From an uncultured Rheinheimera sp. (GTDB taxonomy: Bacteria > Pseudomonadota > Gammaproteobacteria > Enterobacterales > Alteromonadaceae): DNA of 64,000 nt. Location: positions 396 through 64,395 of the forward strand of contig CBINNO010000003.1 of NCBI GenBank assembly GCA_966252055.1. Reading direction: 5' to 3'. Below the pieces are notes generated by a model, which was not told the DNA's origin, ran no database searches, and was given only the letters and a program-made list of their open reading frames with translations. The translations under genes were made by a program, and so were the position numbers. This document shows positions 1 through 64,000 of this stretch, one piece after another; within the stretch, counting starts at the first letter, position 1; each line of letters starts with the position of its first letter.

Positions 1-2913
1 TGCTGCGATATTGCTCAGGCCGCTGATAGCGGTCTGTTCCAGGGCGATAGTCTGGAGCTGTGGAAAACTCTGACTGATATGGGCAAAACTGGCCTGTGTC
101 AGCGGGTTTGCCGACAGATTGAGATAGGTAAGCCCGGAATGACTGAAAGTTAACAGTGTACTGTCGGTGAGGCCCTGACCGCGCAGCATGACATTTTGTA
201 GTTTACTGAGCTGATTAAAGCCGGCCAGATTTTGGACCGCTTGTGCCAAAGTTGCGGTACCAGACACATTCACAGTGGTCAGGTTTGTCATATGGCTGAC
301 GCCTGCCCAGTCCAGAATATTGGCATTGCAGTACAGATAGGTCACGTTGGTAAAAGTGCCGTAGCCACTGTCGGTCAGGCATTTTCGTAAGGACGCATCC
401 GGCACTGTCGTGGCGTTGATTGCCAGCTGCCCGCAGCTGACCGGCAATATGAATCTGCTTTGATTGGCGTGGTTACGCAGGGTGTCAATCTGTGCGCAGT
501 CAATGGCAAGCTGACCTTGCAACTGCAGGCTTTGGAACTGACCGGCTGCTTTAATCAGCTCGCTGATATCTCTGACGACCGGGCTTTTGTTGGTTGTCAT
601 ATACAGGTACTGCAGGGTGTTTGGCACCGTGAAATCGGGGAATTTTACCGGCAGATTATTATCCTGCAGATTCAACCAGAACAGTTGTTGCAGGCTGCCG
701 AGCACGCTGTAGTCCGATAGGGCGCTGTTATTGTATAGCGACAGCATAGTCAGATTCGGCAATGCGCTCAGATGACTGATATCGGTCAGTGGTGTTGTTT
801 CAGCATACAGGTTTGTCAGGGCTGTTGGGTTTTGCAGCGCACTGACGACGGACGACAAACTGGTCAGTTTAGTCATGCTGAGGTTTAAGTAATTCAACTG
901 TGCTGACAGGCTGAGACCACTTAAACTGCCGATGTTGTGACCGCCAATATCCAGTGAGCGCAGATTCGGCAACTGGTTCAGGAAGGTGAAATTGTTCGCT
1001 TGTGTGCTGCGGATGTAGAGGTGCTGCAGCGTGGTGGCGCCGCTAAGCCAGCTGAAATCATTAATAGCATTAGAGCTCAGGGTCAGTTCCTGTAAGGTGC
1101 CAAGCAGTGGTTGCAGCACAGGGATGATGGCATTGGTCAGCTGATTTTGTCGCAGGTTTAATGCGCGCAGGGTGGCCGGATACTGAATATTGGCGGCGGA
1201 GTCCGTCAGCTGCTGCCCGGACAATTCCAGATCAGTCAGACTGCTGAGTTTTTCCAGTGGTTTGAGACTGCCCAGCCTCAGTTGCAATGCCCCTGGCGTG
1301 ATATCCAGCAGCTGCAGATTCTTCAGCTGTTCAATGCCGTCCAGTTGCTGCACATCCTGACAGCTCAGCTGCATGATATCTTCGACATAGGTGTCGGAAA
1401 AATCAGCGATACAGGCCTGTAACCGGCTGTCGGCGACCGTGATTTCTTCTGGCAATGTCTGAGTAACGCCACAACTGGCAGGCCTGCGTACTTGCGCGAC
1501 TTTGGATGCTATCTGGTCCAGCTCGTTGCATGGAATGCCGACCTGGCCTTGCAGGTCCAGTTCCTGCAAAGTGCCGGGCTGATTGATCAGGCCGGCAACA
1601 GATTTGATGCGGGCATAACTGTATGCCCACTGGGTGTATCTGGATAGATCCAGTATTTTTAACGATGCCGGCAGTACTAAGGTGCCCAGGTTGGCGCTGT
1701 TAGCGGTGTTAAACAGCCTCAGGCTGTAGAGCTTATTGAGTTTGCTGACAAAGCCGAGGTTGGTGATATTTGGTGTGCTGCCAATCACCAGGTGCATTAA
1801 GTTCGGCAGGCTCTCAATGGTCGCTTGATGGGCTGCGGTAAAATTTGCCCCATTCAGTGCCAGTGTCACTAACTGCTGGTGGTTGTTCAGTGCTGAGATA
1901 TCAATATCTTTGTGATTAAATTGCTCCAGTGTCAGGCTATTGAGTGCCGGTAACTGACTGATAAAATTGAGGTTGCTCAAATCATACAAATAAGCGTCAG
2001 CAATACCCGGATGGTTGAGCCCAGCGATAGCTGCCGGATTGCTGATATTCAGGAAGATACTGCGCAAGCCGCTGATTTGGTTCATCAATGCAACCATATC
2101 GGGCTTGTCACTGAGTTCATCATCGGAGTGGCGTAATGTCTCCAATTGATCAAGCGACGCCAGAATTTGCCAACCGGCAGTCACTTTTAAGCGGTGCAGG
2201 CTCAGGTGTTTCAACCCTGCAATATTGGATAAAAAGCTCAGGCTGCTGATTTGATATCTTTCTAAGGTCAAATCCCGTAAATGCGGCAGTTCAGTCAGTT
2301 CGCTGAGGCCACTGAGCGGTGAATTTGCGCTGGCGCCGCCGACATAAAACTGGCGCAGTTCAGTCAGCGCTTTCAGGCCGGTTAAATCACTGACCGCCGG
2401 TTGCTGATAATGATAAAAGCAATAAAGGCTGGTGATCTGGTCAACATACAAGAAACCGGCGCTATTGGCAGATTCAGTAAGACATTGTTTTAACTGGGGG
2501 TCGGTGAAATTCAGGCTGCTGAGCAAGACGCGGTCCTGCTGTGATGTGACAGTCAGCGCTTTGATCTTACCGGTCACAGAGGCTCTGGTCACACACTGAT
2601 CCGGCTTACCGCCGCTCAGCCGGCATTCGATTTGTTCGCCGGCAGCTGTCTGGTGGATGACGCGCCGCTCAGTGTGTTGCGTTTTAGTGGGGCTGACCGG
2701 AGGCTGCACCTTGGGGTAAGCATTCTGCAGCTCAATCGGCCTGCTGTCGGGCTTTGCTATTGTCGGTGCAAATGGAGACGGCAGGCCTGCCTTTCCACTG
2801 GCGAACAAAGGCGGTTGCTGCCCGGGCGTCAATGACTGTGGCGACTGCGCTTGCCGGGCCGTCGCGGTCAGAGACAGCAGTAAGAGGGAAACTGCCACAA
2901 CTTGCTTATTCAT
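1..2913 (-). CDS. Secreted multi-block internalin-like leucine-rich-repeat protein (3' end beyond left window edge, at least 971 aa)
   Basis: Missing from the ORF track because it has no stop in the window. Manual translation from ATG 2913 (SD AGGGAGG) gives signal peptide MNKQVVAVSLLLLSLTATA, Cys caps (FTDPQLKQCL, VADSRLQACI, VPDASLRKCL) and LxxLxLxxN repeats; the same frame still reads as LRR at base 1 (QLQTIALEQTAISGLSNIAA). Confidence 0.9.
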   Translation of the reverse strand, partial: MNKQVVAVSLLLLSLTATARQAQSPQSLTPGQQPPLFASGKAGLPSPFAPTIAKPDSRPIELQNAYPKVQPPVSPTKTQHTERRVIHQTAAGEQIECRLSGGKPDQCVTRASVTGKIKALTVTSQQDRVLLSSLNFTDPQLKQCLTESANSAGFLYVDQITSLYCFYHYQQPAVSDLTGLKALTELRQFYVGGASANSPLSGLSELTELPHLRDLTLERYQISSLSFLSNIAGLKHLSLHRLKVTAGWQILASLDQLETLRHSDDELSDKPDMVALMNQISGLRSIFLNISNPAAIAGLNHPGIADAYLYDLSNLNFISQLPALNSLTLEQFNHKDIDISALNNHQQLVTLALNGANFTAAHQATIESLPNLMHLVIGSTPNITNLGFVSKLNKLYSLRLFNTANSANLGTLVLPASLKILDLSRYTQWAYSYARIKSVAGLINQPGTLQELDLQGQVGIPCNELDQIASKVAQVRRPASCGVTQTLPEEITVADSRLQACIADFSDTYVEDIMQLSCQDVQQLDGIEQLKNLQLLDITPGALQLRLGSLKPLEKLSSLTDLELSGQQLTDSAANIQYPATLRALNLRQNQLTNAIIPVLQPLLGTLQELTLSSNAINDFSWLSGATTLQHLYIRSTQANNFTFLNQLPNLRSLDIGGHNIGSLSGLSLSAQLNYLNLSMTKLTSLSSVVSALQNPTALTNLYAETTPLTDISHLSALPNLTMLSLYNNSALSDYSVLGSLQQLFWLNLQDNNLPVKFPDFTVPNTLQYLYMTTNKSPVVRDISELIKAAGQFQSLQLQGQLAIDCAQIDTLRNHANQSRFILPVSCGQLAINATTVPDASLRKCLTDSGYGTFTNVTYLYCNANILDWAGVSHMTNLTTVNVSGTATLAQAVQNLAGFNQLSKLQNVMLRGQGLTDSTLLTFSHSGLTYLNLSANPLTQASFAHISQSFPQLQTIALEQTAISGLSNIAA

Positions 2914-3042
2914 GAAACCTCCCTGTCGCACGGGTTGAGACAGGCAGCGATGCCGTCAACAATGCGGTATCTTGCTGAAATGACCAAAGCTCCGGATAAA
3001 CGGAAGCTTCTGTTCCCTGTCGATGCATTCATGCGATGCGAC

Positions 3043-3108
3043 AATATAGAATGATTGCCGTGGTGTGCCTGCGACATTTTCCGGCGTTCGTGCGTCAATT
3101 TTGTGCAA
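3043..3108 (-). promoter_or_regulatory. Direct-repeat operator plus -10 box, copy A (upstream of LRR gene)
   Basis: Minus strand TTGCACAAAAT-TGACGC-N15-TGTCGCAGGC, then TATATT 22 nt after the second TGTCGC. Aligns with copies at 7520 and 10619. Confidence 0.7.
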
Positions 3109-3241
3109 CCGCAGTTTTTTTTGACGTGAGTTGCGATCGCATGCTGTATTTGTTCCTGAATTAGCAAGCGTCTGTATCCGTAGTCCCTGTTTGAATCATT
3201 GTCGGGTCAGGGCGGCGGTCAGCCTCGATGAGCGACACCCG

Positions 3242-6200
3242 TTATGCTCTGACGAGCTGCTGTTGTTTGCGATACTCAGCAGCGGTCGTTTGCAGCTGGC
3301 TGCTGAACTGACGCTGCATCGTTTTCACTGTGCCAAAACCACATTGTTCGCTGATCGACTCAATACTGGCGTGGGGCTGACTGGCCAGCAACTGGCAAGC
3401 TTGCTGCAGGCGGTAAGCGTTCAGCGCGTCAAGCACTGTCATCCCGATGGCGCTTTTGCACAAACGATTGAGTTGGGAGGTACTTTTATGAAAGTGGCTG
3501 GCCAGACTCTCTGCTTTGATGGTCGCATCCGGGTAGACGACCGCAAAGACGGCATCCAGTTTCAAGCGGAATGACTGATATTCATCGGCTGGCTGTCCGG
3601 CCGGCGTCAGCAGATTTTGGCGTACCCGGCTGGTCAGTTGCTGATATTGTCGCATGACGGCTGAGACGGCACTGAGTAACACTTTACCGCTGACCGCCTT
3701 GGTCAGGCAGAGGCTGGCCTGGATTTGATATCCCTGCAGCTGAATTTCTTCGCTTTGCAATGCTGTCAGCACAATGACAGGAATATGACTGGTTTGCATC
3801 TGAGATTTCAGTAGCTGGATTAACTTAAAACCGCTGTCCTGCTGTTCCATCATGACATCGGTCACTATAAGGTCTGGCAGGTGTGTGCTGGCAAGAGCAA
3901 AAGCACTGGCGACGTTTGCGGCGGTAAAACACTGATAGTGGGGTTGCAGCAGCGCCGCCAAATCTTCCCGCAATTGATCATTGTCTTCAACCAGCAGGAT
4001 GCTGCCGGCGGTCCCAGCCGAAGTCGCGGAAGCTTCCGGCAATGTCGGCCGGACAACTGGTACACAAGGCAACAGAGTGTCGAGGGGGCCTGCAGCGTTT
4101 GGAGTCGTCAGCTGCTGCTCGTCACCAAGTGGCAGACAAACGACAAACTGGCAACCCCGGCCAGGTTCACTGTGCAGGGTGACAGTACCGCCAGCGTCTT
4201 CGACGCAGGTTTTCACCAGAAACAGCCCTTCACCACTGCCGGGGATATTTTCCTGTCCGCTGATTCTGTAGTGACGCAGAAACACCAAAGGCTGTTCATG
4301 CGGCGCAATGCCCGGGCCGTAATCACGTACGGAAAAATAAAGTTTGTTTGCGCGGGCGGTCAGTTCAATCTCAATAGTGTTTCCATCGTGGCTGTACTTG
4401 ATGGCATTGCTCAACAGGTTTGCGGTGACAAGTTCCAGTACGCCGGGTTGACCATAAAACGCGACACTGGCCAGTTGTAACCGGATCTCCAGCTGCTTTT
4501 CGCGGGCGTAGGGCAGGTAGCGCTGCACTTCCTGTTCGACAATCGGCTGGGCGGCAAGGTGTTGTCCTTCGCTGCTATGTGCCAGCCGTAATGCTTCGGC
4601 TTCAAGATGACGCTGCAGCAGCTGATGCAGGTCCTGGCAAGCCAGACTGGCACGCTCCAGGCAGCGCTGCATAGCGGGTTGCTGTGAACTTGTATCCGGC
4701 TGCACTGTTGCCGCGCTGAGCTGTCCGGCCTGTTCGAGCTGCAAGCGTAATCGCATCAGCGGTGTTCTCATTTCGTGGGCAGTGAACTGAAACTGAAGTT
4801 TCAGATTACGTGCCAGTACCGACTCACGGGCGATACCCTGTTCAATCCGCAGTTGTTGTTGTCGCTCTGTGCGGTCGCGCAGCGCTTTGTAAGCCCACAG
4901 CAACAGAACTGCGGTCAGGATATAAATCGCATAAGCAGGCCCGCTGAGCAGCGGGTGTGGCCGGATTTCAAAACTGAATAAAGCCTGGGGTTCGCTCCAG
5001 TGACCGTCGGGGTTGGCTGCTTTGAGCCAGAACTGATACTGGCCGGCAGACAATGCCGGAAAGCGGGCGCTGCGTTCTGAAACATATTGCCAGTCTTGTT
5101 GGGTACCCGCCAGACGGTAGGCGTAGCGCATTCGCTCCGGTGCCGCATAGTGCAGGCCGGTAAACCGCAATGTCAGCGCGTTCTGCTGATAACTGAGGCT
5201 GGCGAACGAGTCCGTTGGCAATGCTTGCTGATCGTTGACCTCGATGCTGCGCAGTTGTAACGCTGGGACCGCTGTGTTGTCCTGCACATCCTGGGGCCTG
5301 AAGCCATTCACGCCATTAACTCCGCCAAAATAGAACCGGCCTGAGGGGCCAAGGTGAGACACGCTGTAGTTAAATTCGGTTGATTGCAGTCCGTCTGCCA
5401 GCTGGTAGTGACGGATTTGTCCGTTCGCGGGGGTGAAACTGAAGATGCCATGACTGGATGCACACCACAAACGACCATTGTTGTCGCCCATCACACTGTA
5501 AATGACTTCGGTTGGTAACCCCTGCCGAACGCCGTAACGCTGCCATTCCGGCGAACTGCCTTGCCGCCAGGTCAGCCGGTTCAGTCCGCTTTCACGGGTG
5601 GCTACCCAATAAGTCTCTGCCGATGTTTGCCAGACACCATGCACCCAGTCGTGTCCCAGCGAGTTTCGGTTTTGTGGTTGATGCCGGAATTGGGTCAGTT
5701 GCCCGCTGTCAGGTGCCAGCCGTAACAGTCCCTGCTCACTGGACAGCCACAAGGCCCGGTCCCACGCCTGATAGATTTGCCAGATGCTGTTGCCGGCGAA
5801 AGCCGGATATTGTTCGGCGGAATACCAGTGCCTGATGCTTTGCAGATCTGGGTCGGCGCAGCCAATGCCCTGATTTGTGGCGAGCCACAGACACTCATCA
5901 GTGGCCAGCAGACTCAGCACTTCAGGCTGGCCCTTTGCCGTGGATGGCAGCAGGCCTTGCAACGGCAATGGCCTGAATTGACGTTCGGGTTCATCGAGCC
6001 ACAGTAGCCCTAAGCTGGTAGCGAGCACCAACAGGCCCTGACGACTGCGGGTGATTTGATGGATAGCCATACCCTGATTCTTTTGCAGTGGTAATGCATA
6101 CATCTCAGTGGTTGCTGTCGGGGCGCCGTCCGGCCCGAGCCGTTGCTTTTTCAGCACGGCGTCGTGACCTGTCCACAACCACTGTTGGCCCTGGCGCTGC

Positions 6201-7354
6201 TCTTCGAAAATACTGCGCACCCCACGGCCACCGATCGATTGGTCGCTGGCGAAACGCGGTGGGTTATAGTGCCAGAACTTGCGTGCGGTGGGCACCCAGC
6301 GCAGCAGGCCCGACTGTGAAGCTGAGAGCAGGACTGTGCCATCCCGGGTCTGATATAAGGTATCTAACCGACCGGTCAGTTCCCGCATATCCACGCTCAT
6401 CGGGCTGAAAGTATCCTGCTTTGCGTTGTAGCGAAACACCTGAGTGCCAGTGCTGACCAGCAGTTCATTGGCGGTATCGAGCATGCTGGCGACGCTAAAA
6501 AAACGGTCGTTTTGCACGTCAAGCGCAAAGGATTTCAGGTCGTTGAGCCGGATCAGCCCATCGCCAAACAGCCAGTGTCGCCCTTGTTTGTCCTGATAAA
6601 AAATCCTGCCACCGCGCAGCGCCTCCACGGCAGTGGCCTGCCGGGTGCCATGCTGTCGCATGACAGGCGAACCCTGCAACATGGACGTGCTGAAGTAGAG
6701 GGTGCCATCGGCCAGCTGGGTCCAGTCAATCACCGGGTAGCCGGTCAATACCGCGGTAAATTGTTGCATCTGTGCCGACCAGCGGTACAAGCCATTATCT
6801 GTGGCGACATACAGCTGATCTTGTACCACCTTCAGGCGGTTGATCATTGAAAATGGCTGGTTGGCGGCGACCATGATCGGCTCAAATTGGTCGGTTTGGC
6901 TGTTGTAGCGCCAGACGCCATGAGCGGCAGCGGCCCAGATGGTCTCGCCAAATTCGAGCATTGGATAAAAATGCCGCAGCGACTTTTCGGTCGCGGTGTC
7001 GTCCCGCAGATAATTGGCAAAACGACCACCGCCCAGATGACGGCTGATGCCATTCCAGGTGCTGATCCACAGCACGCCCTGGCGGGTTTCCAGCAGCGCA
7101 TTGACATAGTTGTGCGTCAGGGAGTCGGCTCTGTCCAGCTCGCGCATAAAGGTTTCGCTCTGATAGCCGTCGAATCTGACCAGGCCGGTGCCGGTGCCCA
7201 GCCAGAGGTAACCTGATTTATCCTGCAAAACCGTCGCAACAGAGCCTTGCTGCAGGCTCAGTGGAAACTTGTTGAAGTCATGAGTTTGTGCTGTCGCCTG
7301 TTGACACAGCCAAAGGCAAAGAACACGGATGATAAAAAGCCAGGTACTGCGCAA
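3242..7354 (-). CDS. Hybrid two-component sensor-regulator (beta-propeller + Y_Y_Y sensor, TM, HisKA/HATPase, receiver, AraC HTH), 1370 aa
   Basis: Signal peptide; Reg_prop repeats (LWLGTGTGLVRFDG, LWISTWNGISR); Y_Y_Y (YAYRLAG...YQFWLKAAN); TM AYAIYILTAVLLLWAY; H-box AHEMRTPL; N/G boxes NLLSNAIKY, DYGPGI, GSGEGL; receiver ILLVEDN...DLIVTDVMM; AraC ISEQCGF...F...EYRK. TTG start. Confidence 0.95.
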   Translation of the reverse strand: MRSTWLFIIRVLCLWLCQQATAQTHDFNKFPLSLQQGSVATVLQDKSGYLWLGTGTGLVRFDGYQSETFMRELDRADSLTHNYVNALLETRQGVLWISTWNGISRHLGGGRFANYLRDDTATEKSLRHFYPMLEFGETIWAAAAHGVWRYNSQTDQFEPIMVAANQPFSMINRLKVVQDQLYVATDNGLYRWSAQMQQFTAVLTGYPVIDWTQLADGTLYFSTSMLQGSPVMRQHGTRQATAVEALRGGRIFYQDKQGRHWLFGDGLIRLNDLKSFALDVQNDRFFSVASMLDTANELLVSTGTQVFRYNAKQDTFSPMSVDMRELTGRLDTLYQTRDGTVLLSASQSGLLRWVPTARKFWHYNPPRFASDQSIGGRGVRSIFEEQRQGQQWLWTGHDAVLKKQRLGPDGAPTATTEMYALPLQKNQGMAIHQITRSRQGLLVLATSLGLLWLDEPERQFRPLPLQGLLPSTAKGQPEVLSLLATDECLWLATNQGIGCADPDLQSIRHWYSAEQYPAFAGNSIWQIYQAWDRALWLSSEQGLLRLAPDSGQLTQFRHQPQNRNSLGHDWVHGVWQTSAETYWVATRESGLNRLTWRQGSSPEWQRYGVRQGLPTEVIYSVMGDNNGRLWCASSHGIFSFTPANGQIRHYQLADGLQSTEFNYSVSHLGPSGRFYFGGVNGVNGFRPQDVQDNTAVPALQLRSIEVNDQQALPTDSFASLSYQQNALTLRFTGLHYAAPERMRYAYRLAGTQQDWQYVSERSARFPALSAGQYQFWLKAANPDGHWSEPQALFSFEIRPHPLLSGPAYAIYILTAVLLLWAYKALRDRTERQQQLRIEQGIARESVLARNLKLQFQFTAHEMRTPLMRLRLQLEQAGQLSAATVQPDTSSQQPAMQRCLERASLACQDLHQLLQRHLEAEALRLAHSSEGQHLAAQPIVEQEVQRYLPYAREKQLEIRLQLASVAFYGQPGVLELVTANLLSNAIKYSHDGNTIEIELTARANKLYFSVRDYGPGIAPHEQPLVFLRHYRISGQENIPGSGEGLFLVKTCVEDAGGTVTLHSEPGRGCQFVVCLPLGDEQQLTTPNAAGPLDTLLPCVPVVRPTLPEASATSAGTAGSILLVEDNDQLREDLAALLQPHYQCFTAANVASAFALASTHLPDLIVTDVMMEQQDSGFKLIQLLKSQMQTSHIPVIVLTALQSEEIQLQGYQIQASLCLTKAVSGKVLLSAVSAVMRQYQQLTSRVRQNLLTPAGQPADEYQSFRLKLDAVFAVVYPDATIKAESLASHFHKSTSQLNRLCKSAIGMTVLDALNAYRLQQACQLLASQPHASIESISEQCGFGTVKTMQRQFSSQLQTTAAEYRKQQQLVRA

Positions 7355-7519
7355 AGTGGTTCACGTCCGTTGTAGAACTCATCATTTTAAATGTGCCAGA
7401 ACTGTCATAGCGCTGGCAAGGGGTTCAGGAGCCGCTGCCAGCACAGTGGTGGTCAGGTCAGCGGATTCAGGGACAGGCGTCCCGAATACGATTCCAGCTT
7501 TGCAATCGGGGTCTGTGTC

Positions 7520-7584
7520 TTGCGCAATTCTGTCCCTTGGATGCCGCTTTTTGTCGCAGCCATCAGTTTGTTCAGTGGTACATT
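7520..7584 (+). promoter_or_regulatory. Direct-repeat operator plus extended -10 box, copy B (upstream of 7739-10466 operon)
   Basis: TTGCGCAATTC-TGTCCC(7531)-N15-TGTCGCAGCC(7552), then TGG-TACATT (7579-7584) 21 nt after the second hexamer. Confidence 0.7.
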
Positions 7585-7738
7585 AAAGCCACGGCGAAAA
7601 GTCAAATCTGCCGGTCATGTCCGCATAAAAATGCAGCCGGAATGAGATGAGTAGTGAGATGTGCATTGTGCGCCAGGCCGGTCCTGTCGCATTGCTTTAT
7701 TGTCATGTTGCCGGCGCCAGCAAGAAAGGGAGACTCGT

Positions 7739-8452
7739 GTGCGAATCAGCGCAATCAACAGCTTTTGCGTTTTACTGGTTGCTGTACTGTTCAGTCAGGA
7801 CTTACTGGCTGAATCTGTTCAGGTAAAAAGCCGTGTCGACGGCCCCGGCATGCTGGAGCCCGCGCTGGCGGTGGTTGAACCGGGCGAGGCACTGCATTTG
7901 TTGATCAAGCCGGAGCCCGGTTACCGGCTGCGGCAAATATCCGGTTGCAACGGTCAGTATCAGGCCGGCATTTTTATTGTTGAGAACCCCAAATACAGCT
8001 GTGTGGTGGAGGCCAGTTTTGTGCCGGACGATGCCAGACTGGTTTCGCCAGCCCCGACACAAACCACGGGCAGCTCTGTCATCCAACAAACGCAAAATCC
8101 GGGGGCGCTGGCAACCGCCAAGACCGCCAAAAAAGCCGGCCGGATGCTGAAGTTTATTCTGGTGGCAAACCAGGTCATGCAACAGGTCAGCGTGACCAGC
8201 CGGGTGATTGCGGGCCTCGGTACCGTGCTGCCTGCGGTGCAACAGCTGCAAAAAAATCAACCGGCCACAGTCGTCGCAACGCCGGCCGCTGGTTATGCCA
8301 TTCAAAGCATATCGGGCTGCGGTCAACAAAGCGCCATCAGCCCGCTGCTGATCCCGTCTGTCAGCGCCAATTGCGTGGTCGACGTGATTTTTGTCCAGCT
8401 GAAAAATGCCCTGTGGGACCAATTTAACTGGGATCAGGCGACCTGGGGTTAG
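7739..8452 (+). CDS. Secreted protein with two divergent InlB B-repeat-like beta domains and C-terminal LWDQFNWDQATWG motif (237 aa)
   Basis: GTG 7739 after AAGGGAG; signal peptide MRISAINSFCVLLVAVLFSQDLLA; two repeats of PxPGYxxxxISGC...CVVEASF/CVVDVIF; paralogue at 26819. Confidence 0.85.
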   Translation: MRISAINSFCVLLVAVLFSQDLLAESVQVKSRVDGPGMLEPALAVVEPGEALHLLIKPEPGYRLRQISGCNGQYQAGIFIVENPKYSCVVEASFVPDDARLVSPAPTQTTGSSVIQQTQNPGALATAKTAKKAGRMLKFILVANQVMQQVSVTSRVIAGLGTVLPAVQQLQKNQPATVVATPAAGYAIQSISGCGQQSAISPLLIPSVSANCVVDVIFVQLKNALWDQFNWDQATWG

Positions 8453-8506
8453 TCCCCGGTCTGCTCAGTCAGGCAACTGCATGTTCAAACAAAAGCTGCG
8501 TCCAGC

Positions 8507-8530
8507 GGTGTGCCGGCCTGCCGGCACACC
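8507..8530. other. Perfect intergenic inverted repeat (stem-loop)
   Basis: GGTGTGCCGG-CCTG-CCGGCACACC, 10-bp stem and no U-tract. More likely an mRNA-stabilising or processing hairpin inside the operon than a terminator. Confidence 0.55.
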
Positions 8531-8579
8531 ACAATGACTGGCAGCACAGCAAAGCGCAGAAAAAAGGAAGATATCAACG

Positions 8580-10466
8580 ATGACATACTGGGTAAAAAAG
8601 CTGGTTCTCGCTTTGGCTGTGACGGCTCCGGTCGCGCATGCCGCCAATCTGGTGCAGTTCAGTGCCGGCCAGCCAGCCAAAGCGGCGGAAGTGAATGCCA
8701 ATTTTAAAGCGCTGAATGATGAGTTGGCAGCCGCCAAAAATTTCAGCGACCTGACCGAGGCCCAAATCCAGGCGCTGAAAAATGCGGTCGGCGCCGGCGG
8801 GGTCATTGACGGGCTGCAGGTTGATTGTACCGAAGACCCGGCGGCTCTGGTCAATGTGATAGAGACTAAAGGCAGGCATAACCAGTTTATGCGCGTCACT
8901 ATTAAAGGTGACTGCCATGCAGTGATGACTACGCAGTTCCACGGCTTTAATCTGTTTATCAATGGCGATGAAGCGGGCGCCCGTCTGATCCCCGATCCTG
9001 ACGCGGTGCAAAAGTGGAATTTGCTGGGTGGTTTTAACGGCGGTCTCTATCTCAATAATCTGACGTTGTTGCCGCCATCTGACGCCGATGCCGTGCTGTT
9101 TTCCCGGTCGTCACAGGGCTCGTTGACCAATGTGACGATTGAAGGAGGCAGTAATGGCGTCGTAGTGCAGGCGACAGCGCAGGTCTATCTGACCAATGTC
9201 AAAATACGCAACACCAGCCAGACAGGCATCTCAGCTTATACCGGCGGTTCGCTGCGATTCACCGGCAACAGCGACAACAGTGCGCTGATTGAGACCCACT
9301 CAGGAATTGGCCTGTTAGTCGATCTGGCGGGCGCCAGTATGGCGAACACTGAAATTAAAGCGCCAGTCGCTTTGGAATTGCGTAACGGCGGAACCTTAGC
9401 AGTCAACTTTGGCCGTCAACTGATCCTGCAGGGCAGTACCAGAATGTTTACCGGCGGTCAGCTGAGTGCGCAGGATATCGCTGTGACGGGGTCAATTCTG
9501 ATGCGGCAGGCCTCGTTGTTTGCTGACAGAGCCACCATTGTCGGTAACACCCGGTTGTTCGATGGCGCACAGTTTACGGTCCTGAGTGGCTCCATGCGGG
9601 CAACGGACCCACCATCAGCAAATTACGATGAGCATATGGTACTGGAAGTATCGGGCGGTTCTCAGGCGACTTTAGGCCGGCATGCGACTCAGATGCAGCT
9701 CGATGTGACCGGCTATTTGGTATTGAACAATGCCCGGGTTTCAGCGCTGTGGACCCAGCTGAATACTGATTTAAACATGGAAGCTTCGTCATTTTCGATG
9801 GAAAAATCTAACTTTCTCGGGCTTGCGCGCGACGCCAACAATCCCTACCAGGCCAATCTGAGCAGTAACTCAACCTGGCGACTGTTTCAGTCCAATGTTT
9901 CGGCAGGCAAAGTGTTGCTGATGCAAAGCACTTTGAATATCGATGGCGAGAGCGGCAACAATAACTACGGTAATACCGCCAACACCTACTTCCAGCTGGC
10001 GATGGGCAGTTCGTTGAGAGCCGCCAATTGCAAAGGTAACAGTTACTTTAATCTGGAAGGCAGCAGTTTGCAGTTACTGGATTGTGATTTCACTGAATCC
10101 GTGGTGTCGGCACATACTGGCAGTAAAGCCCGGATTGACCGTTCGAAGATTGGCCTGGTGCATGTGGATGGCGGCAGTACCGCGGGTTTCTACCAGTCAA
10201 AACTGACAGGCGCAGGATTTACCGACTGGGGCGACCAAAATTACAACATCGGCGCCAATTCTATGATGTATCTGGATGGCTCATCGCTGACCGTGACCAA
10301 ACATTTTAACAACAACGGCGTGCTGCGTTTGCAAAATGCCAGCGTGGATATGAAAAACTCCACAGTGCAATGTTATGCAAACCGCGGCTTTATTGAATGG
10401 TGGTCCGCCACGGCTGCCAGCACTATCGGTGTGCTGAGCGGCTGTAATTCTGCCCCGGCACCTTAG
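8580..10466 (+). CDS. Secreted parallel beta-helix (pectin-lyase-fold-like) protein with N-terminal FSAGQPAKAAEVNANF motif, 628 aa
   Basis: SD AAGGAAG; signal peptide ending AHA; short coiled coil, then G/S/N-rich repeats (LTNVTIEGGSNGVVV, LTNVKIRNTSQTGISA) typical of right-handed beta-helices. Confidence 0.75.
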   Translation: MTYWVKKLVLALAVTAPVAHAANLVQFSAGQPAKAAEVNANFKALNDELAAAKNFSDLTEAQIQALKNAVGAGGVIDGLQVDCTEDPAALVNVIETKGRHNQFMRVTIKGDCHAVMTTQFHGFNLFINGDEAGARLIPDPDAVQKWNLLGGFNGGLYLNNLTLLPPSDADAVLFSRSSQGSLTNVTIEGGSNGVVVQATAQVYLTNVKIRNTSQTGISAYTGGSLRFTGNSDNSALIETHSGIGLLVDLAGASMANTEIKAPVALELRNGGTLAVNFGRQLILQGSTRMFTGGQLSAQDIAVTGSILMRQASLFADRATIVGNTRLFDGAQFTVLSGSMRATDPPSANYDEHMVLEVSGGSQATLGRHATQMQLDVTGYLVLNNARVSALWTQLNTDLNMEASSFSMEKSNFLGLARDANNPYQANLSSNSTWRLFQSNVSAGKVLLMQSTLNIDGESGNNNYGNTANTYFQLAMGSSLRAANCKGNSYFNLEGSSLQLLDCDFTESVVSAHTGSKARIDRSKIGLVHVDGGSTAGFYQSKLTGAGFTDWGDQNYNIGANSMMYLDGSSLTVTKHFNNNGVLRLQNASVDMKNSTVQCYANRGFIEWWSATAASTIGVLSGCNSAPAP

Positions 10467-10515
10467 CCAATCCACAGCCAACCACCGGTTGCCCTGCAGC
10501 CACAAGCAATCCCGC

Positions 10516-10537
10516 CATGGGCCTGTAAAGGCCCATG
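10516..10537 (+). terminator. Probable terminator or stabilising hairpin after 10466
   Basis: CATGGGCCT-GTAA-AGGCCCATG, 9-bp stem with GNRA loop; weak U-tract. Confidence 0.45.
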
Positions 10538-10618
10538 CATCTTCTGTACGGCTGTGCGTTTCGGCTATAGGGCCGATGTCGTCAGCAGTTGCACGACGAC
10601 GGGGCTGCAGCGCGCATC

Positions 10619-10683
10619 TTGCACAAAACTGTCGCCATCAGGCACGGATTTGTCGCAGCCGGAAACAGGTGGAATGTTAAATT
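10619..10683 (+). promoter_or_regulatory. Direct-repeat operator plus extended -10 box, copy C (upstream of lipase-SLH gene)
   Basis: TTGCACAAAAC-TGTCGC(10630)-N15-TGTCGCAGCC(10651), then TGT-TAAATT (10678-10683) 21 nt after the second hexamer. Confidence 0.7.
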
Positions 10684-10846
10684 AATGAGTGACTTACCTG
10701 AGTTGCTGTGGATTGCGCTATTCACAACAAGACGGGGACTTTCTGACTTTTCCCACGAAGTAACGCAACGGATGAGCTCAACTATGTCTGCGACTAACAA
10801 GAGTTTTCGTTTTACTGAATGTGCCCGATATGGCACACGGAACCCT

Positions 10847-13800
10847 ATGGGTATCACACACTTTTTTTTAAACGCGATCTTGTGGGTTTCACTGTTTCTC
10901 AGTGCATCGGTGCACGCGTCTTCAGTCAAAAATTTCCGAACCGACCTGATGTGTCCGGAAAATTTCCATGAGCAGTCTAATTTTCATTACGACGCGCAGG
11001 CCGCGAAGGTGCTTGCCGAATTCGCCCGGGATGTCTACGTCATTAAAAGCGAACAAACGTTAGCACAAAGCAAACTGGCGTTGGAAAAGCTGATGAATGG
11101 CCGCTATGCAAACGCATTGGTGCTGAACAGCCAAGATTTACAAGGTGATATGCAGGCTTTCGTCTGGGAAAATGATGACAAAATAATTGTATCTGTAAAA
11201 GGAACTGATGAGCTGATCGATTGGGAGTTTAATCTGACAAATTACAGAGTCCCGTTGAGCGTAGAAAACAAGAGCGTACCGGGAGTTCAGGTTCATATGG
11301 GTTTTAATTTTTATGCGGATCGACTCATTGAATTACTTCAAGCAACACAGCAAGGGCAACAGATACTCAACAGAATTTTGCTTTCTGAAAAAGATGTTTT
11401 TCTGACTGGTCACAGCCTCGGTGGCGCTGTCGTAACCTTGTTGGCGGCGAAATTTCGGGAAATGGGGGTGTCAAAGGGACGGCTGCAAGTTTATACCTTC
11501 GGAGCACCTGCAGTCGGTGACGATGCATTTGTAAGTCGTTACGAACCCTACTTTGCCACAGGCTTTAATATTTTCCGCGTGAGGAATCAGGATGATGTAG
11601 TCCCTTATGTCACTTACCTGGATATAGACAAACTCACAATCTCACGCTGTGCAGCGACATCCTTTAAGCCTGGTCATCCGGCGGCAAACTTTGTCAGATG
11701 CCTGGCAGGCAAGACTGCCATGTCGGTGTTTAAACATCGGTTCGAACAAATTGGTTTTCTGCGCGCTCACTCATCTGCAGTCGCGAATTACGGACAACAG
11801 TTGGATGCCCGGCAATCAACTGTGTTAAGACCTACGGACTGGAACGTGCTGAACATGCTGACCTCAGATCGGGTGTTTGAGGTCTTTGCCGAACATAGCA
11901 GTGTTTTATACGCCAGCCATGTGGCGCAGAATCATCAATTAAGCACAGCACCCGCCTGCAATATTGATGGAAGCGTCCAGCGCGCTCAACAAGCTTACGT
12001 ACCGACCGTTTTTCATTTTGGTCTGACCCGTTTGAAAAACAGCGAGGTGAAGCTCAGTGCGCCAGTCACGTTGCAAGCCGAATCTGCCACTTATGGTTCA
12101 ATGCGTATTAAACTCGGGCTACCACCATTAAAAGGCCTTTTTGTGACGACCACAAAAACAGTGGATCTGACAGGCGCGGGTATCGTGATTGAGGTCAAAG
12201 ATAAAGCCACTGGCAAAAAGTTTTACCGCCGTGATTTTACCGTGAGCGCAGCGACCTCGGATGAGCCATTACTGCCAGAATTTTTACCAGATAATTTGCC
12301 ACAGAGTTTTTATACCGAACGCACCGGTCAGCAGGATTTTGTTTTACAGATCACTGCATTCAATACCAAACATCTATTTGATAACGGCTCAGACACTTTT
12401 CACTGGCAGCAAGACATTCATCTGGAAGCAGATGACGTGGACTACTTGTGGCAATACCAGCCAACCCGCTTACGGTTTCAGGACAGCAGCAAAACGGACT
12501 GGGACAGCAGCCAACACATGCTGTCATTGCAACAAGGCGAAAAATTCTCAGTTTGTTTAAGCAACAGTCCGCGCCAACTGACTCAGGTCACCAATATCCA
12601 GTTAGTGGTTGATGTTGTCGGTGCGGGCAGAAGGATTACTTTTCAAGCGCCGAGCTATGATGATGCGACCGGTTGCATGGAGTTTACCGCCAGCGAAACG
12701 GGCAGATTTAAGTTGATCCGGGTGGATGCTGAGGTGTTTCGGGATGATTTAAATCAGTCTGTGTACACGACCTTGGATTATTTTTATAGGGGCTATGTTT
12801 CTGTTACGGGTTCGTTTCAGCAAGGGGTTGGCAAACTCCTTTTTCGTGATGACTTTAATGGCGCTGAGCGAGGTCCAAATCCGGAGCATTGGATTGCTTC
12901 AGGATATGATGTGGTTGTGTCTAATGGTCATTTAGGAATGTATGCCAATGTCACCGATAATACAGGTAGAGTTAAAAGTAAAATTTCAATTCCATCTGGA
13001 AAAATCAAGGTGACTATTAAGCATTATATGTCACCTGGGGGGAGTTATTTCTTTCCGAAATTATCTTTAGGTCTTAAGAATGGAACATATTTAGGTGCTA
13101 TGTTTATGAAATCAGATTATTTTGCAGATAATTGTGGGGATTATGGAAATGCAAATAAAATCTCGATTTATACATCTGAGAGTCACTGTAATTTTTATTA
13201 TGCAGTAAATTCTTCTGACTTTTACAATAAATGGGTGGAAACAACTCTTATATTCGATCCGGCAACAGGTCTGATACAGTTAGATCTCGGAAATGATAAG
13301 TCAATCGATTTTGAGGTAACTTTGTCGCCGGAGTATCGGGCGGATGTCGACCATATCTACATGGATGGATATGGATGGTGGACATTTCATCAGCATCTAA
13401 TTGACTGGATCACTGTAGAGGCAGGCTCGGAGTATGATAGTAGCATACCGACAACCACCTTCCTCTCCGAAAACCTGCCCGATGGCACTTATCAGCTGGG
13501 GGCCGCTACCAAACGCTGGCGTTTTAAAACAGCCGATGTGGCTGTTGCTGGCTTAAAAGCCGTGCGGGTCAGTGCGGATGCGGCGCTTGGTATTCAAACT
13601 GCCGAAATTCCGTTGGGCGATGTCGCGGCTAACAGCGAGTTTCTGGTCGAGTTGCCGCTGCAGGTTAGCCGTGGCAATCAGGCGGTGGCGCGTTCGGTGT
13701 GGAAATTGGTTGATGGTACTGGTAAAGACGTGCAGATCAGCAACAGTAAAACCAATACCTTCTGGCTGTCGCTGCGGACAAACAGGCCTCCCCAGTTTGC

Positions 13801-15634
13801 CGCCTTGCAAAAAACGGCACTGGGCGGTGAGGTCGGCAATCTGTTGCAATTACCTTTACAGGCGACAGATGCTGACGGCGACGCCCTGACTTTTTCAGTG
13901 GTATTCGGCGGTGGCAGCATTATTGATAAAGTCAGCCGCGTGAGCAACAAAGCCTGGCAGGGTAGCTTTGCGCAGGCGGGGGTACAGCCGCTACAGCTGG
14001 CCGTTTCGGACGGGCTGGAGCAGGATCTGATCAATATCGATGCGGTGATTTACACCGGTAGTGGTCTGGCGAACTTTTTTGCCGATGTGCAATATCCGGG
14101 CACTGACGATATCAACAGCGTTTACAGTGCCGTGCACTTCCTGGCTGGCAAAGGCATTGTGATGGGCGCATCGACACAGGCGGGTGAGCGATATTTTGAA
14201 CCTGCGCGCGCAGCCACTCAGGCGGAAGCTTTAAAAATGTTGTTGCTGGCAGCGCAGGAGCGTGGCTTTGTCCAGCTGCAGCAAGCTCCCTATATTCCTG
14301 AGCATTATCAGAACCAGATCAGCCAGAACGGCCAGCTGTTCGACTACAGCTGGGCGGCTGACTATGCCTACACAGCAGAGCAACTGGGCATGGTTGATAA
14401 CCTGCAGTTGTTCGAACCGGCGGCTTTGCTTAGCCGTGAACAGGCCGCGTACTGGCTGGAACAGTTGCTGGAACTGGAATCCCCGCTGGCGGTGCTCAAA
14501 GCGCGTGGTCTGACCGATCGTTATCAATTCAGCGATGCAACAGCTTTTGCGCAGCCAGCGCATTATCAGGCCGCTTTAAAAACGGCGTTGTTCGGTTACC
14601 TCGGGACTTTGGGACAGAATTTCCGGCCGGCAGATCCGATCAACCGCGGCGACTTTGCGGTGATTGCGGCCCGGGTGCTGCGCACGGCCACTGTTGTTGG
14701 CCTGACCAGCCAGCAAGTGCAGCTTGCCGAGCGCTTTGGCCAGCAGATGCCGGTGGTGAAGCACGGGCAAACGCTGCAAATCAATGGCGTGACCGGTTTG
14801 GCGGTGTCTGAAATTTCGCAGCAGGGCCAGCTGATTAAAGAGGAATGGCTGGACCCGGCGCAAAGCTACGTCAGAATTGGCATCACACTGGATGATGGTA
14901 CTGCACTCGGGACAGCCCGGATGATTGATCAGCTGGCGTCTAAGCCATTGCTGCTTAATACCAATAACCTGCAACTGACCCGCAGCAGCATGATTAATTT
15001 GATTGTGCTGCTGGAAAATACCCGTTCAGGCGTAATTAGCGCACAGTATTTGCCGCTGGCACTCGATTTTGCCGACAAAGACGGTGATGGACGCCGCGAT
15101 GATGTGGACGCTTTTCCAGAGGATAACAGGTACAGCCGTGACGCCAATAAAAATGGTGTGCCTGATGAAGTTGAAGATTTGTTGCGCGAGCTCGGCATTG
15201 ACGGAACTGCCAAGGCGACGGTCAATGGGGTGGCACAAAGTTATAGCCTGGCCTATGCCATCGCTTTTGGCCTGGCTTACGACAGAACCACGACAGGATT
15301 GCCGCAGGATAAAACGGCTCCGGTGATTCAGTTGCCGCCTGTATTGACCATTCAGACACCACACAGCGACGGCTTGCCAGCGACAAACTGGCAGCTGGCA
15401 AATTATCTGGCTGCGGTAAAGGCTGTGGATAATCTGGATTTGCATGTCAAGCTGAGCCATGACGCCCCGGCCCGCTTTGCCATAGGCCAGACCTTGCTGA
15501 CGTTCACCGCGACAGATCAGGCCGGCAATATTTCTAAAGCCACCGCCACCGTCACGCTGGAGCTGGTTGCGGCCAAACCGCGCAAATCAAGGATGATGAA
15601 AATTATCTTGCTGAGCCAACCGCAGTCGCCATAA
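10847..15634 (+). CDS. Large secreted class-3 lipase / NBR1-Ig-like / cadherin-like / 3xSLH / TSP3-like / HYR mosaic protein (about 1595 aa)
   Basis: Start moved to ATG 10847 (signal MGITHFFLNAILWVSLFLSASVHA). Lipase_3 motifs VHMGF, FLTGHSLGG, YTFGAPAVG, NQDDVVP, EHSSVLY. NBR1-like FLSENLPDGT...TKRWRF. QATDADGDALTFS. SLH-like FADV...FEPARAATQAE, FEPAALLSREQ, FRPADPINRGD. DKDGDGRRDDVDAFP. HYR DKTAPVI...TFTATDQAGN. Confidence 0.85.
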   Translation: MGITHFFLNAILWVSLFLSASVHASSVKNFRTDLMCPENFHEQSNFHYDAQAAKVLAEFARDVYVIKSEQTLAQSKLALEKLMNGRYANALVLNSQDLQGDMQAFVWENDDKIIVSVKGTDELIDWEFNLTNYRVPLSVENKSVPGVQVHMGFNFYADRLIELLQATQQGQQILNRILLSEKDVFLTGHSLGGAVVTLLAAKFREMGVSKGRLQVYTFGAPAVGDDAFVSRYEPYFATGFNIFRVRNQDDVVPYVTYLDIDKLTISRCAATSFKPGHPAANFVRCLAGKTAMSVFKHRFEQIGFLRAHSSAVANYGQQLDARQSTVLRPTDWNVLNMLTSDRVFEVFAEHSSVLYASHVAQNHQLSTAPACNIDGSVQRAQQAYVPTVFHFGLTRLKNSEVKLSAPVTLQAESATYGSMRIKLGLPPLKGLFVTTTKTVDLTGAGIVIEVKDKATGKKFYRRDFTVSAATSDEPLLPEFLPDNLPQSFYTERTGQQDFVLQITAFNTKHLFDNGSDTFHWQQDIHLEADDVDYLWQYQPTRLRFQDSSKTDWDSSQHMLSLQQGEKFSVCLSNSPRQLTQVTNIQLVVDVVGAGRRITFQAPSYDDATGCMEFTASETGRFKLIRVDAEVFRDDLNQSVYTTLDYFYRGYVSVTGSFQQGVGKLLFRDDFNGAERGPNPEHWIASGYDVVVSNGHLGMYANVTDNTGRVKSKISIPSGKIKVTIKHYMSPGGSYFFPKLSLGLKNGTYLGAMFMKSDYFADNCGDYGNANKISIYTSESHCNFYYAVNSSDFYNKWVETTLIFDPATGLIQLDLGNDKSIDFEVTLSPEYRADVDHIYMDGYGWWTFHQHLIDWITVEAGSEYDSSIPTTTFLSENLPDGTYQLGAATKRWRFKTADVAVAGLKAVRVSADAALGIQTAEIPLGDVAANSEFLVELPLQVSRGNQAVARSVWKLVDGTGKDVQISNSKTNTFWLSLRTNRPPQFAALQKTALGGEVGNLLQLPLQATDADGDALTFSVVFGGGSIIDKVSRVSNKAWQGSFAQAGVQPLQLAVSDGLEQDLINIDAVIYTGSGLANFFADVQYPGTDDINSVYSAVHFLAGKGIVMGASTQAGERYFEPARAATQAEALKMLLLAAQERGFVQLQQAPYIPEHYQNQISQNGQLFDYSWAADYAYTAEQLGMVDNLQLFEPAALLSREQAAYWLEQLLELESPLAVLKARGLTDRYQFSDATAFAQPAHYQAALKTALFGYLGTLGQNFRPADPINRGDFAVIAARVLRTATVVGLTSQQVQLAERFGQQMPVVKHGQTLQINGVTGLAVSEISQQGQLIKEEWLDPAQSYVRIGITLDDGTALGTARMIDQLASKPLLLNTNNLQLTRSSMINLIVLLENTRSGVISAQYLPLALDFADKDGDGRRDDVDAFPEDNRYSRDANKNGVPDEVEDLLRELGIDGTAKATVNGVAQSYSLAYAIAFGLAYDRTTTGLPQDKTAPVIQLPPVLTIQTPHSDGLPATNWQLANYLAAVKAVDNLDLHVKLSHDAPARFAIGQTLLTFTATDQAGNISKATATVTLELVAAKPRKSRMMKIILLSQPQSP

Positions 15635-15680
15635 GAAAGGGAAAGCACCACTTGTGCCAGTCCTGGTCAGCCACACTGTG

Positions 15681-15709
15681 CCGGACCTTGTTGTGGGTTC
15701 AAGGTCCGG
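15681..15709. other. Intergenic inverted repeat
   Basis: CCGGACCTTG-N9-CAAGGTCCGG, 10-bp stem downstream of the lipase gene; no clear U-tract. Confidence 0.4.
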
Positions 15710-15848
15710 ACTCTGATGCCAAACCAGGGCTTAATGGGTACAATACAGGGCGCTGTTGTATCCATTCCTATGATTTTATTGTAAATTATCGGTGTTTAAC
15801 TATCAGGTGTCAGCCTGATCATGGAATGTTGTGCAAGGAAGGGTATCT

Positions 15849-18800
15849 ATGAAACCAGTTGTATCAGGTTGTTGTTCTCCTGCCGTTTTATTCAGAAAAT
15901 TCATGTTGGGGTGTCTGCTGTGCTTTTGTACTGTGTTTGGCACTGTGTTTGGCTCAATCCTGAGCGCTTCTGTCGCCTGGGCCGGTGATTTTTTCAATCA
16001 GCCCACTTCCCTTAGTTTTGAGCAGGAAACGGTGGTCCAGAAAGCGACTGCTGATAAGTTTTATGCTGTCGATCTGGTTGCAGGGCACAGCTATAGCGTG
16101 GTGGTCCAGAGCCAGCAAATCAGTGGCAGTGTGGCGGTGGATATTTACCAACCGGACAGCAACACTGAGGTGTACCGCTCTGAGGGCTACTTTTATAACA
16201 ATAGTTATTCCGTCATTGAGTTTACCCCGGCCGTCTCAGGCCGTTATACGCTGAAAATCCGCGGGGTTGCGGCGACAGTGCGCCTGCAAATCCTGCGCGG
16301 TTTTGCCAATCCCGGCATTCATGACAATCACCGCAGTATTTATCCGGGTTTGAACACGGCGCGTTATCTGAAAAGCGGTGCTTATGCCTTCAGTGGCCGC
16401 ACTGAGTACTTCCGCTTTGAAGGCCGGGTTGGTGATCAGATCAATATCAATCTGTTAAGCCTGCCAGCCAATGGCGGCAGCGCCCGATTCCGGCTTTATG
16501 TGCCGTCGGGCGATGAGCTGCTGACCAAATATGATGATTATCTGTCTTTAAATCAAAGAGCGGCTTTCAACTTCACTGCCTATCACAATGGCGTGTATTA
16601 CCTGCGTGTTGACCGCGATGGTGCCGGCAGTTTTGAAGTCGGTTTGTCCGGTGTGCGGGCCGACGTCGATGACGACAGCGACGGTTTAGCCAACAGTGCA
16701 GAGTGGTCGCGCGGCTCTGCCGTGGATAAAGCCGACACTAATGGTGATGGTCGTAATGACTATCAGCAGGCGCTGGCCGGCCAGCGTGGTCTTTATCCCA
16801 CCGAATGGCAACGCGCCGATGTGGCAGGGGCAAGTACATTGCAAACAGCCAAAGCTGTCCCTTATTTTGATCAGCCATTTAGTGTACCGATGGATGGCTT
16901 TGACAAATATGTCAGCTTTGAATTGAAGCAAGGCGAATCGGTTGCGCTGGATATCCGCGCTTTACGCGGCGCTGGTTCCAGTCAGGCTTATTTGTATGGA
17001 CCCGGCAGCTCACCTGTGCTGATCCGAAGTCTTGGCTATCTCAGCCAGGCGTCGGGTTTGTCTTATGAATTCACCGCGCGTTTAACCGGCACTTATTATC
17101 TGCGCATCGGCGCCGCTTTTGGTCTGGCGGATGTCGGGATTTACCGCGGGTTGACCAGTCCACTGCGGCAGGCGTCTTTATACCAGCAAACGCCGCTGAC
17201 GGCAGCTCAGTTACAAAGCGGGCGTTTGGCACACGATGGCCGGACTAGTTACTGGTACTTTCTGGCCAAAGCCGGAGACCAGGTCAGTTTGCAAGTCTCA
17301 CCGCTGCTGACTGCTTCCAGCCTGACAGTCTCGTTGTTTGCGCCGGGCGACAGCAATGCCTTTAAAAATCTGTCGTATTTGTCCAGCCAGGAAAACCGCA
17401 GCATCGACTTTATCGCCCGGCAGGAAGGCGTTTATCTGATGAAAGTGACAGGAGCGGCCGGCCAGCTGGATGTCATTCTCAATGGCGTGCAACAGGCGCA
17501 AGACACCGACGCTGATGGCCTGCCGGACGTATTGGAGTACCTGAGAGGGCTGGATCCGGCCAGACCGGATACCAACAACAACGGTGAGACCGATGCTGAA
17601 GAGCTGGCCGCCGGCCGGGCGGGTCTCTATGCCACCGAGTGGACAGCACAGGACGTGGCCTCCGCGTTAAATCCGCAAGTGGGTAAATTACTGCCTTACT
17701 TTAACCAGAAATTCAGTGTGCAATTTCCCGGGCAGGACACTTATATCCGGCTGCCGCTGGTGGCCGGCCAACCTGTCGCTATCCGAGTGCTGAACCACAC
17801 CAATGTGGGTTCAGTTATCGCGACTGTACGGGCGCCGGACGACAATTCGCGGGTCCGCTGGAGCTCCAACTTGTCTGACAATGAATCTGGGGTCTTATCG
17901 GTACAGCCGGCAACAACAGGGATCTACAGCCTCCATTTGTCGGGTTCGGCAGGTTTAGTCACTGTGCTGGTTGAGCAGGGCTTCAGCCATGCAGAGCGTG
18001 CCGGTGCGGTTTCAGCCTTTTTTGGCAGTCTGAATACCGCCAGATATCTGCAGAATGGCGAATACAGCCGTGGCACTGAGGACCAATACTTCAGATTTGA
18101 AATGCAGGCCGAAGAGCAAATCAGTGTTGCCCTGACTGCGCTGATGGACAGAGGTGACCTGACCCTCGAACTGTGGGGCGGCATCCGCAATGCCGAACGC
18201 CGGCTGGCGAATACTTACAGCATTTCAGACAAAGAAACGCAGCAACTCGTGTTTCGTGCCGCGCAAACAGGCGTGTATTACCTGAAAGTAAAAGGGAGTA
18301 CTGGTCGTTATCTGTTATCAGTCACTGGGCTGCGGCCGGACCTGGACAATGACCAAGACGGACTGTCCAACACGGCTGAGCTGGTGAGCGGTTTGGATCC
18401 AAACCGGCCCGATACTAATGGCAATCAGCTCGGCGATTTGCTGGAGGGACTGAATGGATTGGCAGGTCTTGATGCGGTTGAATGGCAGTCGCAAAGCTGG
18501 CAAAGCGCAACCAGCCGTGGCACCGCCCTGCCGTTGCCCACTGTTAATCGGCCGCTAACTTTGCATCTGGGGCTGGAAAAGCGCTATCTGAAACTCGAAT
18601 TGCAGGCGGGTGAGTATATTACGGTCGCCGGCAGAGCGCTCAGCACTCACAAAGACCCGTCGGTCAGACTGTACCGGCCAGACAGCGTAAACGCCTCGGT
18701 GGGTCTGCTCTATGACATGTACGACGACGAAGACACTGTCGCACTTGACTATCAGGCGGCACTCACCGGGACTCATTATCTGGAATTGCCGGCAGGCCCT

Positions 18801-19688
18801 GGCGTGCTGCAGCTGGCCGTCTATCGCGGTTATCGTAACAGTGGCGTAACGGACGAAGACCGCAGCTTTTATGGCACGGCTGGTACTGCGCAGCAGCTGG
18901 TGAGCGGGCAGTATTGGGTTGCGGCGCCGCAAAATGTGTTCAGATTCAGCGCGACGGCTGGTCAGAAAGTCAGTTTTGCGCTGACACCACGTACCAATAT
19001 ATCGGGCTTTAATTTTAAGGTGACTACTGCTATCGATCCCAGCCGGGCATTGATTGATTATCGTGACATCGATGACGGTGAGTCGAAGTCGTTCAGCCTG
19101 ACCGCTGCCGAAACCGGCGATTATCTGGTGTTTGTCGCCGGTGCGCAGGGCAGTTTTATATTGCAGCAAGAAGGGATTCAGGCGCCGTCTTATGCCTTAA
19201 ACACCCAAGCGGCACCGGCAGGCAGTGGTATTGTCACTTGCAGCAGCAACCCGGTCGGACATGGCGCTCAGAGTGAGTGCCAGGCGCAGGCCAACAGTGG
19301 CTATCAGTTCAGTCACTGGAGTGGCGACTGCAGCGGCAGCAGCTGTCTGCTGAGCAATGTCAGAAGGAACAAGCTGGTGCAGGCCAACTTTGCCCGCCTC
19401 TATCGTGCCAATGCGGTCAGTAATAACCAGCAGGGTGGCAGCATTGCGGTCAATACCATCAGCGGGATCGCCGGCAGTAAACTGCGTTTTAAAGTCAATG
19501 CAGCCGAAGGCTTTAAAGTCTCGCAGAATGTGGCGGGGGATTGCCCGGCCGGTCAGTGGATTGATGAGCACACTTATGAAACCGGCGCAATCAGCGCAGA
19601 CTGCGAAGTGAAATTCCTGTTTAATCCTGCCAAAACCAGGACGGGGCTGCCCTGGTGGGTGCTGACAGCCGCGCAACCGGCGAACTGA
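15849..19688 (+). CDS. Repetitive surface/adhesin-like protein: four tandem units of paired PPC-like beta-sandwiches with Ca-binding DxDxDG linkers, two InlB B-repeat-like domains, GLPWWV tail (about 1279 aa)
   Basis: ATG 15849 after AAGGAAGG. Linkers DDDSDGLANSAE, DTDADGLPDVLE, DNDQDGLSNTAE. Recurrent LNTARYL and GVYYL(R/K)V. ANSGYQFSHWSGDC. No catalytic motif seen. Confidence 0.8.
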   Translation: MKPVVSGCCSPAVLFRKFMLGCLLCFCTVFGTVFGSILSASVAWAGDFFNQPTSLSFEQETVVQKATADKFYAVDLVAGHSYSVVVQSQQISGSVAVDIYQPDSNTEVYRSEGYFYNNSYSVIEFTPAVSGRYTLKIRGVAATVRLQILRGFANPGIHDNHRSIYPGLNTARYLKSGAYAFSGRTEYFRFEGRVGDQININLLSLPANGGSARFRLYVPSGDELLTKYDDYLSLNQRAAFNFTAYHNGVYYLRVDRDGAGSFEVGLSGVRADVDDDSDGLANSAEWSRGSAVDKADTNGDGRNDYQQALAGQRGLYPTEWQRADVAGASTLQTAKAVPYFDQPFSVPMDGFDKYVSFELKQGESVALDIRALRGAGSSQAYLYGPGSSPVLIRSLGYLSQASGLSYEFTARLTGTYYLRIGAAFGLADVGIYRGLTSPLRQASLYQQTPLTAAQLQSGRLAHDGRTSYWYFLAKAGDQVSLQVSPLLTASSLTVSLFAPGDSNAFKNLSYLSSQENRSIDFIARQEGVYLMKVTGAAGQLDVILNGVQQAQDTDADGLPDVLEYLRGLDPARPDTNNNGETDAEELAAGRAGLYATEWTAQDVASALNPQVGKLLPYFNQKFSVQFPGQDTYIRLPLVAGQPVAIRVLNHTNVGSVIATVRAPDDNSRVRWSSNLSDNESGVLSVQPATTGIYSLHLSGSAGLVTVLVEQGFSHAERAGAVSAFFGSLNTARYLQNGEYSRGTEDQYFRFEMQAEEQISVALTALMDRGDLTLELWGGIRNAERRLANTYSISDKETQQLVFRAAQTGVYYLKVKGSTGRYLLSVTGLRPDLDNDQDGLSNTAELVSGLDPNRPDTNGNQLGDLLEGLNGLAGLDAVEWQSQSWQSATSRGTALPLPTVNRPLTLHLGLEKRYLKLELQAGEYITVAGRALSTHKDPSVRLYRPDSVNASVGLLYDMYDDEDTVALDYQAALTGTHYLELPAGPGVLQLAVYRGYRNSGVTDEDRSFYGTAGTAQQLVSGQYWVAAPQNVFRFSATAGQKVSFALTPRTNISGFNFKVTTAIDPSRALIDYRDIDDGESKSFSLTAAETGDYLVFVAGAQGSFILQQEGIQAPSYALNTQAAPAGSGIVTCSSNPVGHGAQSECQAQANSGYQFSHWSGDCSGSSCLLSNVRRNKLVQANFARLYRANAVSNNQQGGSIAVNTISGIAGSKLRFKVNAAEGFKVSQNVAGDCPAGQWIDEHTYETGAISADCEVKFLFNPAKTRTGLPWWVLTAAQPAN

Positions 19689-19707
19689 CAAGGTTCTTTT
19701 TCAAAAC

Positions 19708-19740
19708 AAAACCGCGCATCACAAGCGCGGTTTTTTATTT
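19708..19740. terminator. Bidirectional Rho-independent terminator
   Basis: AAAACCGCGC-ATCACAA-GCGCGGTTTT followed by TTATTT, between convergent genes ending at 19688 (+) and 19786 (-). Confidence 0.9.
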
Positions 19741-19785
19741 TTTTGGGCGACGTCTGGCGCTGCGGTTTTCAACTGAGGAACACAA

Positions 19786-22479
19786 CTAGTCTTTTACGGG
19801 CGCCGTGGCTTGTATTGGCTCTGCTTCCTTTGTCGTTGCCTGATCTTTGGAGGGCGCTGTGCTGTGGACAAAGCTGCTTGCCTGCTGTGCCAGCAGCACC
19901 CACCACGGCAGGCCTTTTGATACTGGTTTCAGGCCGGCAGGGTCAATCCAGAACCGGACTTTGATGACCTGAGGGACGCCACCCTGCACTGTCACGGTCA
20001 GAGTCAGTGTCAGCCAGCCACTGACGCCTCTGGCCGGCTGGAAAATAAGCTGGCCGTTGCTGACACTGAGACGGCCGTATTGGCTGTCGCCAGCGTCGGC
20101 AAAACTGGCGGCGGTGAGCACGGCATCGTTGGTCATGCGAAAGCGCAAAGCTGAGTCCGCGCTGCAAAGTTCCGGCAGCGCTATATTTGTGACAGGCAGT
20201 GTAAGGCGTAGTGTTTCCAGCGCCTCGCAACTTAAATGGCTGTTGCCAGTCAGGTCTAACTGATATAGCTGAGTCATTGGATGTAACAGAGACAAGTCCT
20301 GAATGGCAGAATACTGTAGCCCAAGAGACAACAGTTCTTTATTGAGGTTGCTCAGTAAGGTGAAATCGGTCACCCCGCTGCCGATGAGCGAAAAATAGCG
20401 CAGTGTTGGCAATCTGGTCTGGATCTGGTTCAGCGACATGAAGCCGGCGTGGCGGATCTCAAGCTGCCTCAGTTTGTCCAGATGGTGGAGGGGGCTATAG
20501 TCCTGCAGGGCCCGGTTATCTGCTGCAATGAGCAACAGATGCTGCAAATTGCTGGCAGCTGCAATACCTTCCAGGCTGTCCAGCGTTGCTGAATCTATGA
20601 TCAGGCTGGTAAGGCTGGCCGGCTGAGGCAGCAACGCCAGCACTTGTCCGGCATTGCGAATGGCCTGCCCTGATAGTTCTAAACTGCTGATTTGGGCCGG
20701 CAGCCTGACGCCATGCAGCTGCTCCGGGGTAGCGGGTTGCAGTGCCAGAGCAATTGTTTTACTGCCCAGCGTATGCAGCGGTTTGTAGTCAGTAATATGC
20801 GAGTTGCCCAGCAGGCCGATATTTTCAACATTGAGCTGCGAAATATTCGTCAGGTCATTGATTTGATTGTCCGATAACACGACTTGTCGAAGCCAGGGAA
20901 ATGCTGTGGTGATCTGGGCGAAACTGGCTTGTGTCAGCAGATTTCCGGGTAAAATAAGATTTTGCACCACCCTGCCGCTCAAGGCCTGTATCGTCTGATC
21001 TGTCAGCCCTTGTCTGTGCAATGCCAGGAAAGTCAGGTCCTGCAATTGCGCAAACTCTGCCAGGTTAAGCGCCGGACTGGGGGTTTCTTGGTTACCGCTG
21101 ACGAACAGCCGCGTCAGTTTGCTCAGATAGCGGATCCCTTGCCAGTTATGCACGTTGCCCTGACAGGACAGCGCATAGACCGAGTTGAGTCTTTTATAAC
21201 CCTTCTCTGCCAGGCACTGGCGCAGCACGGGGTCTGGTACTGTGGCGGCACTGAGCAGTTTTTGCTCGACACCACAGGTCTGCGGCAGCCTGAAAGCCGC
21301 ATGATTGGGGTGATTGCGAAGTGTTTCAATTTGTGCACAGTCGATCGTCACTTGCTCGCTGAGATCTAATCGCTTCCATTGCGCCGCCATGTTGACGATA
21401 TCACCGATATCCACCACGGTGGCATCCTCATGCCAAAAGGCGGGGATGTACAAATATTTCAGCGTCGCTGGCAGGACAAAATCCGGAAACTTTGTCGGCA
21501 GCAGGGCCCCACTGATATCCAAAGACTCCAGCTTGTTCAAATCTCCCAATATGCTGAAATCGCTGACTTTATTGAGCCCTTTGGCAACTAAATATTTCAG
21601 ATTAGGCAGTAAAGTTAAGGCTTGCAGGTCGGCAATTTCGGTAAAGCTGATGGTCAGCTGTATTAATTCCGTTGGGGCCGGCAATGCATTGATCAGTGTG
21701 CTCAGGTCGCTGATCGGGTTGTTAGGCAGCTCAAGGTACCACAGATTCGCCGGCAGTTTTGCGCCAGTTAACGACGTGATGTTGGCGTTGTCTAGCGTGA
21801 TTGAGATGAGGTTGGGCGGGAAAGTGATGGCCAGTTCGGCCTGGTCGATAAACAAGTCGGTGATGCTCAGGCCCCGAAGATGACTCAGCTGTTCAATCCG
21901 CTTGAGGTTGTAGAGACGCAGGCCGTACTGAGGTGAAGTTTTTAGGAGATAGAGGTACTTCAGGTTAGTCAGATGCTCAATACCGCTCAAATCGACCACG
22001 TTTAAACATGCCAGCGTGGTGATGTTTTCCAGCAATTCAATATTTGTGTTGCTGATGCATTCGCGCAGTTCAGGGTCAGCAAAGTCAACATCTGCCAGCG
22101 TGGTGCTGCTGGTGTGGCCGGGCTGGGCCATTGATTCAGTCAATGGTTCTTGCAGTGCCGGCAAAGGTTTGGCGTGCAGCTCAGTGACATGGCGGTCAAA
22201 TCCGGGCAGGCTGGCGGCAAGGTCCGCATAGAGCCGTGCAGAGGGCCGCCAGTGCGCCATGCTGCGTGAAGCCGCTTTGGCATTTGTTGTCGTCAGGTCA
22301 GCGAAATTGCTGGTTGTGGTATCGACCTGCGCAAAGTAGTCCGGTAAGCCGGGTTGAGACACCGCCTGCCACCAGACCAGCGGCTCAGCCGGAGCATGCC
22401 TGGCAAAGACGGCCATACTGAACAAGCCGGCGCACATGATGCCGGTGAAGATAGCGCTGCGGATAACCCTTTGATTCAT
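19786..22479 (-). CDS. Secreted multi-block internalin-like LRR protein with C-terminal Ig/cadherin-like domain and GLPWWV motif (about 897 aa)
   Basis: Start moved to ATG 22479 (SD CAGGGAG; signal MNQRVIRSAIFTGIMCAGLFSMAVFA). Caps VDFADPELRECI and VPDPVLRQCL; LRRs (LSGIEHLTNLKYLYL). Paralogous to the 1-2913 protein. Confidence 0.9.
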   Translation of the reverse strand: MNQRVIRSAIFTGIMCAGLFSMAVFARHAPAEPLVWWQAVSQPGLPDYFAQVDTTTSNFADLTTTNAKAASRSMAHWRPSARLYADLAASLPGFDRHVTELHAKPLPALQEPLTESMAQPGHTSSTTLADVDFADPELRECISNTNIELLENITTLACLNVVDLSGIEHLTNLKYLYLLKTSPQYGLRLYNLKRIEQLSHLRGLSITDLFIDQAELAITFPPNLISITLDNANITSLTGAKLPANLWYLELPNNPISDLSTLINALPAPTELIQLTISFTEIADLQALTLLPNLKYLVAKGLNKVSDFSILGDLNKLESLDISGALLPTKFPDFVLPATLKYLYIPAFWHEDATVVDIGDIVNMAAQWKRLDLSEQVTIDCAQIETLRNHPNHAAFRLPQTCGVEQKLLSAATVPDPVLRQCLAEKGYKRLNSVYALSCQGNVHNWQGIRYLSKLTRLFVSGNQETPSPALNLAEFAQLQDLTFLALHRQGLTDQTIQALSGRVVQNLILPGNLLTQASFAQITTAFPWLRQVVLSDNQINDLTNISQLNVENIGLLGNSHITDYKPLHTLGSKTIALALQPATPEQLHGVRLPAQISSLELSGQAIRNAGQVLALLPQPASLTSLIIDSATLDSLEGIAAASNLQHLLLIAADNRALQDYSPLHHLDKLRQLEIRHAGFMSLNQIQTRLPTLRYFSLIGSGVTDFTLLSNLNKELLSLGLQYSAIQDLSLLHPMTQLYQLDLTGNSHLSCEALETLRLTLPVTNIALPELCSADSALRFRMTNDAVLTAASFADAGDSQYGRLSVSNGQLIFQPARGVSGWLTLTLTVTVQGGVPQVIKVRFWIDPAGLKPVSKGLPWWVLLAQQASSFVHSTAPSKDQATTKEAEPIQATAPVKD

Positions 22480-22716
22480 CACGCGGTGAACTCCCTGTAC
22501 ATTAGTTTTTGTCCTCAGGTTTTGTCTGCTGGTTGCCCGGATGGCCCTGCTGAAAACACGGGCAGGAACAGGCCCCATGCCCACATTGTTGCTGTTTGAG
22601 AAACGTCCGTCAAAGCTTTTGTCTACTGCCAAAACGACCTTCAAAAAACCTTGCACAACCCCTGAACAAAGCCGCCAGCCGGGTGCATGACGCATCCCGG
22701 CGCCCGTTCAGGCTGC

Positions 22717-25700
22717 TTATTGCTGTGGCTGCGCCATTAACAGCAGTTGCAGCAGTCGGCTGTCTTTTTTGTTCAGCAGGATTTCAACGCTCGATTGCGC
22801 TGTGGCCTGATTGCCGCTGCTGTCGGTGCTGCTGAAATGGACTACTGTCACCCCGGGCAGGAACTTTTCCGGTGCGTCGTGGCTTACCACGACTGAGCTG
22901 TCAAAGTTATCGCTGGCGGTCACGCTGTTTAAAAACTGCTGGATACGCGGGTCTGTGCGGGCAATACCACTGCGGCCCGCTTTCAGCTGCAGCGGTGCCG
23001 GTACCTGGATCACCGGCGCGCTTTGATCGGTCAGATAAATCACCAGACTGGCGGCCGAGGTGTACCCATTTTGGTCGGTCGCTTCGAACAGCAGGATATT
23101 TTTACCGGGTTTGAGCCGGGCCGGCGTATGGACCTGACGAATAGTCAGTGGCTGATTAGCGAAATAGTCATGGGCCTTCAATTGACTTATCAGTTGTTGC
23201 ACCCGGCTGTCGGACAGACTCAGACCGTCTGGCCCTGGCGCAGGCAAAGTCACGGCTGCAGGGACGGTAAATTTAGGGCCGTAGGCGAAATTAACCAGCA
23301 TATAGACAGTACGGCTGGTGCTGTTGCCGGCCTGGTCGGTGGCGCTGAGCGTCAGCAGATGGGCGCCAGCGGCCCAGGGAGACTGATTGCTAAAACTGAC
23401 GTCAATATTGGCTGTCACCAAATCGGCCACGGTAAATTGCTCGATAAACTGATAGAACTCATAACTGTCGCTGGTGATCCCTGCGGTACTGTAGGCCGTT
23501 GCGACTGAGACGTCCGGCCCATTGATCACGGGCGCTGTAGTGTCCTGCACCCGTAACGTCTGATAGGCCACTGCAGTGTTATTGTCAAAATCGGTAGCCC
23601 GCCAATCAATCTGATGATCGCCGACTGCGTAGCTGCCTGTGGCAGTGCTCCAGGCCGGGATGCTGCCATCTTTGGCATCGGTGGCGGTGGGAGCAGTCAG
23701 CACAGCCTTAGTCTGAGGCCCGGTTGCTTCCATAGTGATGATGGGCAATGCCGCAAACACCGGTGCTGTGGTGTCGCCGGACTTACAACGTGAAGGCAGC
23801 TGGAAGCTGCGCAGCGGTATCAAAGCCCGCCAGGTGCGGTATGCGGAATCGCAGTCCAGCTGGCTGGCCTGGCTCAGGTAAACGTATTGCAGCCTGGTCA
23901 GCGTACTGAGTCCGTCGACAGTCAGCGGTACGCTGCTGCCAATCTGCAGATGGGTTAAATTGACCAGCGAGCTCAGTGGATTGAGGTCTGACAGATTGGA
24001 GGTTGTGATAGTCAAATTGGTCAGATTGTTCATTCCGCTCAGCCAGGTGGCCTGTTGCAGGTTGTCAGGGGATTGATAGTGATGACTGATATAAAGAACC
24101 CGCAGGTTGCTCAGTTGTGACAGTGGCTGGTAGCTGGCAATTTTGGTGTACTGGAGTTCGAGTTCCCGCAGGGCCGGCAAAGCAGCCAGCGGAGTCAGGT
24201 CGTTAAGTGTGTAGTTGTATAAGGTCAGCGCTGTCAATTCAGGCAGATTCGCCAGCCAGCTCAACGCAATACTGGCAGTGCCGGACAGCGTGACGTCCTG
24301 CAGTTGACGCAATGATGCCAGCGGGCTGAAATCGCTGATATTTTGACCGGAAAGATACAACCGGCTGATGTTGCTGAACTGTTCAAGGCCGGCTAACGAA
24401 CTGATACTGCCCAGTCCCGCGCAGTTATTGCCATATGAATAGGTACCAAACTCGGTCAGCTGCCCGGCGTAATGCATGGTTGGGTTTGCTGACTTAATCT
24501 GCTGCAGGCATTGTTTTAACACCGGATCTGTTACCTGCAGCAAGGCATCGCTGAAAGTCACCAGATTGCCCGGCTGATATTGACGGGCCAAACCATGCCG
24601 GATGGCATTGATGGCATAAGTTGCATCAGCGCCGTGTTCGTCATGCCGGTCGATACCACAAGGCTGGCCTTTGCATTGTTTGGCCGGGTTGGAGAACTGG
24701 TAGATTTTGCTCGCAGAAAAATAGCTTTCATAGGCCATCACCGTCGCAAAGCTGCGATCGACACCATAACCGCGGGCAAACGGCATGGAATAGCCAGTGT
24801 CGCCCTGGCGTTCTGAGTGTGCCAGCCCCATGTTGTGACCGGCTTCGTGGGCTAATACATAGTCTGAACAGGTGATATGCGTCAGACTGACCATGTAGTT
24901 TTTATTGTAGGAAAAACCACCGTTATTTGGACCGGTGGCGTACCAGCCCAAGCCGCAAATATTCGCGCTGGTCATCGGCGTCAGTAATGCGACCATATCG
25001 GCGCCTGCTTCGTAACGCCATTTATCCAGATCGGCAAAGGCGCCGGTTTTATCGGTCATTTCATCCAGCTGTGCATGACTCTCAGTGGCACTTAACGCAA
25101 CTTCCCGCATGGCGGCCAGCCGCATTTCGACAAAAACACCGCTGTCGCGATAAATCTGATTACTGACACTGACCAGGTGATAGAGCCGGGTTGCGATGTC
25201 GCCATTGTAAATGGCGGCCGCGGCAGGGCTGTACAGCATCAAAAAATCGATAGTGGCGATACTCTCATCGGTCAGCGGTGGATAAGTCTCGCCAGCCTGC
25301 ACTTGCTCATTGGCCTGAGGCTGCTTTTTCAGCTCAGGCGGCACCAATGCATCATCCTGACTAAAATCAAGGTCTTGCTGTAAGGTTGCTTCGGAAAAAA
25401 GTCTGGCTTCGCTATGCATGCCACGCACCACATAAGTGCCGTCGGCACTGACGATACGGGCAAAAAAACCTTTGGGTCCACGGGTGATCACCACCGGATA
25501 CTGTTCGCCATCCTGACGGATGTAACCGCTGAGGCTGACAATCTCTTTGGTATATTGTTTGACCGTAGTTATTTGCACTGCGACAGGGCCGCCGGGCAGG
25601 GCGAGCTGAACAGATTCAGCCGGTTGTACGGCGTCAATGGCGCTCAGGTCGAGGTTCAGTGACAGACCCTGTTGCTGAGCTTGCAGATGCCGCTCTGCCA

Positions 25701-25842
25701 GCGACTGATTGTCTGCACCTGTGCTTTGCTGGCCGAATGATGTGTCCTGCGCCGGTGTGATTTGCCAGAGTGTCTGACTGGCCCAGACACTCTGGCTGAC
25801 GACCGCCAGCCACATTATTGTCCCAGATAAAAATTTCAGCAT
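22717..25842 (-). CDS. Secreted M12B/reprolysin-like zinc metalloprotease fused to LRR block and three HYR-like domains (about 1041 aa)
   Basis: Start moved to ATG 25842 (SD AAAAGGAG; MLKFLSGTIMWLAVVSQSVWA). Pro-region; metzincin HEAGHNMGLAHS with Met-turn FATVMAY; LRR cap VTDPVLKQCL; DTTAPV...ATD repeats. Confidence 0.9.
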   Translation of the reverse strand: MLKFLSGTIMWLAVVSQSVWASQTLWQITPAQDTSFGQQSTGADNQSLAERHLQAQQQGLSLNLDLSAIDAVQPAESVQLALPGGPVAVQITTVKQYTKEIVSLSGYIRQDGEQYPVVITRGPKGFFARIVSADGTYVVRGMHSEARLFSEATLQQDLDFSQDDALVPPELKKQPQANEQVQAGETYPPLTDESIATIDFLMLYSPAAAAIYNGDIATRLYHLVSVSNQIYRDSGVFVEMRLAAMREVALSATESHAQLDEMTDKTGAFADLDKWRYEAGADMVALLTPMTSANICGLGWYATGPNNGGFSYNKNYMVSLTHITCSDYVLAHEAGHNMGLAHSERQGDTGYSMPFARGYGVDRSFATVMAYESYFSASKIYQFSNPAKQCKGQPCGIDRHDEHGADATYAINAIRHGLARQYQPGNLVTFSDALLQVTDPVLKQCLQQIKSANPTMHYAGQLTEFGTYSYGNNCAGLGSISSLAGLEQFSNISRLYLSGQNISDFSPLASLRQLQDVTLSGTASIALSWLANLPELTALTLYNYTLNDLTPLAALPALRELELQYTKIASYQPLSQLSNLRVLYISHHYQSPDNLQQATWLSGMNNLTNLTITTSNLSDLNPLSSLVNLTHLQIGSSVPLTVDGLSTLTRLQYVYLSQASQLDCDSAYRTWRALIPLRSFQLPSRCKSGDTTAPVFAALPIITMEATGPQTKAVLTAPTATDAKDGSIPAWSTATGSYAVGDHQIDWRATDFDNNTAVAYQTLRVQDTTAPVINGPDVSVATAYSTAGITSDSYEFYQFIEQFTVADLVTANIDVSFSNQSPWAAGAHLLTLSATDQAGNSTSRTVYMLVNFAYGPKFTVPAAVTLPAPGPDGLSLSDSRVQQLISQLKAHDYFANQPLTIRQVHTPARLKPGKNILLFEATDQNGYTSAASLVIYLTDQSAPVIQVPAPLQLKAGRSGIARTDPRIQQFLNSVTASDNFDSSVVVSHDAPEKFLPGVTVVHFSSTDSSGNQATAQSSVEILLNKKDSRLLQLLLMAQPQQ

Positions 25843-26156
25843 GATGCAGACTCCTTTTAATATGCCGGAACTGCTGCGCCTGTCAGCGCCGGTTCTGGTG
25901 GGCGAAAGCCCCTCAAACCCACTGGTGCAGCAGAGAAATACAGGCTTATGCTCGCTTATTTGTCTGTTGTTGTCATCTGATAAACAGTGGCCGCCGCGAC
26001 AGCGCAGATTCTGAGTGACAAGCATGGCAAAATCGGCGAGCATTCGCCGGCGTTGCGGGCCGTTTGGCCGCCTTATCTGCCCGGGTTGGGGCAGGCAATG
26101 GTGCTTGGCAGGTGGCCGCAATGGCAGAGCTGACATTGTATGACAGGGAGCTGAGG

Positions 26157-26690
26157 ATGAACGCCAAAACGATAATTGTTGGGATTTTCCTGTTAATGAG
26201 CGGATTCGTGCTGTATTTCTGGACTGCCGGATCACAGCAAGCGCTGGTGGCGCCAGTGCCTGTGTCCACGCCGGCGGCCAGCCCGGTGACTGAATCCTTG
26301 CCGGCAGTGTTACCCGGCGCTGCCGAGCCGTCAGCTGCGCCTGTCAGTGAGGTTGCGGCATTGCCTGACTCCACCGGAGCGCTGTTGTCACCGGACGATG
26401 AACCGCTGCAGCAAGACAGTGGTCCGGAAATTAATATAGGCCCGTTGATTGATCCGGAACACGATGATCCGAATTTGGGGTTGCCTCCATCTGAACCCAA
26501 AGAAATTGGCGAGTTGCTCGACCCGGAAACTTATATTCCGCCGGCACCGGCCAACGAAAAAGAAATCAATATTGGTCCGCTGTTGCCGCCACCCGGTGAA
26601 GACAGCGACCCCTGGCCTGAAGCCGCGCCGGAACAACCAAAAGAAATTGGCAAACCGATCGATGCCGGAGCTGAAGTGGAGCAACTTTAG
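26157..26690 (+). CDS. Membrane-anchored Pro/acidic low-complexity protein with IG-x-(I/L)-DP repeats (177 aa)
   Basis: ATG 26157 after GAGG; N-terminal hydrophobic anchor IIVGIFLLMSGFVLYFW; repeats EINIGPLIDPE, PKEIGELLDPE, EINIGPLLPPP, PKEIGKPIDA. Confidence 0.8.
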   Translation: MNAKTIIVGIFLLMSGFVLYFWTAGSQQALVAPVPVSTPAASPVTESLPAVLPGAAEPSAAPVSEVAALPDSTGALLSPDDEPLQQDSGPEINIGPLIDPEHDDPNLGLPPSEPKEIGELLDPETYIPPAPANEKEINIGPLLPPPGEDSDPWPEAAPEQPKEIGKPIDAGAEVEQL

Positions 26691-26818
26691 CTCTGAGTTC
26701 TGCGCCAGTGCAGCTGTCCTCAGCAACAGAACGGCCTGATTTGTATTCGGCCTTGCCCTTGACTACGCTTGCCTGACACGAGCGGGCGGAAAAAAGCACT
26801 GTGGTCGGCGGAGGGGTT

Positions 26819-27520
26819 ATGCGGGTATCTGTTTCATGTCTGCTGTGGCTGGGCATGGTGGCGTCACCGCTGGCAGTGAGTCAGGAAATACAGGTCAACA
26901 GCCGGGTCGAAGGCAGTGGTGAACTGCTCCCGGCTCGCGCCACGCTGGTGAGCGGCGAAGTGCTGCATGTGGCGATCAAAGCCGCTCCCGGATACCGGCT
27001 CAAACAAATCCATGGCTGCGATGGCCAGTATCAGGACAGCATCTTTATCACCGGCGCCGTGCGCTACTCCTGTGTAATTCAGGCCACTTTTGTGCCAGAT
27101 GCCGACAGGCTGCCGTCTGCGACTAACCCCGCGACCGAGGTCCAAACGTCACGTCCTCTGTCGTCTGACGCGCAGACGATGGCAGCAAGCAGCACACGGA
27201 AAAGCAATATCATCAAGTTTATCCTGGTGGCCCATCAGGTAAGCAAGATGGTGACAGTGACGGCCGGGATAAGCGCTGGCCTTGGCAGTATTACTCCGGT
27301 GCAACAGACGCTGCTGAAAGGCGAAAGTGCCAGCCTGCTGGTAACTCCTGCTGCGGGTCAGCGGGTGCTCAGCGTGACAGGCTGTGGCCTCAATACCAGC
27401 AACAGTGGTGTGCTGCAGACTCCTGCGCTCAGTGTGAACTGCCATATTTCAGTTAGTTTTGCCGCATTGGTGCAGGGGCTGTGGGACCAGTTCAACTGGG
27501 ATCAGGGCGCCTGGCAGTAA
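26819..27520 (+). CDS. Secreted two-domain InlB B-repeat-like protein with C-terminal LWDQFNWDQGAWQ (233 aa); paralogue of 7739-8452
   Basis: ATG 26819 after GGAGGGG; collinear similarity with the 7739 protein (QVNSRVEGSG vs QVKSRVDGPG; PGYRLKQIHGCDGQYQ vs PGYRLRQISGCNGQYQ). Confidence 0.85.
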   Translation: MRVSVSCLLWLGMVASPLAVSQEIQVNSRVEGSGELLPARATLVSGEVLHVAIKAAPGYRLKQIHGCDGQYQDSIFITGAVRYSCVIQATFVPDADRLPSATNPATEVQTSRPLSSDAQTMAASSTRKSNIIKFILVAHQVSKMVTVTAGISAGLGSITPVQQTLLKGESASLLVTPAAGQRVLSVTGCGLNTSNSGVLQTPALSVNCHISVSFAALVQGLWDQFNWDQGAWQ

Positions 27521-27615
27521 ACCCTTTATTGATGACAGGCAGTCCGGAATCAATGGGCTGATTCTTGTTGCCGAACAATGTTAGTATCTGCGTTTTTGCC
27601 GACAGGGTGTTGTGA

Positions 27616-28896
27616 ATGCTGCAGGAAACTCCCCGCGAAACGCCAATAGCGCCAAAGCGACTGGCCTATCTGGTCAGTCATGGTGCTTCTTATGCAAGCA
27701 ATGGGTATGCAATCCGGACTCATGGTATCGCCTGTGCATTACAGCAGGCCGGGCTGGAAGTCTTATGTTTTGTCCGGCCTGGCCGGCCATGGGATTTTGG
27801 TGCGGCGCACGATGCTGTGCCGCTGGAAGTGGTTAAAGATGGCATTCGTTACATTCACAGCCGCTGGCCGGCCGAAAAGCCAGGCAGCAGCGAAGAACTG
27901 ACCGCTGCCTCTGCAAAGATCTACACGGAACTGTTAGCTGTTTACAAACCGGATTTGGTGCTGGCCGCCTCCAACTATGAAGTTGGCTTGCCAGCGTTGC
28001 TCAGTGCCCGTGCTGCCGGCTTACCCTTCGCATATGAAATCCGGGGATTCTGGGAGATCTCGCGCAGTTCCCGCGAGCCTGAATTTGCGGACACACCGGA
28101 CTATCAGCAGCAGGTCCTGGCGGAAAGCTGGCTGGCCAGTCAGTCCATTGCGCTGTTTACGCTCAATGAAGCGATGCGACAAGAGCTGGTGCAGCGTGGT
28201 GCCGCGCCAGAGCGTGTCGCGCTGGTGCCAAACGGTATCACCCGGCTGCCGGCACTGAGTACTGCCGATCCGGTGCTTGCCAGTCAACTGGGTCTGCAGT
28301 CCGGCGATTATGTTTTTGGTTATGTAGGCAGTCTGCTGGCCTATGAAGGTTTAGATGATCTGATCCGGGCGCTGGCGACACTGCCGGCGACCAGTCGCTG
28401 GAAGTTGCTGCTGGTCGGCGAGCAACATCCTTTTAACGTGGCCCGCAGTCATCAGCAACCAGGTTTTTCCAGTGTATTGCTGGAGTTGGCTCAGAGTCTG
28501 GGCGTGGCAGAGCGTCTCTGTTTTACCGGACGGGTGCCACATGCTGAGGTGGGGGCGTATTATGCGCTGATCGACACTGTCGTATTACCACGCAAAGACT
28601 GGCCCGTTTGCCAGTTGGTGATGCCACTGAAAGGTATTGAGGCCTTGTCTTTTGGCATGCAATTGCTGGTCTCTGATGTGGCGCCATTAAAAGAACTGCA
28701 ACAGCTGTCGGCAACGGTCCGGGTGTTCCGGGCCGGAGACGAGACGGATTTACAGCAGCAACTGCAGGATTTACTGGACCAACGGCTGACATCAGTGCAA
28801 CGCGAGCAAATCCGTCAGCAAGTCTGGCAACAACATAACTATTCACAGGTGATTCGCCCGCTGATGCAATGGAGTCAGGATTGCACCAGCCGCTGA
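27616..28896 (+). CDS. GT4-family glycosyltransferase
   Basis: GT-B motifs FGYVGSLLAYEGLDDL, YYALIDTVVLPR, PLKGIEALSFG. Confidence 0.9.
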   Translation: MLQETPRETPIAPKRLAYLVSHGASYASNGYAIRTHGIACALQQAGLEVLCFVRPGRPWDFGAAHDAVPLEVVKDGIRYIHSRWPAEKPGSSEELTAASAKIYTELLAVYKPDLVLAASNYEVGLPALLSARAAGLPFAYEIRGFWEISRSSREPEFADTPDYQQQVLAESWLASQSIALFTLNEAMRQELVQRGAAPERVALVPNGITRLPALSTADPVLASQLGLQSGDYVFGYVGSLLAYEGLDDLIRALATLPATSRWKLLLVGEQHPFNVARSHQQPGFSSVLLELAQSLGVAERLCFTGRVPHAEVGAYYALIDTVVLPRKDWPVCQLVMPLKGIEALSFGMQLLVSDVAPLKELQQLSATVRVFRAGDETDLQQQLQDLLDQRLTSVQREQIRQQVWQQHNYSQVIRPLMQWSQDCTSR

Positions 28897-29666
28897 ATCT
28901 TGCTCTGCTGGCTGCCTTCTTGTTGAGTGGGCAGCCACTGGCTCTGGCTGACACTTTGTGGTCAGAGAATTTCAATGGCAATACAGCTCAGACTCTGAGC
29001 TGGCAGCAACTGCCCCTGATGCAGCTGGTGCCGGCTGCGGGGAAGGATGCCAGTCAGGCGCTGCAGGTGAACTACCTGGGGTACCCGCGTGGCAGCCAGC
29101 GGATTGTGCGGAATTTGCCGCTGTTAAAGCCGGTGCAGGCTGCGGAATTATCTTTTGCCTTGCGTTTTTGTCCCGGATTTCGTTTTGTCAGAGGCGGCAA
29201 ATTACCTGGATTTGGCTCACTGTTCCCGGTCACTGGCGGCAGCGCAGGTCAGCCGGATGGCTGGAGCGTAAGACTGAGTTTTGGTGCTGAAGGTCGGTTA
29301 GGGGCCTATGTTTATCAACAGCAACGCAAAAGCCGTTATGGCCAGCATTTCTGGGCTGAACATTTTCGCTTTGAGCCTGGCCGGATGTATCAGCTGCGTC
29401 TGCAGCTGGCGTTGAACAGCTCACCGGCACTGCATGACGGCTGGCTGAAAGTATTTGTTGGTGACCAGCTCGTGGTTGCAAAGCAACAATTACAACTGTT
29501 TGCCAGCCAAAATGACCGTTCGGCCATTCACAATCTGCTGTTTCATACCTTCCATGGCGGCTCGTCCCCTGACTATGCACCAAAAGATGCAGCAGGTCGC
29601 TACAGTACCGAATGTGCTTATTTTGATGACTTAACCGTTCGTCAGCAATCCGGAGTGGCCGGCTGA
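28869..29666 (+). CDS. Secreted polysaccharide lyase, PL14-like fold
   Basis: Signal-like N-terminus; GGKLPG, GWSVRLSF, DGWLKVFV, LFHTFHGG motifs characteristic of PL14-like proteins. Confidence 0.75.
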   Translation: MESGLHQPLNLALLAAFLLSGQPLALADTLWSENFNGNTAQTLSWQQLPLMQLVPAAGKDASQALQVNYLGYPRGSQRIVRNLPLLKPVQAAELSFALRFCPGFRFVRGGKLPGFGSLFPVTGGSAGQPDGWSVRLSFGAEGRLGAYVYQQQRKSRYGQHFWAEHFRFEPGRMYQLRLQLALNSSPALHDGWLKVFVGDQLVVAKQQLQLFASQNDRSAIHNLLFHTFHGGSSPDYAPKDAAGRYSTECAYFDDLTVRQQSGVAG

Positions 29667-31402
29667 TGTCTTTGTTGCCAGACCATAAAGAACAGGTCAG
29701 CCTGCCAGAGGTGTGGGTCGACGCAGACTGGTACTTGCAACAATATCCGGATGTGGCGATGGCCGGATTGGATGCGGTTCAGCATTACCGCGATTTTGGC
29801 CGCAGCGAAGGGCGCTGGCCCTGTGCGATGCCAGCGCTTGAACTGGAAACTGCATTGTGGCAGCGCGATAAACAGGCACTGATTCAATTACAGCAACTGT
29901 TAAGTGCCAACAATTCGGGCGAGCTGTTTGGTCACTTGCAAGCGGCACTGGCCGCATTGGTGCTGGCGAAATGGCATGCCAGCTGGGGGCGTTGGCCAGT
30001 CGTTGCCACACTGATGCCACAATTTTTTGCCGTACCAGCGGCGTTGGAACTGGTTCCGGCGCAATTGCCTTGGTTACTGGCTTTCAGCGCAGTGTGGCAG
30101 CAGGACCTGACTGCGGCGGCTGCGCTGTTGCAGCATCCGGGCTGGCCCGGCGGCACCAACAAAGTGCTGGCACAGTCGATGCTGTGGCCCGCTGCTGATC
30201 GTCTGCTTGGACTGCAACAAATCTGGCAGCAGGCCGGACTGATGGCGGCAGAGCCCTGGCAACAGGAAGCGCCGGTGTCAGCAAAGCTGCCGGCGGCCAA
30301 CAGCGCCGTATCTGGCAAAGAACCCGCGGCGCATTTCCCGCTAATCTCGGTCATAGTGCCGCTGTACAACGCAGGCCACACTATTGAGACGGCGCTGTTC
30401 AGCTTATTGGCACAGAGTTGGCCGGCGTTGGAGATCCTGGTCGTTGACGACGGCTCAACCGATGATTCCGCTGCGAGGGTGCGTCAGCTTGCCGCGCGTT
30501 ACCGTCAAATTCGTTTGTTACAACAACCCAACAGTGGCGCTTATGTTGCGCGCAATCTGGGGTTGCGTCATGCCAGAGGCGACTATATTACCACCCACGA
30601 TGCGGATGACTGGTCACATCCGGAAAAGTTATCCATGCAGGTGAGAGCATTGCTGGATAATCCGGCAGTACAGGCGTCAGTGTCGCATTGGGTACGTTGC
30701 ACCACGTTACTGGAGTTTCAGCGCTGGCGCCTCGACGACGGCTGGGTGTACCGCAATGTGTCGTCGCTGATGTTCCGTCGCCAGGTGCATCATCAGCTAG
30801 GGTTCTGGGATCGGGTTGCGGTGAATGCTGACACCGAATTTTACTACCGCATCCGGCAACAATTCGGCGCCGACGCCATTACGGAAGTGTGTGCGGGTAT
30901 TCCGTTGGCGCTGGGGCGCGTTGACCGGCAGTCGCTCAGTCAGACCGGGTTGACGCATTTGCGCACTATGTATGCCGGGATCCGGCGTCAGTATCATGAA
31001 GCAGCGCTGGCCTGGCAGCGACACAGCAAGTCGCTGTATCTGACCGCAGTGCCGCTGCGGCGGGCTTTTGCTGTTCCGGAGCGGATCTGTCGCGGCACAC
31101 CGGAACAGCAGGAACATAACCGGTTTCTGTTGATCCGCAGCTGTCCGTTGTTTGACGCTGACTGGTATTGCCGGCAACATCCGGTGCTGGCGACATCTCC
31201 CGACAAAGCCGCGTGGCATTATTTAAAGCAGGGGGCGGCGGCGGGATTTGCACCTGGGCCTGACTTTGACGGCGCCAGTTATGCGGCGAGGCACCAGTTG
31301 CTGGCAGGCGAGAACCCGCTGCTGCATTATCTGGCTGCTGAAACAGACCGGCTGGCCGGTGACTGGGAATTTGACAGTGAAGCTGCGCCGCCTTTGCGGT
31401 AA
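29666..31402 (+). CDS. GT2-family glycosyltransferase with N- and C-terminal WY..YPDV repeat modules
   Basis: ISVIVPLYNA, VVDDGSTDDS, NSGAYVARNLG, TTHDADDW. Confidence 0.9.
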   Translation: MSLLPDHKEQVSLPEVWVDADWYLQQYPDVAMAGLDAVQHYRDFGRSEGRWPCAMPALELETALWQRDKQALIQLQQLLSANNSGELFGHLQAALAALVLAKWHASWGRWPVVATLMPQFFAVPAALELVPAQLPWLLAFSAVWQQDLTAAAALLQHPGWPGGTNKVLAQSMLWPAADRLLGLQQIWQQAGLMAAEPWQQEAPVSAKLPAANSAVSGKEPAAHFPLISVIVPLYNAGHTIETALFSLLAQSWPALEILVVDDGSTDDSAARVRQLAARYRQIRLLQQPNSGAYVARNLGLRHARGDYITTHDADDWSHPEKLSMQVRALLDNPAVQASVSHWVRCTTLLEFQRWRLDDGWVYRNVSSLMFRRQVHHQLGFWDRVAVNADTEFYYRIRQQFGADAITEVCAGIPLALGRVDRQSLSQTGLTHLRTMYAGIRRQYHEAALAWQRHSKSLYLTAVPLRRAFAVPERICRGTPEQQEHNRFLLIRSCPLFDADWYCRQHPVLATSPDKAAWHYLKQGAAAGFAPGPDFDGASYAARHQLLAGENPLLHYLAAETDRLAGDWEFDSEAAPPLR

Positions 31403-31439
31403 AGTGGCGGCCGTCACCGCGAACCAGCATCAAAAGGAT

Positions 31440-32864
31440 ATGCCAGTGGATTTACCTGAACACGACTTGTCGGATGACCGCTTGCTGCGACAATCGGCCT
31501 TATTCGATTCGGCTTATTATCTGGCGCAGAACCCGGACGTAGCCGCTGCAGGGATGGACCCGGTTCAGCACTATCTGTTGTATGGAGCGGCGGAAGGCCG
31601 GGCTCCTTCTGCCCGCTTTTCGGCCACGGCTTATCAGGCTCTTTACCCGGATGTAGCGCTATCGGGACTGAATCCGCTGGTGCATTATCTGCGTTATGGC
31701 GCTCCGGCCGGCCGGCCTTTACACAGTAGTTTTGCCGGTTGGCAGGCCAGCCGGTCCGGCCCTATGGTGTTGTTGGCCGGGCACGCGGCCGGCTCAGTGT
31801 TGTTTGGTGCAGAACGGAGTCTGCTGGATGTGGCCAGGGCTCTCGATGCACTGGGATATCGGTTAGTGATCACATTGCCTCAGGCAGACAATCAGGCGTA
31901 TATCGAACAACTCAGACCTTTTTGTCAGGCTGTGGCGGTGTTTCCTTACCGCTGGTGGCAGCAGGACCGCTCTGTTGATCCAGAGGCGTTGGCGCAGTTC
32001 CGCCAACTGATGCAGCAATATCAGGTGCAGCTGTTGCATGCCAACACGCTGGTGCATTTTGAAGCATTACTGGCGGCCCGCGCGCTGGCGGTGAAAGTGA
32101 TATTACATGTGCGGGAATTGCCGGCGCTGGATGCTGAGTTGTGTCGCTGGCTGGCAGCCACACCAGAGCAGGTGTTGCAGCATGTACAACAGTTTGCGGA
32201 TTTGGTGATCACCAATTCAGATTTCACTGCCGGTTATTACCCGGACTGTCGTCTGCTCGCGGTGGTGCGTAACACCTTAGCGATTGATCTTTCTGATGTT
32301 TCTCCGGTTGGTGATTGTCATGTTCTGCGCCTGGCGCTGATCAGCAGTAATAGCGCGAAAAAAGGGCTGGATGATTTCACTGCACTGGCCGCACTGGCAG
32401 AGCAGCAGCAGTTACCGGTAAAATGCCTGCTGATTGGCCCGGAAAACGCAGAGACACAGCGCCTGCAGCAGCTGCAGGCACAAGGCCAGTTACCGGCCTG
32501 TTTCGAACTGCGGCCTTATTGCCCGGAGCCGGCCCAAGCGTTGCAACAGGCCGACATCGTGTTGAACCTCTCTCACTTTCAGGAATCGTTTGGCCGCTCT
32601 GTCCTCGAAGCGATGGCGGCAGGTCGTGTGGTGATTGGTTATCGGTGGGGGGCGTTGCCTGAGTTGATCCGCCACGGTGAGACCGGCTTTCTGGTGCCCT
32701 TTGGTGATGTCAGCTCGGTGTTGCTGACCGTCAGGCAGTTGCTGGCACAGCCGCAGCGGTTGTCACAGGTGGCAGTTGCTGCCCGTCAGTATGTATTGCA
32801 GGAGTTTACTGCAGAGAATTTCAGCCGGCAGCTGGCTGCTGCCTATCAATTGATGGACCTCTAA
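31440..32864 (+). CDS. GT4-family glycosyltransferase with N-terminal YPDV repeat modules (474 aa)
   Basis: Start moved to ATG 31440 (SD AAAAGGA); GAERSLL, QESFGRSVLEAMAAG. Confidence 0.9.
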   Translation: MPVDLPEHDLSDDRLLRQSALFDSAYYLAQNPDVAAAGMDPVQHYLLYGAAEGRAPSARFSATAYQALYPDVALSGLNPLVHYLRYGAPAGRPLHSSFAGWQASRSGPMVLLAGHAAGSVLFGAERSLLDVARALDALGYRLVITLPQADNQAYIEQLRPFCQAVAVFPYRWWQQDRSVDPEALAQFRQLMQQYQVQLLHANTLVHFEALLAARALAVKVILHVRELPALDAELCRWLAATPEQVLQHVQQFADLVITNSDFTAGYYPDCRLLAVVRNTLAIDLSDVSPVGDCHVLRLALISSNSAKKGLDDFTALAALAEQQQLPVKCLLIGPENAETQRLQQLQAQGQLPACFELRPYCPEPAQALQQADIVLNLSHFQESFGRSVLEAMAAGRVVIGYRWGALPELIRHGETGFLVPFGDVSSVLLTVRQLLAQPQRLSQVAVAARQYVLQEFTAENFSRQLAAAYQLMDL

Positions 32865-32869
32865 CTGAT

Positions 32870-35236
32870 ATGGTCGTGAATAAAGTGCTGCTGCAGCAGT
32901 TGCAGCAATCTCCGTTGTTTGATGGTCAGTGGTATCAGCAGCGCTATCCGGATGTTGCCCGCAGTGGTATGTCGCCGGCGATGCATTATCTGTTGCTTGG
33001 CAGCAAACTGCAGCGCCAGCCTGGCCCGGATTTCAGCTGTGTTGATTATCTGCAGGCACATCCGTCAGTGCAGGGCAGTGCATTCCTGCACTTTTTGCAA
33101 GCCGGCATGCCTGCTGCTGAACCCGGCAGCTCTGCGCTTGCCAGCTCTGAACCCGTGCCTGTTGCCGACCACAAAACGGTGACGGCTGATAAACCTGCCC
33201 GTCGTCATAAAAAAGCAAAAGAAGTCAAAGTTGCCGGCGATTTGAATAGTACCGGCGGGGCAGATACGGTGATCCGTGGTTGGCTGGCGGGCCTTGGACA
33301 ATCTGAACCCCGGCAGGCTCAAATCCGGCTGGATGGCCAGCTGCTGAGTGAAGTACTGGCGGACGGATATCGCGACGATTTGCTGGCAAACGGTGTCAAT
33401 CAGGGCGAGCACGCTTTTGAAGTCGTGCTGCCGCTCAGTCTGGTCGATGGGAAAAAACATCTGGTAGAGCTGATTGATGCCCAAAGCGGTGCGTTGATCT
33501 GCAGTGCTGAAATGTGTTGGCAGTTGCAGCGAAGTTTTACCGATTTTGATGGTTTTCTTGCCGCCAGTGCCACTAATCCTTATTTTCAGGCGCCATTTCG
33601 TGAAGAAGACAAAGCCGCTTTTGCCGTGACGGAAAACATCGCGCTCTGGCTGCATCAGCTGGCAGACGCGCTTGCAGCCCCCCCGTTAGTGTCCGTCATC
33701 ATGCCTTGTTACAACCGGCTGGATACTATAGGTGCGGCTGTCGCGTCAGTGCTGGCTCAGCGGTATCGCAATTTCGAACTTATCCTGGTCGACGACGCCA
33801 GTAGCGACGGCACTTTGGCCTGGTGCCAGCAACAGACGGATCCCCGGATCCGTCTGGTCGCGCTTGAGCGCAATGGTGGGGCTGCGGCAGCGCGCAATGC
33901 CGGGATCCGGCTCGCTTCAGGTCAGTACCTGATGTATCTGGATTCGGATAACGACTGGGATCCGCGCTACATAGGTGCAATGGTCGGTGCATTCAGCCAG
34001 CTGCCGGATGCCGACGCAATCTATTCTGGTCAGCTGATGTATCAGGGCAAAGCCGAACAACCTTCTGCAGTACGTTTTGGCAGCCTTAATAAGTCATTAT
34101 TGTTTAATAACAACTATATAGACATGAATGCATTCTGCCACACCCGTAGCAGTATGCTGGAGAAAGGCGGTTTTGATCCGCAGTTCAAACGGTTTGAAGA
34201 CTGGGATTTGTTTCTCAGTTACGCCAGTCAGCACCGGATGTATTCTGTGCCGGTGTTATTGTCCAATTATTACCTGTTCAAGACCGACAACAGTCTGACC
34301 GCGGAGCAGAAGTATGCCGCTCAGCTGCATGAAGTCCGGGCTAAGCACAGCGCAGTCTTGCCGCATCATCAAGGTGTGGGTGATTATCAAATCCAACAGC
34401 TGGCGGTCGCAACGGCGTCACTGAGCCGACCGGTTGCCGTGGTGATCCCAAGTTATCAGGCGCTGGATGATCTGCAGGAATGCATCGAAGGCCTGCACCG
34501 GCTGGCGTTGGGTGAGTTGCTGCAAATCATCGTGGTAGACAATGCGTCCGAGCCTGCTGTCGTGGCATACATCCGTGAGCAAACAGCGCTGGGCCGCATT
34601 CAGTCTGTCTGCAATCAGAAAAACTATGGCTTTACCTACGCGGTGAATCAGGGGGCTGCGTTGGCGCGTCCTGACGCAGATATAGTCCTGCTGAATAACG
34701 ATGCGCTGGTGATGCCAGGAGCATTAGAAGTGATGCAGCAGACCGCATGGCAGTATGTCGATTGCGCGATGGTGGTGCCCCAGCAAATCCTGCCGGGTGG
34801 TACTGAAACCATCACCACCCATGTACCTTATGCCAACCCGAAATTTGCGTGCGATGTCAATCTGTCGCGCCATCATGCCAATGTGATTGAGCCGGCGTTG
34901 TTTCACGATGGTGGTGTCAGTGAAATTTGTTTTGCAGCGTTTTTTTGTGTCTATATCCGTCGTGACGCATACGACAAAGCCGGTCCGCTGAATGCTGAGT
35001 ACGGACGCCATTATCGTTCTGACCGTATTTATTGTGATGTGATTCGTCATGTACTGCGGATGAAAATCCTGCATCAGCCGTCAGCTCAGGTGTTTCACAA
35101 GCTGCAGCGGTCGACCCGGACACTGCAAAAAGCCGGTCAGCAGAACGGCATGTTCGAGCTGATGTTCAGAAAAAACCAGTGGGATCCGGACAGCCAGCGT
35201 GAATTGGGTTTTGTCACCGCCCGCTGGGATATTTAA
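32870..35236 (+). CDS. Bifunctional (two GT2 domains) glycosyltransferase
   Basis: VSVIMPCYN...VDDASSDG...YLDSDN, and a second domain VAVVIPSY...VVDNAS...LLNND. Confidence 0.9.
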   Translation: MVVNKVLLQQLQQSPLFDGQWYQQRYPDVARSGMSPAMHYLLLGSKLQRQPGPDFSCVDYLQAHPSVQGSAFLHFLQAGMPAAEPGSSALASSEPVPVADHKTVTADKPARRHKKAKEVKVAGDLNSTGGADTVIRGWLAGLGQSEPRQAQIRLDGQLLSEVLADGYRDDLLANGVNQGEHAFEVVLPLSLVDGKKHLVELIDAQSGALICSAEMCWQLQRSFTDFDGFLAASATNPYFQAPFREEDKAAFAVTENIALWLHQLADALAAPPLVSVIMPCYNRLDTIGAAVASVLAQRYRNFELILVDDASSDGTLAWCQQQTDPRIRLVALERNGGAAAARNAGIRLASGQYLMYLDSDNDWDPRYIGAMVGAFSQLPDADAIYSGQLMYQGKAEQPSAVRFGSLNKSLLFNNNYIDMNAFCHTRSSMLEKGGFDPQFKRFEDWDLFLSYASQHRMYSVPVLLSNYYLFKTDNSLTAEQKYAAQLHEVRAKHSAVLPHHQGVGDYQIQQLAVATASLSRPVAVVIPSYQALDDLQECIEGLHRLALGELLQIIVVDNASEPAVVAYIREQTALGRIQSVCNQKNYGFTYAVNQGAALARPDADIVLLNNDALVMPGALEVMQQTAWQYVDCAMVVPQQILPGGTETITTHVPYANPKFACDVNLSRHHANVIEPALFHDGGVSEICFAAFFCVYIRRDAYDKAGPLNAEYGRHYRSDRIYCDVIRHVLRMKILHQPSAQVFHKLQRSTRTLQKAGQQNGMFELMFRKNQWDPDSQRELGFVTARWDI

Positions 35237-35253
35237 TTCAACGGAGTGCAGAA

Positions 35254-36087
35254 ATGCAGCATGCTTATCGCGCCAAAGGTTATGTTGGGCTGACACGGTG
35301 TTTTACTGTGTTGCTGCTGGGAGGTTTGCTTACTGCCTGTGGTTCAGGCGGCAGCAGCGGCAATGATGGCACGTCGCCAAGGCCACCGGTTGCTGACCGC
35401 TTTGTCAATCCGCAGGTCAGTTGTGGTGATTATCAACTGACTTTAAGTGCGACGTTACCCTGGAAGTTGTCGCGGCCCTCTGATTGGGTGGTGATGGGAT
35501 CGTCGTCGGCCTGGGGGGCCGGAGCCTCCAGTCCGGCCAGCAGCTGGGTTGGGTTACTCAAAGCTGCGACCGTGGCCAGTGGCGCCACCATTCACAACAT
35601 CGCGATGGGTGGGCATTCGACATACAGTGGTTTGAGTACACAATGTGTGGTCAATAGCAGCAGACCCAAAACTGTGCCGGAACACAATATCGAGAAAGCT
35701 CTGAGCCTGCAGCCGGATCTGGTTATTTTGTCGTATCCAAGCAACGATGCGGCCGGTAACTTACCGGCGATTGAGTCGGCGGCTAATCTGATGCTGATGC
35801 GCTGGCAGCTGGCACAGAAAAATGCTGCTGTGCTGGTGTTGTCATCGCAACCCCGCAATATCGAAAAAGAGCGCCAGGCGTTGCTGCTGGAACTGGACAG
35901 ATTGTTAAAGCCGGTCGTTGGTCCCTGTTTTGTTGAGCTGCACGCGTTGTTAGCCGACAGTGCTGGCAATCTGGCCGTCCAATACGATGCTGGTGATGGT
36001 GTGCATTTAAATGATGCGGGTCACCAGGTTGTCTTCCAGGCGGTGCGCGACCGGCTGCAAAGCCGGCAGTGTGTGGATATTTTGTAG
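35254..36087 (+). CDS. SGNH/GDSL-family hydrolase lipoprotein
   Basis: Lipobox LLTAC; block I VMGSSSAWG, NIAMGG, PSND, block V DGVHLNDAGH. Confidence 0.85.
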   Translation: MQHAYRAKGYVGLTRCFTVLLLGGLLTACGSGGSSGNDGTSPRPPVADRFVNPQVSCGDYQLTLSATLPWKLSRPSDWVVMGSSSAWGAGASSPASSWVGLLKAATVASGATIHNIAMGGHSTYSGLSTQCVVNSSRPKTVPEHNIEKALSLQPDLVILSYPSNDAAGNLPAIESAANLMLMRWQLAQKNAAVLVLSSQPRNIEKERQALLLELDRLLKPVVGPCFVELHALLADSAGNLAVQYDAGDGVHLNDAGHQVVFQAVRDRLQSRQCVDIL

Positions 36088-36116
36088 GTGGATTTGTTTT
36101 GAGTTTTTTTCGTGTC

Positions 36117-37469
36117 ATGTTACAGCGGCAAACCGACAAGGTGGCCGGGATCAAAAGGTGGTGTCTGGATTTTCCGGCGCAGGAAGAACAGCGCAGCCCT
36201 GCAGAGCTGACCGAACAGGGGCTGTGGTTTCAGGGCTGGATCCTGCGCGACCAGCTTGAGGATATCGAAGTTGAGCTGCAGCATGGCGGTCACACGGATC
36301 GTTTCGCACTCAATGTTGCCCGGCCGGATGTGATCCGTATCATCCTGAAAACGGACGCCAGCGCTCACCCGCAGCTGCATTGTGGCTTCGCATTTAAAAT
36401 CAGCCCAAGGTCGCGCGATTTTGTGCTGGGGATCCGTTGGCGTGGGCAGTTCGTGCCTTGGTTTCGTGGCGAACTGAATGGCGAATTTAAAGTTTTAAAA
36501 GGATTTGAGAACTGGTTGTTTCTGGACAATGACACCAATCAGAGTGTCGAGCAACATCTGGGGAAGTTATTGCTCAGTCCTGATTGTCAGGTGCAGTGGC
36601 AGCAGTATTTCGCCAGCAGCCAGCACTATCATCAGCAGTGGCATAAACCTTTTGCTATGTTGCTCGCCCCATCGAAAGAAGCAATTTACCCGCAATATCA
36701 TCCATATCCGAGAGCGGTACAGACCGCGATTGAACAGCTATTATCGTTGAGCCCGGCCGGGTATCCGCTGATTTATCCGCAAGCCGAGCTGCGTGCAGCG
36801 ACACAGCCGACTTTTCCAAAAACGGATACGCACTGGACCACATATGGTGCCGGGCTTGCGACCATTGAGCTGGCCGTGACGCTGGGTTTTGACCGGCAGC
36901 AGGTGACAGCGCTGTTCGCATCAGATCAGTACAAAACGGTGTCGCATTGTGGTGATCTGGGTAATAAATTGTATCCGCAGCAACGCAGCGACGAATTGCT
37001 GCAAGCCAGTTTTAGTTGCCATACCCTGATCCGCTATGACAACAAACTGGCTAATTTTGGCCGGATCATGGTGATTGAGAATCCCAAAGCTTTGCATAGC
37101 GGCCATTGCCTGCAGTTTGGTTCGTCGTCGTCGTATTCGATGCTGAACTTTATCAGTCGCCTGTTTGGGCGCGTGACGTTGATCCACACGGCCGGTAACA
37201 TTGATCCGACGATGGTAGACCTGTTCGCGCCGGATTTTGTCGTGGCACAAAGCAATGCCCGTTTTGTGGTGCGTGCGCCGGTTACTAACTATGTATTACC
37301 GGATGTGATGCGGCAAAAGCTGGCAGTGCTGAGCAGCGGGGAACGCGCTGCGTTGCTGCAAAAAGCGCAGCAGATGGCAGAAAACAGCACCTCGCCTGCG
37401 GTCTTGCAGGCGCATCAGTTGTTGCTCGATGCTATTGCTGCCGCAGGGGAGCCGGATACAGGACTCTGA
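36117..37469 (+). CDS. AlgX/AlgJ-like SGNH-fold protein (possible polysaccharide O-acyl transfer)
   Basis: GFENWLFLDND, LLAPSKEAIYP, KTDTHWTTYGA resemble AlgX-like motifs. Start uncertain (36069 or 36117). Confidence 0.7.
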   Translation: MLQRQTDKVAGIKRWCLDFPAQEEQRSPAELTEQGLWFQGWILRDQLEDIEVELQHGGHTDRFALNVARPDVIRIILKTDASAHPQLHCGFAFKISPRSRDFVLGIRWRGQFVPWFRGELNGEFKVLKGFENWLFLDNDTNQSVEQHLGKLLLSPDCQVQWQQYFASSQHYHQQWHKPFAMLLAPSKEAIYPQYHPYPRAVQTAIEQLLSLSPAGYPLIYPQAELRAATQPTFPKTDTHWTTYGAGLATIELAVTLGFDRQQVTALFASDQYKTVSHCGDLGNKLYPQQRSDELLQASFSCHTLIRYDNKLANFGRIMVIENPKALHSGHCLQFGSSSSYSMLNFISRLFGRVTLIHTAGNIDPTMVDLFAPDFVVAQSNARFVVRAPVTNYVLPDVMRQKLAVLSSGERAALLQKAQQMAENSTSPAVLQAHQLLLDAIAAAGEPDTGL

Positions 37470-37516
37470 GCCGTCTGCTGACGGCTGTGTTGCGCCAATT
37501 GTTGCTGTCTGAGGCT

Positions 37517-39625
37517 TCAGCGTAACAGCGGGCAGACGACTGCTTTTTCGTCCAGCGCAATGGAGTGATCCTCACGCTGGCGGGTCAGGTGTGGGCTGTA
37601 GCAAGGGTCGTCGCTGATAAGCGCGGACCATTGTTGCTGCATGTAGAGCACTTCGGCGCGTTCGCGGGCTTTTTTCTCTGGTGTGTCTTCGCGGCCGCGG
37701 CTTTTGGATTCATGGTGGTACAGCTCGGCATAAGGCGTCCACAGGTTCCGATAGCCGGCGGCTTGCACTTTCAGACATAAATCAACGTCATTAAAGGCCA
37801 CTGTCAGTTCGGTTTCGTTCAGTCCGCCGACACTGAGATAAAGCTCGCGCCTGAGCAGCAGGCAGGCGGCAGTCACGGCACTGTAGTTTTGCACGCTTTG
37901 TAGCCGGTGCTGGTAGCCGTCAGCCGCTGCCGGAAAATGCTTATGACTGTGGCCGGCCAGCCCCCACAAACCCAGTACCACGCCGCCATGTTGCACTGTG
38001 TGATCGGCATAAAGCAGTTTGGCGCCGACACAGCCAATCTGCGGCCGGGCGGCATGCTGCAGCATTTCGGCCAGCCAGTCCGGGCTCAGCACTTCGGTAT
38101 CGTTATTGAGCAGGCAGACAAAAGGCGCCTGGGTATGACGGACCGCAAAGTTGTTGATGGCGGAATAATTAAAAGCGGCGTCGTAACGCAGCACCCGTAC
38201 TTGTGGATGCTGACTGATGGTGGCGAACCAGGCCAAAGTGGCGGGCTCACAGCTTTGGTTGTCGACCAGCAGAATTTCAAACTGGCGATATTGGGTGTGC
38301 TGCAGCACAGATTCGACACAGCTTTGGGTCAGCTGCAGCCGGTCGCGCGTCGGCACTATGATGGTCACCAGCGCTGACTCCTGGGGCGGCACCGCCTGCG
38401 CTGTGGTCAGTGTGTCACCCCCCGGTGCGATATCCGGCACCAGTGCGCTGTCTGGCGGCAGCGGATAACGGACGCGGAATAAGTCGCCGTCTTCAGGCTG
38501 TACTTCGACCTGCAGCCCCTCTTGCTGGCGCACCAGCTGTTGGCGCAAATTGGCCAGTTCTGCCGCGAGCTTTACCGCGAGTGCTGGCGACGACGGCCTG
38601 ATGTGATGATGCAGCAAGAGCCGGGGCAGATGCCTGATCTGCGCAGCCAGCGGCCCTTCGAGACAAAGCAAAGCGTGCGCCAGCCGACTGGCGGCGTGCA
38701 GTTGCCAGCAGTCGTCGCCAAGTTGCTGCACCAGCGCACCGCGATACAACAGGGCCGGGCTCAGATAGTCTTGGCTCAGATAACTGTCATAACAAAACGC
38801 CGCTTTGAAATGCGCCAGGCGCGGGCTGTCCGGCACCTGCTCGTCATGGTCGCTGAACAGCAACTGGCAATCGGGCTCGCTGGCCAGAGCCTGCTGCAGC
38901 CAGCCGACCGCATCGGGATGGAGCCTGTCGCCAGCCTGCAGGGGCCAGTACCAGGCGTCTGGTTGTAGTTGGTGCGCTGTAACAATCCTCGGATCGGACG
39001 GCGGCGTGCTGCTGTGCTGCAACCATAATTGCCAGTCGGCCCGGCGTTGGCGGCGCAGCGACTGAACGCTTTGTTGCCACAGGCCTTGCTCGTCGGCGCT
39101 GAGCACAAAAATCAGTGGCTTTGCCGGGCCGCTGTGGTCCGGCGCGGCTTGCTGTCGTTTTTGCCATTGCTGATACGGGTTGGCGTACCGTTGCAGTTGC
39201 AACAGCAGCGGCTGATAGGCTTCCAGCAGCTTGCGCCGCACCTGCACCATGCCGGCGCGGCGATAACGGGCGACACAGAGGTCGAACAGGCGGCGCCAGC
39301 CGGTCTGCCGGCTGACCGTGGCAAACAGCAGGCTGTAGGCGTGCCAGGCCGGGATGCGGCGGATGCTGAATGCTGCGGGTATCGCGCCCTGCAGGCTCAG
39401 CCGCTGTAATTGGACGGCCGGCAGAACCAAAGATTGGCGGCCGTTGTGCTGACAGAGGGCGATTTCGGTGTGCAAGCCGTCGAGCTGTAACCGCAGTGCC
39501 TGAGCTGCACTGGCTTGCAGCAAAAACCAGCCGCTTTGTGGCTCTTGTCGTTGCAACATGATGCCATTGGGCTGCGGGCTGACTTGCCAGCCTTGTCGCT
39601 GCGCCTGGCGATAGCCGCCGCTCAT
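37517..39625 (-). CDS. GT2-family glycosyltransferase (about 702 aa)
   Basis: VTIIVPTRD, LVDNQS, FNYSAINN, LLNNDTEV, VTAACLL, AFNDVDLCL, HHESKSRG. ATGA overlap with the upstream gene supports start 39625. Confidence 0.9.
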   Translation of the reverse strand: MSGGYRQAQRQGWQVSPQPNGIMLQRQEPQSGWFLLQASAAQALRLQLDGLHTEIALCQHNGRQSLVLPAVQLQRLSLQGAIPAAFSIRRIPAWHAYSLLFATVSRQTGWRRLFDLCVARYRRAGMVQVRRKLLEAYQPLLLQLQRYANPYQQWQKRQQAAPDHSGPAKPLIFVLSADEQGLWQQSVQSLRRQRRADWQLWLQHSSTPPSDPRIVTAHQLQPDAWYWPLQAGDRLHPDAVGWLQQALASEPDCQLLFSDHDEQVPDSPRLAHFKAAFCYDSYLSQDYLSPALLYRGALVQQLGDDCWQLHAASRLAHALLCLEGPLAAQIRHLPRLLLHHHIRPSSPALAVKLAAELANLRQQLVRQQEGLQVEVQPEDGDLFRVRYPLPPDSALVPDIAPGGDTLTTAQAVPPQESALVTIIVPTRDRLQLTQSCVESVLQHTQYRQFEILLVDNQSCEPATLAWFATISQHPQVRVLRYDAAFNYSAINNFAVRHTQAPFVCLLNNDTEVLSPDWLAEMLQHAARPQIGCVGAKLLYADHTVQHGGVVLGLWGLAGHSHKHFPAAADGYQHRLQSVQNYSAVTAACLLLRRELYLSVGGLNETELTVAFNDVDLCLKVQAAGYRNLWTPYAELYHHESKSRGREDTPEKKARERAEVLYMQQQWSALISDDPCYSPHLTRQREDHSIALDEKAVVCPLLR

Positions 39626-40572
39626 CGCCATGCTCCGGCGGCGATCAATTGCTGCCACCAGTGTTGTTCGGCCTGCCAATGATGGCGCAGGCTGGCCTGA
39701 TGGTTGGGCAGCGCCTGATGATAAGGGCCTTCATGCGGTTCGCCGATGCCAAACAGCTGTAATTGGGCAGGGCTGATGCCTTCGCTGAGCAGCCACTGCG
39801 CGACCAGCGTGGCGGCACTCGGTGGTGCGGCAAACCGGCGCACCTGGGTTTGCCAGCAAGACAGTGGCAGTTGCAGGATTGGCGCCGCCAGATGTTGTAA
39901 ATACCTGAGCTTTTTCAGCTGCCACAACATCGCCGGGCCTGACAGGATCACCAGAGATGCGGGGACGACCGGACCGCGAAAGCCGGGAGCGACCACCCAG
40001 ATATCAGTACGGCTGCCAAGATCTGCCTGTGCGCATGGTTCGCCAAAACAATGGTTAAAGCGGATCACCAAATCTGCCGCGTCTATCGCTGCACCGGCGG
40101 CACGGCCCAGCAGTTGTGCGCCATTGCCCACGATAGCAATGCGGCTGGCCTGTCGGCAGCGCTGCAGCCATTGCGCCTGCAGCTGCGGTTGCTGGTTCAG
40201 TTGCCGCTTCAGCCAGTCCGGCTGGCGGCCCGGCCAATGCCCGCCTTCCTGCAGCAGACGACGCAGATCCGCGGCAACGCCGGGTGTGATACCCAGCTGC
40301 CAGCGACGCAGCAGATTGCTTGCCAACAACTGGCGCAATTGGCTGGCGCGGCGACTGCAAAGCGGATATCCCAGCGCACGGCGAAACTTCAGGTAGGCCA
40401 GTAAATCGGCTGCCCGCCGGCTTTGACGCCAAATCCGCCGAAACAGCCACAGGGTGGCCGGGTTATAGTGACCGGCCTGTTGCCGTTGTTTGGCCTGCTG
40501 GCGCTGATGTCTGAGCGAAACTTCAGAAGAACCCGGCAGTTGCCGGCTCCAGTGCTGACTGGCTGACTTCAT
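39622..40572 (-). CDS. GT29 (sialyltransferase-like) family protein
   Basis: Sialylmotif-L-like IAIVGNG...IDAADLVIRFN...GSRTD; sialylmotif-S-like PPSAATLV; HHWQAE. Confidence 0.65.
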   Translation of the reverse strand: MKSASQHWSRQLPGSSEVSLRHQRQQAKQRQQAGHYNPATLWLFRRIWRQSRRAADLLAYLKFRRALGYPLCSRRASQLRQLLASNLLRRWQLGITPGVAADLRRLLQEGGHWPGRQPDWLKRQLNQQPQLQAQWLQRCRQASRIAIVGNGAQLLGRAAGAAIDAADLVIRFNHCFGEPCAQADLGSRTDIWVVAPGFRGPVVPASLVILSGPAMLWQLKKLRYLQHLAAPILQLPLSCWQTQVRRFAAPPSAATLVAQWLLSEGISPAQLQLFGIGEPHEGPYHQALPNHQASLRHHWQAEQHWWQQLIAAGAWR

Positions 40573-41612
40573 CGGAGCTGCGCTATCTCAATCAGCTGGG
40601 TGGCAAACTGTTCAACACTGGACTGACGCAGCAGCCGGTCCCGCAGCCCCTGAGTCTGCTCGCAGTAGTACTCTGGGTCGGCTAAAGCCGTGAGCTGCTG
40701 ATACCATTGATCCAGATCTGTCGCCAGGACAGCCCCGCAATGCTGCATTCTTTGCATGTCGGGGATGGGGCTTGCCAGTGTTGGCGCATGCCAGTATGCC
40801 GCTTCAATCGCTTTGATGGCAGATTTATGCTGGTTAAACAGCGTGTTCTCCAGCGGCGCCAGATTGACCCAACTCTGGGCAACAAAGCGGTGGTACTTGC
40901 TGAATTTTTGTTTGTCGTGCTGGACGAGCTGCGCAGGCCGGCAGCGCAGCTCGTAGTCCAGCACGCCGGTGATATGTAACTGAATGCCCGGATGTTCATC
41001 GAGGAATTGTTCGAGTGGCGCCCGGATCATGGCGAAATCACGGTCATGGCTGCGGGTGCCAGGAAAGTAAGTCAGATTCCAGTGCGCCGGATGTTGCCGC
41101 TTTGGCGTAGCCTGATACCAGCTGTAATGGACGGTATTTGGGATCACCAGCACCTGACTGCTGTACAGCTGTTGCACAGACTGGCGCAAAGGTTCGGTGG
41201 AGACGGACACCCGCTGGAATTTTTTCAGCGCTGTGGCATGTGAGCGGTATTGTTGCTCAATTTTTCGCTGGGTGGACAAACCATTCAGCACCGCCGGACT
41301 CAGGTGTGCGGCGGTGGGGTCAAACACCAAATCATCAAAATCAGCGATGGTGATCACGCCTTGTTTATGCAAACGACGCAGCAGGAAACTCAGGCCAATC
41401 CGGCGTTTTGGCCGGTGGAACATCACCAGGTCATAGTCGCCACCTGCAGAAAAATCGTTGTAGTGCACCAGGTCTGCATCATGGCCTGCTGCGCGCAGGG
41501 CCAGCGCCAGATTCTCGCATCGATAGATATAAGAGGGATCAGCAAGAAATTTATCCTTGTTTTTGCTGAACGCGACAAAGGCAAATCGGAGTTTTTTCAA
41601 AACGCATTCCAT
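40569..41612 (-). CDS. Putative GT-B glycosyltransferase
   Basis: SYIYRCENL, ADFDDLVF, VNLAPLENTLFNQHKSAIKAIEA resemble GT4-like capsule transferases. Confidence 0.7.
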   Translation of the reverse strand: MECVLKKLRFAFVAFSKNKDKFLADPSYIYRCENLALALRAAGHDADLVHYNDFSAGGDYDLVMFHRPKRRIGLSFLLRRLHKQGVITIADFDDLVFDPTAAHLSPAVLNGLSTQRKIEQQYRSHATALKKFQRVSVSTEPLRQSVQQLYSSQVLVIPNTVHYSWYQATPKRQHPAHWNLTYFPGTRSHDRDFAMIRAPLEQFLDEHPGIQLHITGVLDYELRCRPAQLVQHDKQKFSKYHRFVAQSWVNLAPLENTLFNQHKSAIKAIEAAYWHAPTLASPIPDMQRMQHCGAVLATDLDQWYQQLTALADPEYYCEQTQGLRDRLLRQSSVEQFATQLIEIAQLR

Positions 41613-41630
41613 TTCACTCGAAAACGCTTT

Positions 41631-41659
41631 ATTGTAAACAATATTGACACAGTTGACTA
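41631..41659 (-). promoter_or_regulatory. Possible sigma70 promoter for the leftward GT operon
   Basis: Minus strand TAGTCA-N17-TACAAT ending 18 nt before ATG 41612, in an AT-rich divergent gap. Confidence 0.4.
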
Positions 41660-41680
41660 TGCAAGCAGCCGGTTTCCCCG

Positions 41681-43711
41681 GTGAATATGGAGTTTGCTGC
41701 AGGACATTGGATGCTTTGTACTCAAATTACCCGGATGTTGTCTACATCTGAGTTGTTACTAACTCCCTCAAAAGGCATCGCAGCGACCGTTTCTGTCCCA
41801 TTGTTGCTGCAAAAGCAATTACAAGTCGTGCCCCTTCATCGTCGTTGGCTGAGACCGGCGCCGGCCGGTCTGGTGTTGGCCTGGGGCCGCAAACCGTCTG
41901 CGCTGGCCGCTGAGGCTTTTGCCCGGCGCCATCAGCTGCCATTACTGCGGCTTGAGGATGGTTTTTTGCGCTCAGTGGGGCTCGGCAGTGCTGAACCGCC
42001 TTTGTCGTTGGTGGTTGACGATTTGGGCATCTACTATGATGCCGGTCAGCCGTCGCGACTGGAAGCATTGATCAGACAACCGCTGGATAGCGTCCAACAG
42101 GCGCGTGCCGCAGCACTGCAGGTGCAGTGGCAGCAGGCGGCGGTGTCGAAATATAACCACAGCCGCGATTTAGCCGTGCCCTTGCCACAGCCTTTTGTGC
42201 TGATCGCCGACCAGACGCGGGGTGATGCGTCCATTGGCTTTGGCCAGGCCGATGGCAACAGCTTTCAGCAGATGCTCGACAGCGCACGGCAGTTGTACCC
42301 TCATCATACGCTGGTAGTGAAAACACACCCGGATGTGATGGCCGGCAAAAAGCAGGGGCATTTCGATTTAGCTGAGCTTCGGCAGCAAGGTGTGCTGGTG
42401 CTGGCTGAGGATATTCATCCGGCCAGTTTGTTACCGCTGGCCAGCGCCGTGTTTTGTGTCACGTCGCAGCTGGGTTTTGAAGCATTGTTGTGGCAAAAAC
42501 CTGTGCACACCTTTGGCATGCCATTCTACGCCGGCTGGGGGCTGACGACGGACGCTTTACCAGCGCCGGCGCGGCGGCAGCCGGTCAGTCTGTGGCAATT
42601 GTTGCATGCGGCGCTGATTGATTATCCGGTGTATCTGGACCCTGAAACACGCCAGCCCTGCGAGGTGGAACGCCTGATTAACTGGCTGGCGCTGCAACGC
42701 CGCGAACAACAACGGTTGCCTGCCCGGTTGTATGCGGTCGGATTTTCCTGGTGGAAACGCCACTTATTGCGCCAGTTTGTGCGTGGCAGCCGGCTCAGCT
42801 TTGTGCGCTCACCTGACAAAGTGCCGCCCGGTGCCGACTGGTTGTGCTGGGGTAGCCGCTATCCGAAAAGTGCCGGTCAGATCCGCATCGAAGATGGCTT
42901 TGTGCGCTCGGTCGGCCTGGGGGTTGCCTTGCAAAAGCCGCTGTCCTGGGTGTTTGACCCGGTGGGTATTTATTACGACAGCACTGCGCCATCACAGCTG
43001 GAGCAAATCCTCAGTACCACAGTGTTCAGCGAATCCTTGCTTGAGCAAGCGGCGCAACTTCAGCAGCAATTGCTTGGGTTTGGCATCACCAAATACAACC
43101 TCGGCCAGCGCGACTGGCAGCGGCCGCCAGGCCGGCGGGTGGTGTTAGTTCCCGGCCAGGTGGAAACCGATGCATCAATACGGTTGGGCTCGCCTGTGCT
43201 GAAAAGCAATCTTGAGTTACTCAGACAGGTGCGGCAACAAAGACCGGATGCCTACCTGGTCTATAAACCTCATCCGGATGTGCAGGCGGGTTTGCGTAAA
43301 GCCGGCAGCGACGAGCAGCAGGCGCTGCAGTACTGTGATGAACTGGTGTTAACGCAGGATATGGCGCATCTGCTGACCCAGGTCGATGAAGTGCACACTT
43401 TGACGTCACTGAGTGGTTTTGAAGCGCTGTTGCGTGGCATCCCGGTTTGTTGTTATGGCCAACCGTTTTACGCGGGCTGGGGGCTGACGGAAGACTGGCA
43501 GCCGTTGGCGCGGCGTCAGCGCCGGCTGACTTTGCCTGAGCTGATTGCCGGTGCGTTGTTGCTGTACCCAAGCTATTTTCATCCGGTTTCCGGCGGCGCC
43601 TGCGGCGCCGCTGAAATCGTGACACAGCTGGCGGCAGGCCGCCATCAGCCATCAGTCCGGCCCTGGTGGCGGCCTGTGCTGGAATTTTATCTGCGACTTT
43701 GTCGGTTTTAA
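41681..43711 (+). CDS. kpsC: Capsule biosynthesis beta-Kdo transferase, KpsC/WcbA/LipA family
   Basis: Internal duplication LEDGFLRSVGLG / IEDGFVRSVGLG, KTHPD / KPHPD, GMPFYAGWGLT / GQPFYAGWGLT. True start may be ATG 41735. Confidence 0.92.
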   Translation: MNMEFAAGHWMLCTQITRMLSTSELLLTPSKGIAATVSVPLLLQKQLQVVPLHRRWLRPAPAGLVLAWGRKPSALAAEAFARRHQLPLLRLEDGFLRSVGLGSAEPPLSLVVDDLGIYYDAGQPSRLEALIRQPLDSVQQARAAALQVQWQQAAVSKYNHSRDLAVPLPQPFVLIADQTRGDASIGFGQADGNSFQQMLDSARQLYPHHTLVVKTHPDVMAGKKQGHFDLAELRQQGVLVLAEDIHPASLLPLASAVFCVTSQLGFEALLWQKPVHTFGMPFYAGWGLTTDALPAPARRQPVSLWQLLHAALIDYPVYLDPETRQPCEVERLINWLALQRREQQRLPARLYAVGFSWWKRHLLRQFVRGSRLSFVRSPDKVPPGADWLCWGSRYPKSAGQIRIEDGFVRSVGLGVALQKPLSWVFDPVGIYYDSTAPSQLEQILSTTVFSESLLEQAAQLQQQLLGFGITKYNLGQRDWQRPPGRRVVLVPGQVETDASIRLGSPVLKSNLELLRQVRQQRPDAYLVYKPHPDVQAGLRKAGSDEQQALQYCDELVLTQDMAHLLTQVDEVHTLTSLSGFEALLRGIPVCCYGQPFYAGWGLTEDWQPLARRQRRLTLPELIAGALLLYPSYFHPVSGGACGAAEIVTQLAAGRHQPSVRPWWRPVLEFYLRLCRF

Positions 43712-43789
43712 CAAAAACTGCCGACAGTTGGGGAATGCCGGGGTCTTGTGATAAATTACCGCGATTTATTGCTAATAAGGATATGCAGT

Positions 43790-44131
43790 ATGCTCAGTCG
43801 AATTTGGATTGCCGGAGCAATGCTGGTCTGTAGTTCCTGCAGTCAGTTGCTCCCTCAGTCGTCCAATGCGATGCCGGACCAAGCGCCGGACAATCTGCAG
43901 TACATCAGTCCCGTTTCCGCAACAGAGCTGGCTGTCGCCACTGACGGCCAACAGTTGTTGCTGGCTGATTCTCCTTGGGGAACTGATGTCAGATTGCTGG
44001 TACGCAAACGTTATTTTGCTGCCACAGGCCGCATTTGCCTCGACGCCCTGGCGAACGAAGAGCCGGTGCTGATTTGCGATTTTAACGAGGCAGGCTGGGC
44101 AGCGCAGCGTGTACTCAGTGAACAGGAGTAA
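43790..44131 (+). CDS. Small lipoprotein preceding the export gene (DVU3141-like)
   Basis: Lipobox-like LVCSSC; RYFAATGRIC motif; located immediately before the export protein. Confidence 0.6.
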   Translation: MLSRIWIAGAMLVCSSCSQLLPQSSNAMPDQAPDNLQYISPVSATELAVATDGQQLLLADSPWGTDVRLLVRKRYFAATGRICLDALANEEPVLICDFNEAGWAAQRVLSEQE

Positions 44132-44168
44132 TTGCGTGCAGTCCTGGATTTCAATCAATTTCTGTCAG

Positions 44169-45860
44169 ATGTGGCGCGTGCTTGGTGTCGGTCTGTTATG
44201 GAGTCTGTTGCCATTGCAGACAGCCACGGCGCAAAGTTTTGGCGATGTGCCGTCCGATCAAAGAGCGAATGTACTGCGGGCGGTTTCAAATCTGCAACAA
44301 CCCGTCAGCGCAACGAACTGGAAGGCCGGCACCATTGGCAAAGGGGCGGCAGACAAGCCGGCGGCCTCATCAGCGGCCATTAAACCTTTTGGCTCTGAGC
44401 TGTTCAGTGGCGGTTTTCGGGGCACCAGAGCGGACGGCCTGAATCCTGATTATAAAATTCTGCCGGGCGATCAGATCACGTTGAGGGTCTGGGGCGCGGT
44501 TGAAATCGACCGGGTGTTGCCGGTTGATGCGCAAGGCAACATTTTTATCCCAACCATCGGGCCTGTGGCCGTGATGGGGGTCAGCCATCAGCAACTGGAA
44601 CAACTGGTGCGCACTGCGGTGACCAAAGTGTATCCGGGCAGTGTCCAGGTCTACACCAATCTGCAGGGCGTGCAGCCAGTGGCGGTTTATGTCGCTGGTT
44701 TTGTGGCCAAACCAGGCCGTTATGCCGGCATTCCATCGGATTCCATTCTGTATTTCCTCGATCAGGCCGGTGGGGTTGACGAGCAATTGGGCAGTTATCG
44801 CCAGGTTCGGTTGTTGCGCCGCCAGCAGCAGATTGCGGTGATGGACCTGTACGATTTTATTTTGAGTGGCCGGCTGGCGCATGGTCAGTTGCAGGATGGC
44901 GATACCATAGTGGTAGAAAAACGCGGGCCTGTGGTCACGGTCAGCGGCAATGTCGGACGTTCTTATCAATATGAGCTGACGCCTCAGGCGTTGTATGGGC
45001 AGACCCTGATAGAGCTGGCACAGCTCAACGCCAGTGTGTCGCATGTGTTGTTGCGTGGCAGCCGGCAAGCGAAGCCGGTCGCCGAATATTTGTCGCTGGC
45101 AGCTTTTGCTACCACGCAGGTGGGCAATGGCGACGATGTGCAGTTTATGGCCGATCAGCGTTCCAATCAGCTGGTGATCCAGCTCGAAGGCAGCTATCAG
45201 GGCCGTTCCCACTTTGTGGTGCCGAAAAATACTACGCTGCGGGAGTTGCTGAATAACGTCCCGGTCGACCCGCAAGCCAGCGACTATCGTAATGTGTCGC
45301 TGCGGCGGGTCAGTGTGGCTGAACAGCAGCGCAAATCGCTGGAAGACAGCCTGCGCCGGCTGGAAACGACCTACCTCGGCGCGCCGTCTTCCACGGCCGA
45401 AGAGTCGGCGATCCGGGTACGTGAAGCCGAATTGATCAGCGCTTTTGTCGCCAGAGTGCGTGAAATCAGGCCCAACGGCCGGATGGTGCTGAGCGAACAG
45501 GGCGTGCTGCAGGACATCCGCCTGCAGGACGGCGATATCATCACGCTGCCGGCCCGCACCGATGCGGTGCTGGTCAGTGGTGAAGTCTATATTCCGCAAT
45601 CCAGCGTCTTTGTCGCCGGTAAATCAGTGTCTGATTATATCGACGCGGCCGGTGGTTTCAGTCAGCACGCTGATGAAGACAATATCCTCGTGGTGCGGCC
45701 CAACGGTGAAGTGCGAAAAGCGTCGGACGTAACGCTGCAGCCGGGTGACGAAATTCTGGTTCTGCCAGCGGTGTCGACCAAAAATCTGCAGCTGGCCAGT
45801 GCTATTACCCAAATTCTTTATCAGGTTGCGGTGGCAACTAAAGTCGCGGTAGACCTGTAA
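44169..45860 (+). CDS. kpsD: Polysaccharide export protein with SLBB repeats (KpsD/Wza family)
   Basis: PFGSELF, YKILPGDQITLRVWG, GNIFIPTIG, V.V.G.V..PG SLBB repeats, LQPGDEILV. Start uncertain (44109-44169). Confidence 0.88.
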   Translation: MWRVLGVGLLWSLLPLQTATAQSFGDVPSDQRANVLRAVSNLQQPVSATNWKAGTIGKGAADKPAASSAAIKPFGSELFSGGFRGTRADGLNPDYKILPGDQITLRVWGAVEIDRVLPVDAQGNIFIPTIGPVAVMGVSHQQLEQLVRTAVTKVYPGSVQVYTNLQGVQPVAVYVAGFVAKPGRYAGIPSDSILYFLDQAGGVDEQLGSYRQVRLLRRQQQIAVMDLYDFILSGRLAHGQLQDGDTIVVEKRGPVVTVSGNVGRSYQYELTPQALYGQTLIELAQLNASVSHVLLRGSRQAKPVAEYLSLAAFATTQVGNGDDVQFMADQRSNQLVIQLEGSYQGRSHFVVPKNTTLRELLNNVPVDPQASDYRNVSLRRVSVAEQQRKSLEDSLRRLETTYLGAPSSTAEESAIRVREAELISAFVARVREIRPNGRMVLSEQGVLQDIRLQDGDIITLPARTDAVLVSGEVYIPQSSVFVAGKSVSDYIDAAGGFSQHADEDNILVVRPNGEVRKASDVTLQPGDEILVLPAVSTKNLQLASAITQILYQVAVATKVAVDL

Positions 45861-45861
45861 G

Positions 45862-46647
45862 ATGCAAAATCGCAGTGCGCTGCAGGTCACCTGGCATGTC
45901 TGGCATGCCGTGTTTATGCGGGAAATCATGGCCCGGGTAACTGCAGACCGGATGGCAACACCATGGCTGATTATCGAGCCGGTGTTACATGTCACGATCA
46001 TGATCGGGATCCGGCATCTGCTTGGCCGCAGCCAGATGATCCCCGGTGCTGACTTTATTGGTTGGTTGCTGCTCGGCATCATGGCCTTTTTTTTGTTTCG
46101 CGACAGCATGACGCGCAGTATGAGCGCTATCAACGCCAATCAGGCGTTGTTTGCTTACCGTCAGGTGCACCCGTTTGACCCGGTTTTTATCCGGGCTTTA
46201 ATCGAATTAATGCTCAGGACAGCCATCATCCTGTTGTTGATCGGGGCACTGAACTTATTTGATCATCCGCTGTGGCCCGTTGACGCATTGCAGGCGTTAG
46301 AGGCATGGCTGGCGCTTTGGTGTCTGGGATTTGGCGCCGGATTGCTGTTCAGTGTGCTGCTCACTGTGTTGCCGGAAAGTGGCAAAGTGGTGCCTTTACT
46401 GATAGTGCCGTTTTATGTGTTATCCGGCGTGATGATCCCGCTGCAATACCTGCCACACAGTTTGCGTGAGGTACTGATCCTGAATCCTATTGTGCATGGG
46501 CTGGAGACCATCCGTCTCGGGTTTTTCTCGACGTATCACCTTCCATACAAAGTGGACCTGACTTATCTGTGGCTGTGGTCATGCAGTGTGTTGTTATTGG
46601 GGTTGATGTTGCATGTGCGTTATAAGCGGAGACTCACGGCGCAATGA
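45862..46647 (+). CDS. kpsM: Capsule ABC transporter permease
   Basis: REIMAR...WLIIEP, SGVMIPL, LILNPIVHGLE; six hydrophobic segments. Confidence 0.92.
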   Translation: MQNRSALQVTWHVWHAVFMREIMARVTADRMATPWLIIEPVLHVTIMIGIRHLLGRSQMIPGADFIGWLLLGIMAFFLFRDSMTRSMSAINANQALFAYRQVHPFDPVFIRALIELMLRTAIILLLIGALNLFDHPLWPVDALQALEAWLALWCLGFGAGLLFSVLLTVLPESGKVVPLLIVPFYVLSGVMIPLQYLPHSLREVLILNPIVHGLETIRLGFFSTYHLPYKVDLTYLWLWSCSVLLLGLMLHVRYKRRLTAQ

Positions 46648-47306
46648 TTGAAATCAGTCAACTCTATAAACGCTATCACGGGCCATTTGGTGGTGACTGG
46701 GTGCTGCGTGATATTAATCTGACCATTCCGGCTGGCGTCAGTGTCGGTCTGGTCGGGCGTAACGGTGCGGGTAAATCGACCTTATTGCGGCTTATCGGCG
46801 GTATGGACACGCCGGACCGCGGGCAGATCCGCCGGCTGGGCAAAGTCTCTTGGCCTATCGGTCTGACCGGTGGTTTTCAAGGCTCAATGACCGGGCGGCA
46901 AAACGTTAAGTTTGTCGCCAGGGTCCATGGTGGAGAGGCCAGACTCGACGACATTATCCGTCAGGTGCAGGCCTTTGCGGAGCTGGGAGATGCCTTTGAC
47001 AAACCTGTGAAAACTTATTCCAGCGGGATGCGCAGCCGGCTGGCCTTCGGGCTGTCGCTGGCCTTTGATTTTGATGTCTATCTGTCCGACGAAGCCACGT
47101 CGGTCGGTGACGCGGCCTTTAAACAAAAAGCCACGGACGCATTCAAGGCAAAGGTTGGCAAGGCCAGCCTGATTATGGTTTCCCACAGTGTCAGCATCCT
47201 CAAAGACCTGTGTCAGGCAGGGATCTGGCTCGATCAGGGCCGGGCGGTCTGGTATGACAGACTGGAAGATGCGATCCGCGATTATCATCAGAGTATCGGA
47301 CAATGA
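46644..47306 (+). CDS. kpsT: Capsule ABC transporter ATPase
   Basis: Walker A GRNGAGKST, signature YSSGM, Walker B YLSDE, VSH. Confidence 0.95.
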   Translation: MIEISQLYKRYHGPFGGDWVLRDINLTIPAGVSVGLVGRNGAGKSTLLRLIGGMDTPDRGQIRRLGKVSWPIGLTGGFQGSMTGRQNVKFVARVHGGEARLDDIIRQVQAFAELGDAFDKPVKTYSSGMRSRLAFGLSLAFDFDVYLSDEATSVGDAAFKQKATDAFKAKVGKASLIMVSHSVSILKDLCQAGIWLDQGRAVWYDRLEDAIRDYHQSIGQ

Positions 47307-48388
47307 AAAAATTACTGAAATCGCAGCCACACTGGTTGCTGGCGGGCGCCGCCCTGTTGTTGGCAGGCTTTTATTGGGGCGTGCTGGCCACTGACCGGTA
47401 TGTGTCTGAAAGCCATATTGTGTTGCAAAGCCCGGAAGTTAATCCGGCAGCATTCAGCGTCAGTTCGTTGTTGTCCGGCAGCAGTGGCTCCGGCGATTTG
47501 CTGTTGCTGCGGGATCATTTGCAGTCTGTCGACATGATAGAAAAACTGCAGCAACGGCTGGCACTGCGTGAGCACTACAGCGCCGACAGTATCGACTGGT
47601 TCTCGAGGCTCGGGGATGTTCAGTTACCGCAGGAAAAGTTTGTCGACTACATGCGAAAACGCATCACCATTGATTACGACGATTACGCGGCGGTGCTGCG
47701 GGTAAAAGTGCAGGCTTATGAGCCTTTGAAAGCGCAGCAAATTGCCCAGGCGTTGCTCGAAGAAGGCGAAGCCCACATGAACAAAATGGGCCAGCGGCTG
47801 GCGGCCGAGCAGGTGGCGTTTATTGAAACGCAAGTCGGTGCGCTGGAAAAACGCCTGTTCGATGCCCGTCAGGCGTTGCTGGACTATCAGAACCAATATG
47901 GCCTGGTGTCCCCGACGGGGTCGGTACAAAGTATTGCCACTATTGTCGCCCAGCTGGAAGGGCAACGGGCAATGCTGGAAGCCCGCCGCAACAGCCTCAG
48001 TCGTTTTCAAAGTAACAATACGCCCGACATGCTGAAACTCAACGCTGAAATTCAGGCGCTGGCGCTGCAGATAGACAATGAGAAACGCAAGATGGCCACC
48101 AAAAGTGGCGATGCGCTGAACAAAGTGTCGGCCGAGTATCAGACGCTGGAACTCAAAGCGGAGTTTGCGCTGAATCTGTACTCCAACTCTCTGCTGGCGC
48201 TGGAAACCACCCGGGTAGAAGCTGCGCGTAAACTGAAGCAGGTGTCGGTTTTGCAGCAGCCCAATCTGCCTGAGTATTCCACGGAACCCAGACGCGGTTA
48301 CAGCTGGTTAGTCTTTAGTTTCTTTACCTTGTTTGTTGCGGCTTTAGCGCATTTAATCCGCGCCATCGTGCTGGAGCACCGTGACTGA
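47303..48388 (+). CDS. kpsE: Capsule export polysaccharide co-polymerase (KpsE/WcbD family)
   Basis: Two terminal TM segments, DRYVSES, coiled-coil periplasmic region, QQPNLPEYSTEPRR. Confidence 0.92.
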   Translation: MKKLLKSQPHWLLAGAALLLAGFYWGVLATDRYVSESHIVLQSPEVNPAAFSVSSLLSGSSGSGDLLLLRDHLQSVDMIEKLQQRLALREHYSADSIDWFSRLGDVQLPQEKFVDYMRKRITIDYDDYAAVLRVKVQAYEPLKAQQIAQALLEEGEAHMNKMGQRLAAEQVAFIETQVGALEKRLFDARQALLDYQNQYGLVSPTGSVQSIATIVAQLEGQRAMLEARRNSLSRFQSNNTPDMLKLNAEIQALALQIDNEKRKMATKSGDALNKVSAEYQTLELKAEFALNLYSNSLLALETTRVEAARKLKQVSVLQQPNLPEYSTEPRRGYSWLVFSFFTLFVAALAHLIRAIVLEHRD

Positions 48389-49655
48389 TTTATCGTCGGG
48401 AACCGTGATAGGGCGACAGCGCGTTTTTCTGTTGCTGCAAAGCGTCTGTTCGCCGTTTTTCCGCCAGTTGGCCGGTGCGCTGGAGCAGGCCGGGCACCAG
48501 GTGATTAAGCTGAATTTTACCGTCGGCGACAGCTGGTATCATGCGCCGAAGCCGGCACTGAGTTTTCGCGGCAGTGCGGCGCAGTTGCCAGCGTTTTTGC
48601 GTGGGCTGTACCGGCAATATGGTGTCACCGATCAGCTGTTATTTGGCGATCAGCGGCCTTTGCATCAACAAGCGCTGCGCGCTGCCCGCCAGGCGTCGGT
48701 GCGCAATTTTGTGTTTGAGGAAGGTTACCTGCGGCCCTATTGGGTGACGCTGGAGCCTGAAGGCGTGAACGCCTGCTCTTTGTTGCCCAAAGAGGCGGAC
48801 TGGTACCGGCGGGCGGCGCAGTTGTTGCCGCCGGCTGTGGCGCCGGCAGAATTTCCGAATCCATTCTGGCTGCGGGCGCTGCACGATGTGCTCTATCACG
48901 CCGGCAGTTTCTGGAATCCGCTGTTTTATCCGCGTTATCGCAGCCACGCCCTGATGTGGGCGCCTAAAGAATATCTCGGTTATCTGTGGCGTCTGCCGGC
49001 GCTGAAGTTACTGGCACGCCTTGAAGCCCCGTTGCTGGACAGGCTGTCGCAGCGCCGTTTTTATCTGCTGCCGCTGCAACTGGATGGCGACGCCCAAATT
49101 CGCCAGCACTCACCTTTTGCCGACATGAAAGCGTTGCTGGCGCAGGTGTTGCCGTCATTTGCCGCTGCCGCGCCGGCTGACAGTCAGCTGCTGATTAAAA
49201 ATCATCCGCTGGATACCGGCTGGGTGCGCTATGGTGTTGAGATCCGCCGGCTGTGTCACGAGCTGGGCCTGCAGGGGCGGGTGCATTATGTACAAACCGG
49301 CGATCTGGCCGCGTTGCTGCCACATTGTGCCGGCGTGGTGACGGTCAACAGCACCGTCGGCTTACAGGCGCTGCAGGCCGGTTGCCCGGTCAAAACGCTG
49401 GGTAAGGCATTGTATGATTTGCCGGGACTGACCTTTCAGCCACCGCTGGCGCAGTTCTGGCAGCAGGGTGAGCCGGCAGAGCGCGCGCTGCTGGCCGATT
49501 TTCTGGCGGTGCTGCGTCATTGCACCCAGCTCAACGGCAGTCTGTATGCAGAGCCCGGCTTGTCGCTGCTGGTGCGCCATGCGGTGGCGCGTTTGTGCGC
49601 GGAGCGCAGTCCTTTGGAGGAATTATGTCAACAACTCAGCCAGCGCCGTTGCTGA
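48381..49655 (+). CDS. kpsS: Capsule biosynthesis Kdo transferase, KpsS/RkpJ/WcbO family
   Basis: FLLLQ...SPFF, VFEEGYLRP, LPLQLDGDAQI, KNHPLD, TVNSTVG. Confidence 0.92.
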   Translation: MTDLSSGTVIGRQRVFLLLQSVCSPFFRQLAGALEQAGHQVIKLNFTVGDSWYHAPKPALSFRGSAAQLPAFLRGLYRQYGVTDQLLFGDQRPLHQQALRAARQASVRNFVFEEGYLRPYWVTLEPEGVNACSLLPKEADWYRRAAQLLPPAVAPAEFPNPFWLRALHDVLYHAGSFWNPLFYPRYRSHALMWAPKEYLGYLWRLPALKLLARLEAPLLDRLSQRRFYLLPLQLDGDAQIRQHSPFADMKALLAQVLPSFAAAAPADSQLLIKNHPLDTGWVRYGVEIRRLCHELGLQGRVHYVQTGDLAALLPHCAGVVTVNSTVGLQALQAGCPVKTLGKALYDLPGLTFQPPLAQFWQQGEPAERALLADFLAVLRHCTQLNGSLYAEPGLSLLVRHAVARLCAERSPLEELCQQLSQRRC

Positions 49656-50419
49656 ACCGGTTGCTGATCACGGGCGCCACCGGCGCTATTGGCCAGGCGT
49701 TGGTGCGTGCTTATGCCACGCCCGGCAGCCATTTTTGTCTGCAGGGCCGCAACAGCGCTGTGCTTGAACAGTTGGCGGCGGAGCTGTCGGCCCTTGGTTG
49801 CAGCGCCGAGCTGGCGGTGGTTGATCTGACGGCACCGGCGGCACTGGCGGACTGGTGTCAGCAACTGAGCACACAGCATTTTGATCTGGTGATCCTCAAT
49901 CATGGCGTCAATATCAATCATGGCGAGGCAGTGGCGGGCGTACAGCCCGGCGAGCAGTGGGCGCAAGTGCAGCAACTGCTGCGGCTTAATGTCGAAGCCA
50001 GCCTGGCGCTGGTGCATGCGGTGTTGCCGTCGATGCGTGAGCGGCGCACGGGTCAGATTGCGCTGATGAGTTCGCTGGCGGCCTGGTATGGTTTGCCGGT
50101 GACCCCGAGCTACAGCGCCAGTAAAGCCGCGCTCAAAGCCTATGGCGAAGGCATGCGTGGCTGGCTGAAACCGCAAGGGGTCAAAGTCAATGTGGTGATG
50201 CCGGGTTATGTCGACTCGGCGATGAGCCGCGCCATGCCGGGCCCCAAACCCTGGTTGTGGACCCCGGAGCGGGCGGCGGCTTATATCCGGCAGGGCCTGT
50301 TGGCGAACAAAGCGCGCATCAGTTTTCCGTTTCCGCTGAATTTAGGCTGTTTTTTATTAGGATTCAGCCGGCCCTGGCTGGCTGAACGGATCTTAGGCTG
50401 GTTGAATTATCGTGGCTGA
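49625..50419 (+). CDS. Short-chain dehydrogenase/reductase (RkpH/WcbP-like), 264 aa
   Basis: ATG 49625 after GGAGG; ITGATGAIG, YSASK; gene context. Confidence 0.9.
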   Translation: MSTTQPAPLLNRLLITGATGAIGQALVRAYATPGSHFCLQGRNSAVLEQLAAELSALGCSAELAVVDLTAPAALADWCQQLSTQHFDLVILNHGVNINHGEAVAGVQPGEQWAQVQQLLRLNVEASLALVHAVLPSMRERRTGQIALMSSLAAWYGLPVTPSYSASKAALKAYGEGMRGWLKPQGVKVNVVMPGYVDSAMSRAMPGPKPWLWTPERAAAYIRQGLLANKARISFPFPLNLGCFLLGFSRPWLAERILGWLNYRG

Positions 50420-51965
50420 TCTGACTTTGGATAGCTGGCTGCCCGCCGCGTTGCTGCTGCAGTTATGGTGGGGTTTTGCCCCGGCGGCACTGGGCTGTAT
50501 TTTACTGGAAGCCTGTTTATTACCGCACGGCCGGCGTTTGTGGCGCCGTCCGCTGGCCATCTGGGCCGGCCATCTGGCGGTGTTGCTGCTGGTCTATGTG
50601 CTGGAGCTGCTGATGTTCCAGCGGCCCTGGTTTGCCGCCAGTCAGCTGTTGTTCTGGCAGGGCCTGATGCTGGTGGTGAACCGGGTTAAGCTGGCCCAGT
50701 TGTACGAGCCTTTTGTTTATCAGGATCTGCACTACTTCATTGATATTTTCCGCCATCCCAGGCTTTATCTGCCGTTTTTCGGGCTGGGCCGGCTGATTGT
50801 ATCGGTGGCGCTGCCTTTTGTGCTGGTGGCGTTTGCCATTCAGCTCGAACCGGCCTTGCAGCATCAATGGCAATGGTCGCAGCTTATCGCCGGCTGGCTG
50901 TTGCTGGTGGTGCTGATGCTGCTGGTTGGTTTGTACAGCTGGCTGCATGTTTCGCCGCTGGTTGGGGTGGATCCGGCGCTTGATCAGGCTGAAATGGGCA
51001 TGCTTGGCGGCTTTATCGCTTATGCCAAAGCAGAGCGGCAGCTGGCCCGGCTGGCAGAACCGCTGCAGGTGAGCCCGTCCGGCCCTCATCAGCCGCATCT
51101 GGTGGTGGTGCAAAGTGAATCCTTTTTTGACGCGCGTAAACTATGGCCGCAAATCAAACCTGAGTGTTATCAGTGGTTTGATGAGTTGCAACAGCAAAGC
51201 CTGTATGCCGGCGAGCTGGCGGTACCGGCGATTGGCGCCAATACGCTGCGCAGTGAGTTTTCGTTTTTGACCGGACTGACCAATCATCAGCAGGGGATCC
51301 ATCGTTTTAACCCGTACCGGCGGCTGGCGCGCCAGCCGGTCAGTACGCTGGCCAGCCGGTTACGGGCGCAGGGTTATCGTACTGTCTGCGTCCATCCGTA
51401 CCCTATCAGTTTTTACCAGCGCGACCGGGTCTATCCGCATTTGGGTTTTGATGAATTTATCGACCGCAAAGCTTTTACACATCAAAGCAATAACCACTAT
51501 GTCGGCGATATCGAAGTAGCGGAAAAAGTGCAGCAGATCCTGGCGCAGGCCAGCGGGCCTGTGTTTGTGTTTGTCATCACCATGGAAAATCACGGCCCGC
51601 TGCATCTGGAAAAAGTAGAAGTCGACGAACCGGCGCATTATTTGTCGGCATTGCCGCCGGCGATGGTGGCCGAGCTGACCGCGTATTTACGCCATATTGC
51701 CAATGCAGGCGAGATGGCGAAACAGCTGTGTCAGACGCTGCAGCAAAGCGACCGGGAAGGGGTGTTGTGCTGGTACGGCGACCATCTGCCAATTCTGCCG
51801 GCGCTGTACAAAGCCTGTGAGTATGACAGCCATCTGACCGATTATCTGATTTGGTCGACCCGGCCGGTCAGCGCACAGCCGCGGCGGCGCGAGCGGCCGG
51901 TCGACCAGCTGGCGAATCTGCTGCTGGAGCTGCAGACCAGCATGTCAGGCGAGCCTGGTCGCTGA
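50412..51965 (+). CDS. LtaS/sulfatase-family membrane protein (RkpI/WcbQ-like)
   Basis: N-terminal TM bundle; VVVQSESFFD, GANTLRSE (catalytic Thr), TMENHGP, YGDHLP. Confidence 0.88.
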   Translation: MADLTLDSWLPAALLLQLWWGFAPAALGCILLEACLLPHGRRLWRRPLAIWAGHLAVLLLVYVLELLMFQRPWFAASQLLFWQGLMLVVNRVKLAQLYEPFVYQDLHYFIDIFRHPRLYLPFFGLGRLIVSVALPFVLVAFAIQLEPALQHQWQWSQLIAGWLLLVVLMLLVGLYSWLHVSPLVGVDPALDQAEMGMLGGFIAYAKAERQLARLAEPLQVSPSGPHQPHLVVVQSESFFDARKLWPQIKPECYQWFDELQQQSLYAGELAVPAIGANTLRSEFSFLTGLTNHQQGIHRFNPYRRLARQPVSTLASRLRAQGYRTVCVHPYPISFYQRDRVYPHLGFDEFIDRKAFTHQSNNHYVGDIEVAEKVQQILAQASGPVFVFVITMENHGPLHLEKVEVDEPAHYLSALPPAMVAELTAYLRHIANAGEMAKQLCQTLQQSDREGVLCWYGDHLPILPALYKACEYDSHLTDYLIWSTRPVSAQPRRRERPVDQLANLLLELQTSMSGEPGR

Positions 51966-52127
51966 GCCGGGGCGCTACGGCCGCCACTATCTGCGGCAGG
52001 GATGTCATTTTTAGCAGGGCTGTCAGCTGCAGCAGCGCGTGTCCTCTGCAGCCGCCGGGCTGTTTGAGGGCCAGGCATGGCCGCTGACAGCAGAACTGCG
52101 GCCGCTGTGCTGGCCGTTTGAGTCCGC

Positions 52128-53450
52128 TCAGGCCTTGCTGGCGTTCACCAGCTGCGCCACCGCATGATCCAGTTCGGTTTCCGTATGACCTTCACAGATA
52201 AAAAACCGCAGACGGGCGGCCTGTTCGGGCACGGCCGGATACAAAATTGGCATCACGCAAAGCCCAAGCTGCTCGAGCGCAGTCGCCAGCCGGGCGGTGC
52301 GGATCGAACTGCCAACAATGGCCGGCACCACAGCAAAACCGCTGGCGTGACCGGTGTTAAAGCCGGCTTGCTGCAGTTTAGTCAGGAAATAGCGGCCATT
52401 GTGCTGTAAACGCTGCACCCTTTGTGGTTCGGCGCGCATCTGCTGCAAGGCGGCCAACGCGGCTGCCGCGACCGGCGGCGGCATGCCAACACTGTACAAA
52501 AAGCCGGGCGCCAGAAATTTCAGATGTTCGACCAGCGCATGGCTGCCGGCAATATAACCGCCGCAGCTGGCCAGGCTTTTACTCAGTGTGCCCATCCAGA
52601 TGTCGACGGCGTCACCGGGCAGGTTAAAATGTTCGCGGATCCCCAGGCCGTGCTCGCCCATCACACCAAAGGAATGGGCCTCATCGACCATCAGCAGCGC
52701 CTGATATTGTTGTTTCAGCGCCACCAGCGCCGGTAAATCCGGGTAGTCGCCGTCCATCGAATAAATGCCTTCCACCACAATCAACACCCGCTCATATTGA
52801 TGGCGATGCGTTTTCAGCAGTTGCTGCAGCTGGGCTAAATCGTTGTGAGCAAATGGCAGCCGGGTCGCGCCGGACAGCTGGCAACCCTGCAGAACGGAGT
52901 TGTGCACCAGTTCGTCGTGCAGAATTAAATCGCGCCGGCCAAACAGATAGCCGATAGTCGTCACGTTGGTGGCATGGCCGCTGACCATCACCACTGCGGC
53001 GTCGACCTGATAAGCGTCAGCCAGCGCCTGTTCCAGCTCGCGGTGAATGGCGCGTTCACCGGCGACCGGCCGGCTGGCCGACACCGAAGTGCCAAAGCGG
53101 CTGATCGCATCAGCCGCCGCCTGATTGACGGCCGGATGACCGGACAGGCCCAGATAGTTGTAACTGGCAAAATTGAGCAGCGGCTGGTCGTCGATGCGGG
53201 TATGGGCGCCGGCCACACCCTGATGCAGTTTAAAAAACGGACTGGGCAGCCCCAGCCGGCTGGCGCCATCCTGGATTATACGCAGCTGCTGATAACCCGG
53301 ATGGCGGGCAAAATCGGTGCTGGCGAGGGCCGCTGAACCTGGTCCGGCCGGTGGCGGCGCCTGTGTCGTCTGGTCCAGCTGGCGACTGAGCGCCTGCTGG
53401 ATCAGTTTGTCTTTTAAGGCGCCGGTCAGCGCTGCCAAAGGCTTTTTCAT
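52128..53450 (-). CDS. PLP-dependent alpha-oxoamine synthase (RkpG/WcbT-like)
   Basis: NFASYNYLGL, DELVHNS, YSMDGD, VDEAHSFG, GTLSKS (PLP lysine); directly downstream of the PKS. Confidence 0.92.
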   Translation of the reverse strand: MKKPLAALTGALKDKLIQQALSRQLDQTTQAPPPAGPGSAALASTDFARHPGYQQLRIIQDGASRLGLPSPFFKLHQGVAGAHTRIDDQPLLNFASYNYLGLSGHPAVNQAAADAISRFGTSVSASRPVAGERAIHRELEQALADAYQVDAAVVMVSGHATNVTTIGYLFGRRDLILHDELVHNSVLQGCQLSGATRLPFAHNDLAQLQQLLKTHRHQYERVLIVVEGIYSMDGDYPDLPALVALKQQYQALLMVDEAHSFGVMGEHGLGIREHFNLPGDAVDIWMGTLSKSLASCGGYIAGSHALVEHLKFLAPGFLYSVGMPPPVAAAALAALQQMRAEPQRVQRLQHNGRYFLTKLQQAGFNTGHASGFAVVPAIVGSSIRTARLATALEQLGLCVMPILYPAVPEQAARLRFFICEGHTETELDHAVAQLVNASKA

Positions 53451-53467
53451 CTGTACAACTTCTATGG

Positions 53468-56400
53468 TTAATCTGAAATCAGCCGGCGCTGCGGTTGCTG
53501 GGCCAGTTGTTGTTGCATTTCGCCGACTTCTGCCGCGTTGATTTGTTCACCATGCGCGCCGGCCATTTGTTTAATTTGGGCGCTCAGTGCATCTTCGGCA
53601 CCGTGTTGCTCGGTGATCAGTGCCAGCAGTTTGGCAGACAGACTGGTCAGCGTCGGTTGTTCCGAGATGGTCAGCACCGGCAGGCGCACGCCAAGCTTCT
53701 GCTCGATGGCGACCACCAGTTCGACGCCCATCAGCGAGTCCAGCCCCAGGTCCTGCAGCGGTGCGGTCGGCGACAGTTTGTCCGGGTTGGCACGTAAAAT
53801 ACCGGCCACCACCTGACGCAGTGTAGCAAGCAGATAGGCTTCGCCGTCGGCAACTGACATGCCTGCCAGCAGCGCGCGCATATCCTGCTGATCGCCGTCT
53901 GCTTCCTGCGGGCCCTGTTGCGACGCCAGCCAGCCAAAACGCTGATCGGCGGCGGCCGGCAGGAATTTACGCAACGCAGCAAAATCCATATCCAGCACTG
54001 CCACTTCCGCCAGGTCGCCATGCAGCGCCTGTGTCAGCGCCTGCATCGCCTGCGCGGTGCTGATGGCCTGGCCACCCATCCGGCTTTGCAGGGCTGCTTT
54101 GATCTCACTGTGGCGGGCAAGGAAACCGGCATCATCAATGGCGCCCCATAACATCGCGGTCGCTGGCAGTCCGGTGGCACGGCGTTGCTGCGCCAGCACT
54201 TCAAGGCCATAGTTGGCTGCCACATAAGCGCCCTGGCCCGGATTGCCGAACAAGGTGGTGGCTGAGGAATACAGCACAAAGAAGTCCAGCGCATCGGTGC
54301 GGGTCTGGGCGTCCAGCAGCCAGCCCCCCTGCAGTTTGGCAGCCAGCACTTTGTGTAAGGTATCCGGGCTCAGATTCTGCAGCAGGCTGTCTTCAATCAC
54401 GGCGGCAGCATGGATAACGCCTGCGATCGGCGCCAGCGTCTGGCGTGCTGTGGCCAGCGCGCTGGCCAGTTGCGTCTCGTCGCTGACATCACAGGCCGGA
54501 CACAGCACCTGCACGCCGGCGGCGGCAAATTCGGCCAGTATCGCGTCGGCATCCGGGCTTTGCGCGCCACGCCGGCTTAATAACAACAAGTGGCGGGCGC
54601 CCATCGCGACCAGTGCTTTGGCACTGGCGAGGCCAAAACCGGCCATGCCGCCGCTGACCACATAACAGCGGTCCGGCTGCAGCTGCAGTGGTTTAGGCTG
54701 GTATTGCACCGGCAGCCGGGGCGGATATTCCACCACGATTTTGCCGATATGGCGGGCCTGCTGCATCTGACGAAACGCCGCTTCAATCTGGCTGGCATCA
54801 AACCGCTGGTACGGCAAAGGCCAGAGTGTGTCGTCGGCAAACAGCTGCATCATCTCGCCGAACAGCCGGGCCGTCAGCGCCGGCCGGCAGGCCATCATCT
54901 GGTCCGCATCGATACCGAAGTAGCTGATGTTATTGCGAAATGGCCGCAGGCCAATTTTGCTGTTCTCGTAAAAATCCCGTTTGCCGAGTTCCAGAAAGCG
55001 GCCAAAAGGCTTCAGAATTTTCAGGTTGCGGTTGACCGCTTCGCCGGCCAGAGAGTTCAGCACGACATCGACCCCTTCGCCGCCTGTCAGCGCCAGCACT
55101 TCGTCGGCGAATTTCAGCGAGCGGGAATCCAGCACATCGGTCACACCCAGCTGATGCAAGAAGGCATGTTTGCCGGCTGCGCCGGCGGTGGCGATGATGC
55201 GGGCACCTTTCCAGCGGGCGATTTGGATCGCCGCGATACCGACGCCGCCGGCGGCGCCGTGAATGAGCACGGTCTCGCCGGCTTCCAGTTGCGCCAGCTG
55301 ATGCAGTGCGTAATACGCGGTAAAGAAAGTACTGGGGATAGTGGCGGCAGCGGCGAAGCTGAGCTGAGCCGGCAGCAAGGCCACGGCGCTGGCGCTGGTC
55401 ACGACACTGGAGGCAAAGCTGGCCGGGCCAAAGCCCAGCACGCGGTCGCCCGGCGCAAAGCCGCTGACACCGGCGCCGACCGTGCGGATGACCCCGGCGA
55501 ATTCCAGTCCGAGCGTCGGGCCGGCAAACCCTTGCTCCAGCGCTTCGTCGGACAACAGACCCAGTGCATACATCACATCGCGGAAATTAAGGCCAGTGGC
55601 CCGCACTTCAACCTGCAATTGGCCGGGGCCTGGCTGTTGTGCGGCACTTTCCCGCCAGTGCAGATGTTTCAGCTGGCCTGGCTGGCTGATGTCGAGCTGG
55701 TAATCGCCGGCAGCCGGTGGCAGCGCCACCGGTTCAATCTGCGGTGTGTGACGCTGACCGGCGCTGTTGTAATGTACTTCGCTGGCCGGGCTGCCGGCCT
55801 GCCATTCCTGCGCCAGCAGCGACAAGAGCGCAGCGCTGGCTGCATCGGCGGCGCTGGAGGCATTCGCGCTGCTGCAGGCGCTGGAGCAATAATCGAGCAG
55901 CCAGACCGGTGCCGGATGTTCGTTGCGTAATGTGCGGCCAAGGCCCCAAAGCGCGACGCTGGCCGGATAGGGAACTGGCTGACTGACGAGGCTGGCGCCT
56001 GGTAACAATAACCAGAGCGGGCAGCTGGCAGCATGCTGACTGGCCCACTGATGTAATTGCAGCAAAGCTTCGCAGGCTGCTGTTGTTTGTTGCAGCGCCG
56101 GGCCTGCTGCTGGCAGCGGCTGCCACAGCAGCTGGGTGCCGGCGGGCCAAGTGGCTGGTTGCAGCTCGCGCAGTTGGGCCACAGACGCCTGCGCCACCAC
56201 TTGCAGCAAGGCGCTATGTTCCGGCACCTGTGCCAGCGCTCTGGCGCCATCCAGCAACACCACCGGGCGAGCCACAGCGGCCAGCTGTGCCGGCGCCGGG
56301 GCCGTGGCGACCAGGATTTGCAGGCCGGCCTCTGGCAGCGTCTGCAATTCGGTGTGCCAGCCGGCCAGTTGTTGTTGCCAGAACGCCGGGTAGAGCAAAG

Positions 56401-59400
56401 ACAGCGCCGGATGTGCCGGGCCGAGCAATAAATCAGACCACAGGCCGGCTTGTTGCAGCGCAATCAGCAAACGGCCGCCAGGCTGGATAGCCGCGGCAGC
56501 TTGTTGTAAAGCAGTGGTTGCACTGGCTTCGTCGGCATAATGCGGCCAGAACCAGATCAGATCGGCGCGCTGCACTGCAGTCGTTGCGGCGACACCGGTC
56601 GTACCCGCTGCCAGTCGCAGCTTCGGATAGAGGCTGGCCAGTTGCTGCGCATCGGCCGAAGGTTCGGCGCTGTCAAATGCCAGCTGCAAGTTGTCGCGAA
56701 GGTGTGGCAATAACGCTGCACACAGCAAAGGCTCTGCCGGGCTGAATTCCAGCAGGTGCACCGGGCGGGGCGCAGTTTCTGCCCATTGCAGCAGCAATGA
56801 ACAAAGCGCCGGCAGCAGGCTGCTAAGCCGGTTTTGCTGCAGTTCACTGACGGCGTCAGCACCTGGTAAGGGTAAAGGCTGTGCATGGAGCAAGGCTGGC
56901 CAGCGGCTCAGCAACTGACCGGTCTGCAACAGCAGGGCGCTGTAGTCCGGATAGCTGGTCAGCAGTGCCCGCCACAGCTCGGCAGCGCTCAGGCCATCGT
57001 CAGCCGGCGTAGCAAAATCTGCCACTTCCAGCGCGGTGTGGGCCAGCAGCTGTGCCAGCCAGTCAAAGCCAGCGCTTTGTTTTAACTGTAAAACCGCGCA
57101 GTGATCTGCCCAATCCTGCTGCAGCGGTTGCAACTGCTCCTGCAGACTGCGCCGGATCACTTCGTTCAACAGCGGGTCGAGTTCCTGACACAACTGCTGG
57201 CGGCTCTGGCTGAGCAGGCTCAGCGCCGGCACGGGTATTGCGGTGGCTGTGGTCAGCGCCGCCGGCCGGATCTTTTGTTGCCACAGGGCAGGGGCCTGCC
57301 GGGCTGTTTTCAGCCGGGTGCGTTTAAATCTGGCCTGACTGAGCCGGGCGATTAAGGCGCCTTTGGCATCATACAGGCAGAAGTCGGCCAGGATGGAAAA
57401 CGGCGAATGGCGGTGCAGCTGCAGTTGGCCCAAAGCGGCGACACTGCGACGCTGGTGCAGTTCCAACCGGCCGATACTGACCGGGATATAAGTAAATTCG
57501 CTGGAAGTCTGCGGATACAGCGCCTGAATAATCAGCTGGAAGCAGCTGTCCAGCACGCCCGGATGCAGCAGGTACTGCGGATGGTCACAGGCGCTGCCGT
57601 CCACTTGTGCCAGCTCTGCCAGCACAGTGCGGCCGTCGCGCCAGCCACGGGCCACCTGCCGGAACAGTGGGCCGTATTGTAAGTCGAGGGCTGTGGTGGC
57701 CAGGTCCTGCTCGCTGCGGGTGAAGTCGGCCGGCCGGCTGGGCAGCACAGGCGCCTGGCTGACCGGGCTCGCCAGATCGGGCTGTAATAACAGGCGCGCC
57801 CTGGCATGCGGCTGCCAGCTGCTGCTGTTGAGCGGTCTGGAGCTGAATACCACAGCGCCGTCACTGGCGGTCACACGGCTACGCAGCAGCCGGCTCTGGC
57901 CGCTTTCAAACAGCAGCGGACTGTGGATCTCCAGATCTTCGGCCACCAGCGGCCCTTGCGGGCACAACACATCGGCACAGGCCAGTGCCAGCTCAGCGAA
58001 GCCACTGCCCGGCAATACCACTGCCTGACCCACCTGATGTTCGTTCAGCCAGGGCAGTAAGGCGGTGTCGAGTTTTTGCTGCCAGCAGTGTTCCTGCTGT
58101 GGCAACGGGTAACCAAGCAACGGATGCACCGCACGACGTTGCAGGCTGCCATTGGACTCGGCACTGGGTTCCAGCCAGCAACGCTGGCGCTGCCATTGAT
58201 AAGCCGGCAGGTCATAATGCGTGGCGGCAACCAAGGGGAAATACTGTTGCCAGTGGACCTGAGCGCCGCTCAGGATCAACTGATCCCGCAGTTTGTTGAC
58301 GTCGGCAATGCTGGCCTGCTGGCGTTTGACCGAGCCGAACACCGCGCCGCTTTGACCGTGCAGCGCGTCCTGCAGATAGGTTCTGAGCACCGGATGGCCG
58401 CCCAGTTCAGCAAAAAGATGATAACCATCGCGGACCAGTGCGCTGACGGCCCCATGGAACTGCACCGGTTCGCGGATATTCAGCCACCAGTAGTGGGCAT
58501 CCAGTGCTGTGCCGCTGGTTTTGCGACCATAAACGGTGGAATAAAAATCGATGTCGCCGGCTTGTGGCGTTAAACCGGCCAGCACTTGTTGCAGCTCGGG
58601 TGCTATCGGGTCCATCGCCGGGCTGTGGAAGGCATAATCCAGCGCCAGCCGGCGACAAAACAGCCGCTGCTCCTGCAGATGCTGTTCGATGATGGTCAAC
58701 GCTGACGGGGCGCCGGCCAGCGTGACCCCTTTGGCGCTGTTCACGCCGGCGATCACCAACTGGTCACTCAGCTGCAGTTCCTGCAGCAATGCGCCGGCCT
58801 GCTCTGCGCTGATCGCAGCTGCGCTCATCTGGCCTTGTCCGCGGGTCAGGCCCTGCAGCCGGCTGCGATGATAAATAACCTGGCAGGCTTGTTCCAGACT
58901 GAGAATGCCGGCCGCCCAGGCCGCGGCGACTTCACCGACGCTGTGGCCAACCACAGCTTTGGCTTGAAGGCCGGCCGCCCGCAACATGGTCGTGATGCCC
59001 AGCTGCAGTGCAAAGAGCGCAGGCTGGGCGTATTCCGTGGCGTCGATCCGCTCAGCGGCAAGTGCGCCGGCGAGTTCATCGCGCAGCCGGTAACCGGCCA
59101 GTGGCAGGAAAATCTGGTCTATCTGCGCAATGCAGCCGGCAAATACCGGGTCCTGCAGCAGCGCCGTGCCCATCGCCGGCCACTGGCAACCGTTGCCGGA
59201 ATAGACCCAGACCAGCGGCCCCTGATCTTTGGCACTTTGCACTGTGATGGCCGGGTGCTGGCCATCGCGCAGATAATGCTGCAGCGCGGCTGCGGCCTGC
59301 GTGGGCCCCTCGGCCCACAGCAACAGTCGCTCGGCAAACCAGTCGCGCCGGAACAGCGACTGATAACAATTGCCGTACCAGTCTGCGTCGTCAAGAGTGC

Positions 59401-60799
59401 TCAGATGCTGTTGCCAGACCTGCGCATTGGCACTGAGTGCTTCGCTTTGGACTGCGCTGATCAGTAGCGGCAGCGGCGCTTGCGGGCCCGTTGCCTTGCG
59501 GTTTTGCGGCGCGGCAACGGCCGGCGCGCTTTGCAAAATGACATGAGCATTCGAACCGCCAAAGCCAAACGAATTGACGCCGATAGTCAGCTGGCCCTGC
59601 GCTTTGAGTGGCAGATGCTGTTGCACCACCTGCAGATTGCCGCCGGCAAAGTCGATCGCCGGGTTCAGTTGGCGAATGCCAATGGTCGCCGGCACCAAGC
59701 GGTGCTGCAGGCTGTAAATCGCTTTGACCAGCCCGGCCACGCCGGATGCTGTTTCCAGATGCCCCAGATTACTTTTCACCGAGCCGATTGGCAGTGGCTG
59801 ATCGGCCGGTCTTTTACTGCCGATGGCTCTGCCAAGCGAGCGGGTTTCAATCGGATCACCGACCGCAGTGCCGGTGCCGTGCGCTTCGATATAGTCAATG
59901 TCGCATGGGTCAATACCAGCATCGCGGTAGATTTGCTCCAGCAATGCTTGCTGTGCTTTGCAGCTGGGGACCGTCAGGCCGGATTTGCGCCCGTCGGTGT
60001 TGACGGCAGACGCAGCGACCACCGCCAGGATCTGGTCGCCATCAGCGACCGCCTGGGCATAGTCTTTGAGCAGAAACAGACCACCGCCTTCTGAGCGGAC
60101 ATAGCCATCGCCACTGGCGTCAAACACCTGGCAACGACCGGTCGGCGACAACATGCTGGCTTTGGAAAAGACAATAAAACCATAAGGGTGCAAATGCAGG
60201 CTGACGCCACCACACAGCGCCATCTTGCTCTCACCTGACTGCACAGACCGCACGGCCTGATGAAATGCGACCAGCGACGAAGAGCAGGCGGTGTCGATGG
60301 CCATGCTGGGGCCACGCAGGTCAAATACATAAGACAGCCGGTTGGCGGCGATACTGGCGGTGTTGCCGGTTGCCACCGCCGAGTCAATCAGGCCAAGATC
60401 GTCGTTCAGACGGTAGGCATAGTCGGCGCTGGCAATGCCAATATAAACGCCGGTGTCAGAGCCACGCAGCTGTGCCATGGTGTAGCCGCTGTGGCAGATG
60501 GTTTCGTAGGCAAGTTCCAGCAACAACCGTTGCTGAGGGTCCATCTGTGCCGCTTCGCGCGGCGAAATACCAAAAAAAGCCGGGTCAAACTGGCTGACAT
60601 CGCCGACAGTGCCGGCGGCAAAAGTGTATGCGGTACCGGGATGCTTTTTATCCGGATGCAGGTAGGCACTGTGCGACCAGCGATCGGCCGGGACCTGACT
60701 GACCATATCCCGACCTGCCAGTAAATCGTCCCAATAATGCTGGGCATCCGTTGAGGGAAAACGGAACGACTGGCCAATAATCGCCACGGGTTTAGTCAT
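53468..60799 (-). CDS. Single-module reducing type I PKS, KS-AT-DH-(pseudo-MT)-ER-KR-ACP (RkpA/WcbR-like), about 2443 aa
   Basis: Start moved to ATG 60799 (MTKPVAIIG). KS DTACSSS/HGTGT/GHLE; AT GHSVG, YAFHS; DH HQVGQAVVLP; ER LIHGAAGGVG; KR GGMAGFG, GQGAYVAAN; ACP GLDSL. No thioesterase. Confidence 0.95.
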   Translation of the reverse strand: MTKPVAIIGQSFRFPSTDAQHYWDDLLAGRDMVSQVPADRWSHSAYLHPDKKHPGTAYTFAAGTVGDVSQFDPAFFGISPREAAQMDPQQRLLLELAYETICHSGYTMAQLRGSDTGVYIGIASADYAYRLNDDLGLIDSAVATGNTASIAANRLSYVFDLRGPSMAIDTACSSSLVAFHQAVRSVQSGESKMALCGGVSLHLHPYGFIVFSKASMLSPTGRCQVFDASGDGYVRSEGGGLFLLKDYAQAVADGDQILAVVAASAVNTDGRKSGLTVPSCKAQQALLEQIYRDAGIDPCDIDYIEAHGTGTAVGDPIETRSLGRAIGSKRPADQPLPIGSVKSNLGHLETASGVAGLVKAIYSLQHRLVPATIGIRQLNPAIDFAGGNLQVVQQHLPLKAQGQLTIGVNSFGFGGSNAHVILQSAPAVAAPQNRKATGPQAPLPLLISAVQSEALSANAQVWQQHLSTLDDADWYGNCYQSLFRRDWFAERLLLWAEGPTQAAAALQHYLRDGQHPAITVQSAKDQGPLVWVYSGNGCQWPAMGTALLQDPVFAGCIAQIDQIFLPLAGYRLRDELAGALAAERIDATEYAQPALFALQLGITTMLRAAGLQAKAVVGHSVGEVAAAWAAGILSLEQACQVIYHRSRLQGLTRGQGQMSAAAISAEQAGALLQELQLSDQLVIAGVNSAKGVTLAGAPSALTIIEQHLQEQRLFCRRLALDYAFHSPAMDPIAPELQQVLAGLTPQAGDIDFYSTVYGRKTSGTALDAHYWWLNIREPVQFHGAVSALVRDGYHLFAELGGHPVLRTYLQDALHGQSGAVFGSVKRQQASIADVNKLRDQLILSGAQVHWQQYFPLVAATHYDLPAYQWQRQRCWLEPSAESNGSLQRRAVHPLLGYPLPQQEHCWQQKLDTALLPWLNEHQVGQAVVLPGSGFAELALACADVLCPQGPLVAEDLEIHSPLLFESGQSRLLRSRVTASDGAVVFSSRPLNSSSWQPHARARLLLQPDLASPVSQAPVLPSRPADFTRSEQDLATTALDLQYGPLFRQVARGWRDGRTVLAELAQVDGSACDHPQYLLHPGVLDSCFQLIIQALYPQTSSEFTYIPVSIGRLELHQRRSVAALGQLQLHRHSPFSILADFCLYDAKGALIARLSQARFKRTRLKTARQAPALWQQKIRPAALTTATAIPVPALSLLSQSRQQLCQELDPLLNEVIRRSLQEQLQPLQQDWADHCAVLQLKQSAGFDWLAQLLAHTALEVADFATPADDGLSAAELWRALLTSYPDYSALLLQTGQLLSRWPALLHAQPLPLPGADAVSELQQNRLSSLLPALCSLLLQWAETAPRPVHLLEFSPAEPLLCAALLPHLRDNLQLAFDSAEPSADAQQLASLYPKLRLAAGTTGVAATTAVQRADLIWFWPHYADEASATTALQQAAAAIQPGGRLLIALQQAGLWSDLLLGPAHPALSLLYPAFWQQQLAGWHTELQTLPEAGLQILVATAPAPAQLAAVARPVVLLDGARALAQVPEHSALLQVVAQASVAQLRELQPATWPAGTQLLWQPLPAAGPALQQTTAACEALLQLHQWASQHAASCPLWLLLPGASLVSQPVPYPASVALWGLGRTLRNEHPAPVWLLDYCSSACSSANASSAADAASAALLSLLAQEWQAGSPASEVHYNSAGQRHTPQIEPVALPPAAGDYQLDISQPGQLKHLHWRESAAQQPGPGQLQVEVRATGLNFRDVMYALGLLSDEALEQGFAGPTLGLEFAGVIRTVGAGVSGFAPGDRVLGFGPASFASSVVTSASAVALLPAQLSFAAAATIPSTFFTAYYALHQLAQLEAGETVLIHGAAGGVGIAAIQIARWKGARIIATAGAAGKHAFLHQLGVTDVLDSRSLKFADEVLALTGGEGVDVVLNSLAGEAVNRNLKILKPFGRFLELGKRDFYENSKIGLRPFRNNISYFGIDADQMMACRPALTARLFGEMMQLFADDTLWPLPYQRFDASQIEAAFRQMQQARHIGKIVVEYPPRLPVQYQPKPLQLQPDRCYVVSGGMAGFGLASAKALVAMGARHLLLLSRRGAQSPDADAILAEFAAAGVQVLCPACDVSDETQLASALATARQTLAPIAGVIHAAAVIEDSLLQNLSPDTLHKVLAAKLQGGWLLDAQTRTDALDFFVLYSSATTLFGNPGQGAYVAANYGLEVLAQQRRATGLPATAMLWGAIDDAGFLARHSEIKAALQSRMGGQAISTAQAMQALTQALHGDLAEVAVLDMDFAALRKFLPAAADQRFGWLASQQGPQEADGDQQDMRALLAGMSVADGEAYLLATLRQVVAGILRANPDKLSPTAPLQDLGLDSLMGVELVVAIEQKLGVRLPVLTISEQPTLTSLSAKLLALITEQHGAEDALSAQIKQMAGAHGEQINAAEVGEMQQQLAQQPQRRLISD

Positions 60800-60933
60800 A
60801 CTTCTGATTCCATATCCATTGAAACTACGTGCAAATTCAGTGAACAGCAGCGTTACAGCAAGAAACTGACACAGCCCTGAACAGACAGGCGTATCGACAT
60901 AAAACGGACATTTTAACAAAGAAGCGATCAGTG

Positions 60934-60959
60934 AACAAACCTGCGTCCGGTGACGCAGG
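60934..60959 (-). terminator. Probable Rho-independent terminator of the ABC/amidohydrolase operon
   Basis: Minus strand CCTGCGTC-ACCG-GACGCAGG followed by TTTGTT. Confidence 0.65.
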
Positions 60960-61080
60960 CTGGCTCTGGCTAACTGATTGTTTTGGCTGGATCCACAACA
61001 GCCTGTGATGGCGGGATGGTGGCCCGACGTTCCGCCTGTCGGTTGTGCTGTCGGGCATCAGGCGTCGGACGTTGGACGTT

Positions 61081-62886
61081 TCAGCGACCGCCTGACAGGA
61101 ATGCCAGTTGGCGGACGGCAAAACCAAAAGATTCCGCGCCGGCAGCCGGCTGGGCGGCGCTCCACAGCAACAGGGTGATGCGCTCTGGCTGGACGCCCGT
61201 GAGCTCGCCAAGCCGGATGTCGTGTGATTGCCACTGTGCGCTGATGGGCAAGCTGACGGTGACAGGTCTGTTGCTGCCTTCACTGAAAATCATCAGCCGC
61301 ACGCCACTTTGCTGGCTGCCCGCAGTCGATTTAAGTTCAAACTGCAGGCGATCACTGGCGCTGAAATCCAGACCTTTGCTGAAGTCCGCCGCGGCCTGCC
61401 AGCTAAAACCAGCCCAGGGATAGTCGCTCTCTGGGCTGATCCGGCCGCTGACGCTGAATACCCCTTCAGCAACCTCCAGCCGGGCTGTGGACTGGCCGCC
61501 AAATAACTGATCGGTGCTGACGCTGAAACTGTCGCCCTGACTGGCCGGCAGTTTTTGCTGCGGATTGTTGCTGTGTCCATCGCTGCGCGCGGTCAGCAGC
61601 CCGGCTTTGACGGCGGCACGGCTGTCCTCTGTCAGGCTGAGGGGCACGGCAAAACCATTTTTAAACACCTGGCGTGCTTTGAGTAAATCTATCGGGTCGT
61701 CAAGTTGGGGCAGCAGCACAAAATCGGCGCGATAGCCGACGGCGATGCGTCCCCGATCCGACAGGCCAAAGGCTTGTGCCGGCAGCGCTGTGGCGCTTTG
61801 TAACGCCTGTTCAGCAGTGAGGCCTGCTTCCTGCAGCAACATCAGCTCCTGCACCATGCTAAGGCCATGCGAGGTGCCGCTGTTCGGCGCGTCGGTGCCG
61901 GCCAGAATGCGGATGCCGGCCTGTTGCATGCGACGGGTGTTGTCCAAAAGATTACGAAACAGCGCCGCCGGGATTTGCGGCTGTTTAGCGCCTGCCAAGG
62001 CCGCTTTGGCCGTGGCCGGCAATGACAAATCGGGCTTTGCCAGTAAAGCCGGCCCGGACGTGCCGCGCACAGCCGCTTCCAACACGGTCAGCGTTGGGAT
62101 CACAAACACCTGACGGCTTGCCAGTGTGGCCAGCAGCCGCTCGCTGATCGGCGAATCAAAAAAACTGTGTACCAGGCCATCGGCGCCGGCATCGGCCGCT
62201 TCTTCGGCAGACACTTGTTCGGCAATATGCACCACGGCTTTGAGCTGCTGCTGATGCGCCGCTGCGATCAAGGCCTGCAGCGTCGCTAGGCTGATCGAGG
62301 GCATCCGGCGATAGATCGCACGTTCAGACTGATAGACAATCTTAATAAAATCAGAACCTTCGGCTTTGCGGGCCGCGACAAAAGCCGCGGCTTCTGCGGC
62401 TGAGCTGATGGTCGGAATATTCAGACCATATTCGGTACCATGGCCTCTGGGCGCCGTGGCCAGGATGCCGGCATTCCAGCTGTCCGCCTGCAAGGTCTGC
62501 GCAGTACCGGCGCGCTGCTGTCGACGGCTCGTCAGCTCAGCGGCCGGGCTGAACATATCGATGGCGCTGGTGACGCCAAAGCTGAGCTGCTGCGCACGGG
62601 CGTTGTCCCAGCTGTGGACATGGGCATCAATCAGCCCGGGCAACAGCAGCTGCTGGCCGCCGTCAACGCGCGGCAGTTCGCTTGTTGGTGGTGCGTCGTC
62701 AATGGCGGCAATCAGGCCCGCTTTGACCGTCAGATAATGCATACCCGGCAAATAACGCTCGCCATCAAAGATCCGTACCGGACCGAGCACAAAATTTTGC
62801 CCCACCGGCACAGGGGGGGTCGGCAATGCCCGGAAGAACAGCACCAGCAAGGCGGTGATTGCAGCGAAAAGCAGCCATTTTTTCAT
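61081..62886 (-). CDS. Exported metal-dependent amidohydrolase with C-terminal CIA30-like carbohydrate-binding domain (601 aa)
   Basis: Start moved to ATG 62886 (MKKWLLFAAITALLVLF). LPGLIDAHVH, FIKIV, VVHI, LVHS, AGTDA, GYRADFVLL; C-terminal STDQLFGGQSTA...WAG...DFSASDRLQF. Confidence 0.85.
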   Translation of the reverse strand: MKKWLLFAAITALLVLFFRALPTPPVPVGQNFVLGPVRIFDGERYLPGMHYLTVKAGLIAAIDDAPPTSELPRVDGGQQLLLPGLIDAHVHSWDNARAQQLSFGVTSAIDMFSPAAELTSRRQQRAGTAQTLQADSWNAGILATAPRGHGTEYGLNIPTISSAAEAAAFVAARKAEGSDFIKIVYQSERAIYRRMPSISLATLQALIAAAHQQQLKAVVHIAEQVSAEEAADAGADGLVHSFFDSPISERLLATLASRQVFVIPTLTVLEAAVRGTSGPALLAKPDLSLPATAKAALAGAKQPQIPAALFRNLLDNTRRMQQAGIRILAGTDAPNSGTSHGLSMVQELMLLQEAGLTAEQALQSATALPAQAFGLSDRGRIAVGYRADFVLLPQLDDPIDLLKARQVFKNGFAVPLSLTEDSRAAVKAGLLTARSDGHSNNPQQKLPASQGDSFSVSTDQLFGGQSTARLEVAEGVFSVSGRISPESDYPWAGFSWQAAADFSKGLDFSASDRLQFELKSTAGSQQSGVRLMIFSEGSNRPVTVSLPISAQWQSHDIRLGELTGVQPERITLLLWSAAQPAAGAESFGFAVRQLAFLSGGR

Positions 62887-62897
62887 CACAGGACTCC

Positions 62898-63698
62898 TTA
62901 TTGCCGTTGCCGGCTTTGGCCGTAAAAACAGCGGCGGGCCAGGACGGCAAACAGCAGGCTGTACGCCAGCAGAACCGCGACACTGAGCCAGGCCGGTACC
63001 AGCATTTCGCCCGGCAGTTGCTGCTCCACCACCAGCCGGCCCAGATTGGCCAGATGAAAACTCGGCAGCAGCAGCGCAAACTGTTGCAACAGGCCGGGTA
63101 ACATGCTGATGGGCAGCCACAGACCGCCTAAAAAGGCCAGCGGCAGATAAATCAGGTTGATAGTGGCCGGCGCTGATTTGGCCGACAGCGTGAGCCCGAG
63201 CCACAAGCCGAGCAGACAAAAAGGCACAGTGCCGAGCAAAAGCACAGCAAAAAGCCCAAGCCACTGACCGCGCGGCAACACCACACCGGCCGCCAGCGCC
63301 GCACAGCCAAATAACAGCAGTAAAATCAGCGCCGCCAGCATCAGGCAGGACATGGTTTTGCCAAACAGCCAGCTGCCGACCGGCGCCGGCGAGACAAATT
63401 TTTGCATCAGCCAGCCTTGCGCTTTTTCGCTGGCGATATTGGCGCCGAAATTAAACAGCGCCGGTCCCATCACGCCAAAAGCGCCATAAGACACCAGCAG
63501 ATAAGCGGCCTGGCCCTGGCCGTGCTGGTTCAGCATCACGCCAAACAGGCTGTAAAACACCAGCGGAAACAACAGACAAGGCAGAATAAAACCCGGTGTA
63601 CGCCATAAAGTGATTAAATCGAGCCGGGCTTCGAGCTGATAGAGCGCCAGCGTGCGCGACAGCGACAGCCAGCGGCCAGGGGTAGGGCCAGCATTCAT
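62898..63698 (-). CDS. ABC-2 type exporter permease (266 aa)
   Basis: Six TM segments, LAFLGGLWLP, LLPSFHL; ATGA overlap with the upstream ATPase. Confidence 0.85.
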   Translation of the reverse strand: MNAGPTPGRWLSLSRTLALYQLEARLDLITLWRTPGFILPCLLFPLVFYSLFGVMLNQHGQGQAAYLLVSYGAFGVMGPALFNFGANIASEKAQGWLMQKFVSPAPVGSWLFGKTMSCLMLAALILLLLFGCAALAAGVVLPRGQWLGLFAVLLLGTVPFCLLGLWLGLTLSAKSAPATINLIYLPLAFLGGLWLPISMLPGLLQQFALLLPSFHLANLGRLVVEQQLPGEMLVPAWLSVAVLLAYSLLFAVLARRCFYGQSRQRQ

Positions 63699-64000
63699 AC
63701 GGTGATCTCCTGCGTTGGGTGGGTCAGTTCCAAAAAGGCCTGTTCCAGGCTGGCGGCTGTGACGGTCAGCCCGCTCAGTTGTGGGTCCAGCGTCAGCAAG
63801 CGGCGCAGACAGTTTTCCACATCCAGACAATCCAGTTGCCATTGCTGCGGCGCGAGCGGACTGACGCGCACCACGCCGGGCAGTTGTTGCAGCACTGTGC
63901 TTTCCAGTGCGCTGTGGCAGCGGATCTGGCGTTCCGGCTGGCTTTCTTTTAGCGCTGCCGGACTGGTGTCGGCGATAAAACGGCCGTCTTTGAGCAATAA
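63695..64000 (-). CDS. ABC exporter ATP-binding protein, 3' part (5' end beyond right edge)
   Basis: LLLKDGRFIADTSPAALK...ASLEQAFLELT, typical C-terminus of ABC-2 ATPases; frame open to the window end. Confidence 0.8.
   Translation of the reverse strand, partial: LLLKDGRFIADTSPAALKESQPERQIRCHSALESTVLQQLPGVVRVSPLAPQQWQLDCLDVENCLRRLLTLDPQLSGLTVTAASLEQAFLELTHPTQEITV

Follow-up and report, generated by a model that had tools for sequence, protein, structure and literature searches.

A rare gene neighbourhood of a sugar-sensor-type regulator, tailed exoproteins and a capsule gene cluster in an uncultured soil and freshwater bacterium

Genes and modules of the locus

The window, which is the whole 64-kb stretch of DNA that was analysed, contains an island of 10 CDS called within 1–27.5 kb (g1–g10), followed by polysaccharide genes. 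Export signals were judged by eye, from a basic n-region and hydrophobic core followed by an AxA-like site. All 10 CDS start with an N-terminal signal peptide or membrane anchor, as the first-pass annotation had claimed, the exception to the signal peptide being g10, which has an N-terminal TM anchor in its place. The domain search found Lipase_3, PPC, Flg_new_2 (B-repeat), HYR, LRR, and reprolysin/Mep72-like domains in the island, and no glycoside hydrolases or TonB-dependent transporter. The LRR N-cap xD[PSA]xL[KRQ]xC[LI] is present three times in g1, twice in g7, and once in g8. Domain and motif matches thus recur across the island proteins, bearing out the earlier proposal that B-repeat, HYR, and LRR-cap modules are shared. 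The left border of the island is the window edge, therefore it may extend further to the left.

Exported enzymes and LRR or stalk proteins make up the cargo. The exported LRR protein g1 (1..2913, minus strand) has three capped LRR blocks, with its C-terminus beyond the window start; its orthologue in the related lineage L089 is 41 % identical and has the C-terminal end KKRKGLPWWVIAPKAA. In the exported protein g5 (10847..15634, plus strand), a long stalk is combined with SLH-like and HYR modules and with the tail KPRKSRMMKIILLSQPQSP (15575–15631). On its Lipase_3 score (PF01764; 82 bits, where the cut-off is 22) and its GxSxG nucleophile elbow, present as GHSLGG, it is predicted to be a class 3 lipase, and it matches the Rhizomucor/Thermomyces lipase structures (E 5e-11). 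Next to it, g6 (15849..19688, plus strand) encodes an exported stalk protein of the PPC-repeat/TSP3-like type, which has two B-repeats as well as the tail KTRTGLPWWVLTAAQPAN (19629–19685) and is 60 % identical to its orthologue in L090. Between the convergent g6 and g7, a bidirectional hairpin terminator (19705..19744) can be read from the sequence. The exported LRR protein g7 (19786..22479, minus strand) has two capped blocks and the tail GLPWWVLLAQQ (about 19885–19929), followed by 35 extra residues. Because g8 (22717..25845, minus strand) is 22 nt upstream of g7, g8-g7 is probably one operon. The g8 product, an exported metzincin similar to Mep72, carries LRR, four HYR-like modules, and the tail KKDSRLLQLLLMAQPQQ (22720–22770); HExxHxxGxxH is present, and the catalytic domain corresponds to residues 1–230 of the Mep72 model NF052434 (E 7e-55). 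It was rejected as a Mep72 equivalog, scoring 187 bits with the catalytic domain alone, where NF052434 demands at least 645 bits over the full length. The precomputed Pfam list also includes an N-terminal BamI_lipocalin domain.

The remaining exported proteins are smaller or of other folds. Paralogues g3 (7739..8452, plus strand) and g9 (26819..27520, plus strand), 43 % identical, each have two B-repeats, an internal tail-like helix (about 8129–8176 and about 27197–27241, respectively), low-complexity S/T/A linkers immediately ahead of the tail, and a Trp-rich C-terminus, WDQFNWDQATW in g3 (8411–8449) and WDQFNWDQGAW in g9 (27479–27517). The gene g4 (8580..10466, plus strand) encodes an exported right-handed beta-helix protein. 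The acidic, proline-rich g10 (26157..26690, plus strand), TM-anchored at its N-terminus, contains repeats of the E-INIGPLIDPExDDPNLG type and KEIGxxxDP, and has no match in Pfam or NCBIfam. Both small families are tiny, with 10 clusters for g10 and six for g3/g9 among 5.8 billion proteins.

The polysaccharide locus (27616..49655) encodes GT4, GT2, and GT29-like enzymes, a PL14 lyase, acyl-modification proteins of GDSL and AlgX-like type, and a kps block. Its first part (27616–37469) is on the same strand as g10-g9 and directly follows them; kpsC, D, M, T, E, and S come later, at 41681–49655. KpsC has two Capsule_synth halves (E 5e-88), KpsD has Poly_export and SLBB, KpsT has ABC_tran, and KpsM, the KpsE family, and KpsS score 134, 286, and 246 bits, respectively; all of these scores are below the equivalog cut-offs, therefore these are family-level assignments, at which all components of a kps (ABC-transporter-dependent) capsule locus are predicted to be present. 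KpsD also has a weak match to the PEP-CTERM-system exporter model (63 bits, cut-off 180). No tRNA was seen in the 64-kb window and no transposase or integrase domains were found among the ORFs scanned in it, so the description of the island as abutting a capsule locus and lacking mobility genes holds.

Metagenomes containing DNA of this locus come from rhizosphere, freshwater, soil, and wastewater. Contigs from environmental RNA libraries, which are sparse and whose source libraries may contain DNA, cover g1, g3, and g4, cover g5–g8 and g10 in part, bridge the g5–g6 gap, and leave g2 uncovered.

The sensor-regulator and a candidate operator

The hybrid two-component sensor-regulator g2 (3242..7354, minus strand) has the complete HTCS architecture of propeller/Y_Y_Y, kinase core, and receiver plus AraC-type domain. 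The domain search found Reg_prop (E 8e-14), Y_Y_Y (E 1e-11), HATPase_c (E 3e-22) and, on the same polypeptide, Response_reg (REC; E 3e-16) and AraC-type HTH_18 (E 3e-16); hydrophobic segments are an N-terminal signal/anchor and a second TM after Y_Y_Y. The HisKA match is weak (E 0.008, below the cut-off), nonetheless the H-box FTAHEMRTPL is present, and the PhoR and PnpS models align to residues 859–1075. In species-representative genomes, the best full-length matches are Bacteroidota proteins at 23–25 % identity, and the L089 orthologue is 46 % identical. Regulators of this architecture govern glycan-utilisation loci in Bacteroides (PMC3243724).

A 40-bp pattern, TTGCRCAA-N2-YTGNC-N17-TGTCGCAG, is present ahead of three of the island genes. 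Site A (3069..3108, minus strand) faces g1, 156 bp ahead of its ATG, with a TATATT -10 box about 20 nt downstream; site C (7520..7559, plus strand) faces g3, 180 bp ahead of the start, with TACATT 19 nt downstream; and site B (10619..10658, plus strand) faces g5, 189 bp ahead of the ATG, with TAAATT about 20 nt downstream. Close to site C, an RNA-library contig begins at position 7601. Searched with up to three mismatches, the pattern has exactly three copies in 64 kb where 0.08 would be expected, a count made with a pattern built from these same three sites, and no further match. A check independent of the pattern found just nine and seven occurrences in the window of the 8-mers TTGCRCAA and TGTCGCAG, respectively. 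The shared operator reported in the first-pass annotation was therefore recovered at all three of its sites.

Every copy is oriented towards its downstream gene, 156–189 bp from the start codon, as direct repeats 21 bp apart. A fourth operator-like copy, with three mismatches, is 183 bp ahead of the g1 orthologue start in L089, where an orthologue of the sensor is encoded as well, and TAnnTT is at a fixed 19–20 nt downstream in all four copies. This geometry, as read from the DNA, supports the pattern as a putative target of an AraC-type output domain such as that of the sensor. The operator-bearing promoters are only those of g1, g3(-g4), and g5(-g6); no operator was found ahead of g7-g8 and g10-g9, nor a clear one in L090, L083, and L002. 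The suggestion of a sensor-controlled island is partly supported, for three promoters, on the site geometry and the L089 copy, and does not extend to g7-g8 and g10-g9.

The C-terminal tail and the neighbourhood in other lineages

A regular expression covering two tail flavours, R-LLxLLLMAQP and G-LPWWVL, was run on the window proteins and is positive in g3, g5, g6, g7, g8, and g9 and in none of the 22 others, exactly the six proteins for which a shared peptide tag had been claimed. The tail begins with a basic cluster, followed by 5–14 uncharged residues and a polar Q/P end. In AlphaFold models of g8 and g9 it is a separate short helix beyond the last strand. It is kept in the g8 orthologue P0008 and is also present in other organisms, on unrelated enzymes; in the relatives it is borne by LRR proteins of L089 and L090 and, in L083, by a reprolysin and an S8 protease. 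With so few residues the tail could not span a membrane, and a stop-transfer anchor would need the basic residues on its other side, therefore no proven sorting mechanism fits. No sortase-like, T2SS, or other sorting gene was found in the window or in the flanks of the relatives.

Two known signals were considered and rejected. The tail is not GlyGly-CTERM, based on its leading basic residues, its uncharged run of 5–14, and the lack of any NCBIfam match; no rhomboid-like protein is encoded in the 64-kb window or the short related contigs. Likewise, it is not PEP-CTERM, as none of the tails has a PEP motif and there is no exosortase domain in the 64 kb.

At least five further lineages have subsets of the island genes grouped together, at 40–60 % protein identity. 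In L089, the LRR and HTCS genes, both on the minus strand, are followed by g10, a g3/9-like gene, and one for a TSP3 protein. In L090, the gene of an LRR protein with a tail comes with a g3-like gene and the adjoining g4 orthologue (50 % identical), g6, and g7 (minus strand), all with tails, and L083 has the tailed S8 protease, the tailed reprolysin, g10, then giant glycosyltransferases. In L002, L087, L088, and L093, g10, with or without g9, is within or at the head of glycosyltransferase strings. Across the g10 and g3/g9 relatives, the neighbours are always tailed proteins, the sensor, or glycosyltransferase strings. These comparisons support the view that the island is not a chance neighbourhood. 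Against an integrated island, the cargo set differs between relatives, and in most of them g10/g9 and g4 keep company with polysaccharide genes and not with the sensor.

Interpretation and comparison with known systems

The best reading, to which we give about even chances, is a lineage-restricted locus of two coupled layers, in which a sensor controls a set of tail-bearing exoproteins that are retained at the capsule or outer membrane. It bears out in part the first-pass proposal of a sensor-controlled surface toolkit, of which surface location, display through the capsule, and attack on algae or other microbes would be putative features. Domain content, operator sites and their geometry, tail recurrence and position, and neighbourhood conservation were observed, whereas binding of g2 to the sites, its ligand, the secretion route, and the roles of the tail, g10, and g3/g9 are inferred. 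In this reading, g2 is a periplasm-sensing hybrid regulator of Bacteroidota-type architecture, with a ligand that is probably a glycan. Its AraC-type domain most likely binds the 40-bp site, where the two direct repeats are 21 bp apart and the promoter-proximal repeat abuts the -35 region of a TAnnTT promoter, so that in the presence of ligand g2 would activate g1, g3(-g4), and g5(-g6). The cargo, comprising the class-3 lipase, the Mep72-like metzincin, the PPC/TSP3 stalk protein, and the LRR proteins, would be Sec-exported and ends in the short tail, which may be a retention or docking signal holding it at the outer membrane or capsule. This could occur through interfacial insertion combined with electrostatic pairing to anionic polysaccharide or LPS; alternatively, the tail could bind the small co-conserved proteins, the anchored g10 with its acidic repeats and g3/g9 with their B-repeats, internal tail copy, and Trp-rich end.

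It is improbable that the island is instead a variable secretome hot-spot beside the capsule, encoding independent exoproteins in which the tail is the terminal helix of shuffled or duplicated modules, with no sorting or anchoring role. The HYR plus tail of g5 and g8 is one unit, 40 % identical (E 4e-17), and the B-repeat plus tail of g6 and P0034 is likewise homologous as one unit, therefore the sharing may partly be plain module duplication; recent copying is suggested by 90 % DNA identity between the tails of g6 and g7. Variable cargo, the lack of a processing enzyme nearby, and a g5 that looks like a recent insertion, with deviant GC dipping to 0.47–0.49 and the lipase gene absent from L090, also suit this explanation. 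However, four unrelated kinds of domain precede the tail (HYR, B-repeat, the post-LRR-block domain, and Lcl_C), and no more than 12 residues separate it from the C-terminus in the representatives of at least 10 clusters at 50 % identity. Homologous metzincin-LRR proteins from Thalassotalea and Colwellia have GlyGly-CTERM in its place, the homologues P0014–P0029 bearing the true signal, and the very rare g10 and g3/g9 genes repeatedly adjoin tailed proteins in several lineages.

Also unlikely is that g10, g9, and g4 are accessory proteins of a capsule/EPS operon and that the sensor regulon is only g1–g6, a PUL-like foraging set with freely released enzymes. The same-strand g10-g9 pair is 96 nt ahead of the first glycosyltransferase, g10 is ahead of or within glycosyltransferase strings in L002, L087, L083, and L093, the L002 homologue of g4 (30 % identical) adjoins a glycosyltransferase, and the glycan-utilisation role of g2-type sensors in Bacteroides (PMC3243724) would agree with foraging. 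Against this, in L089 g10 and the g3/9-like gene directly adjoin the sensor, with no glycosyltransferase in the following 4.4 kb, the g9 paralogue g3 is beside the sensor, behind an operator-bearing promoter, g3 and g9 contain the tail motif of the cargo, and neither glycoside hydrolases nor a TonB-dependent transporter were found in the island.

It is very improbable that the adjacent glycosyltransferases glycosylate the tailed proteins, with the linkers of g3/g9 that are rich in Ser/Thr/Ala as one possible target, and that the tail, g10, and g9 mark or hand over substrates and do not anchor. Tailed proteins do repeatedly adjoin GT4-type glycosyltransferases of very large size (1599 aa in L083, 1282 aa in both L002 and L087), and those linkers are just ahead of the tail. 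Against this, no oligosaccharyltransferase domain was found, and the kps export genes of the window form a full set (KpsMTED, KpsC, KpsS), as is typical where the capsule is lipid-linked.

Within the reading of a sensor-controlled, retained exoprotein set, a narrower and doubtful proposal is that the tail, g10, and the Trp-ended g3/g9 may form a new sortase-free C-terminal retention system, under a glycan-sensing hybrid regulator otherwise typical of Bacteroidota. If so, secreted enzymes and LRR adhesins would be tethered to the capsule or outer membrane without a sortase.

The tail can be compared with GlyGly-CTERM/rhombosortase, PEP-CTERM/exosortase, and MYXO-CTERM/myxosortase, where the known signals consist of a motif, a TM helix of about 20 residues, and a basic cluster (PMC3237569; PMC6219818; bioRxiv 10.1101/2023.06.07.544157). 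As in these systems, it is a short C-terminal tag common to otherwise unrelated exported enzymes and adhesin-like proteins; g8 homologues bear GlyGly-CTERM in its place and, as for PEP-CTERM proteins, the tailed proteins adjoin exopolysaccharide genes. It differs in putting the basic cluster first, in its short uncharged run and Q/P end, and in having neither an NCBIfam sorting-signal match nor a sortase-like gene nearby.

Among the exported proteins, g8 resembles Mep72, the biofilm-associated metzincin of Pseudomonas aeruginosa, in its catalytic domain, but additionally has the LRR block, the tail, and four HYR-like modules. Listeria InlA/InlB/InlH likewise use capped LRR blocks and InlB-type B-repeats as modules, although the island proteins score about 40–73 bits against family cut-offs of 1050–1600, and the island is Gram-negative and without LPXTG or GW anchoring modules. 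The polysaccharide locus resembles group 2-like kps capsule loci in that a serotype-like region of glycosyltransferases comes ahead of one block with KpsC, D, M, T, E, and S. It is distinct in its flanks, with the same-strand g10-g9 ahead of it and, behind it, an SDR, an LtaS-family protein, a BioF/SPT-like enzyme, and a 2483-aa type I PKS.

The closest regulatory parallel is the Bacteroides HTCS (PMC3243724), which g2 resembles as a single chain with Reg_prop propellers, Y_Y_Y, TM, kinase, receiver, and AraC-type HTH, encoded beside genes that are probably under its control. Unlike the Bacteroides loci, the island has no SusC/SusD pair and no glycoside hydrolase, its cargo being lipase, protease, and LRR/stalk proteins. 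The closest named homologues of the proteins neighbouring g2 are from Alteromonadales, and a candidate binding site is evident from the sequence itself.

Gene content of the island and the adjoining capsule locus

Domains were assigned with Pfam and NCBIfam, and start codons were picked by ribosome-binding site and hydrophobic profile. On the reverse strand, the island opens with an LRR protein whose C-terminus lies outside the window (g1, 1-2913) and a hybrid sensor (g2, 3242-7354), followed on the forward strand by g3 (7739-8452), a paralogue of g9, a beta-helix protein (g4, 8580-10466), a class-3 lipase with a long stalk (g5, 10847-15634), and a PPC/TSP3-like stalk protein with B-repeats (g6, 15849-19688). 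Two reverse-strand genes encode a second LRR protein (g7, 19786-22479) and a Mep72-like metzincin with LRR and HYR modules (g8, 22717-25845), and the forward strand then carries g10 (26157-26690), encoding a TM-anchored, acidic, proline-rich protein, and g9 (26819-27520), the paralogue of g3. The first-pass annotation had placed an export signal or anchor on all ten products, and this agrees with the signal peptides read by eye in each except g10, which has an N-terminal anchor. Its absence of mobility genes also stands, the scanned ORFs having neither a transposase nor an integrase domain. No tRNA was found in the window, and no Rfam family, riboswitches included, was found either there or in the long leaders. 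For P0007, a protein identical to g8, the precomputed Pfam list places BamI_lipocalin (PF27177) before the Mep72-like catalytic domain, without a report in the local Pfam copy; because of this listing, the g8 protease may have an inhibitor-like N-terminal domain.

The kps gene set is complete in the capsule block, as assigned at family level, with kpsC, D, M, T, E, and S at 41681-49655, downstream of glycosyltransferases, a PL14 lyase, and GDSL/AlgX-like proteins. One glycosyltransferase gene of this region (39622-40572, reverse strand) is of the GT29 (sialyltransferase) family, a hint that the capsule polymer contains a sugar resembling sialic acid or Kdo. Directly after kpsS, within 49520-60919, are genes for an SDR and an LtaS/sulfatase-family membrane protein, and the kps block is also followed, on the reverse strand, by genes for a BioF/serine-palmitoyltransferase-like acyltransferase (52128-53450) and a type I PKS of 2483 aa with KS-AT-DH-ER-KR-ACP organization (53468-60919); together these may be an amino-lipid or lipid-anchor pathway joined to the capsule locus. 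At 61081-63842 (reverse strand), the listed ORFs of an amidohydrolase (61081-63264) and an ABC-2 permease (62898-63842) share about 370 nt, and the true start of the amidohydrolase is probably further downstream. The same pair flanks a polysaccharide locus in the related contig L087.

A candidate operator and a hybrid sensor

A 40-bp element, TTGCRCAA-N2-YTGNC-N17-TGTCGCAG, found starting from the inverted-repeat match I2, is present at 3069-3108 (reverse strand), 7520-7559, and 10619-10658 (both forward strand). The earlier proposal of one operator shared by three sites is supported by the lack of further matches at up to three mismatches in the 64 kb, against 0.08 expected, a test that is partly circular as the pattern was derived from the same three sites. 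Each of its two 8-mers is rare (9 and 7 occurrences). All copies point downstream, at 156, 180, and 189 bp from the starts of g1, g3, and g5, respectively; within the element, YTGNCGC and TGTCGCA are 21 bp apart, equal to two helical turns, and a TAnnTT hexamer lies 19-20 nt past it in every copy. In AraC/XylS-type activator sites, the proximal repeat abuts the -35 region, and by analogy the three sites have this layout. The related contig L089, which encodes a 46 %-identical sensor, has a fourth copy, with three mismatches and the same TAnnTT spacing, 183 bp ahead of its g1 orthologue. No copy precedes g4, g6, the g8-g7 pair, g10, or g9, and weight-matrix and mismatch scans gave no extra copies in the window, L001, L002, L083, L087, or L090; sequences of only loose resemblance lie close to a g3-like gene in L090 and a g10-like gene in L089, and were not counted.

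Hairpins without T-runs lie between g3 and g4 and between g5 and g6, and the latter gap is bridged by contigs from RNA-type libraries. Based on these features and the operator positions, the transcription units are likely to be g1, g3-g4, and g5-g6. Metagenomes from rhizosphere, freshwater, soil, and wastewater contain the island DNA, and contigs from two wastewater RNA-type libraries cover g1, g3, g4, and parts of g5-g8 and g10, with none over the 4-kb sensor gene and few over the glycosyltransferases. One begins 42 nt past the operator copy ahead of g3, which fits a transcription start shortly after TACATT. These are low-depth assembler contigs, which can hold DNA, and they faintly suggest transcription of the island in situ.

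The g2 protein has every feature of the hybrid two-component system (HTCS) family that can be tested from sequence. A search of genome contigs with g2 returned Bacteroidota and other proteins at 21-37 % identity, with no orthologue among them. Sequence alone rarely allows a DNA site to be proposed for an HTCS-type regulator, as it does here, and such a candidate operator would make the output of the regulator directly testable.

The C-terminal tail and two rare protein families

The peptide tag previously attributed to six proteins was recovered by a two-flavour expression that matches g3, g5, g6, g7, g8, and g9 but not one of the window's 22 remaining proteins. The R-LLxLLLMAQP flavour ends g5 (KPRKSRMMKIILLSQPQSP) and g8 (KKDSRLLQLLLMAQPQQ), and the G-LPWWVL flavour ends g6 (KTRTGLPWWVLTAAQPAN) and is present in g7 (KGLPWWVLLAQQ), where 35 extra residues follow. 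Internal tail-like motifs close to the g5 tail are found past a disordered linker in g3 (RMLKFILVANQ) and g9 (RKSNIIKFILVAHQ). The domains preceding the tail are HYR, B-repeat, the domain after LRR blocks, and Lcl_C. The tail is not private to the window genome: it ends a 47 %-identical g8 orthologue (KRQNRLLKLLLMAPGQ), an S8 protease (KRRKSRLLLLIMSMQKNLP) and a reprolysin/B-repeat protein (RKRRRLPFWLFALPQN) in L083, from another organism, and an LRR protein in L089 (KKRKGLPWWVIAPKAA), and LPWW tails end three L090 proteins. When the last 110 residues of g6 were used in a full HMMER scan, at least 10 representatives of 50 %-identity clusters were found with a B-repeat and [KR]xGLP[WVL]W... at the end, always within 12 residues of the C-terminus.

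The extra residues of g7 (window 19786-19890) are rich in S, T, A, P, K, and E, and a g7-like protein in L090 ends 8 residues beyond the motif; the extension may reflect a lost stop codon or variant tail use. The convergent genes g6 and g7 share 90 % DNA identity over the stretches that code for their GLPWWVL tails (19644-19664 and 19894-19914, inverted repeat I22), which suggests that the tail was recently copied or gene-converted. In another organism, several reprolysin/B-repeat proteins (L091 2507-17301, and L092) carry a different short hydrophobic tail, SG[GS]LLLIL[SA]xE..., and non-canonical short tails of this kind, C-terminal to B-repeats, may be more widespread.

Established sorting signals have a tripartite design (PMC3237569; PMC6219818; bioRxiv 10.1101/2023.06.07.544157), whereas the tail puts basic residues first and has an uncharged run of 5-14 residues. 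No NCBIfam model matches it, and it has the defining features of neither GlyGly-CTERM nor PEP-CTERM, although in metzincin-LRR homologues named from Thalassotalea and Colwellia a textbook GlyGly-CTERM takes its position. A canonical TM anchor is ruled out by length and charge order. AlphaFold modelling of g9 (from 8 aligned sequences) and of the g8 HYR domain with its tail (from 3) gives, at moderate confidence (pLDDT 54-81), a separate 12-17-residue helix after or before a beta domain, which speaks against a last beta-strand of the preceding domain. Foldseek found nothing in the PDB below E 0.01 for the g9 model, and the g4 sequence has no PDB match.

The g3/g9 family comprises 6 clusters among 5.8 billion proteins, with Cys pairs and a terminal W-D-x-F-x-W-D-Q-x-x-W that are invariant in its members, and the g10 family comprises ten; a metagenome scan with the g3/g9 alignment found one locus only. 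Exact-sequence look-ups of g9, g4, and g2, with the chosen start codons, gave no match. In L087 the g9 homologue (10742-11261) is split over two reading frames and not called as a gene, next to an intact g10, which points to a probable pseudogene in this strain. Four related contigs (L002 8778-9146, L087 9368-9736, L088 6138-6506, and L089 3-242, all reverse strand) encode a secreted Cys-rich protein of 122 aa, without a Pfam match, next to g10 or the LRR gene. This protein has no homologue in the window, and its gene could lie left of g1, past the window edge.

Linkage between lineages and interpretation

A joint reading of the island, given about an even chance, has three parts. The sensor would control a regulon of g1, g3-g4, and g5-g6; the tail-bearing exoproteins would form a family wider than this regulon; and the tail would serve to retain or dock these proteins at the outer membrane or capsule, perhaps via g10 and g3/g9.

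Independent scattering of the genes in relatives had been named as counting against the proposed system, and linkage is favoured instead, because island subsets recur together in several lineages, with a GC of 47-48 % against 55-56 % here. Reverse-strand g8 is followed by g10, g9, and glycosyltransferases in the window, L001, and L094. In L002, L087, and L088, the order is a gene like g4, one for a glycosyltransferase of 1282 aa, a heparinase II/III-like gene, other genes, g10, g9, and more glycosyltransferases, followed by the amidohydrolase/ABC flank seen at 61-64 kb of the window. L083 has the tailed S8 protease, an LRR/M66 protein, the tailed reprolysin, g10 (gaps of 15 and 77 nt around it), and giant glycosyltransferases; L089 has reverse-strand LRR and sensor genes, then g10, a g3/g9-like gene, and a TSP3 protein; and in L093 g10 leads to a GT4 gene. 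L090 combines the tailed LRR protein, g3-like, g4 (50 %), g6 (60 %), and reverse-strand g7-like genes without the lipase. The cargo is variable between lineages. Since g5 is absent between the g4 and g6 orthologues of L090 and GC over its body falls to 0.47-0.49 from about 0.55 around it (window 10000-14000), it looks like a recent insertion, though bearing operator and tail. Module duplication within a secretome hot-spot, set beside both this variable cargo and the recurrent linkage, is an unlikely account of the island.

The partners of g10, g9, and g4 are polysaccharide genes more often than the sensor. It is equally doubtful that these three are polysaccharide-assembly accessories and the regulon a foraging set of released enzymes; g9 itself bears the tail-like motif, as does its paralogue g3, which has an operator copy ahead of it. 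Glycosylation directed by the tail is very improbable. The ecology first suggested, attack on algae or microbes and display through the capsule, is speculation.

To our knowledge, surface retention of secreted enzymes in Gram-negative bacteria is understood for a few tag-and-enzyme pairs only, and the tags in all of these have one tripartite design. The tail departs from this design yet occupies the place of the classical tag in homologues, and it recurs alongside two tiny protein families and polysaccharide genes. Should it prove to be a retention signal, as the joint reading has it, it would be a mechanistically different means by which lipases, proteases, and adhesins come to decorate a capsule or outer membrane. 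The overall kind of system, C-terminally tagged exoproteins beside exopolysaccharide genes with a local regulator, is already known; what is new is how the tail is built, the pair of small protein families, and a candidate HTCS operator that can be read from sequence.

Follow-up and report, generated by a model that had tools for sequence, protein, structure and literature searches.

The window, as the whole 64-kb stretch of DNA analyzed here is called, carries a gene for a hybrid two-component system (HTCS) with a complete domain set (Table 1). On one side of it lies the gene of a large secreted leucine-rich-repeat (LRR) protein, and on the other lie genes for a small secreted protein, a beta-helix-like protein and a lipase. 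The sensor part of the HTCS matches the Pfam families Reg_prop (propellers, 7.9e-14) and Y_Y_Y (1e-11); its N-terminus is hydrophobic with a signal peptide (MRSTWLFIIRVLCLWLCQQATA), and a transmembrane-like segment follows Y_Y_Y. The kinase part matches HATPase_c (3.4e-22), and its H-box (FTAHEMRTPL) and N-box (NLLSNAIKY) line up with their counterparts in other hybrid systems; the Pfam HisKA model scores below threshold on this protein. Response_reg (3.1e-16) and a C-terminal AraC-type HTH_18 domain (3.1e-16) are also present, as are the phospho-accepting His, the receiver Asp (TDVM) and the SHIP latch residues. The best match in the PDB is 12aw, the REC-DBD of a "hybrid two-component system protein" (E = 4.6e-23). 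All features of an AraC-type HTCS that were looked for (periplasmic sensor, kinase, and receiver with double helix-turn-helix) were found. Compared with named hybrid systems of the Bacteroidota, the protein is only 22-30 % identical.

The LRR gene, the conserved core member of the putative targets, follows the sensor gene in 4/4 lineages. For the small secreted protein, a GTG start at 7739 is better supported than one at 7661 by a GGGAG ribosome-binding site and by the aligned start in the related locus L003. The beta-helix-like gene probably shares one operon with it, and the hairpin downstream is consistent with a lipase gene that has its own promoter. SusC/SusD and TonB-dependent receptor families were absent from the 33 ORF translations scanned with Pfam. 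The locus does not have the composition of a polysaccharide utilization locus (PUL): its putative targets are an LRR protein, a protein without a family, a protein with a weak beta-helix match and a lipase-SLH protein, and a PL14 lyase gene 18 kb away is without a site. In the window, no RNA gene was detected with Rfam, nor is any marker gene obvious. A capsule cluster of the Kps type is present as well; among named proteins, its KpsC is matched best by those of Gamma- and Betaproteobacteria (53-60 %).

Table 1. Features of the locus, in window coordinates; L003 and L004 are related loci.
Feature	Position	Strand	Remarks
Target 1, large secreted LRR protein	1..2913	-	ATG 2913; first 971 aa, gene exceeds the window
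-10-like hexamer A, TATATT	3043..3048	-	22 nt after proximal TGTCGC; predicted start near 3036
Operator A	3067..3108	-	distal half-site 3108-3088 (TTGCACAAAATTGACGC...), proximal half-site 3087-3067 (ACGCCGGAAAATGTCGC...); upstream of LRR gene
Hybrid two-component system, 1370 aa	3242..7354	-	proposed activator
Sigma-70-like promoter candidate for the sensor gene, ATGACA-16-AATGAT	7381..7408	-	block conserved in L003
Operator B	7520..7561	+	half-sites 7520-7540 and 7541-7561; before the small secreted protein/beta-helix operon
-10-like hexamer B, TACATT	7579..7584	+	21 nt after TGTCGC; predicted start near 7591
Target 2a, 237-aa secreted protein	7739..8452	+	no family match ("W-motif" protein of the preliminary description); orthologues in L003 and L004
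Target 2b, 628-aa protein	8580..10466	+	weak Beta_helix match, 23.1 bits (below the Pfam cut-off of 25.9)
Terminator-like hairpin	10516..10537	+	between beta-helix gene and operator C
Operator C	10619..10660	+	half-sites 10619-10639 and 10640-10660; upstream of lipase-SLH gene
-10-like hexamer C, TAAATT	10678..10683	+	21 nt after TGTCGC; predicted start near 10690
Target 3, class-3 lipase with SLH domain, ~1595 aa	10847..15634	+	ATG 10847

Three sites (A, B and C), all intergenic and all within 8 kb of the sensor gene, share the consensus TTGCRCAA-N3-TGNCNC-N15-TGTCGCAGSC, followed by TAnAnT 21-22 nt later. The three sequences given for these sites in the preliminary description occur in the window exactly as quoted, and the observation itself is confirmed. 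Even when up to three mismatches are allowed, the composite TTGCRCAANNNTGNCNC-N15-TGTCGCAGSC matches the window only at 3067-3108 (minus strand), 7520-7561 and 10619-10660 (both plus strand), compared with 0 matches in 100 dinucleotide shuffles. The parts alone are not enriched (TGTCGCAG, 7 seen and 3.7 expected; TTGCRCAA, 9 seen and 14.5 expected). Thus, the signal resides in the composite. When the whole window was scanned on both strands with a dimer position-weight matrix at spacings of 20-22, sites A-C scored 34.5-40.5 bits. The next-best match (16.2 bits) is some 18 bits lower and lies inside a coding region, and the best scores in simulated sequences averaged 9.6 and reached at most 23. 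No site above background precedes the PPC-domain gene (15831) or the second LRR/reprolysin operon (19786-26235).

A bipartite half-site, WTGC-N7-TGWCGC, occurs twice in each site with a period of 21 bp, and the TGNCNC/TGTCGC cores lie 21 bp apart within sites A-C. The spacing of the direct repeat is exactly 21 bp in all eight sites known from four lineages, and the window scan yielded nothing better at 20 or 22. Among the 16 aligned half-sites, G3, C4, T12, G13 and C15 are invariant and G16 and C17 nearly so, while the positions between them vary; the half-site therefore consists of two short boxes separated by roughly one turn of the helix. The hexamers downstream have an A at position 2 that is invariant across the eight aligned sites, and the gaps of 22, 21 and 21 nt reported earlier agree when the count is made from TGTCGC. 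Promoters B (7576-7577) and C (10675-10676) have an extended -10 TG, as do promoters L003-B and L005-A of related loci.

A usable sigma-70 -35 box was not found at promoters A-C, none of which (0/3) passes a -35/-10 scan. The operators occupy approximately -72 to -35 relative to the predicted starts, wholly upstream of the -10 box, and the proximal half-site abuts the -35 region predicted from the conserved TAnAnT. As judged from the sequence, with start sites that are predicted, the layout is that of a class II AraC/XylS activator operator. The AraC-type architecture proposed earlier agrees with this, as a direct-repeat, bipartite arrangement abutting -35 is typical of AraC/XylS activators. 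All three sites point toward their downstream genes (LRR, small secreted protein and lipase), as had been stated; the distance to the start codon, given earlier as 155-190 nt, is slightly shorter (130-164 nt from the -10 box). No shared element was found in the three long 5' UTRs.

Orthologues of the sensor are encoded at L003 (82 % protein identity), L004 (46 %) and L005-8 (38 %), and the order of sensor gene followed by LRR gene is kept. The expectation that the sites would be conserved upstream of orthologues held for operator A, which is present with its -10 box in the sensor-LRR spacers of L003, L004 and L005. L004 and L005 were scored with a matrix trained exclusively on sites A-C. The sensor-LRR spacer site ranks first in both, with 35.7 bits in L004 (null maximum 23.2) and 31.2 bits in L005 (null maximum 21.0), and TAnnnT lies 22 nt downstream in each. 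Two of the orthologous loci also carry the operator in the divergent spacer. The L005 copy is weak, scoring 20 bits against a null maximum of 21 when only the window sites go into the matrix, and there is no convincing site before the orthologue of the small secreted protein in L004. Operator B, which is divergent from the sensor gene, is kept in L003 while its flanks diverge, and in both spacers compared with L003, no other island is as well conserved as the operator with its -10 block. The operator stays with the sensor gene as G+C falls from 56 % to 44 % and while other neighbours change. The motifs KSxSQLNR and CGFGxxKTxQRQ, at both recognition-helix positions of the DNA-binding domain, are shared without change by the four orthologues; every other hybrid system in the alignment has different residues there. 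At the sequence level, operator and recognition helices are co-conserved across deep divergence.

Wider scans added no distal member of the regulon in either GTDB or metagenomes, leaving the three local promoters. The strict pattern, run against one genome per species (GTDB; the source genome is not among them), gave only two matches, in Thermoguttaceae and Oscillospiraceae (the L001, L002 set). Both were taken as chance: the proximal half of L001 scores 1.3 bits, and L002 is below the dimer threshold. A relaxed pattern (WTGC-N7-TGWCGC-N4-A-N-GC-N7-TGWCGC) matched 111 stretches in the metagenome collection, nearly all of them either coding matches rich in G+C or 21-bp tandem repeats of an unrelated kind. 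The only one with sensor and LRR genes is L119, which belongs to the L005 lineage. A protein search with an alignment of the four DNA-binding domains returned no further members of the clade.

It is likely that sites A-C are operators of the adjacent AraC-type HTCS, through which it activates the three promoters in class II fashion. What the sequence shows is the motif, its rarity, its placement, its conservation together with the sensor gene and the intact domain set of the sensor; that this protein binds, that it activates and does not repress, where transcription starts and what the ligand is are inferred. A ligand, probably an oligosaccharide by analogy with Bacteroides systems, would be sensed by the periplasmic propeller/Y_Y_Y domain. 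The kinase would then phosphorylate the built-in receiver, releasing the C-terminal AraC-type domain. The protein may act as a membrane-anchored dimer whose two DNA-binding domains fill the two tandem 21-bp half-sites; in each half-site, one helix-turn-helix would read box A (WTGC) and the other box B (TGWCGC), one turn away. Each promoter combines a good -10 box, often of the extended type, with the lack of a -35 box, and the proximal half-site would end near its position -35. This combination suggests that the bound protein recruits RNA polymerase, which is the proposed class II activation. The predicted outputs are the secreted LRR protein, the operon of the small secreted protein and the beta-helix protein, and the lipase-SLH protein.

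The sites could instead be true AraC/XylS-type operators that are bound by a different regulator encoded elsewhere, with the sensor as a neighbour or a co-regulated gene. AraC-family paralogues are usually numerous, and the sensor has been assigned as the putative binder from sequence. This explanation is improbable, however, because the operator accompanies the sensor gene in four lineages, down to 38 % identity and across the range of G+C content given above, and because the recognition-helix residues are conserved specifically in the four-member clade. In addition, the sensor is the only DNA-binding protein found in the shared neighbourhoods. The earlier assignment of the HTCS as the regulator of these sites is thus supported, insofar as the operator travels with the sensor gene and the helices are clade-specific.

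Less probable still is that the sensor binds the sites and represses or modulates the promoters. There is a precedent in BT4124, the one Bacteroides hybrid system that was tested as a constitutively active variant: BT4124R-AD down-regulated target genes carrying its tandem half-sites (PMC13292587). In the window, however, the operators leave the -10 box and +1 free, and promoters that lack a -35 box are laid out like XylS/Pm and other class II promoters that depend on an activator. The putative targets are also seen in public RNA-labelled runs in which the sensor gene is barely seen, although this does not settle the sign. The contigs in question are strandless, low-depth Logan contigs from libraries labelled ambiguously as "METAGENOMIC RNA-Seq". 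Those from runs X20, X25, X26 and X27 cover the LRR gene and the operon at 7601-10433, and X20 contigs also cover parts of the lipase gene. In these four runs the sensor gene is represented only by one 151-base X25 contig that overlaps its stop codon by one base. In spacer B, none of the four has a contig upstream of 7601, which is the most upstream end in X20 and the only contig end suggestive of a transcription start; a contig from X15, a larger run of the same study, spans operator B (7505-7714). LRR contigs end at 2954, approximately 80 nt short of the predicted start. The second LRR/reprolysin operon is also found in X20 even though it has no site, so co-representation in these runs is not specific. 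The RNA contigs are compatible with the proposed mode of action without deciding on it.

That the sites bind no protein at all, being duplicated promoter DNA, a small repeat element or a -35-like element of an alternative sigma factor, is very improbable: three promoters within 8 kb make local duplication conceivable and TGTCGC can be imagined as an upstream promoter element, but the shared positions are those of the motif only and persist in loci down to 38 % protein identity while spacers and flanks differ freely and the 5' UTRs share nothing, no Rfam family matches, and the core box has a second copy 21 bp upstream and lies 21-22 nt away from the -10, too far for a sigma -35 element.

A broader role can be suggested only tentatively, and it is doubtful at present. 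In uncultured, probably proteobacterial, lineages, the conserved sensor-LRR module may contain a Bacteroides-style, glycan-sensing hybrid kinase within a capsule/exopolysaccharide island that directly switches on surface proteins, not catabolism. A clue to the biological output comes from the conserved LRR target. If this is true, a glycan would trigger a programme of adhesion or of host/prey interaction through large secreted LRR, lipase and beta-helix surface proteins, with operator and helices fixed while the rest of the sensor diverged to 38 % identity.

The regulatory principle is textbook, and the finding adds an example, not a concept. At araI1-araI2 of E. coli pBAD, AraC binds direct-repeat half-sites with a 21-bp period, of which the proximal one overlaps -35, and the promoter is activator dependent. 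AraC action further involves DNA looping to a distal O2 site and requires CRP. The operators described here share with araI1-araI2 the 21-bp direct repeat and the proximal half-site at the predicted -35, but the looping/O2/CRP arrangement was not seen. The proximal XylS site is said, by González-Pérez et al. in 2002, to overlap the -35 region at Pm. XylS at Pm (TOL plasmid of Pseudomonas putida) likewise has a direct repeat of two half-sites, with about 6 bp between the 5' box A and the 3' box B of each. Its boxes (TGCA-N6-GGTA, as 15-bp direct repeats) are read by both recognition helices of one AraC-type domain (PMC5481539). Box A, TGC[A], and the spacing of the boxes are shared, whereas box B is GGTA for XylS and TGWCGC here. 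XylS is a soluble effector-binding regulator; the protein described here is a membrane sensor kinase fusion, and activation presumably proceeds via phosphorylation-dependent release of the DNA-binding domain.

The closest parallels are the HTCSs of Bacteroides (PMC3878776, PMC11253607, PMC13292587). Tandem half-sites approximately 21 bp apart were predicted for 16 B. thetaiotaomicron hybrid systems (PMC3878776), the BT4124 operator has been footprinted (PMC13292587), and DNA binding by BT4663 was shown by EMSA. Of the novelty claimed earlier, the operator itself is new, though of a known type; the principle is not, as tandem ~21-bp half-sites were preceded in Bacteroides, and no wider regulon was found. 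The regulator architecture (propeller/Y_Y_Y sensor, kinase, receiver and AraC HTH) is the same, as are the direct repeat of about 21 bp, the promoters beside the regulator gene and the inferred binding as a dimer. Unlike in Bacteroides, the half-site sequence is WTGC-N7-TGWCGC, and neither SusC/SusD nor a glycoside hydrolase is among the putative targets. The host evidently lies outside the Bacteroidota, as judged from TAnAnT -10 boxes, strong Shine-Dalgarno sites, the capsule cluster and the KpsC matches; by its KpsC matches and its promoter and Shine-Dalgarno style it is probably a proteobacterium. A 2013 survey termed the hybrid two-component family unique to Bacteroidota (PMC3878776). The sites described here provide a concrete candidate operator for an HTCS clade outside the phylum where such regulators were studied, and since operator and recognition helices are co-conserved, the clade is a convenient one for learning how AraC-type helices read DNA in hybrid systems. 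In contrast to the systems of Bacteroides, what this HTCS appears to control is a set of secreted LRR, lipase and beta-helix proteins and not a PUL.

The preliminary description had placed three ungapped 21-bp direct-repeat sites before the LRR gene, the small secreted protein/beta-helix operon and the lipase-SLH gene. All three sequences are present at the positions given (operators A, B and C in the table below), and they are intergenic and oriented toward the next gene, as described. The composite pattern TTGCRCAA-N3-TGNCNC-N15-TGTCGCAGSC, with up to three mismatches allowed, matches only these sites in the window and has no match in 100 dinucleotide-preserving shuffles. Single pieces of the pattern are not enriched in the window, so the signal lies in their arrangement. 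Both strands of the window were also scanned with a 17-bp half-site matrix for pairs of matches spaced by 20-22 bp. The operators score 34.5-40.5 bits against 16.2 bits for the next-ranked match, which lies within a gene; simulated sequences have a mean best score of 9.6 and a maximum of 23. The operator is statistically clear, the motif occurs above background and the three-site observation is confirmed.

Features of the window and operators of related contigs
Feature	Coordinates	Strand	Description
Operator A	3067-3108	minus	TATATT 22 nt after proximal TGTCGC
Operator B	7520-7561	plus	TACATT 21 nt after proximal TGTCGC; extended -10 TG
Operator C	10619-10660	plus	TAAATT 21 nt after proximal TGTCGC; extended -10 TG
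Predicted 5' UTR, site A	2913-3042	minus	
Predicted 5' UTR, site B	7585-7738	plus	
Predicted 5' UTR, site C	10684-10846	plus	
LRR gene	<1-2913	minus	Large LRR protein
Hybrid sensor	3242-7354	minus	1370 aa; Reg_prop, Y_Y_Y, HATPase_c, Response_reg, HTH_18/HTH_AraC
Sensor promoter candidate	7408-7381	minus	Sigma-70-like
Small secreted protein	from 7739		237 aa, without family; downstream of operator B
Beta-helix protein			628 aa; weak Beta_helix match, below Pfam cut-off
Lipase-SLH protein			~1595 aa; class-3 lipase with SLH domain
Terminator-like hairpin	10516-10537		Between beta-helix gene and operator C
Second secreted pair	19786-26235	minus	LRR protein; reprolysin-type metallopeptidase with LRR, HYR domains
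Polysaccharide island	26801-49655		
PL14 lyase	28869-29666		In island
GT29-like ORF	39622-40572	minus	316 aa; in capsule/glycosyltransferase cluster
Sulfatase-family gene	50412-51965		
Polyketide synthase, then aminotransferase-fold enzyme	52128-60919	minus	2483 aa, single-module type I (KS-AT-DH-ER-KR-ACP); class I/II, PLP-dependent
L003 sensor-LRR spacer			TTGCACAAAAGTGACGC-N4-ACGCCGGAAATTGTCGC-N22-TATAGT
L004 sensor-LRR spacer			ATGCACAATTTTGTCGC-N4-ATGCGCAAAGATGACGC-N22-TATGTT
L005 sensor-LRR spacer			TTGCTCGTTTTTGTCGC-N4-ATGCATGAAAATGACGC-N22-TATAGA

Cut into two 21-bp units and stacked, each operator is a direct repeat of a bipartite half-site consisting of W-T-G-C, about four variable bases, an A/T-rich stretch and T-G-(T/A)-C-G-C. 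Among 16 half-sites, including those of relatives, five positions (G3, C4, T12, G13 and C15) never vary and two more (G16 and C17) hardly do. The -10-like hexamers stand at the fixed distance previously noted. If transcription starts about 7 nt past the hexamer, as predicted, the operator would occupy approximately -72 to -35. The sequences at the -35 position (AGGCAC, AGCCAT and AGCCGG) are unlike TTGACA, and none of the three operator promoters passes a sigma-70 consensus scan. The predicted 5' UTRs are long (about 123-157 nt), have no k-mer of 7 or longer common to the three of them and show no Rfam match; that of the LRR gene is partly conserved with L003, a contig carrying a sensor relative. 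For the small secreted protein, both a GGGAG ribosome-binding site and alignment with the L003 start favour the start at 7739. The window and L003 (the 82 % relative) share an identical 12-nt block, ACGTCCCGAATA, at 7478-7490 (plus strand), about 30 nt ahead of operator B, amid spacer sequence that has diverged and has large indels; the block could serve as another regulatory site for the divergent sensor gene and operon.

Judged from its sequence, the sensor ORF encodes a full AraC-type hybrid two-component system. Its N-terminus is signal-peptide-like, the H-box (FTAHEMRTPL), receiver Asp (TDVM) and SHIP latch are in place, and the closest solved structure, 12aw (E = 4.6e-23), is the REC-DBD of a 'hybrid two-component system protein'. 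Close relatives in the protein database are very few (P0002, 82 %; P0003, 46 %; P0004, 38 %); no other match exceeds 34 % locally, those spanning most of the protein are at 22-30 %, and Bacteroidota account for most of the named ones. The sensor gene is followed by an LRR gene in all relative contigs (L003, L004 and L005-L008, with G+C contents of 57, 48 and 44 %, respectively), and the operator with its -10-like hexamer is conserved in the sensor-LRR spacers of L003, L004 and L005. To avoid circularity, the relatives were scanned with a matrix trained on the three window sites only. The spacer site ranks first across both L004 (35.7 bits; best of 200 simulations, 23.2) and L005 (31.2 bits; best simulation, 21.0). 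In pairwise alignments of the window with L003, the operator and -10 block form the best-conserved island in both spacers, and L003 retains operator B before the small-secreted-protein orthologue with motif positions intact and spacer positions altered. A weaker site lies ahead of a divergent S8 peptidase gene in L005. The operator is thus phylogenetically footprinted and co-conserved with the sensor.

No DNA-binding protein other than the sensor is shared by these neighbourhoods, and the motifs KSxSQLNR and CGFGxxKTxQRQ at the sensor's two recognition-helix positions are common to the four orthologues and differ in every other hybrid system aligned. Binding of the operators by a different regulator is unlikely. 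Binding by the sensor with repression as the outcome, for which the constitutively active BT4124 is a precedent, is more doubtful still. That the similarity is duplicated DNA or a sigma element is very improbable: the conservation pattern, the internal repetition at 21 bp and the 21-22 nt before the -10 box all contradict it. The best-supported reading is the one proposed at the outset, in which the hybrid sensor activates the three promoters; what the analysis shows is the motif, its rarity and position, its co-conservation, the intact signalling residues and the clade-specific helices. The sensor probably binds the tandem half-sites and activates promoters without an evident -35 box (class II). 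Once activated, it would set two AraC-type domains on the half-sites, one helix-turn-helix reading each box, and recruit RNA polymerase.

Public runs containing window DNA are metagenomes of rhizosphere, freshwater, soil and wastewater. Four small runs (X20, X25, X26 and X27) carry the label RNA-Seq and consist of assembled contigs only, of few-fold depth and without strand information. Coverage extends over the LRR gene and the operon at 7601-10433, and in X20 also over parts of the lipase gene and of the second LRR/reprolysin operon. The sensor gene is uncovered except by one 151-base X25 contig overlapping its stop codon by 1 base, and the capsule cluster has no contig coverage in X20. In spacer B their contigs reach upstream as far as 7601, 17 nt past the hexamer; a contig of X15, a larger run from the same study, spans 7505-7714 and crosses operator B. 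LRR contigs stop roughly 80 nt before they reach the predicted start. The coverage is weakly compatible with activation, given the depth, the missing strand information, the X15 contig, the short LRR contigs and the presence of a gene set without a site. That set, the second secreted pair, has no upstream operator in the matrix scan of the window and a depth in X20 similar to that of the putative regulon genes. Positions 7825 and 7975, on opposite strands, are joined in an X20 contig that also lacks 2 bases at 7958; it probably reflects a chimeric or fold-back artefact of assembly or library inside the small secreted protein gene.

Scans of a species-representative set that does not include the source genome and of a metagenome collection returned no further regulon members. 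The 'regulon' here is therefore three local promoters in the window lineage, with the LRR gene currently the one predicted core target conserved over four lineages. The relaxed pattern matched exact 21-bp tandem arrays in L117 (~8880-8940, minus strand), L048/L072, L083 and L086; in L117, ACGCGAAAATTTGTCGCATGA occurs at least 3 times among small ORFs. These arrays are unrelated to the sensor and look like plasmid or phage replicon iterons, which any 21-periodic pattern will pick up.

The sensor-LRR module sits within a polysaccharide biosynthesis island both in the window and in L005 (1-5652, 20536-24197). The window island encodes GT4, GT2 and GT1 enzymes, the PL14 lyase, GDSL and AlgX-like proteins and KpsC/S/D/M/T-like export components; that of L005 contains GT genes, a UDP-glucose dehydrogenase gene and a PL14 lyase gene adjoining the sensor. 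This shared setting suggests that the sensor ligand could be a fragment of the polysaccharide. The GT29-like ORF matches Pfam Glyco_transf_29 (40.3 bits, cut-off 23; E = 3.3e-10), the eukaryote-type sialyltransferase family; GT29-like proteins are uncommon in bacteria. The polyketide synthase and aminotransferase-fold pair, which the sulfatase-family gene adjoins, may, as a guess, serve amino-lipid or sphingolipid-like synthesis.

For 16 Bacteroides hybrid systems, Ravcheev et al. (2013) predicted motifs that are all direct repeats of two conserved sites at a mean distance of 21 bp, and inferred dimer binding (PMC3878776). Receiver-HTH fragments of BT4124 and BT4663 bind such promoters (PMC11253607), and footprinting has placed BT4124 on tandem half-sites (PMC13292587). 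At Pm, XylS recognizes two 15-bp direct repeats, each carrying a box A (TGCA) and, 6 bp away, a box B (GGTA) for its two recognition helices (PMC5481539); the window operators have the same box A and the same spacing between boxes. With these precedents the architecture is of a known kind; the half-site sequence differs from those described. The host differs as well and is evidently not a member of the Bacteroidota: its -10 boxes are of sigma-70 type, its Shine-Dalgarno sites are strong, and it carries a Kps-type capsule cluster, with the best named KpsC matches (53-60 %) in Gamma- and Betaproteobacteria. The putative targets also differ, being LRR, beta-helix and lipase-SLH secreted proteins with no SusC/SusD or glycoside hydrolase among them, and full-text searches turned up no publication that connects LRR targets with hybrid two-component systems. 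The operator is an unsurprising but tidy and useful example for specialists.

Follow-up and report, generated by a model that had tools for sequence, protein, structure and literature searches.

A short basic-hydrophobic peptide common to the C-termini of large secreted proteins in an uncultured gammaproteobacterial lineage, with a putative role in surface retention

A short conserved peptide ends several large secreted enzymes and adhesins encoded in a 64,000-nucleotide stretch of DNA from an uncultured Rheinheimera sp. (hereafter the window), and it is a genuine common tail. The core of this tail is a cluster of Lys and Arg residues followed by a hydrophobic plug of 7-9 residues, for example GLPWWVL. 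An earlier note on this DNA had reported six such peptides, and all six translate exactly as and where it had placed them (Table 1). It had also distinguished two subtypes, and both are present: an RLLKLLLMA type (subtype 1) and a GLPWWVL type (subtype 2). We consider the putative role of the tail to be that of a lineage-restricted, non-transmembrane peptide that retains its carriers at the cell surface or in the matrix, uncleaved and by noncovalent contacts. To this reading we give a probability of roughly one in three.

Table 1. Tails, carrier genes and neighbouring features, in window coordinates.
Feature	Coordinates	Strand	Description
Truncated LRR gene	1-2913	minus	C-terminus beyond window edge
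P1 internal element	8120..8176	+	Subtype-1-like, KTAKKAGRMLKFILVANQV; P1 ORF 7661-8452
P3 gene	~10847-15634		1595 aa; signal peptide, class-3 lipase domain, HYR-like domains
P3 tail	15575..15631	+	Subtype 1, KPRKSRMMKIILLSQPQSP; C-terminus of P3
P4 gene	15849-19688		1279 aa; signal peptide, PPC domains, B-repeat (Flg_new_2) domains
P4 tail	19632..19685	+	Subtype 2, KTRTGLPWWVLTAAQPAN; C-terminus of P4
P5 gene	19786-22479		897 aa; signal peptide and LRR
P5 tail	19882..19929	-	Subtype 2, KPVSKGLPWWVLLAQQ; then 31-aa low-complexity extension
P6 gene	22717-25842		1041 aa; signal peptide, Mep72/CpaA-like metzincin domain, LRR, HYR domains
P6 tail	22720..22770	-	Subtype 1, KKDSRLLQLLLMAQPQQ; C-terminus of P6
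Acidic-repeat protein	26157..26690	+	177 aa; divergent from P6, upstream of P7
P7 internal element	27194..27241	+	Subtype-1-like, TRKSNIIKFILVAHQV; P7 26819-27520, 233 aa, P1 paralogue
Exopolysaccharide/capsule locus	27616..51965		Adjoins tagged genes

Four tails lie inside 12 kb of the window, and another four occur inside an 18-kb related contig (L001). The N-terminal Sec signal peptides of P3 to P6 are the sole TM-like 19-mers in these proteins, and signal peptides were identified in the L001 carriers as well. The claim that six proteins share the peptide holds for the sites, all of which are real, but these represent about four independent contexts rather than six, because P3 and P6 share a homologous module of HYR domain and tail (40% identity over 106 aa) and P1 and P7 are paralogues (43% identity). 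That the peptide is common to otherwise dissimilar signal-peptide proteins is borne out by P4 and P5, which can be aligned solely over their last 34 residues (last strand plus tail). The tail is modular, one and the same type following nonhomologous domains. Their common layout and common carrier classes suggest that subtypes 1 and 2 are equivalent. In P1, the element is flanked by a disordered linker and the second B-repeat domain. The island also encodes exported proteins without the tail, P2 among them.

Relatives of the carriers retain the peptide. Orthologues of P4 at 59% and 40% identity carry R-GLPWWVL at the C-terminus, with GLPWWVL identical and several synonymous codon differences, and a P6 orthologue (P0011, 49% identity) ends in SKRQNRLLKLLLMAPGQ, in which RLLKLLLMA is retained. 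Seven more C-terminal LPWW tails were found in three related contigs (four in L001, two in L048 and one in L129). The residues L-P-W-W are invariant in 10 subtype-2 tails, and they account for four of just 13 columns that do not vary among LRR C-terminal regions sharing 27-40% identity. The signature of subtype 1, R-h-h-[KQ]-h-h-L, is weaker because only three C-terminal examples are available. These comparisons show that purifying selection at the amino acid level conserves the tail.

The same comparisons refine the boundaries of the motif. The earlier note had included a trailing Gln, with or without Pro, in the signature. This proves to be a species-level feature: Gln is missing from at least five tails of other species (MVP*, MKPTAV*, TKPVK*, MSANATT...) and therefore lies outside the conserved core. 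LRR relatives in L001 and L048 stop 4-8 residues past LPWWV and have no counterpart of the 31-aa extension of P5. The two internal sites, in P1 and P7, are a single conserved element of one small protein family, whose members all contain the conserved island [KR][KR]-x-x-hh-[KR]-F-hh-V-A-[HN]-[QR]. More distant metzincins have LPLWLFL or FPLWLLV variants after a B-repeat. Two proteins with MPWLKLLL after TSP3 repeats (P0054 and P0065) were considered as bridging forms and were not counted, because one carrier was seen in the sole locus examined (L131, which holds P0054) and there is no clear basic cluster.

The pattern is stronger than chance would give, judging by the synonymous changes in orthologues and by searches with a string, an HMM and a regular expression. 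The string LPWW occurs seven times in the six-frame translations of the window, L001 and L002, each time in a long ORF. In nine of the ten LPWW tails, three of which come from L048 and L129, the string lies 9-17 residues before the stop codon; in P5 the distance is 41. An HMM trained on the six window peptides alone and then run on independent loci, as the earlier note had suggested, matched seven C-terminal tails (8.5-12.7 bits, ending 2-9 aa before the stop) and two P1-family internal sites (12.5-12.9 bits), and the best other match in these loci reached at most 5.5 bits. One tail, that of the 844-residue LRR protein in L001 (LRR-844), scored 3.1 bits and is inside the background. Over the 64-kb window, this HMM gave no other match above 2.6 bits. 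A loose regular expression matched six times in the genes of the window, four of these within the final 45 residues, compared with a shuffle mean of 2.0 (per 20,650 residues). When GTDB genomes were scanned with a DNA pattern for GLPWWVL, the true tails among the 120 matches listed were on one MAG contig (L048), and the remaining listed matches were out of frame or parts of genuine long TM helices. Four viral matches to the pattern were all due to chance.

The physical character of the tail is not that of a membrane-spanning segment. Its apolar runs are only 3-6 residues long, and no Kyte-Doolittle 19-mer of at least 1.6 is present at the C-terminus of any carrier, which agrees with the earlier assertion that the peptide is too short for a TM helix. 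In every tail, the Lys/Arg cluster is ahead of the hydrophobic core, and polar residues or Pro come after it. Length and the hydropathy scan exclude a positive-inside TM anchor of the classical kind: the basic cluster is on the exported side, the apolar runs are this short, and no TM-like 19-mer occurs. On the Wimley-White scale, interfacial energy is favourable for subtype 2 alone: its cores reach -3.3 to -4.7 kcal/mol, with an upstream net charge of +1 to +3, and those of subtype 1 have a weak calculated interfacial affinity (-0.5 to -1.7 kcal/mol). Helical hydrophobic moments lie at 0.06-0.26 in the C-terminal tails, whichever the subtype, and at 0.35-0.39 in the internal elements of P1 and P7. 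Such low to moderate values (0.06-0.39 overall) are not what a classical amphipathic helix would be expected to show.

In AlphaFold2 models, the P4 tail is undocked and of low confidence, with a one-turn helix at WWVL, and the P7 element is an isolated helix (residues 126-142, pLDDT 41-53) packed on neither Ig-like domain. The tail is thereby modelled as a flexible, floppy appendage. We rejected two readings, in which the tail completes the preceding Ig domain as its last strand or packs as a donor strand in P1/P7, on the basis of these undocked, low-confidence models, although this evidence is weak because the models rest on shallow alignments of 3 and 7 sequences. Foldseek, queried with the P7 model, returned no significant PDB match.

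Tripartite CTERM signals are defined by the Haft criteria, which include a TM-length hydrophobic segment and then a basic cluster at the very end (preprint 10.1101/2023.06.07.544157). The tail has neither a TM-length segment nor a basic cluster after its hydrophobic part, and its order is indeed the reverse of that in such signals (10.1101/2023.06.07.544157), as had been proposed. Other features in the Haft list are present: the tail lies near the C-terminus, several tails occur on one contig (the window and L001), subtype 2 has at least three invariant signature residues, and the carriers have signal peptides and include pairs that are otherwise dissimilar (P4/P5, but P3 and P6 share the HYR module). 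Like the LPXTG/sortase, PEP-CTERM/exosortase, PGF-CTERM and MYXO-CTERM signals, the tail is found near the C-terminus of both paralogous and nonparalogous carriers with N-terminal signal peptides, and its LPWW is invariant. It resembles PEP-CTERM further in its association with an exopolysaccharide locus. Unlike these tripartite signals, it is inverted in order, tolerates an internal position, and has no TM segment and no terminal Arg cluster. We know of no cognate enzyme for it.

Scans of whole proteins and isolated tails against Pfam and NCBIfam found no CTERM family match, and an identical scan detected the GlyGly-CTERM tails of P6 homologues as a positive control. Thus, the suggestion that the tail does not belong to an already described CTERM family has stood up. 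At E<=10, none of seven tails matched the GlyGly-CTERM model TIGR03501, and of the six P6-homologue tails scanned as controls, four attained the 15.5-bit cut-off. Type IX secretion (T9SS) signals were sought as a C-terminal beta-sandwich domain of ~70-80 aa (Por_Secre_tail, TIGR04183/PF18962), and none was found at the carrier C-termini; P4 has sub-threshold internal T9SS-domain matches at residues 515-543 and 802-825. A literature search for LPWW gave nothing relevant.

The P6 homologues offer a more informative comparison. Where P6 bears its tail, ~31 of 148 homologues have GlyGly-type tripartite signals, and ~13-14 of the 148 have T9SS-type C-terminal domains. Therefore, the C-terminus is the habitual slot for surface sorting in this class of proteins. 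[quoted passage not shown] Our tail is like this system in form, being short, C-terminal and appended to Sec-exported gammaproteobacterial proteases, lipases and adhesins, in the presence of several carriers per genome, and in the slot that it occupies. Strings of the type G-x-(L/M)-(P/W)-W even turn up in some GlyGly tails. In contrast to GlyGly-CTERM, however, the tail has no Gly/Ser-rich motif, its hydrophobic stretch of 7-9 residues falls short of TM length, its basic cluster is before rather than after the hydrophobic part, and no rhombosortase was seen.

The genomic surroundings are rich in polysaccharide functions. The exopolysaccharide/capsule locus beside the tagged genes encodes glycosyltransferases, a PL14 lyase, AlgX/GDSL-like acyl-transfer or esterase proteins, KpsC/S-like proteins, KpsD/E/M/T-like export proteins and a membrane sulfatase-family enzyme. 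Tagged genes adjoin polysaccharide genes in four lineages (the window, L002, L130 and L132). As the earlier note had observed for a dedicated processing enzyme in the window, neither the 64 kb nor any related locus contains a recognisable sorting enzyme, and there are no secretion-system genes near the tagged genes. The small acidic-repeat protein between P6 and P7 is anchored by an N-terminal TM segment and has a Pro-rich, strongly acidic ectodomain (net charge ~-25) with four E-I-(N-I)-G-x-L-L-D-P-E repeats. It has no family match, and L126, L127 and L130 conserve it beside tagged metzincins or P7-type genes. Speculatively, it could be a partner of the tail. The window, L001 and L129 each have P1-type genes beside tagged ones. 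Both this family and the tails are extremely rare, and they share contigs: there are six P7 homologues in 5.8e9 proteins, and a scan of JGI metagenomes with a P1/P7 profile gave one locus, again the L001 contig.

The sorting-signal slot, the purifying selection and the modelled flexibility make a role in sorting, anchoring or co-assembly more plausible. The evidence does not distinguish among anchoring, enzymatic sorting and co-assembly. Under the retention reading that we favour, the carriers would be exported by Sec through their N-terminal signal peptides and would probably use a general pathway, for example type II secretion, to cross the outer membrane; we assume this route. Each protein would then present its last Ig-like domain (B-repeat, HYR or LRR-adjacent), a short Pro-containing linker, 2-4 Lys/Arg residues, the plug and a few polar residues. 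The tail would remain uncleaved and bind an anionic surface noncovalently. Its cationic patch would pair with anionic groups (phosphate, carboxylate or sulfate) on LPS, on phospholipid or on the exopolysaccharide encoded nearby, and its Trp/Leu plug would form a short helix lying in the plane of the membrane interface. Lipases, proteases and adhesins would thereby be held on the cell or in the matrix, with the tail standing in for the role that GlyGly-CTERM/rhombosortase has on homologous proteins of other Gammaproteobacteria. Neither a free C-terminus nor a membrane-spanning topology appears to be needed, because the 31-aa extension of P5 and the internal position in P1/P7 are tolerated.

Two kinds of natural peptide resemble the tail. 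The DD-carboxypeptidases PBP5 and PBP6, as well as MinD and FtsA, have C-terminal in-plane or amphipathic membrane anchors. Our tail is like these in being ~10-20 residues long, basic and hydrophobic, too short to span a bilayer, predicted helical, and placed on a flexible linker after a folded domain. However, PBP5/MinD-type anchors are clearly amphipathic and variable in sequence, whereas the tail has a low to moderate moment and is nearly invariant (LPWW), and their carriers are periplasmic or cytoplasmic enzymes, whereas ours are large and apparently extracellular. Indolicidin (ILPWKWPWWPWRR) and tritrpticin (VRRFPWWWPFLRR) are free animal antimicrobial peptides with affinity for LPS and anionic membrane interfaces, and their composition and local strings (RR..LPWW, FPWWW) are like those of the subtype-2 tail. 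They have no evolutionary relationship to it, and they serve as a physicochemical analogy for the binding that this subtype may exhibit.

The strict conservation of L-P-W-W speaks against retention, since it exceeds what a generic lipid-binding peptide would demand, and it fits recognition by a protein. The low to moderate hydrophobic moments and the weak calculated affinity of subtype 1 also count against retention. A less probable alternative is a docking or co-assembly peptide that plugs, dockerin-like, into a groove of a dedicated partner encoded in the island, so that enzymes and adhesins would form an ordered assembly at the surface or in the matrix. The partner might be an LRR domain of a sister protein, a P1/P7 double B-repeat protein or the acidic-repeat protein anchored in the inner membrane. 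The invariance of L-P-W-W over contexts and lineages would suit such docking, as would a core that is uniformly hydrophobic rather than amphipathic, the abundance of LRR domains in the carriers, the shared contigs of the P1 family and the tails, and the acidic-repeat protein beside tagged metzincins. Two rather different subtypes would nevertheless require a degenerate receptor or two receptors, the tagged genes in L002, L130 and L132 have no P1-type gene in the available flanks, and co-location may just mirror shared ancestry in a narrow lineage. Like dockerins in their pairing with cohesins, the tail is a small C-terminal module on enzymes of differing catalytic type in an island with noncatalytic repeat proteins, but a dockerin is a folded Ca-binding domain of ~70 aa, and the tail is a linear peptide of ~15 aa. 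It is doubtful that the tail is the address label of a hitherto undescribed surface-assembly system of inverted polarity, in which the cationic patch comes first, a short hydrophobic plug second, and nothing spans the membrane. Such a system would be read by P1/P7, with their internal copy of the element, and/or the acidic four-repeat protein; in this lineage it would replace GlyGly-CTERM/rhombosortase and organise lipase, metzincin, PPC and LRR proteins on the exopolysaccharide matrix.

We regard as unlikely an enzymatic sorting signal of new architecture, for which a peptidase or transpeptidase encoded elsewhere would read LPWW or RLLxLLL, cleave, and attach the protein covalently to lipid, glycan or LPS. 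Five of the Haft features and the position in the GlyGly-CTERM slot of homologues accord with it, as does the adjoining exopolysaccharide locus, which PEP-CTERM proteins often have too. Yet an intramembrane enzyme would find no TM-length segment by which to hold its substrate and would meet the basic cluster on the wrong side. No candidate for such an enzyme exists in the 64 kb or the related loci, the element works internally in P1/P7 and, in P5, 31 aa before the terminus, and what follows the core is very short and unconserved. A signal for transport rather than retention seems quite unlikely. Here the tail would briefly tether the protein, once folded in the periplasm, to a secretion machine (T2SS or other) or to the inner membrane's outer face, and would in this way serve secretion or vesicle loading. 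T2SS signals are generally conformational rather than linear, untagged exported proteins such as P2 share the island, and secretion-system genes are lacking nearby, even though the carriers are typical extracellular proteins with Sec signals and no other recognisable signal for outer-membrane translocation, the AlphaFold2 tail is flexible and exposed, and GlyGly-CTERM homologues, which start out membrane-tethered, are T2SS cargo (PMC6219818). It is very improbable that the tail has no function, as a chance likeness, a translated DNA repeat or the remnant of a decayed GlyGly-CTERM signal. The motif is short, the loose expression also matches shuffled proteins (a mean of 2 per 20,650 residues), and some GlyGly-CTERM tails hold like strings, for example G-A-L-W-W-L-V-L-L. 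This explanation is nonetheless largely refuted already by conservation across species with synonymous changes and by the positional specificity of the tails. A DNA repeat or terminator was ruled out, as unrelated DNA flanks the tails and orthologues differ synonymously. A decayed signal was rejected, as the scores of the tails against a home-made HMM of GlyGly tails fall inside the spread of their shuffled versions, and as the tails do not match TIGR03501, whereas controls do.

The motif is so far restricted to a rarely sampled, apparently uncultured gammaproteobacterial lineage, with samples from rhizosphere, freshwater, soil and wastewater, and its practical reach is limited for this reason. 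The LPXTG, PEP-CTERM, GlyGly-CTERM and MYXO-CTERM tags have repeatedly led to new envelope-processing enzymes and to methods for cell display. To our knowledge, all described C-terminal sorting tags follow one plan: a motif, a TM helix and an Arg cluster. If the retention reading is true, Gram-negative bacteria would have at least one other way of keeping secreted proteins at the surface, and the ~15-residue tail would be a very small, possibly enzyme-independent display tag.

We regard the tail of the exported proteins as a genuine short linear motif of the C-terminus, conserved and not described before. The layout is constant: the last Ig-like domain is followed by a Pro-containing linker, two to four Lys/Arg residues, a hydrophobic plug of 7-9 residues and a further 2-11 unconserved polar residues. 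The core takes two forms, RLLKLLLMA-type (subtype 1; P3 and P6) and GLPWWVL-type (subtype 2; P4 and P5), and from their identical layout, their coexistence in one island and their use on homologous metzincins we infer that the two would be equivalent.

All six peptides listed in the earlier note translate exactly as given, and the uninterrupted apolar run in any tail reaches at most 3-6 residues, too short for a TM helix, as had been claimed. Sec signal peptides are present on P3-P6, which contain no other TM-like segments. The proposal that six proteins share one tag holds for the sharing but not for their independence, which is reduced to about four contexts: the HYR-plus-tail module is homologous between P3 and P6 (40% identity over 106 aa), and P1 and P7 are paralogues (43% identical). 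Similarity between P4 and P5 is confined to the last beta-strand and the tail. The Gln originally counted as part of the motif had to be given up, being missing from at least five tails of other species; Pro or Gln at the tail boundary is frequent, not universal.

Features of the window and of related loci discussed in the text
Feature	Locus	Position	Strand	Description
Hybrid histidine kinase/AraC regulator	window	upstream of exported-protein set		
Truncated LRR gene	window	upstream of exported-protein set		C-terminus falls beyond window
Exported-protein set	window	7.6-27.5 kb		
P1	window	7661-8452	+	small protein, two B-repeat domains
P1 Trp-rich end	window	8410-8449		
P2	window	8580-10466	+	beta-helix protein
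P2 conserved end	window	10380-10463		
P3	window	about 10847-15634	+	class-3 lipase and HYR domains
P3 sub-domain match	window	14105-14230		S-layer homology domain
P4	window	15849-19688	+	PPC and B-repeat domains
P5	window	19786-22479	-	LRR protein
P5 extension	window	19786-19881	-	follows the tail
P6	window	22717-25842	-	Mep72/CpaA-like metzincin domain with LRR and HYR domains
Acidic protein	window	26157-26690	+	177 aa, TM-anchored
P7	window	26819-27520	+	P1 paralogue
P7 Trp-rich end	window	27478-27517		
Capsule/exopolysaccharide locus	window	27.6-52 kb		Kps-type; downstream of exported-protein set
Capsule export set and GT29 enzyme	window	39622-40572	-	
Capsule export set and GT29 enzyme	window	41681-49655		
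Sulfatase-family enzyme	window	50412-51965		membrane enzyme
Polyketide synthase, then aminotransferase	window	52128-60919	-	
P2-family protein	L001	3-461; 4621-6516		
P2-family protein	L126	3-1379		
Acidic protein	L126	9390-9917		
Acidic protein	L127	9339-9872		
Acidic protein	L130	2-442	-	
P0054	L131	10001-12043		metzincin with TSP3 repeats

P4 has only two relatives besides itself among 5.8 billion proteins, and the core is kept in both: one, at 59% identity, ends in SKRRGLPWWVLMVP, and the other, at 40%, in QPQRGLPWWVLMSANATTPSKN. The former is encoded on an 18-kb contig (L001) with a syntenic cluster (LRR, P1, P2, P4, LRR), where LPWW tails occur at four C-termini and the P1 orthologue carries the internal element. 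Two further tails, among the matches listed from a GTDB pattern scan, lie on a contig of a pond Gammaproteobacteria MAG (L048). On a 2.2-kb contig (L129) chosen for its P1 homologue, the protein encoded just upstream of that gene ends in KRQGLPWWVLMAAQKNNL. Between lineages, the G, L, P, V and L residues are encoded by different codons while the peptide is identical, so selection acts on the protein rather than on a DNA element. Subtype 1 is also conserved, because a P6 orthologue (49% identity), recovered in an exhaustive phmmer search of 1.84 billion representative proteins, keeps the tail (SKRQNRLLKLLLMAPGQ). More distant metzincins from the same search end in PPRKFPLWLLVMPQDDAS and TRRRLPLWLFLPTQN, in both cases after a homologue of the P4 B-repeat module.

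When an HMM trained on the six window peptides only was run on independent loci, as the earlier note had proposed, its strong matches were C-terminal tails and P1-family internal sites. Seven C-terminal tails scored 8.5-12.7 bits and ended 2-9 residues before the stop, two internal sites scored 12.5-12.9 bits, and the best other match reached 5.5 bits; the tail of one LRR protein in L001 (LRR-844) obtained only 3.1 bits, inside this background. No score in the rest of the 64-kb window exceeded 2.6 bits. A chance origin of the tail is effectively excluded. Two metzincins with TSP3 repeats from other lineages (P0054 and P0065) end in PS-[GT]-[LM]-MPWLKLLL-[PD], which resembles a hybrid of both subtypes without a clear basic cluster; in L131, the one locus examined, a single carrier was seen.

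The tail does not need the extreme C-terminal position, since in P5 it is followed by a 31-aa extension rich in Ala, Ser, Thr, Pro and Lys; LRR relatives in L001 and L048 have no such extension. In the P1/P7 family, the element sits after a hypervariable linker and before the second domain. AlphaFold2 models show the P4 tail undocked and at low confidence, with one helical turn at WWVL, and the P7 element as a helix standing alone, likewise at low confidence, between two Ig-like domains that are modelled confidently; they carry modest weight because the alignments were shallow.

Other features of the island were also observed. The P1/P7 family has a handful of members among 5.8 billion proteins, all ending in an invariant Trp-rich W-D-x-F-x-W-D-Q-x-x-W, a second conserved terminal motif of the island that AlphaFold2 models with low confidence. 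The P2 beta-helix family has a conserved end, [EQ]-W-W ... G-x-C-N-x-x-P, and P2-type and P1-type genes occur together in the window, L001 and L129. Residues 1173-1214 of the P3 ORF gave a sub-domain match to the S-layer homology domain PF00395 (E 7.9e-6), unusual in a gammaproteobacterial protein. Mep72-like metzincins (P6 N-terminus; L127, L130 and L132) have an N-terminal BamI_lipocalin-like domain by precomputed Pfam hits; the protease would then be joined in one protein to the metzincin inhibitor family.

Pfam and NCBIfam models gave no match at E<=10 to full proteins or isolated tails. This negative is meaningful because, in the same scan, four of six 50-aa control tails taken from P6 homologues reached or passed the cut-off of TIGR03501 (GlyGly-CTERM). 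Kinship with GlyGly-CTERM was rejected, as a GlyGly-tail HMM built here gives the tails scores no higher than those of their shuffled versions. Measured against tripartite sorting domains as these are delimited in 10.1101/2023.06.07.544157, the tail is similar in its place near the C-terminus, its signature residues, and carriers that have signal peptides and are mutually dissimilar, and also in its multiplicity per genome, judged from contigs. It differs in having neither a TM-length hydrophobic segment nor a terminal basic cluster; the basic cluster precedes the hydrophobic part, the inverse order already remarked upon. That these basic residues flank the hydrophobic stretch on its exported side excludes a positive-inside TM topology as well. 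NCBIfam NF058595, a 'lipo-invert putative C-terminal anchoring domain', weakly matched one GlyGly control tail below threshold and none of the tails studied here; its name suggests that another concept of an 'inverted' C-terminal anchor exists already.

Polysaccharide biosynthesis genes adjoin tagged genes in the window, L002, L130 and L132. In the window, a Kps-type (ABC-transporter-dependent) capsule export set with a GT29 (sialyltransferase-family) glycosyltransferase stands beside a sulfatase-family enzyme, a combination that suggests an anionic polysaccharide. Next to this locus, a type I polyketide synthase of 2483 aa (KS-AT-DH-ER-KR-ACP) is followed by a class I/II aminotransferase. The metagenomes with traces of the organism come from rhizosphere, freshwater, soil and wastewater, and fragments of P4-P6 in RNA-labelled runs give a weak hint of expression.

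Of the 148 P6 homologues, about 31 carry a GlyGly-type tripartite signal at the end and about 13-14 a T9SS-type C-terminal domain, so the C-terminus is a habitual surface-sorting site in this protein class, and here the tail occupies that slot. An enzymatic sorting pathway is an unlikely explanation; as noted earlier, no recognisable processing enzyme is encoded in the window (none of sortase, exosortase, rhombosortase or CPBP protease), nor is any unexplained polytopic membrane protein. That the tail is a transport signal seems more doubtful still. Docking or co-assembly through a dedicated protein receptor, while tentative, is nearly as likely as non-covalent retention because LPWW is strictly invariant. 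In four loci from several lineages, the small, highly acidic protein is conserved beside tagged metzincins or P7-type genes, and it may serve the basic tails as a membrane-bound chaperone or receptor. It has an N-terminal TM anchor and a Pro-rich ectodomain with 29 D/E versus 4 K/R and four repeats of E-I-(N-I)-G-x-L-[LI]-[DP]-P-E, and matches no family.

Interfacial partitioning energies of the cores are favourable for subtype 2 (-3.3 to -4.7 kcal/mol) and weaker for subtype 1 (-0.5 to -1.7 kcal/mol), and the hydrophobic moments of the tails are low to moderate. We favor, at a probability of roughly 0.35, a role in which the tail holds secreted enzymes and adhesins non-covalently at an anionic cell surface or matrix, and in which the cationic patch would bind the anionic surface electrostatically and the interfacial hydrophobic plug would be seated in the membrane surface.
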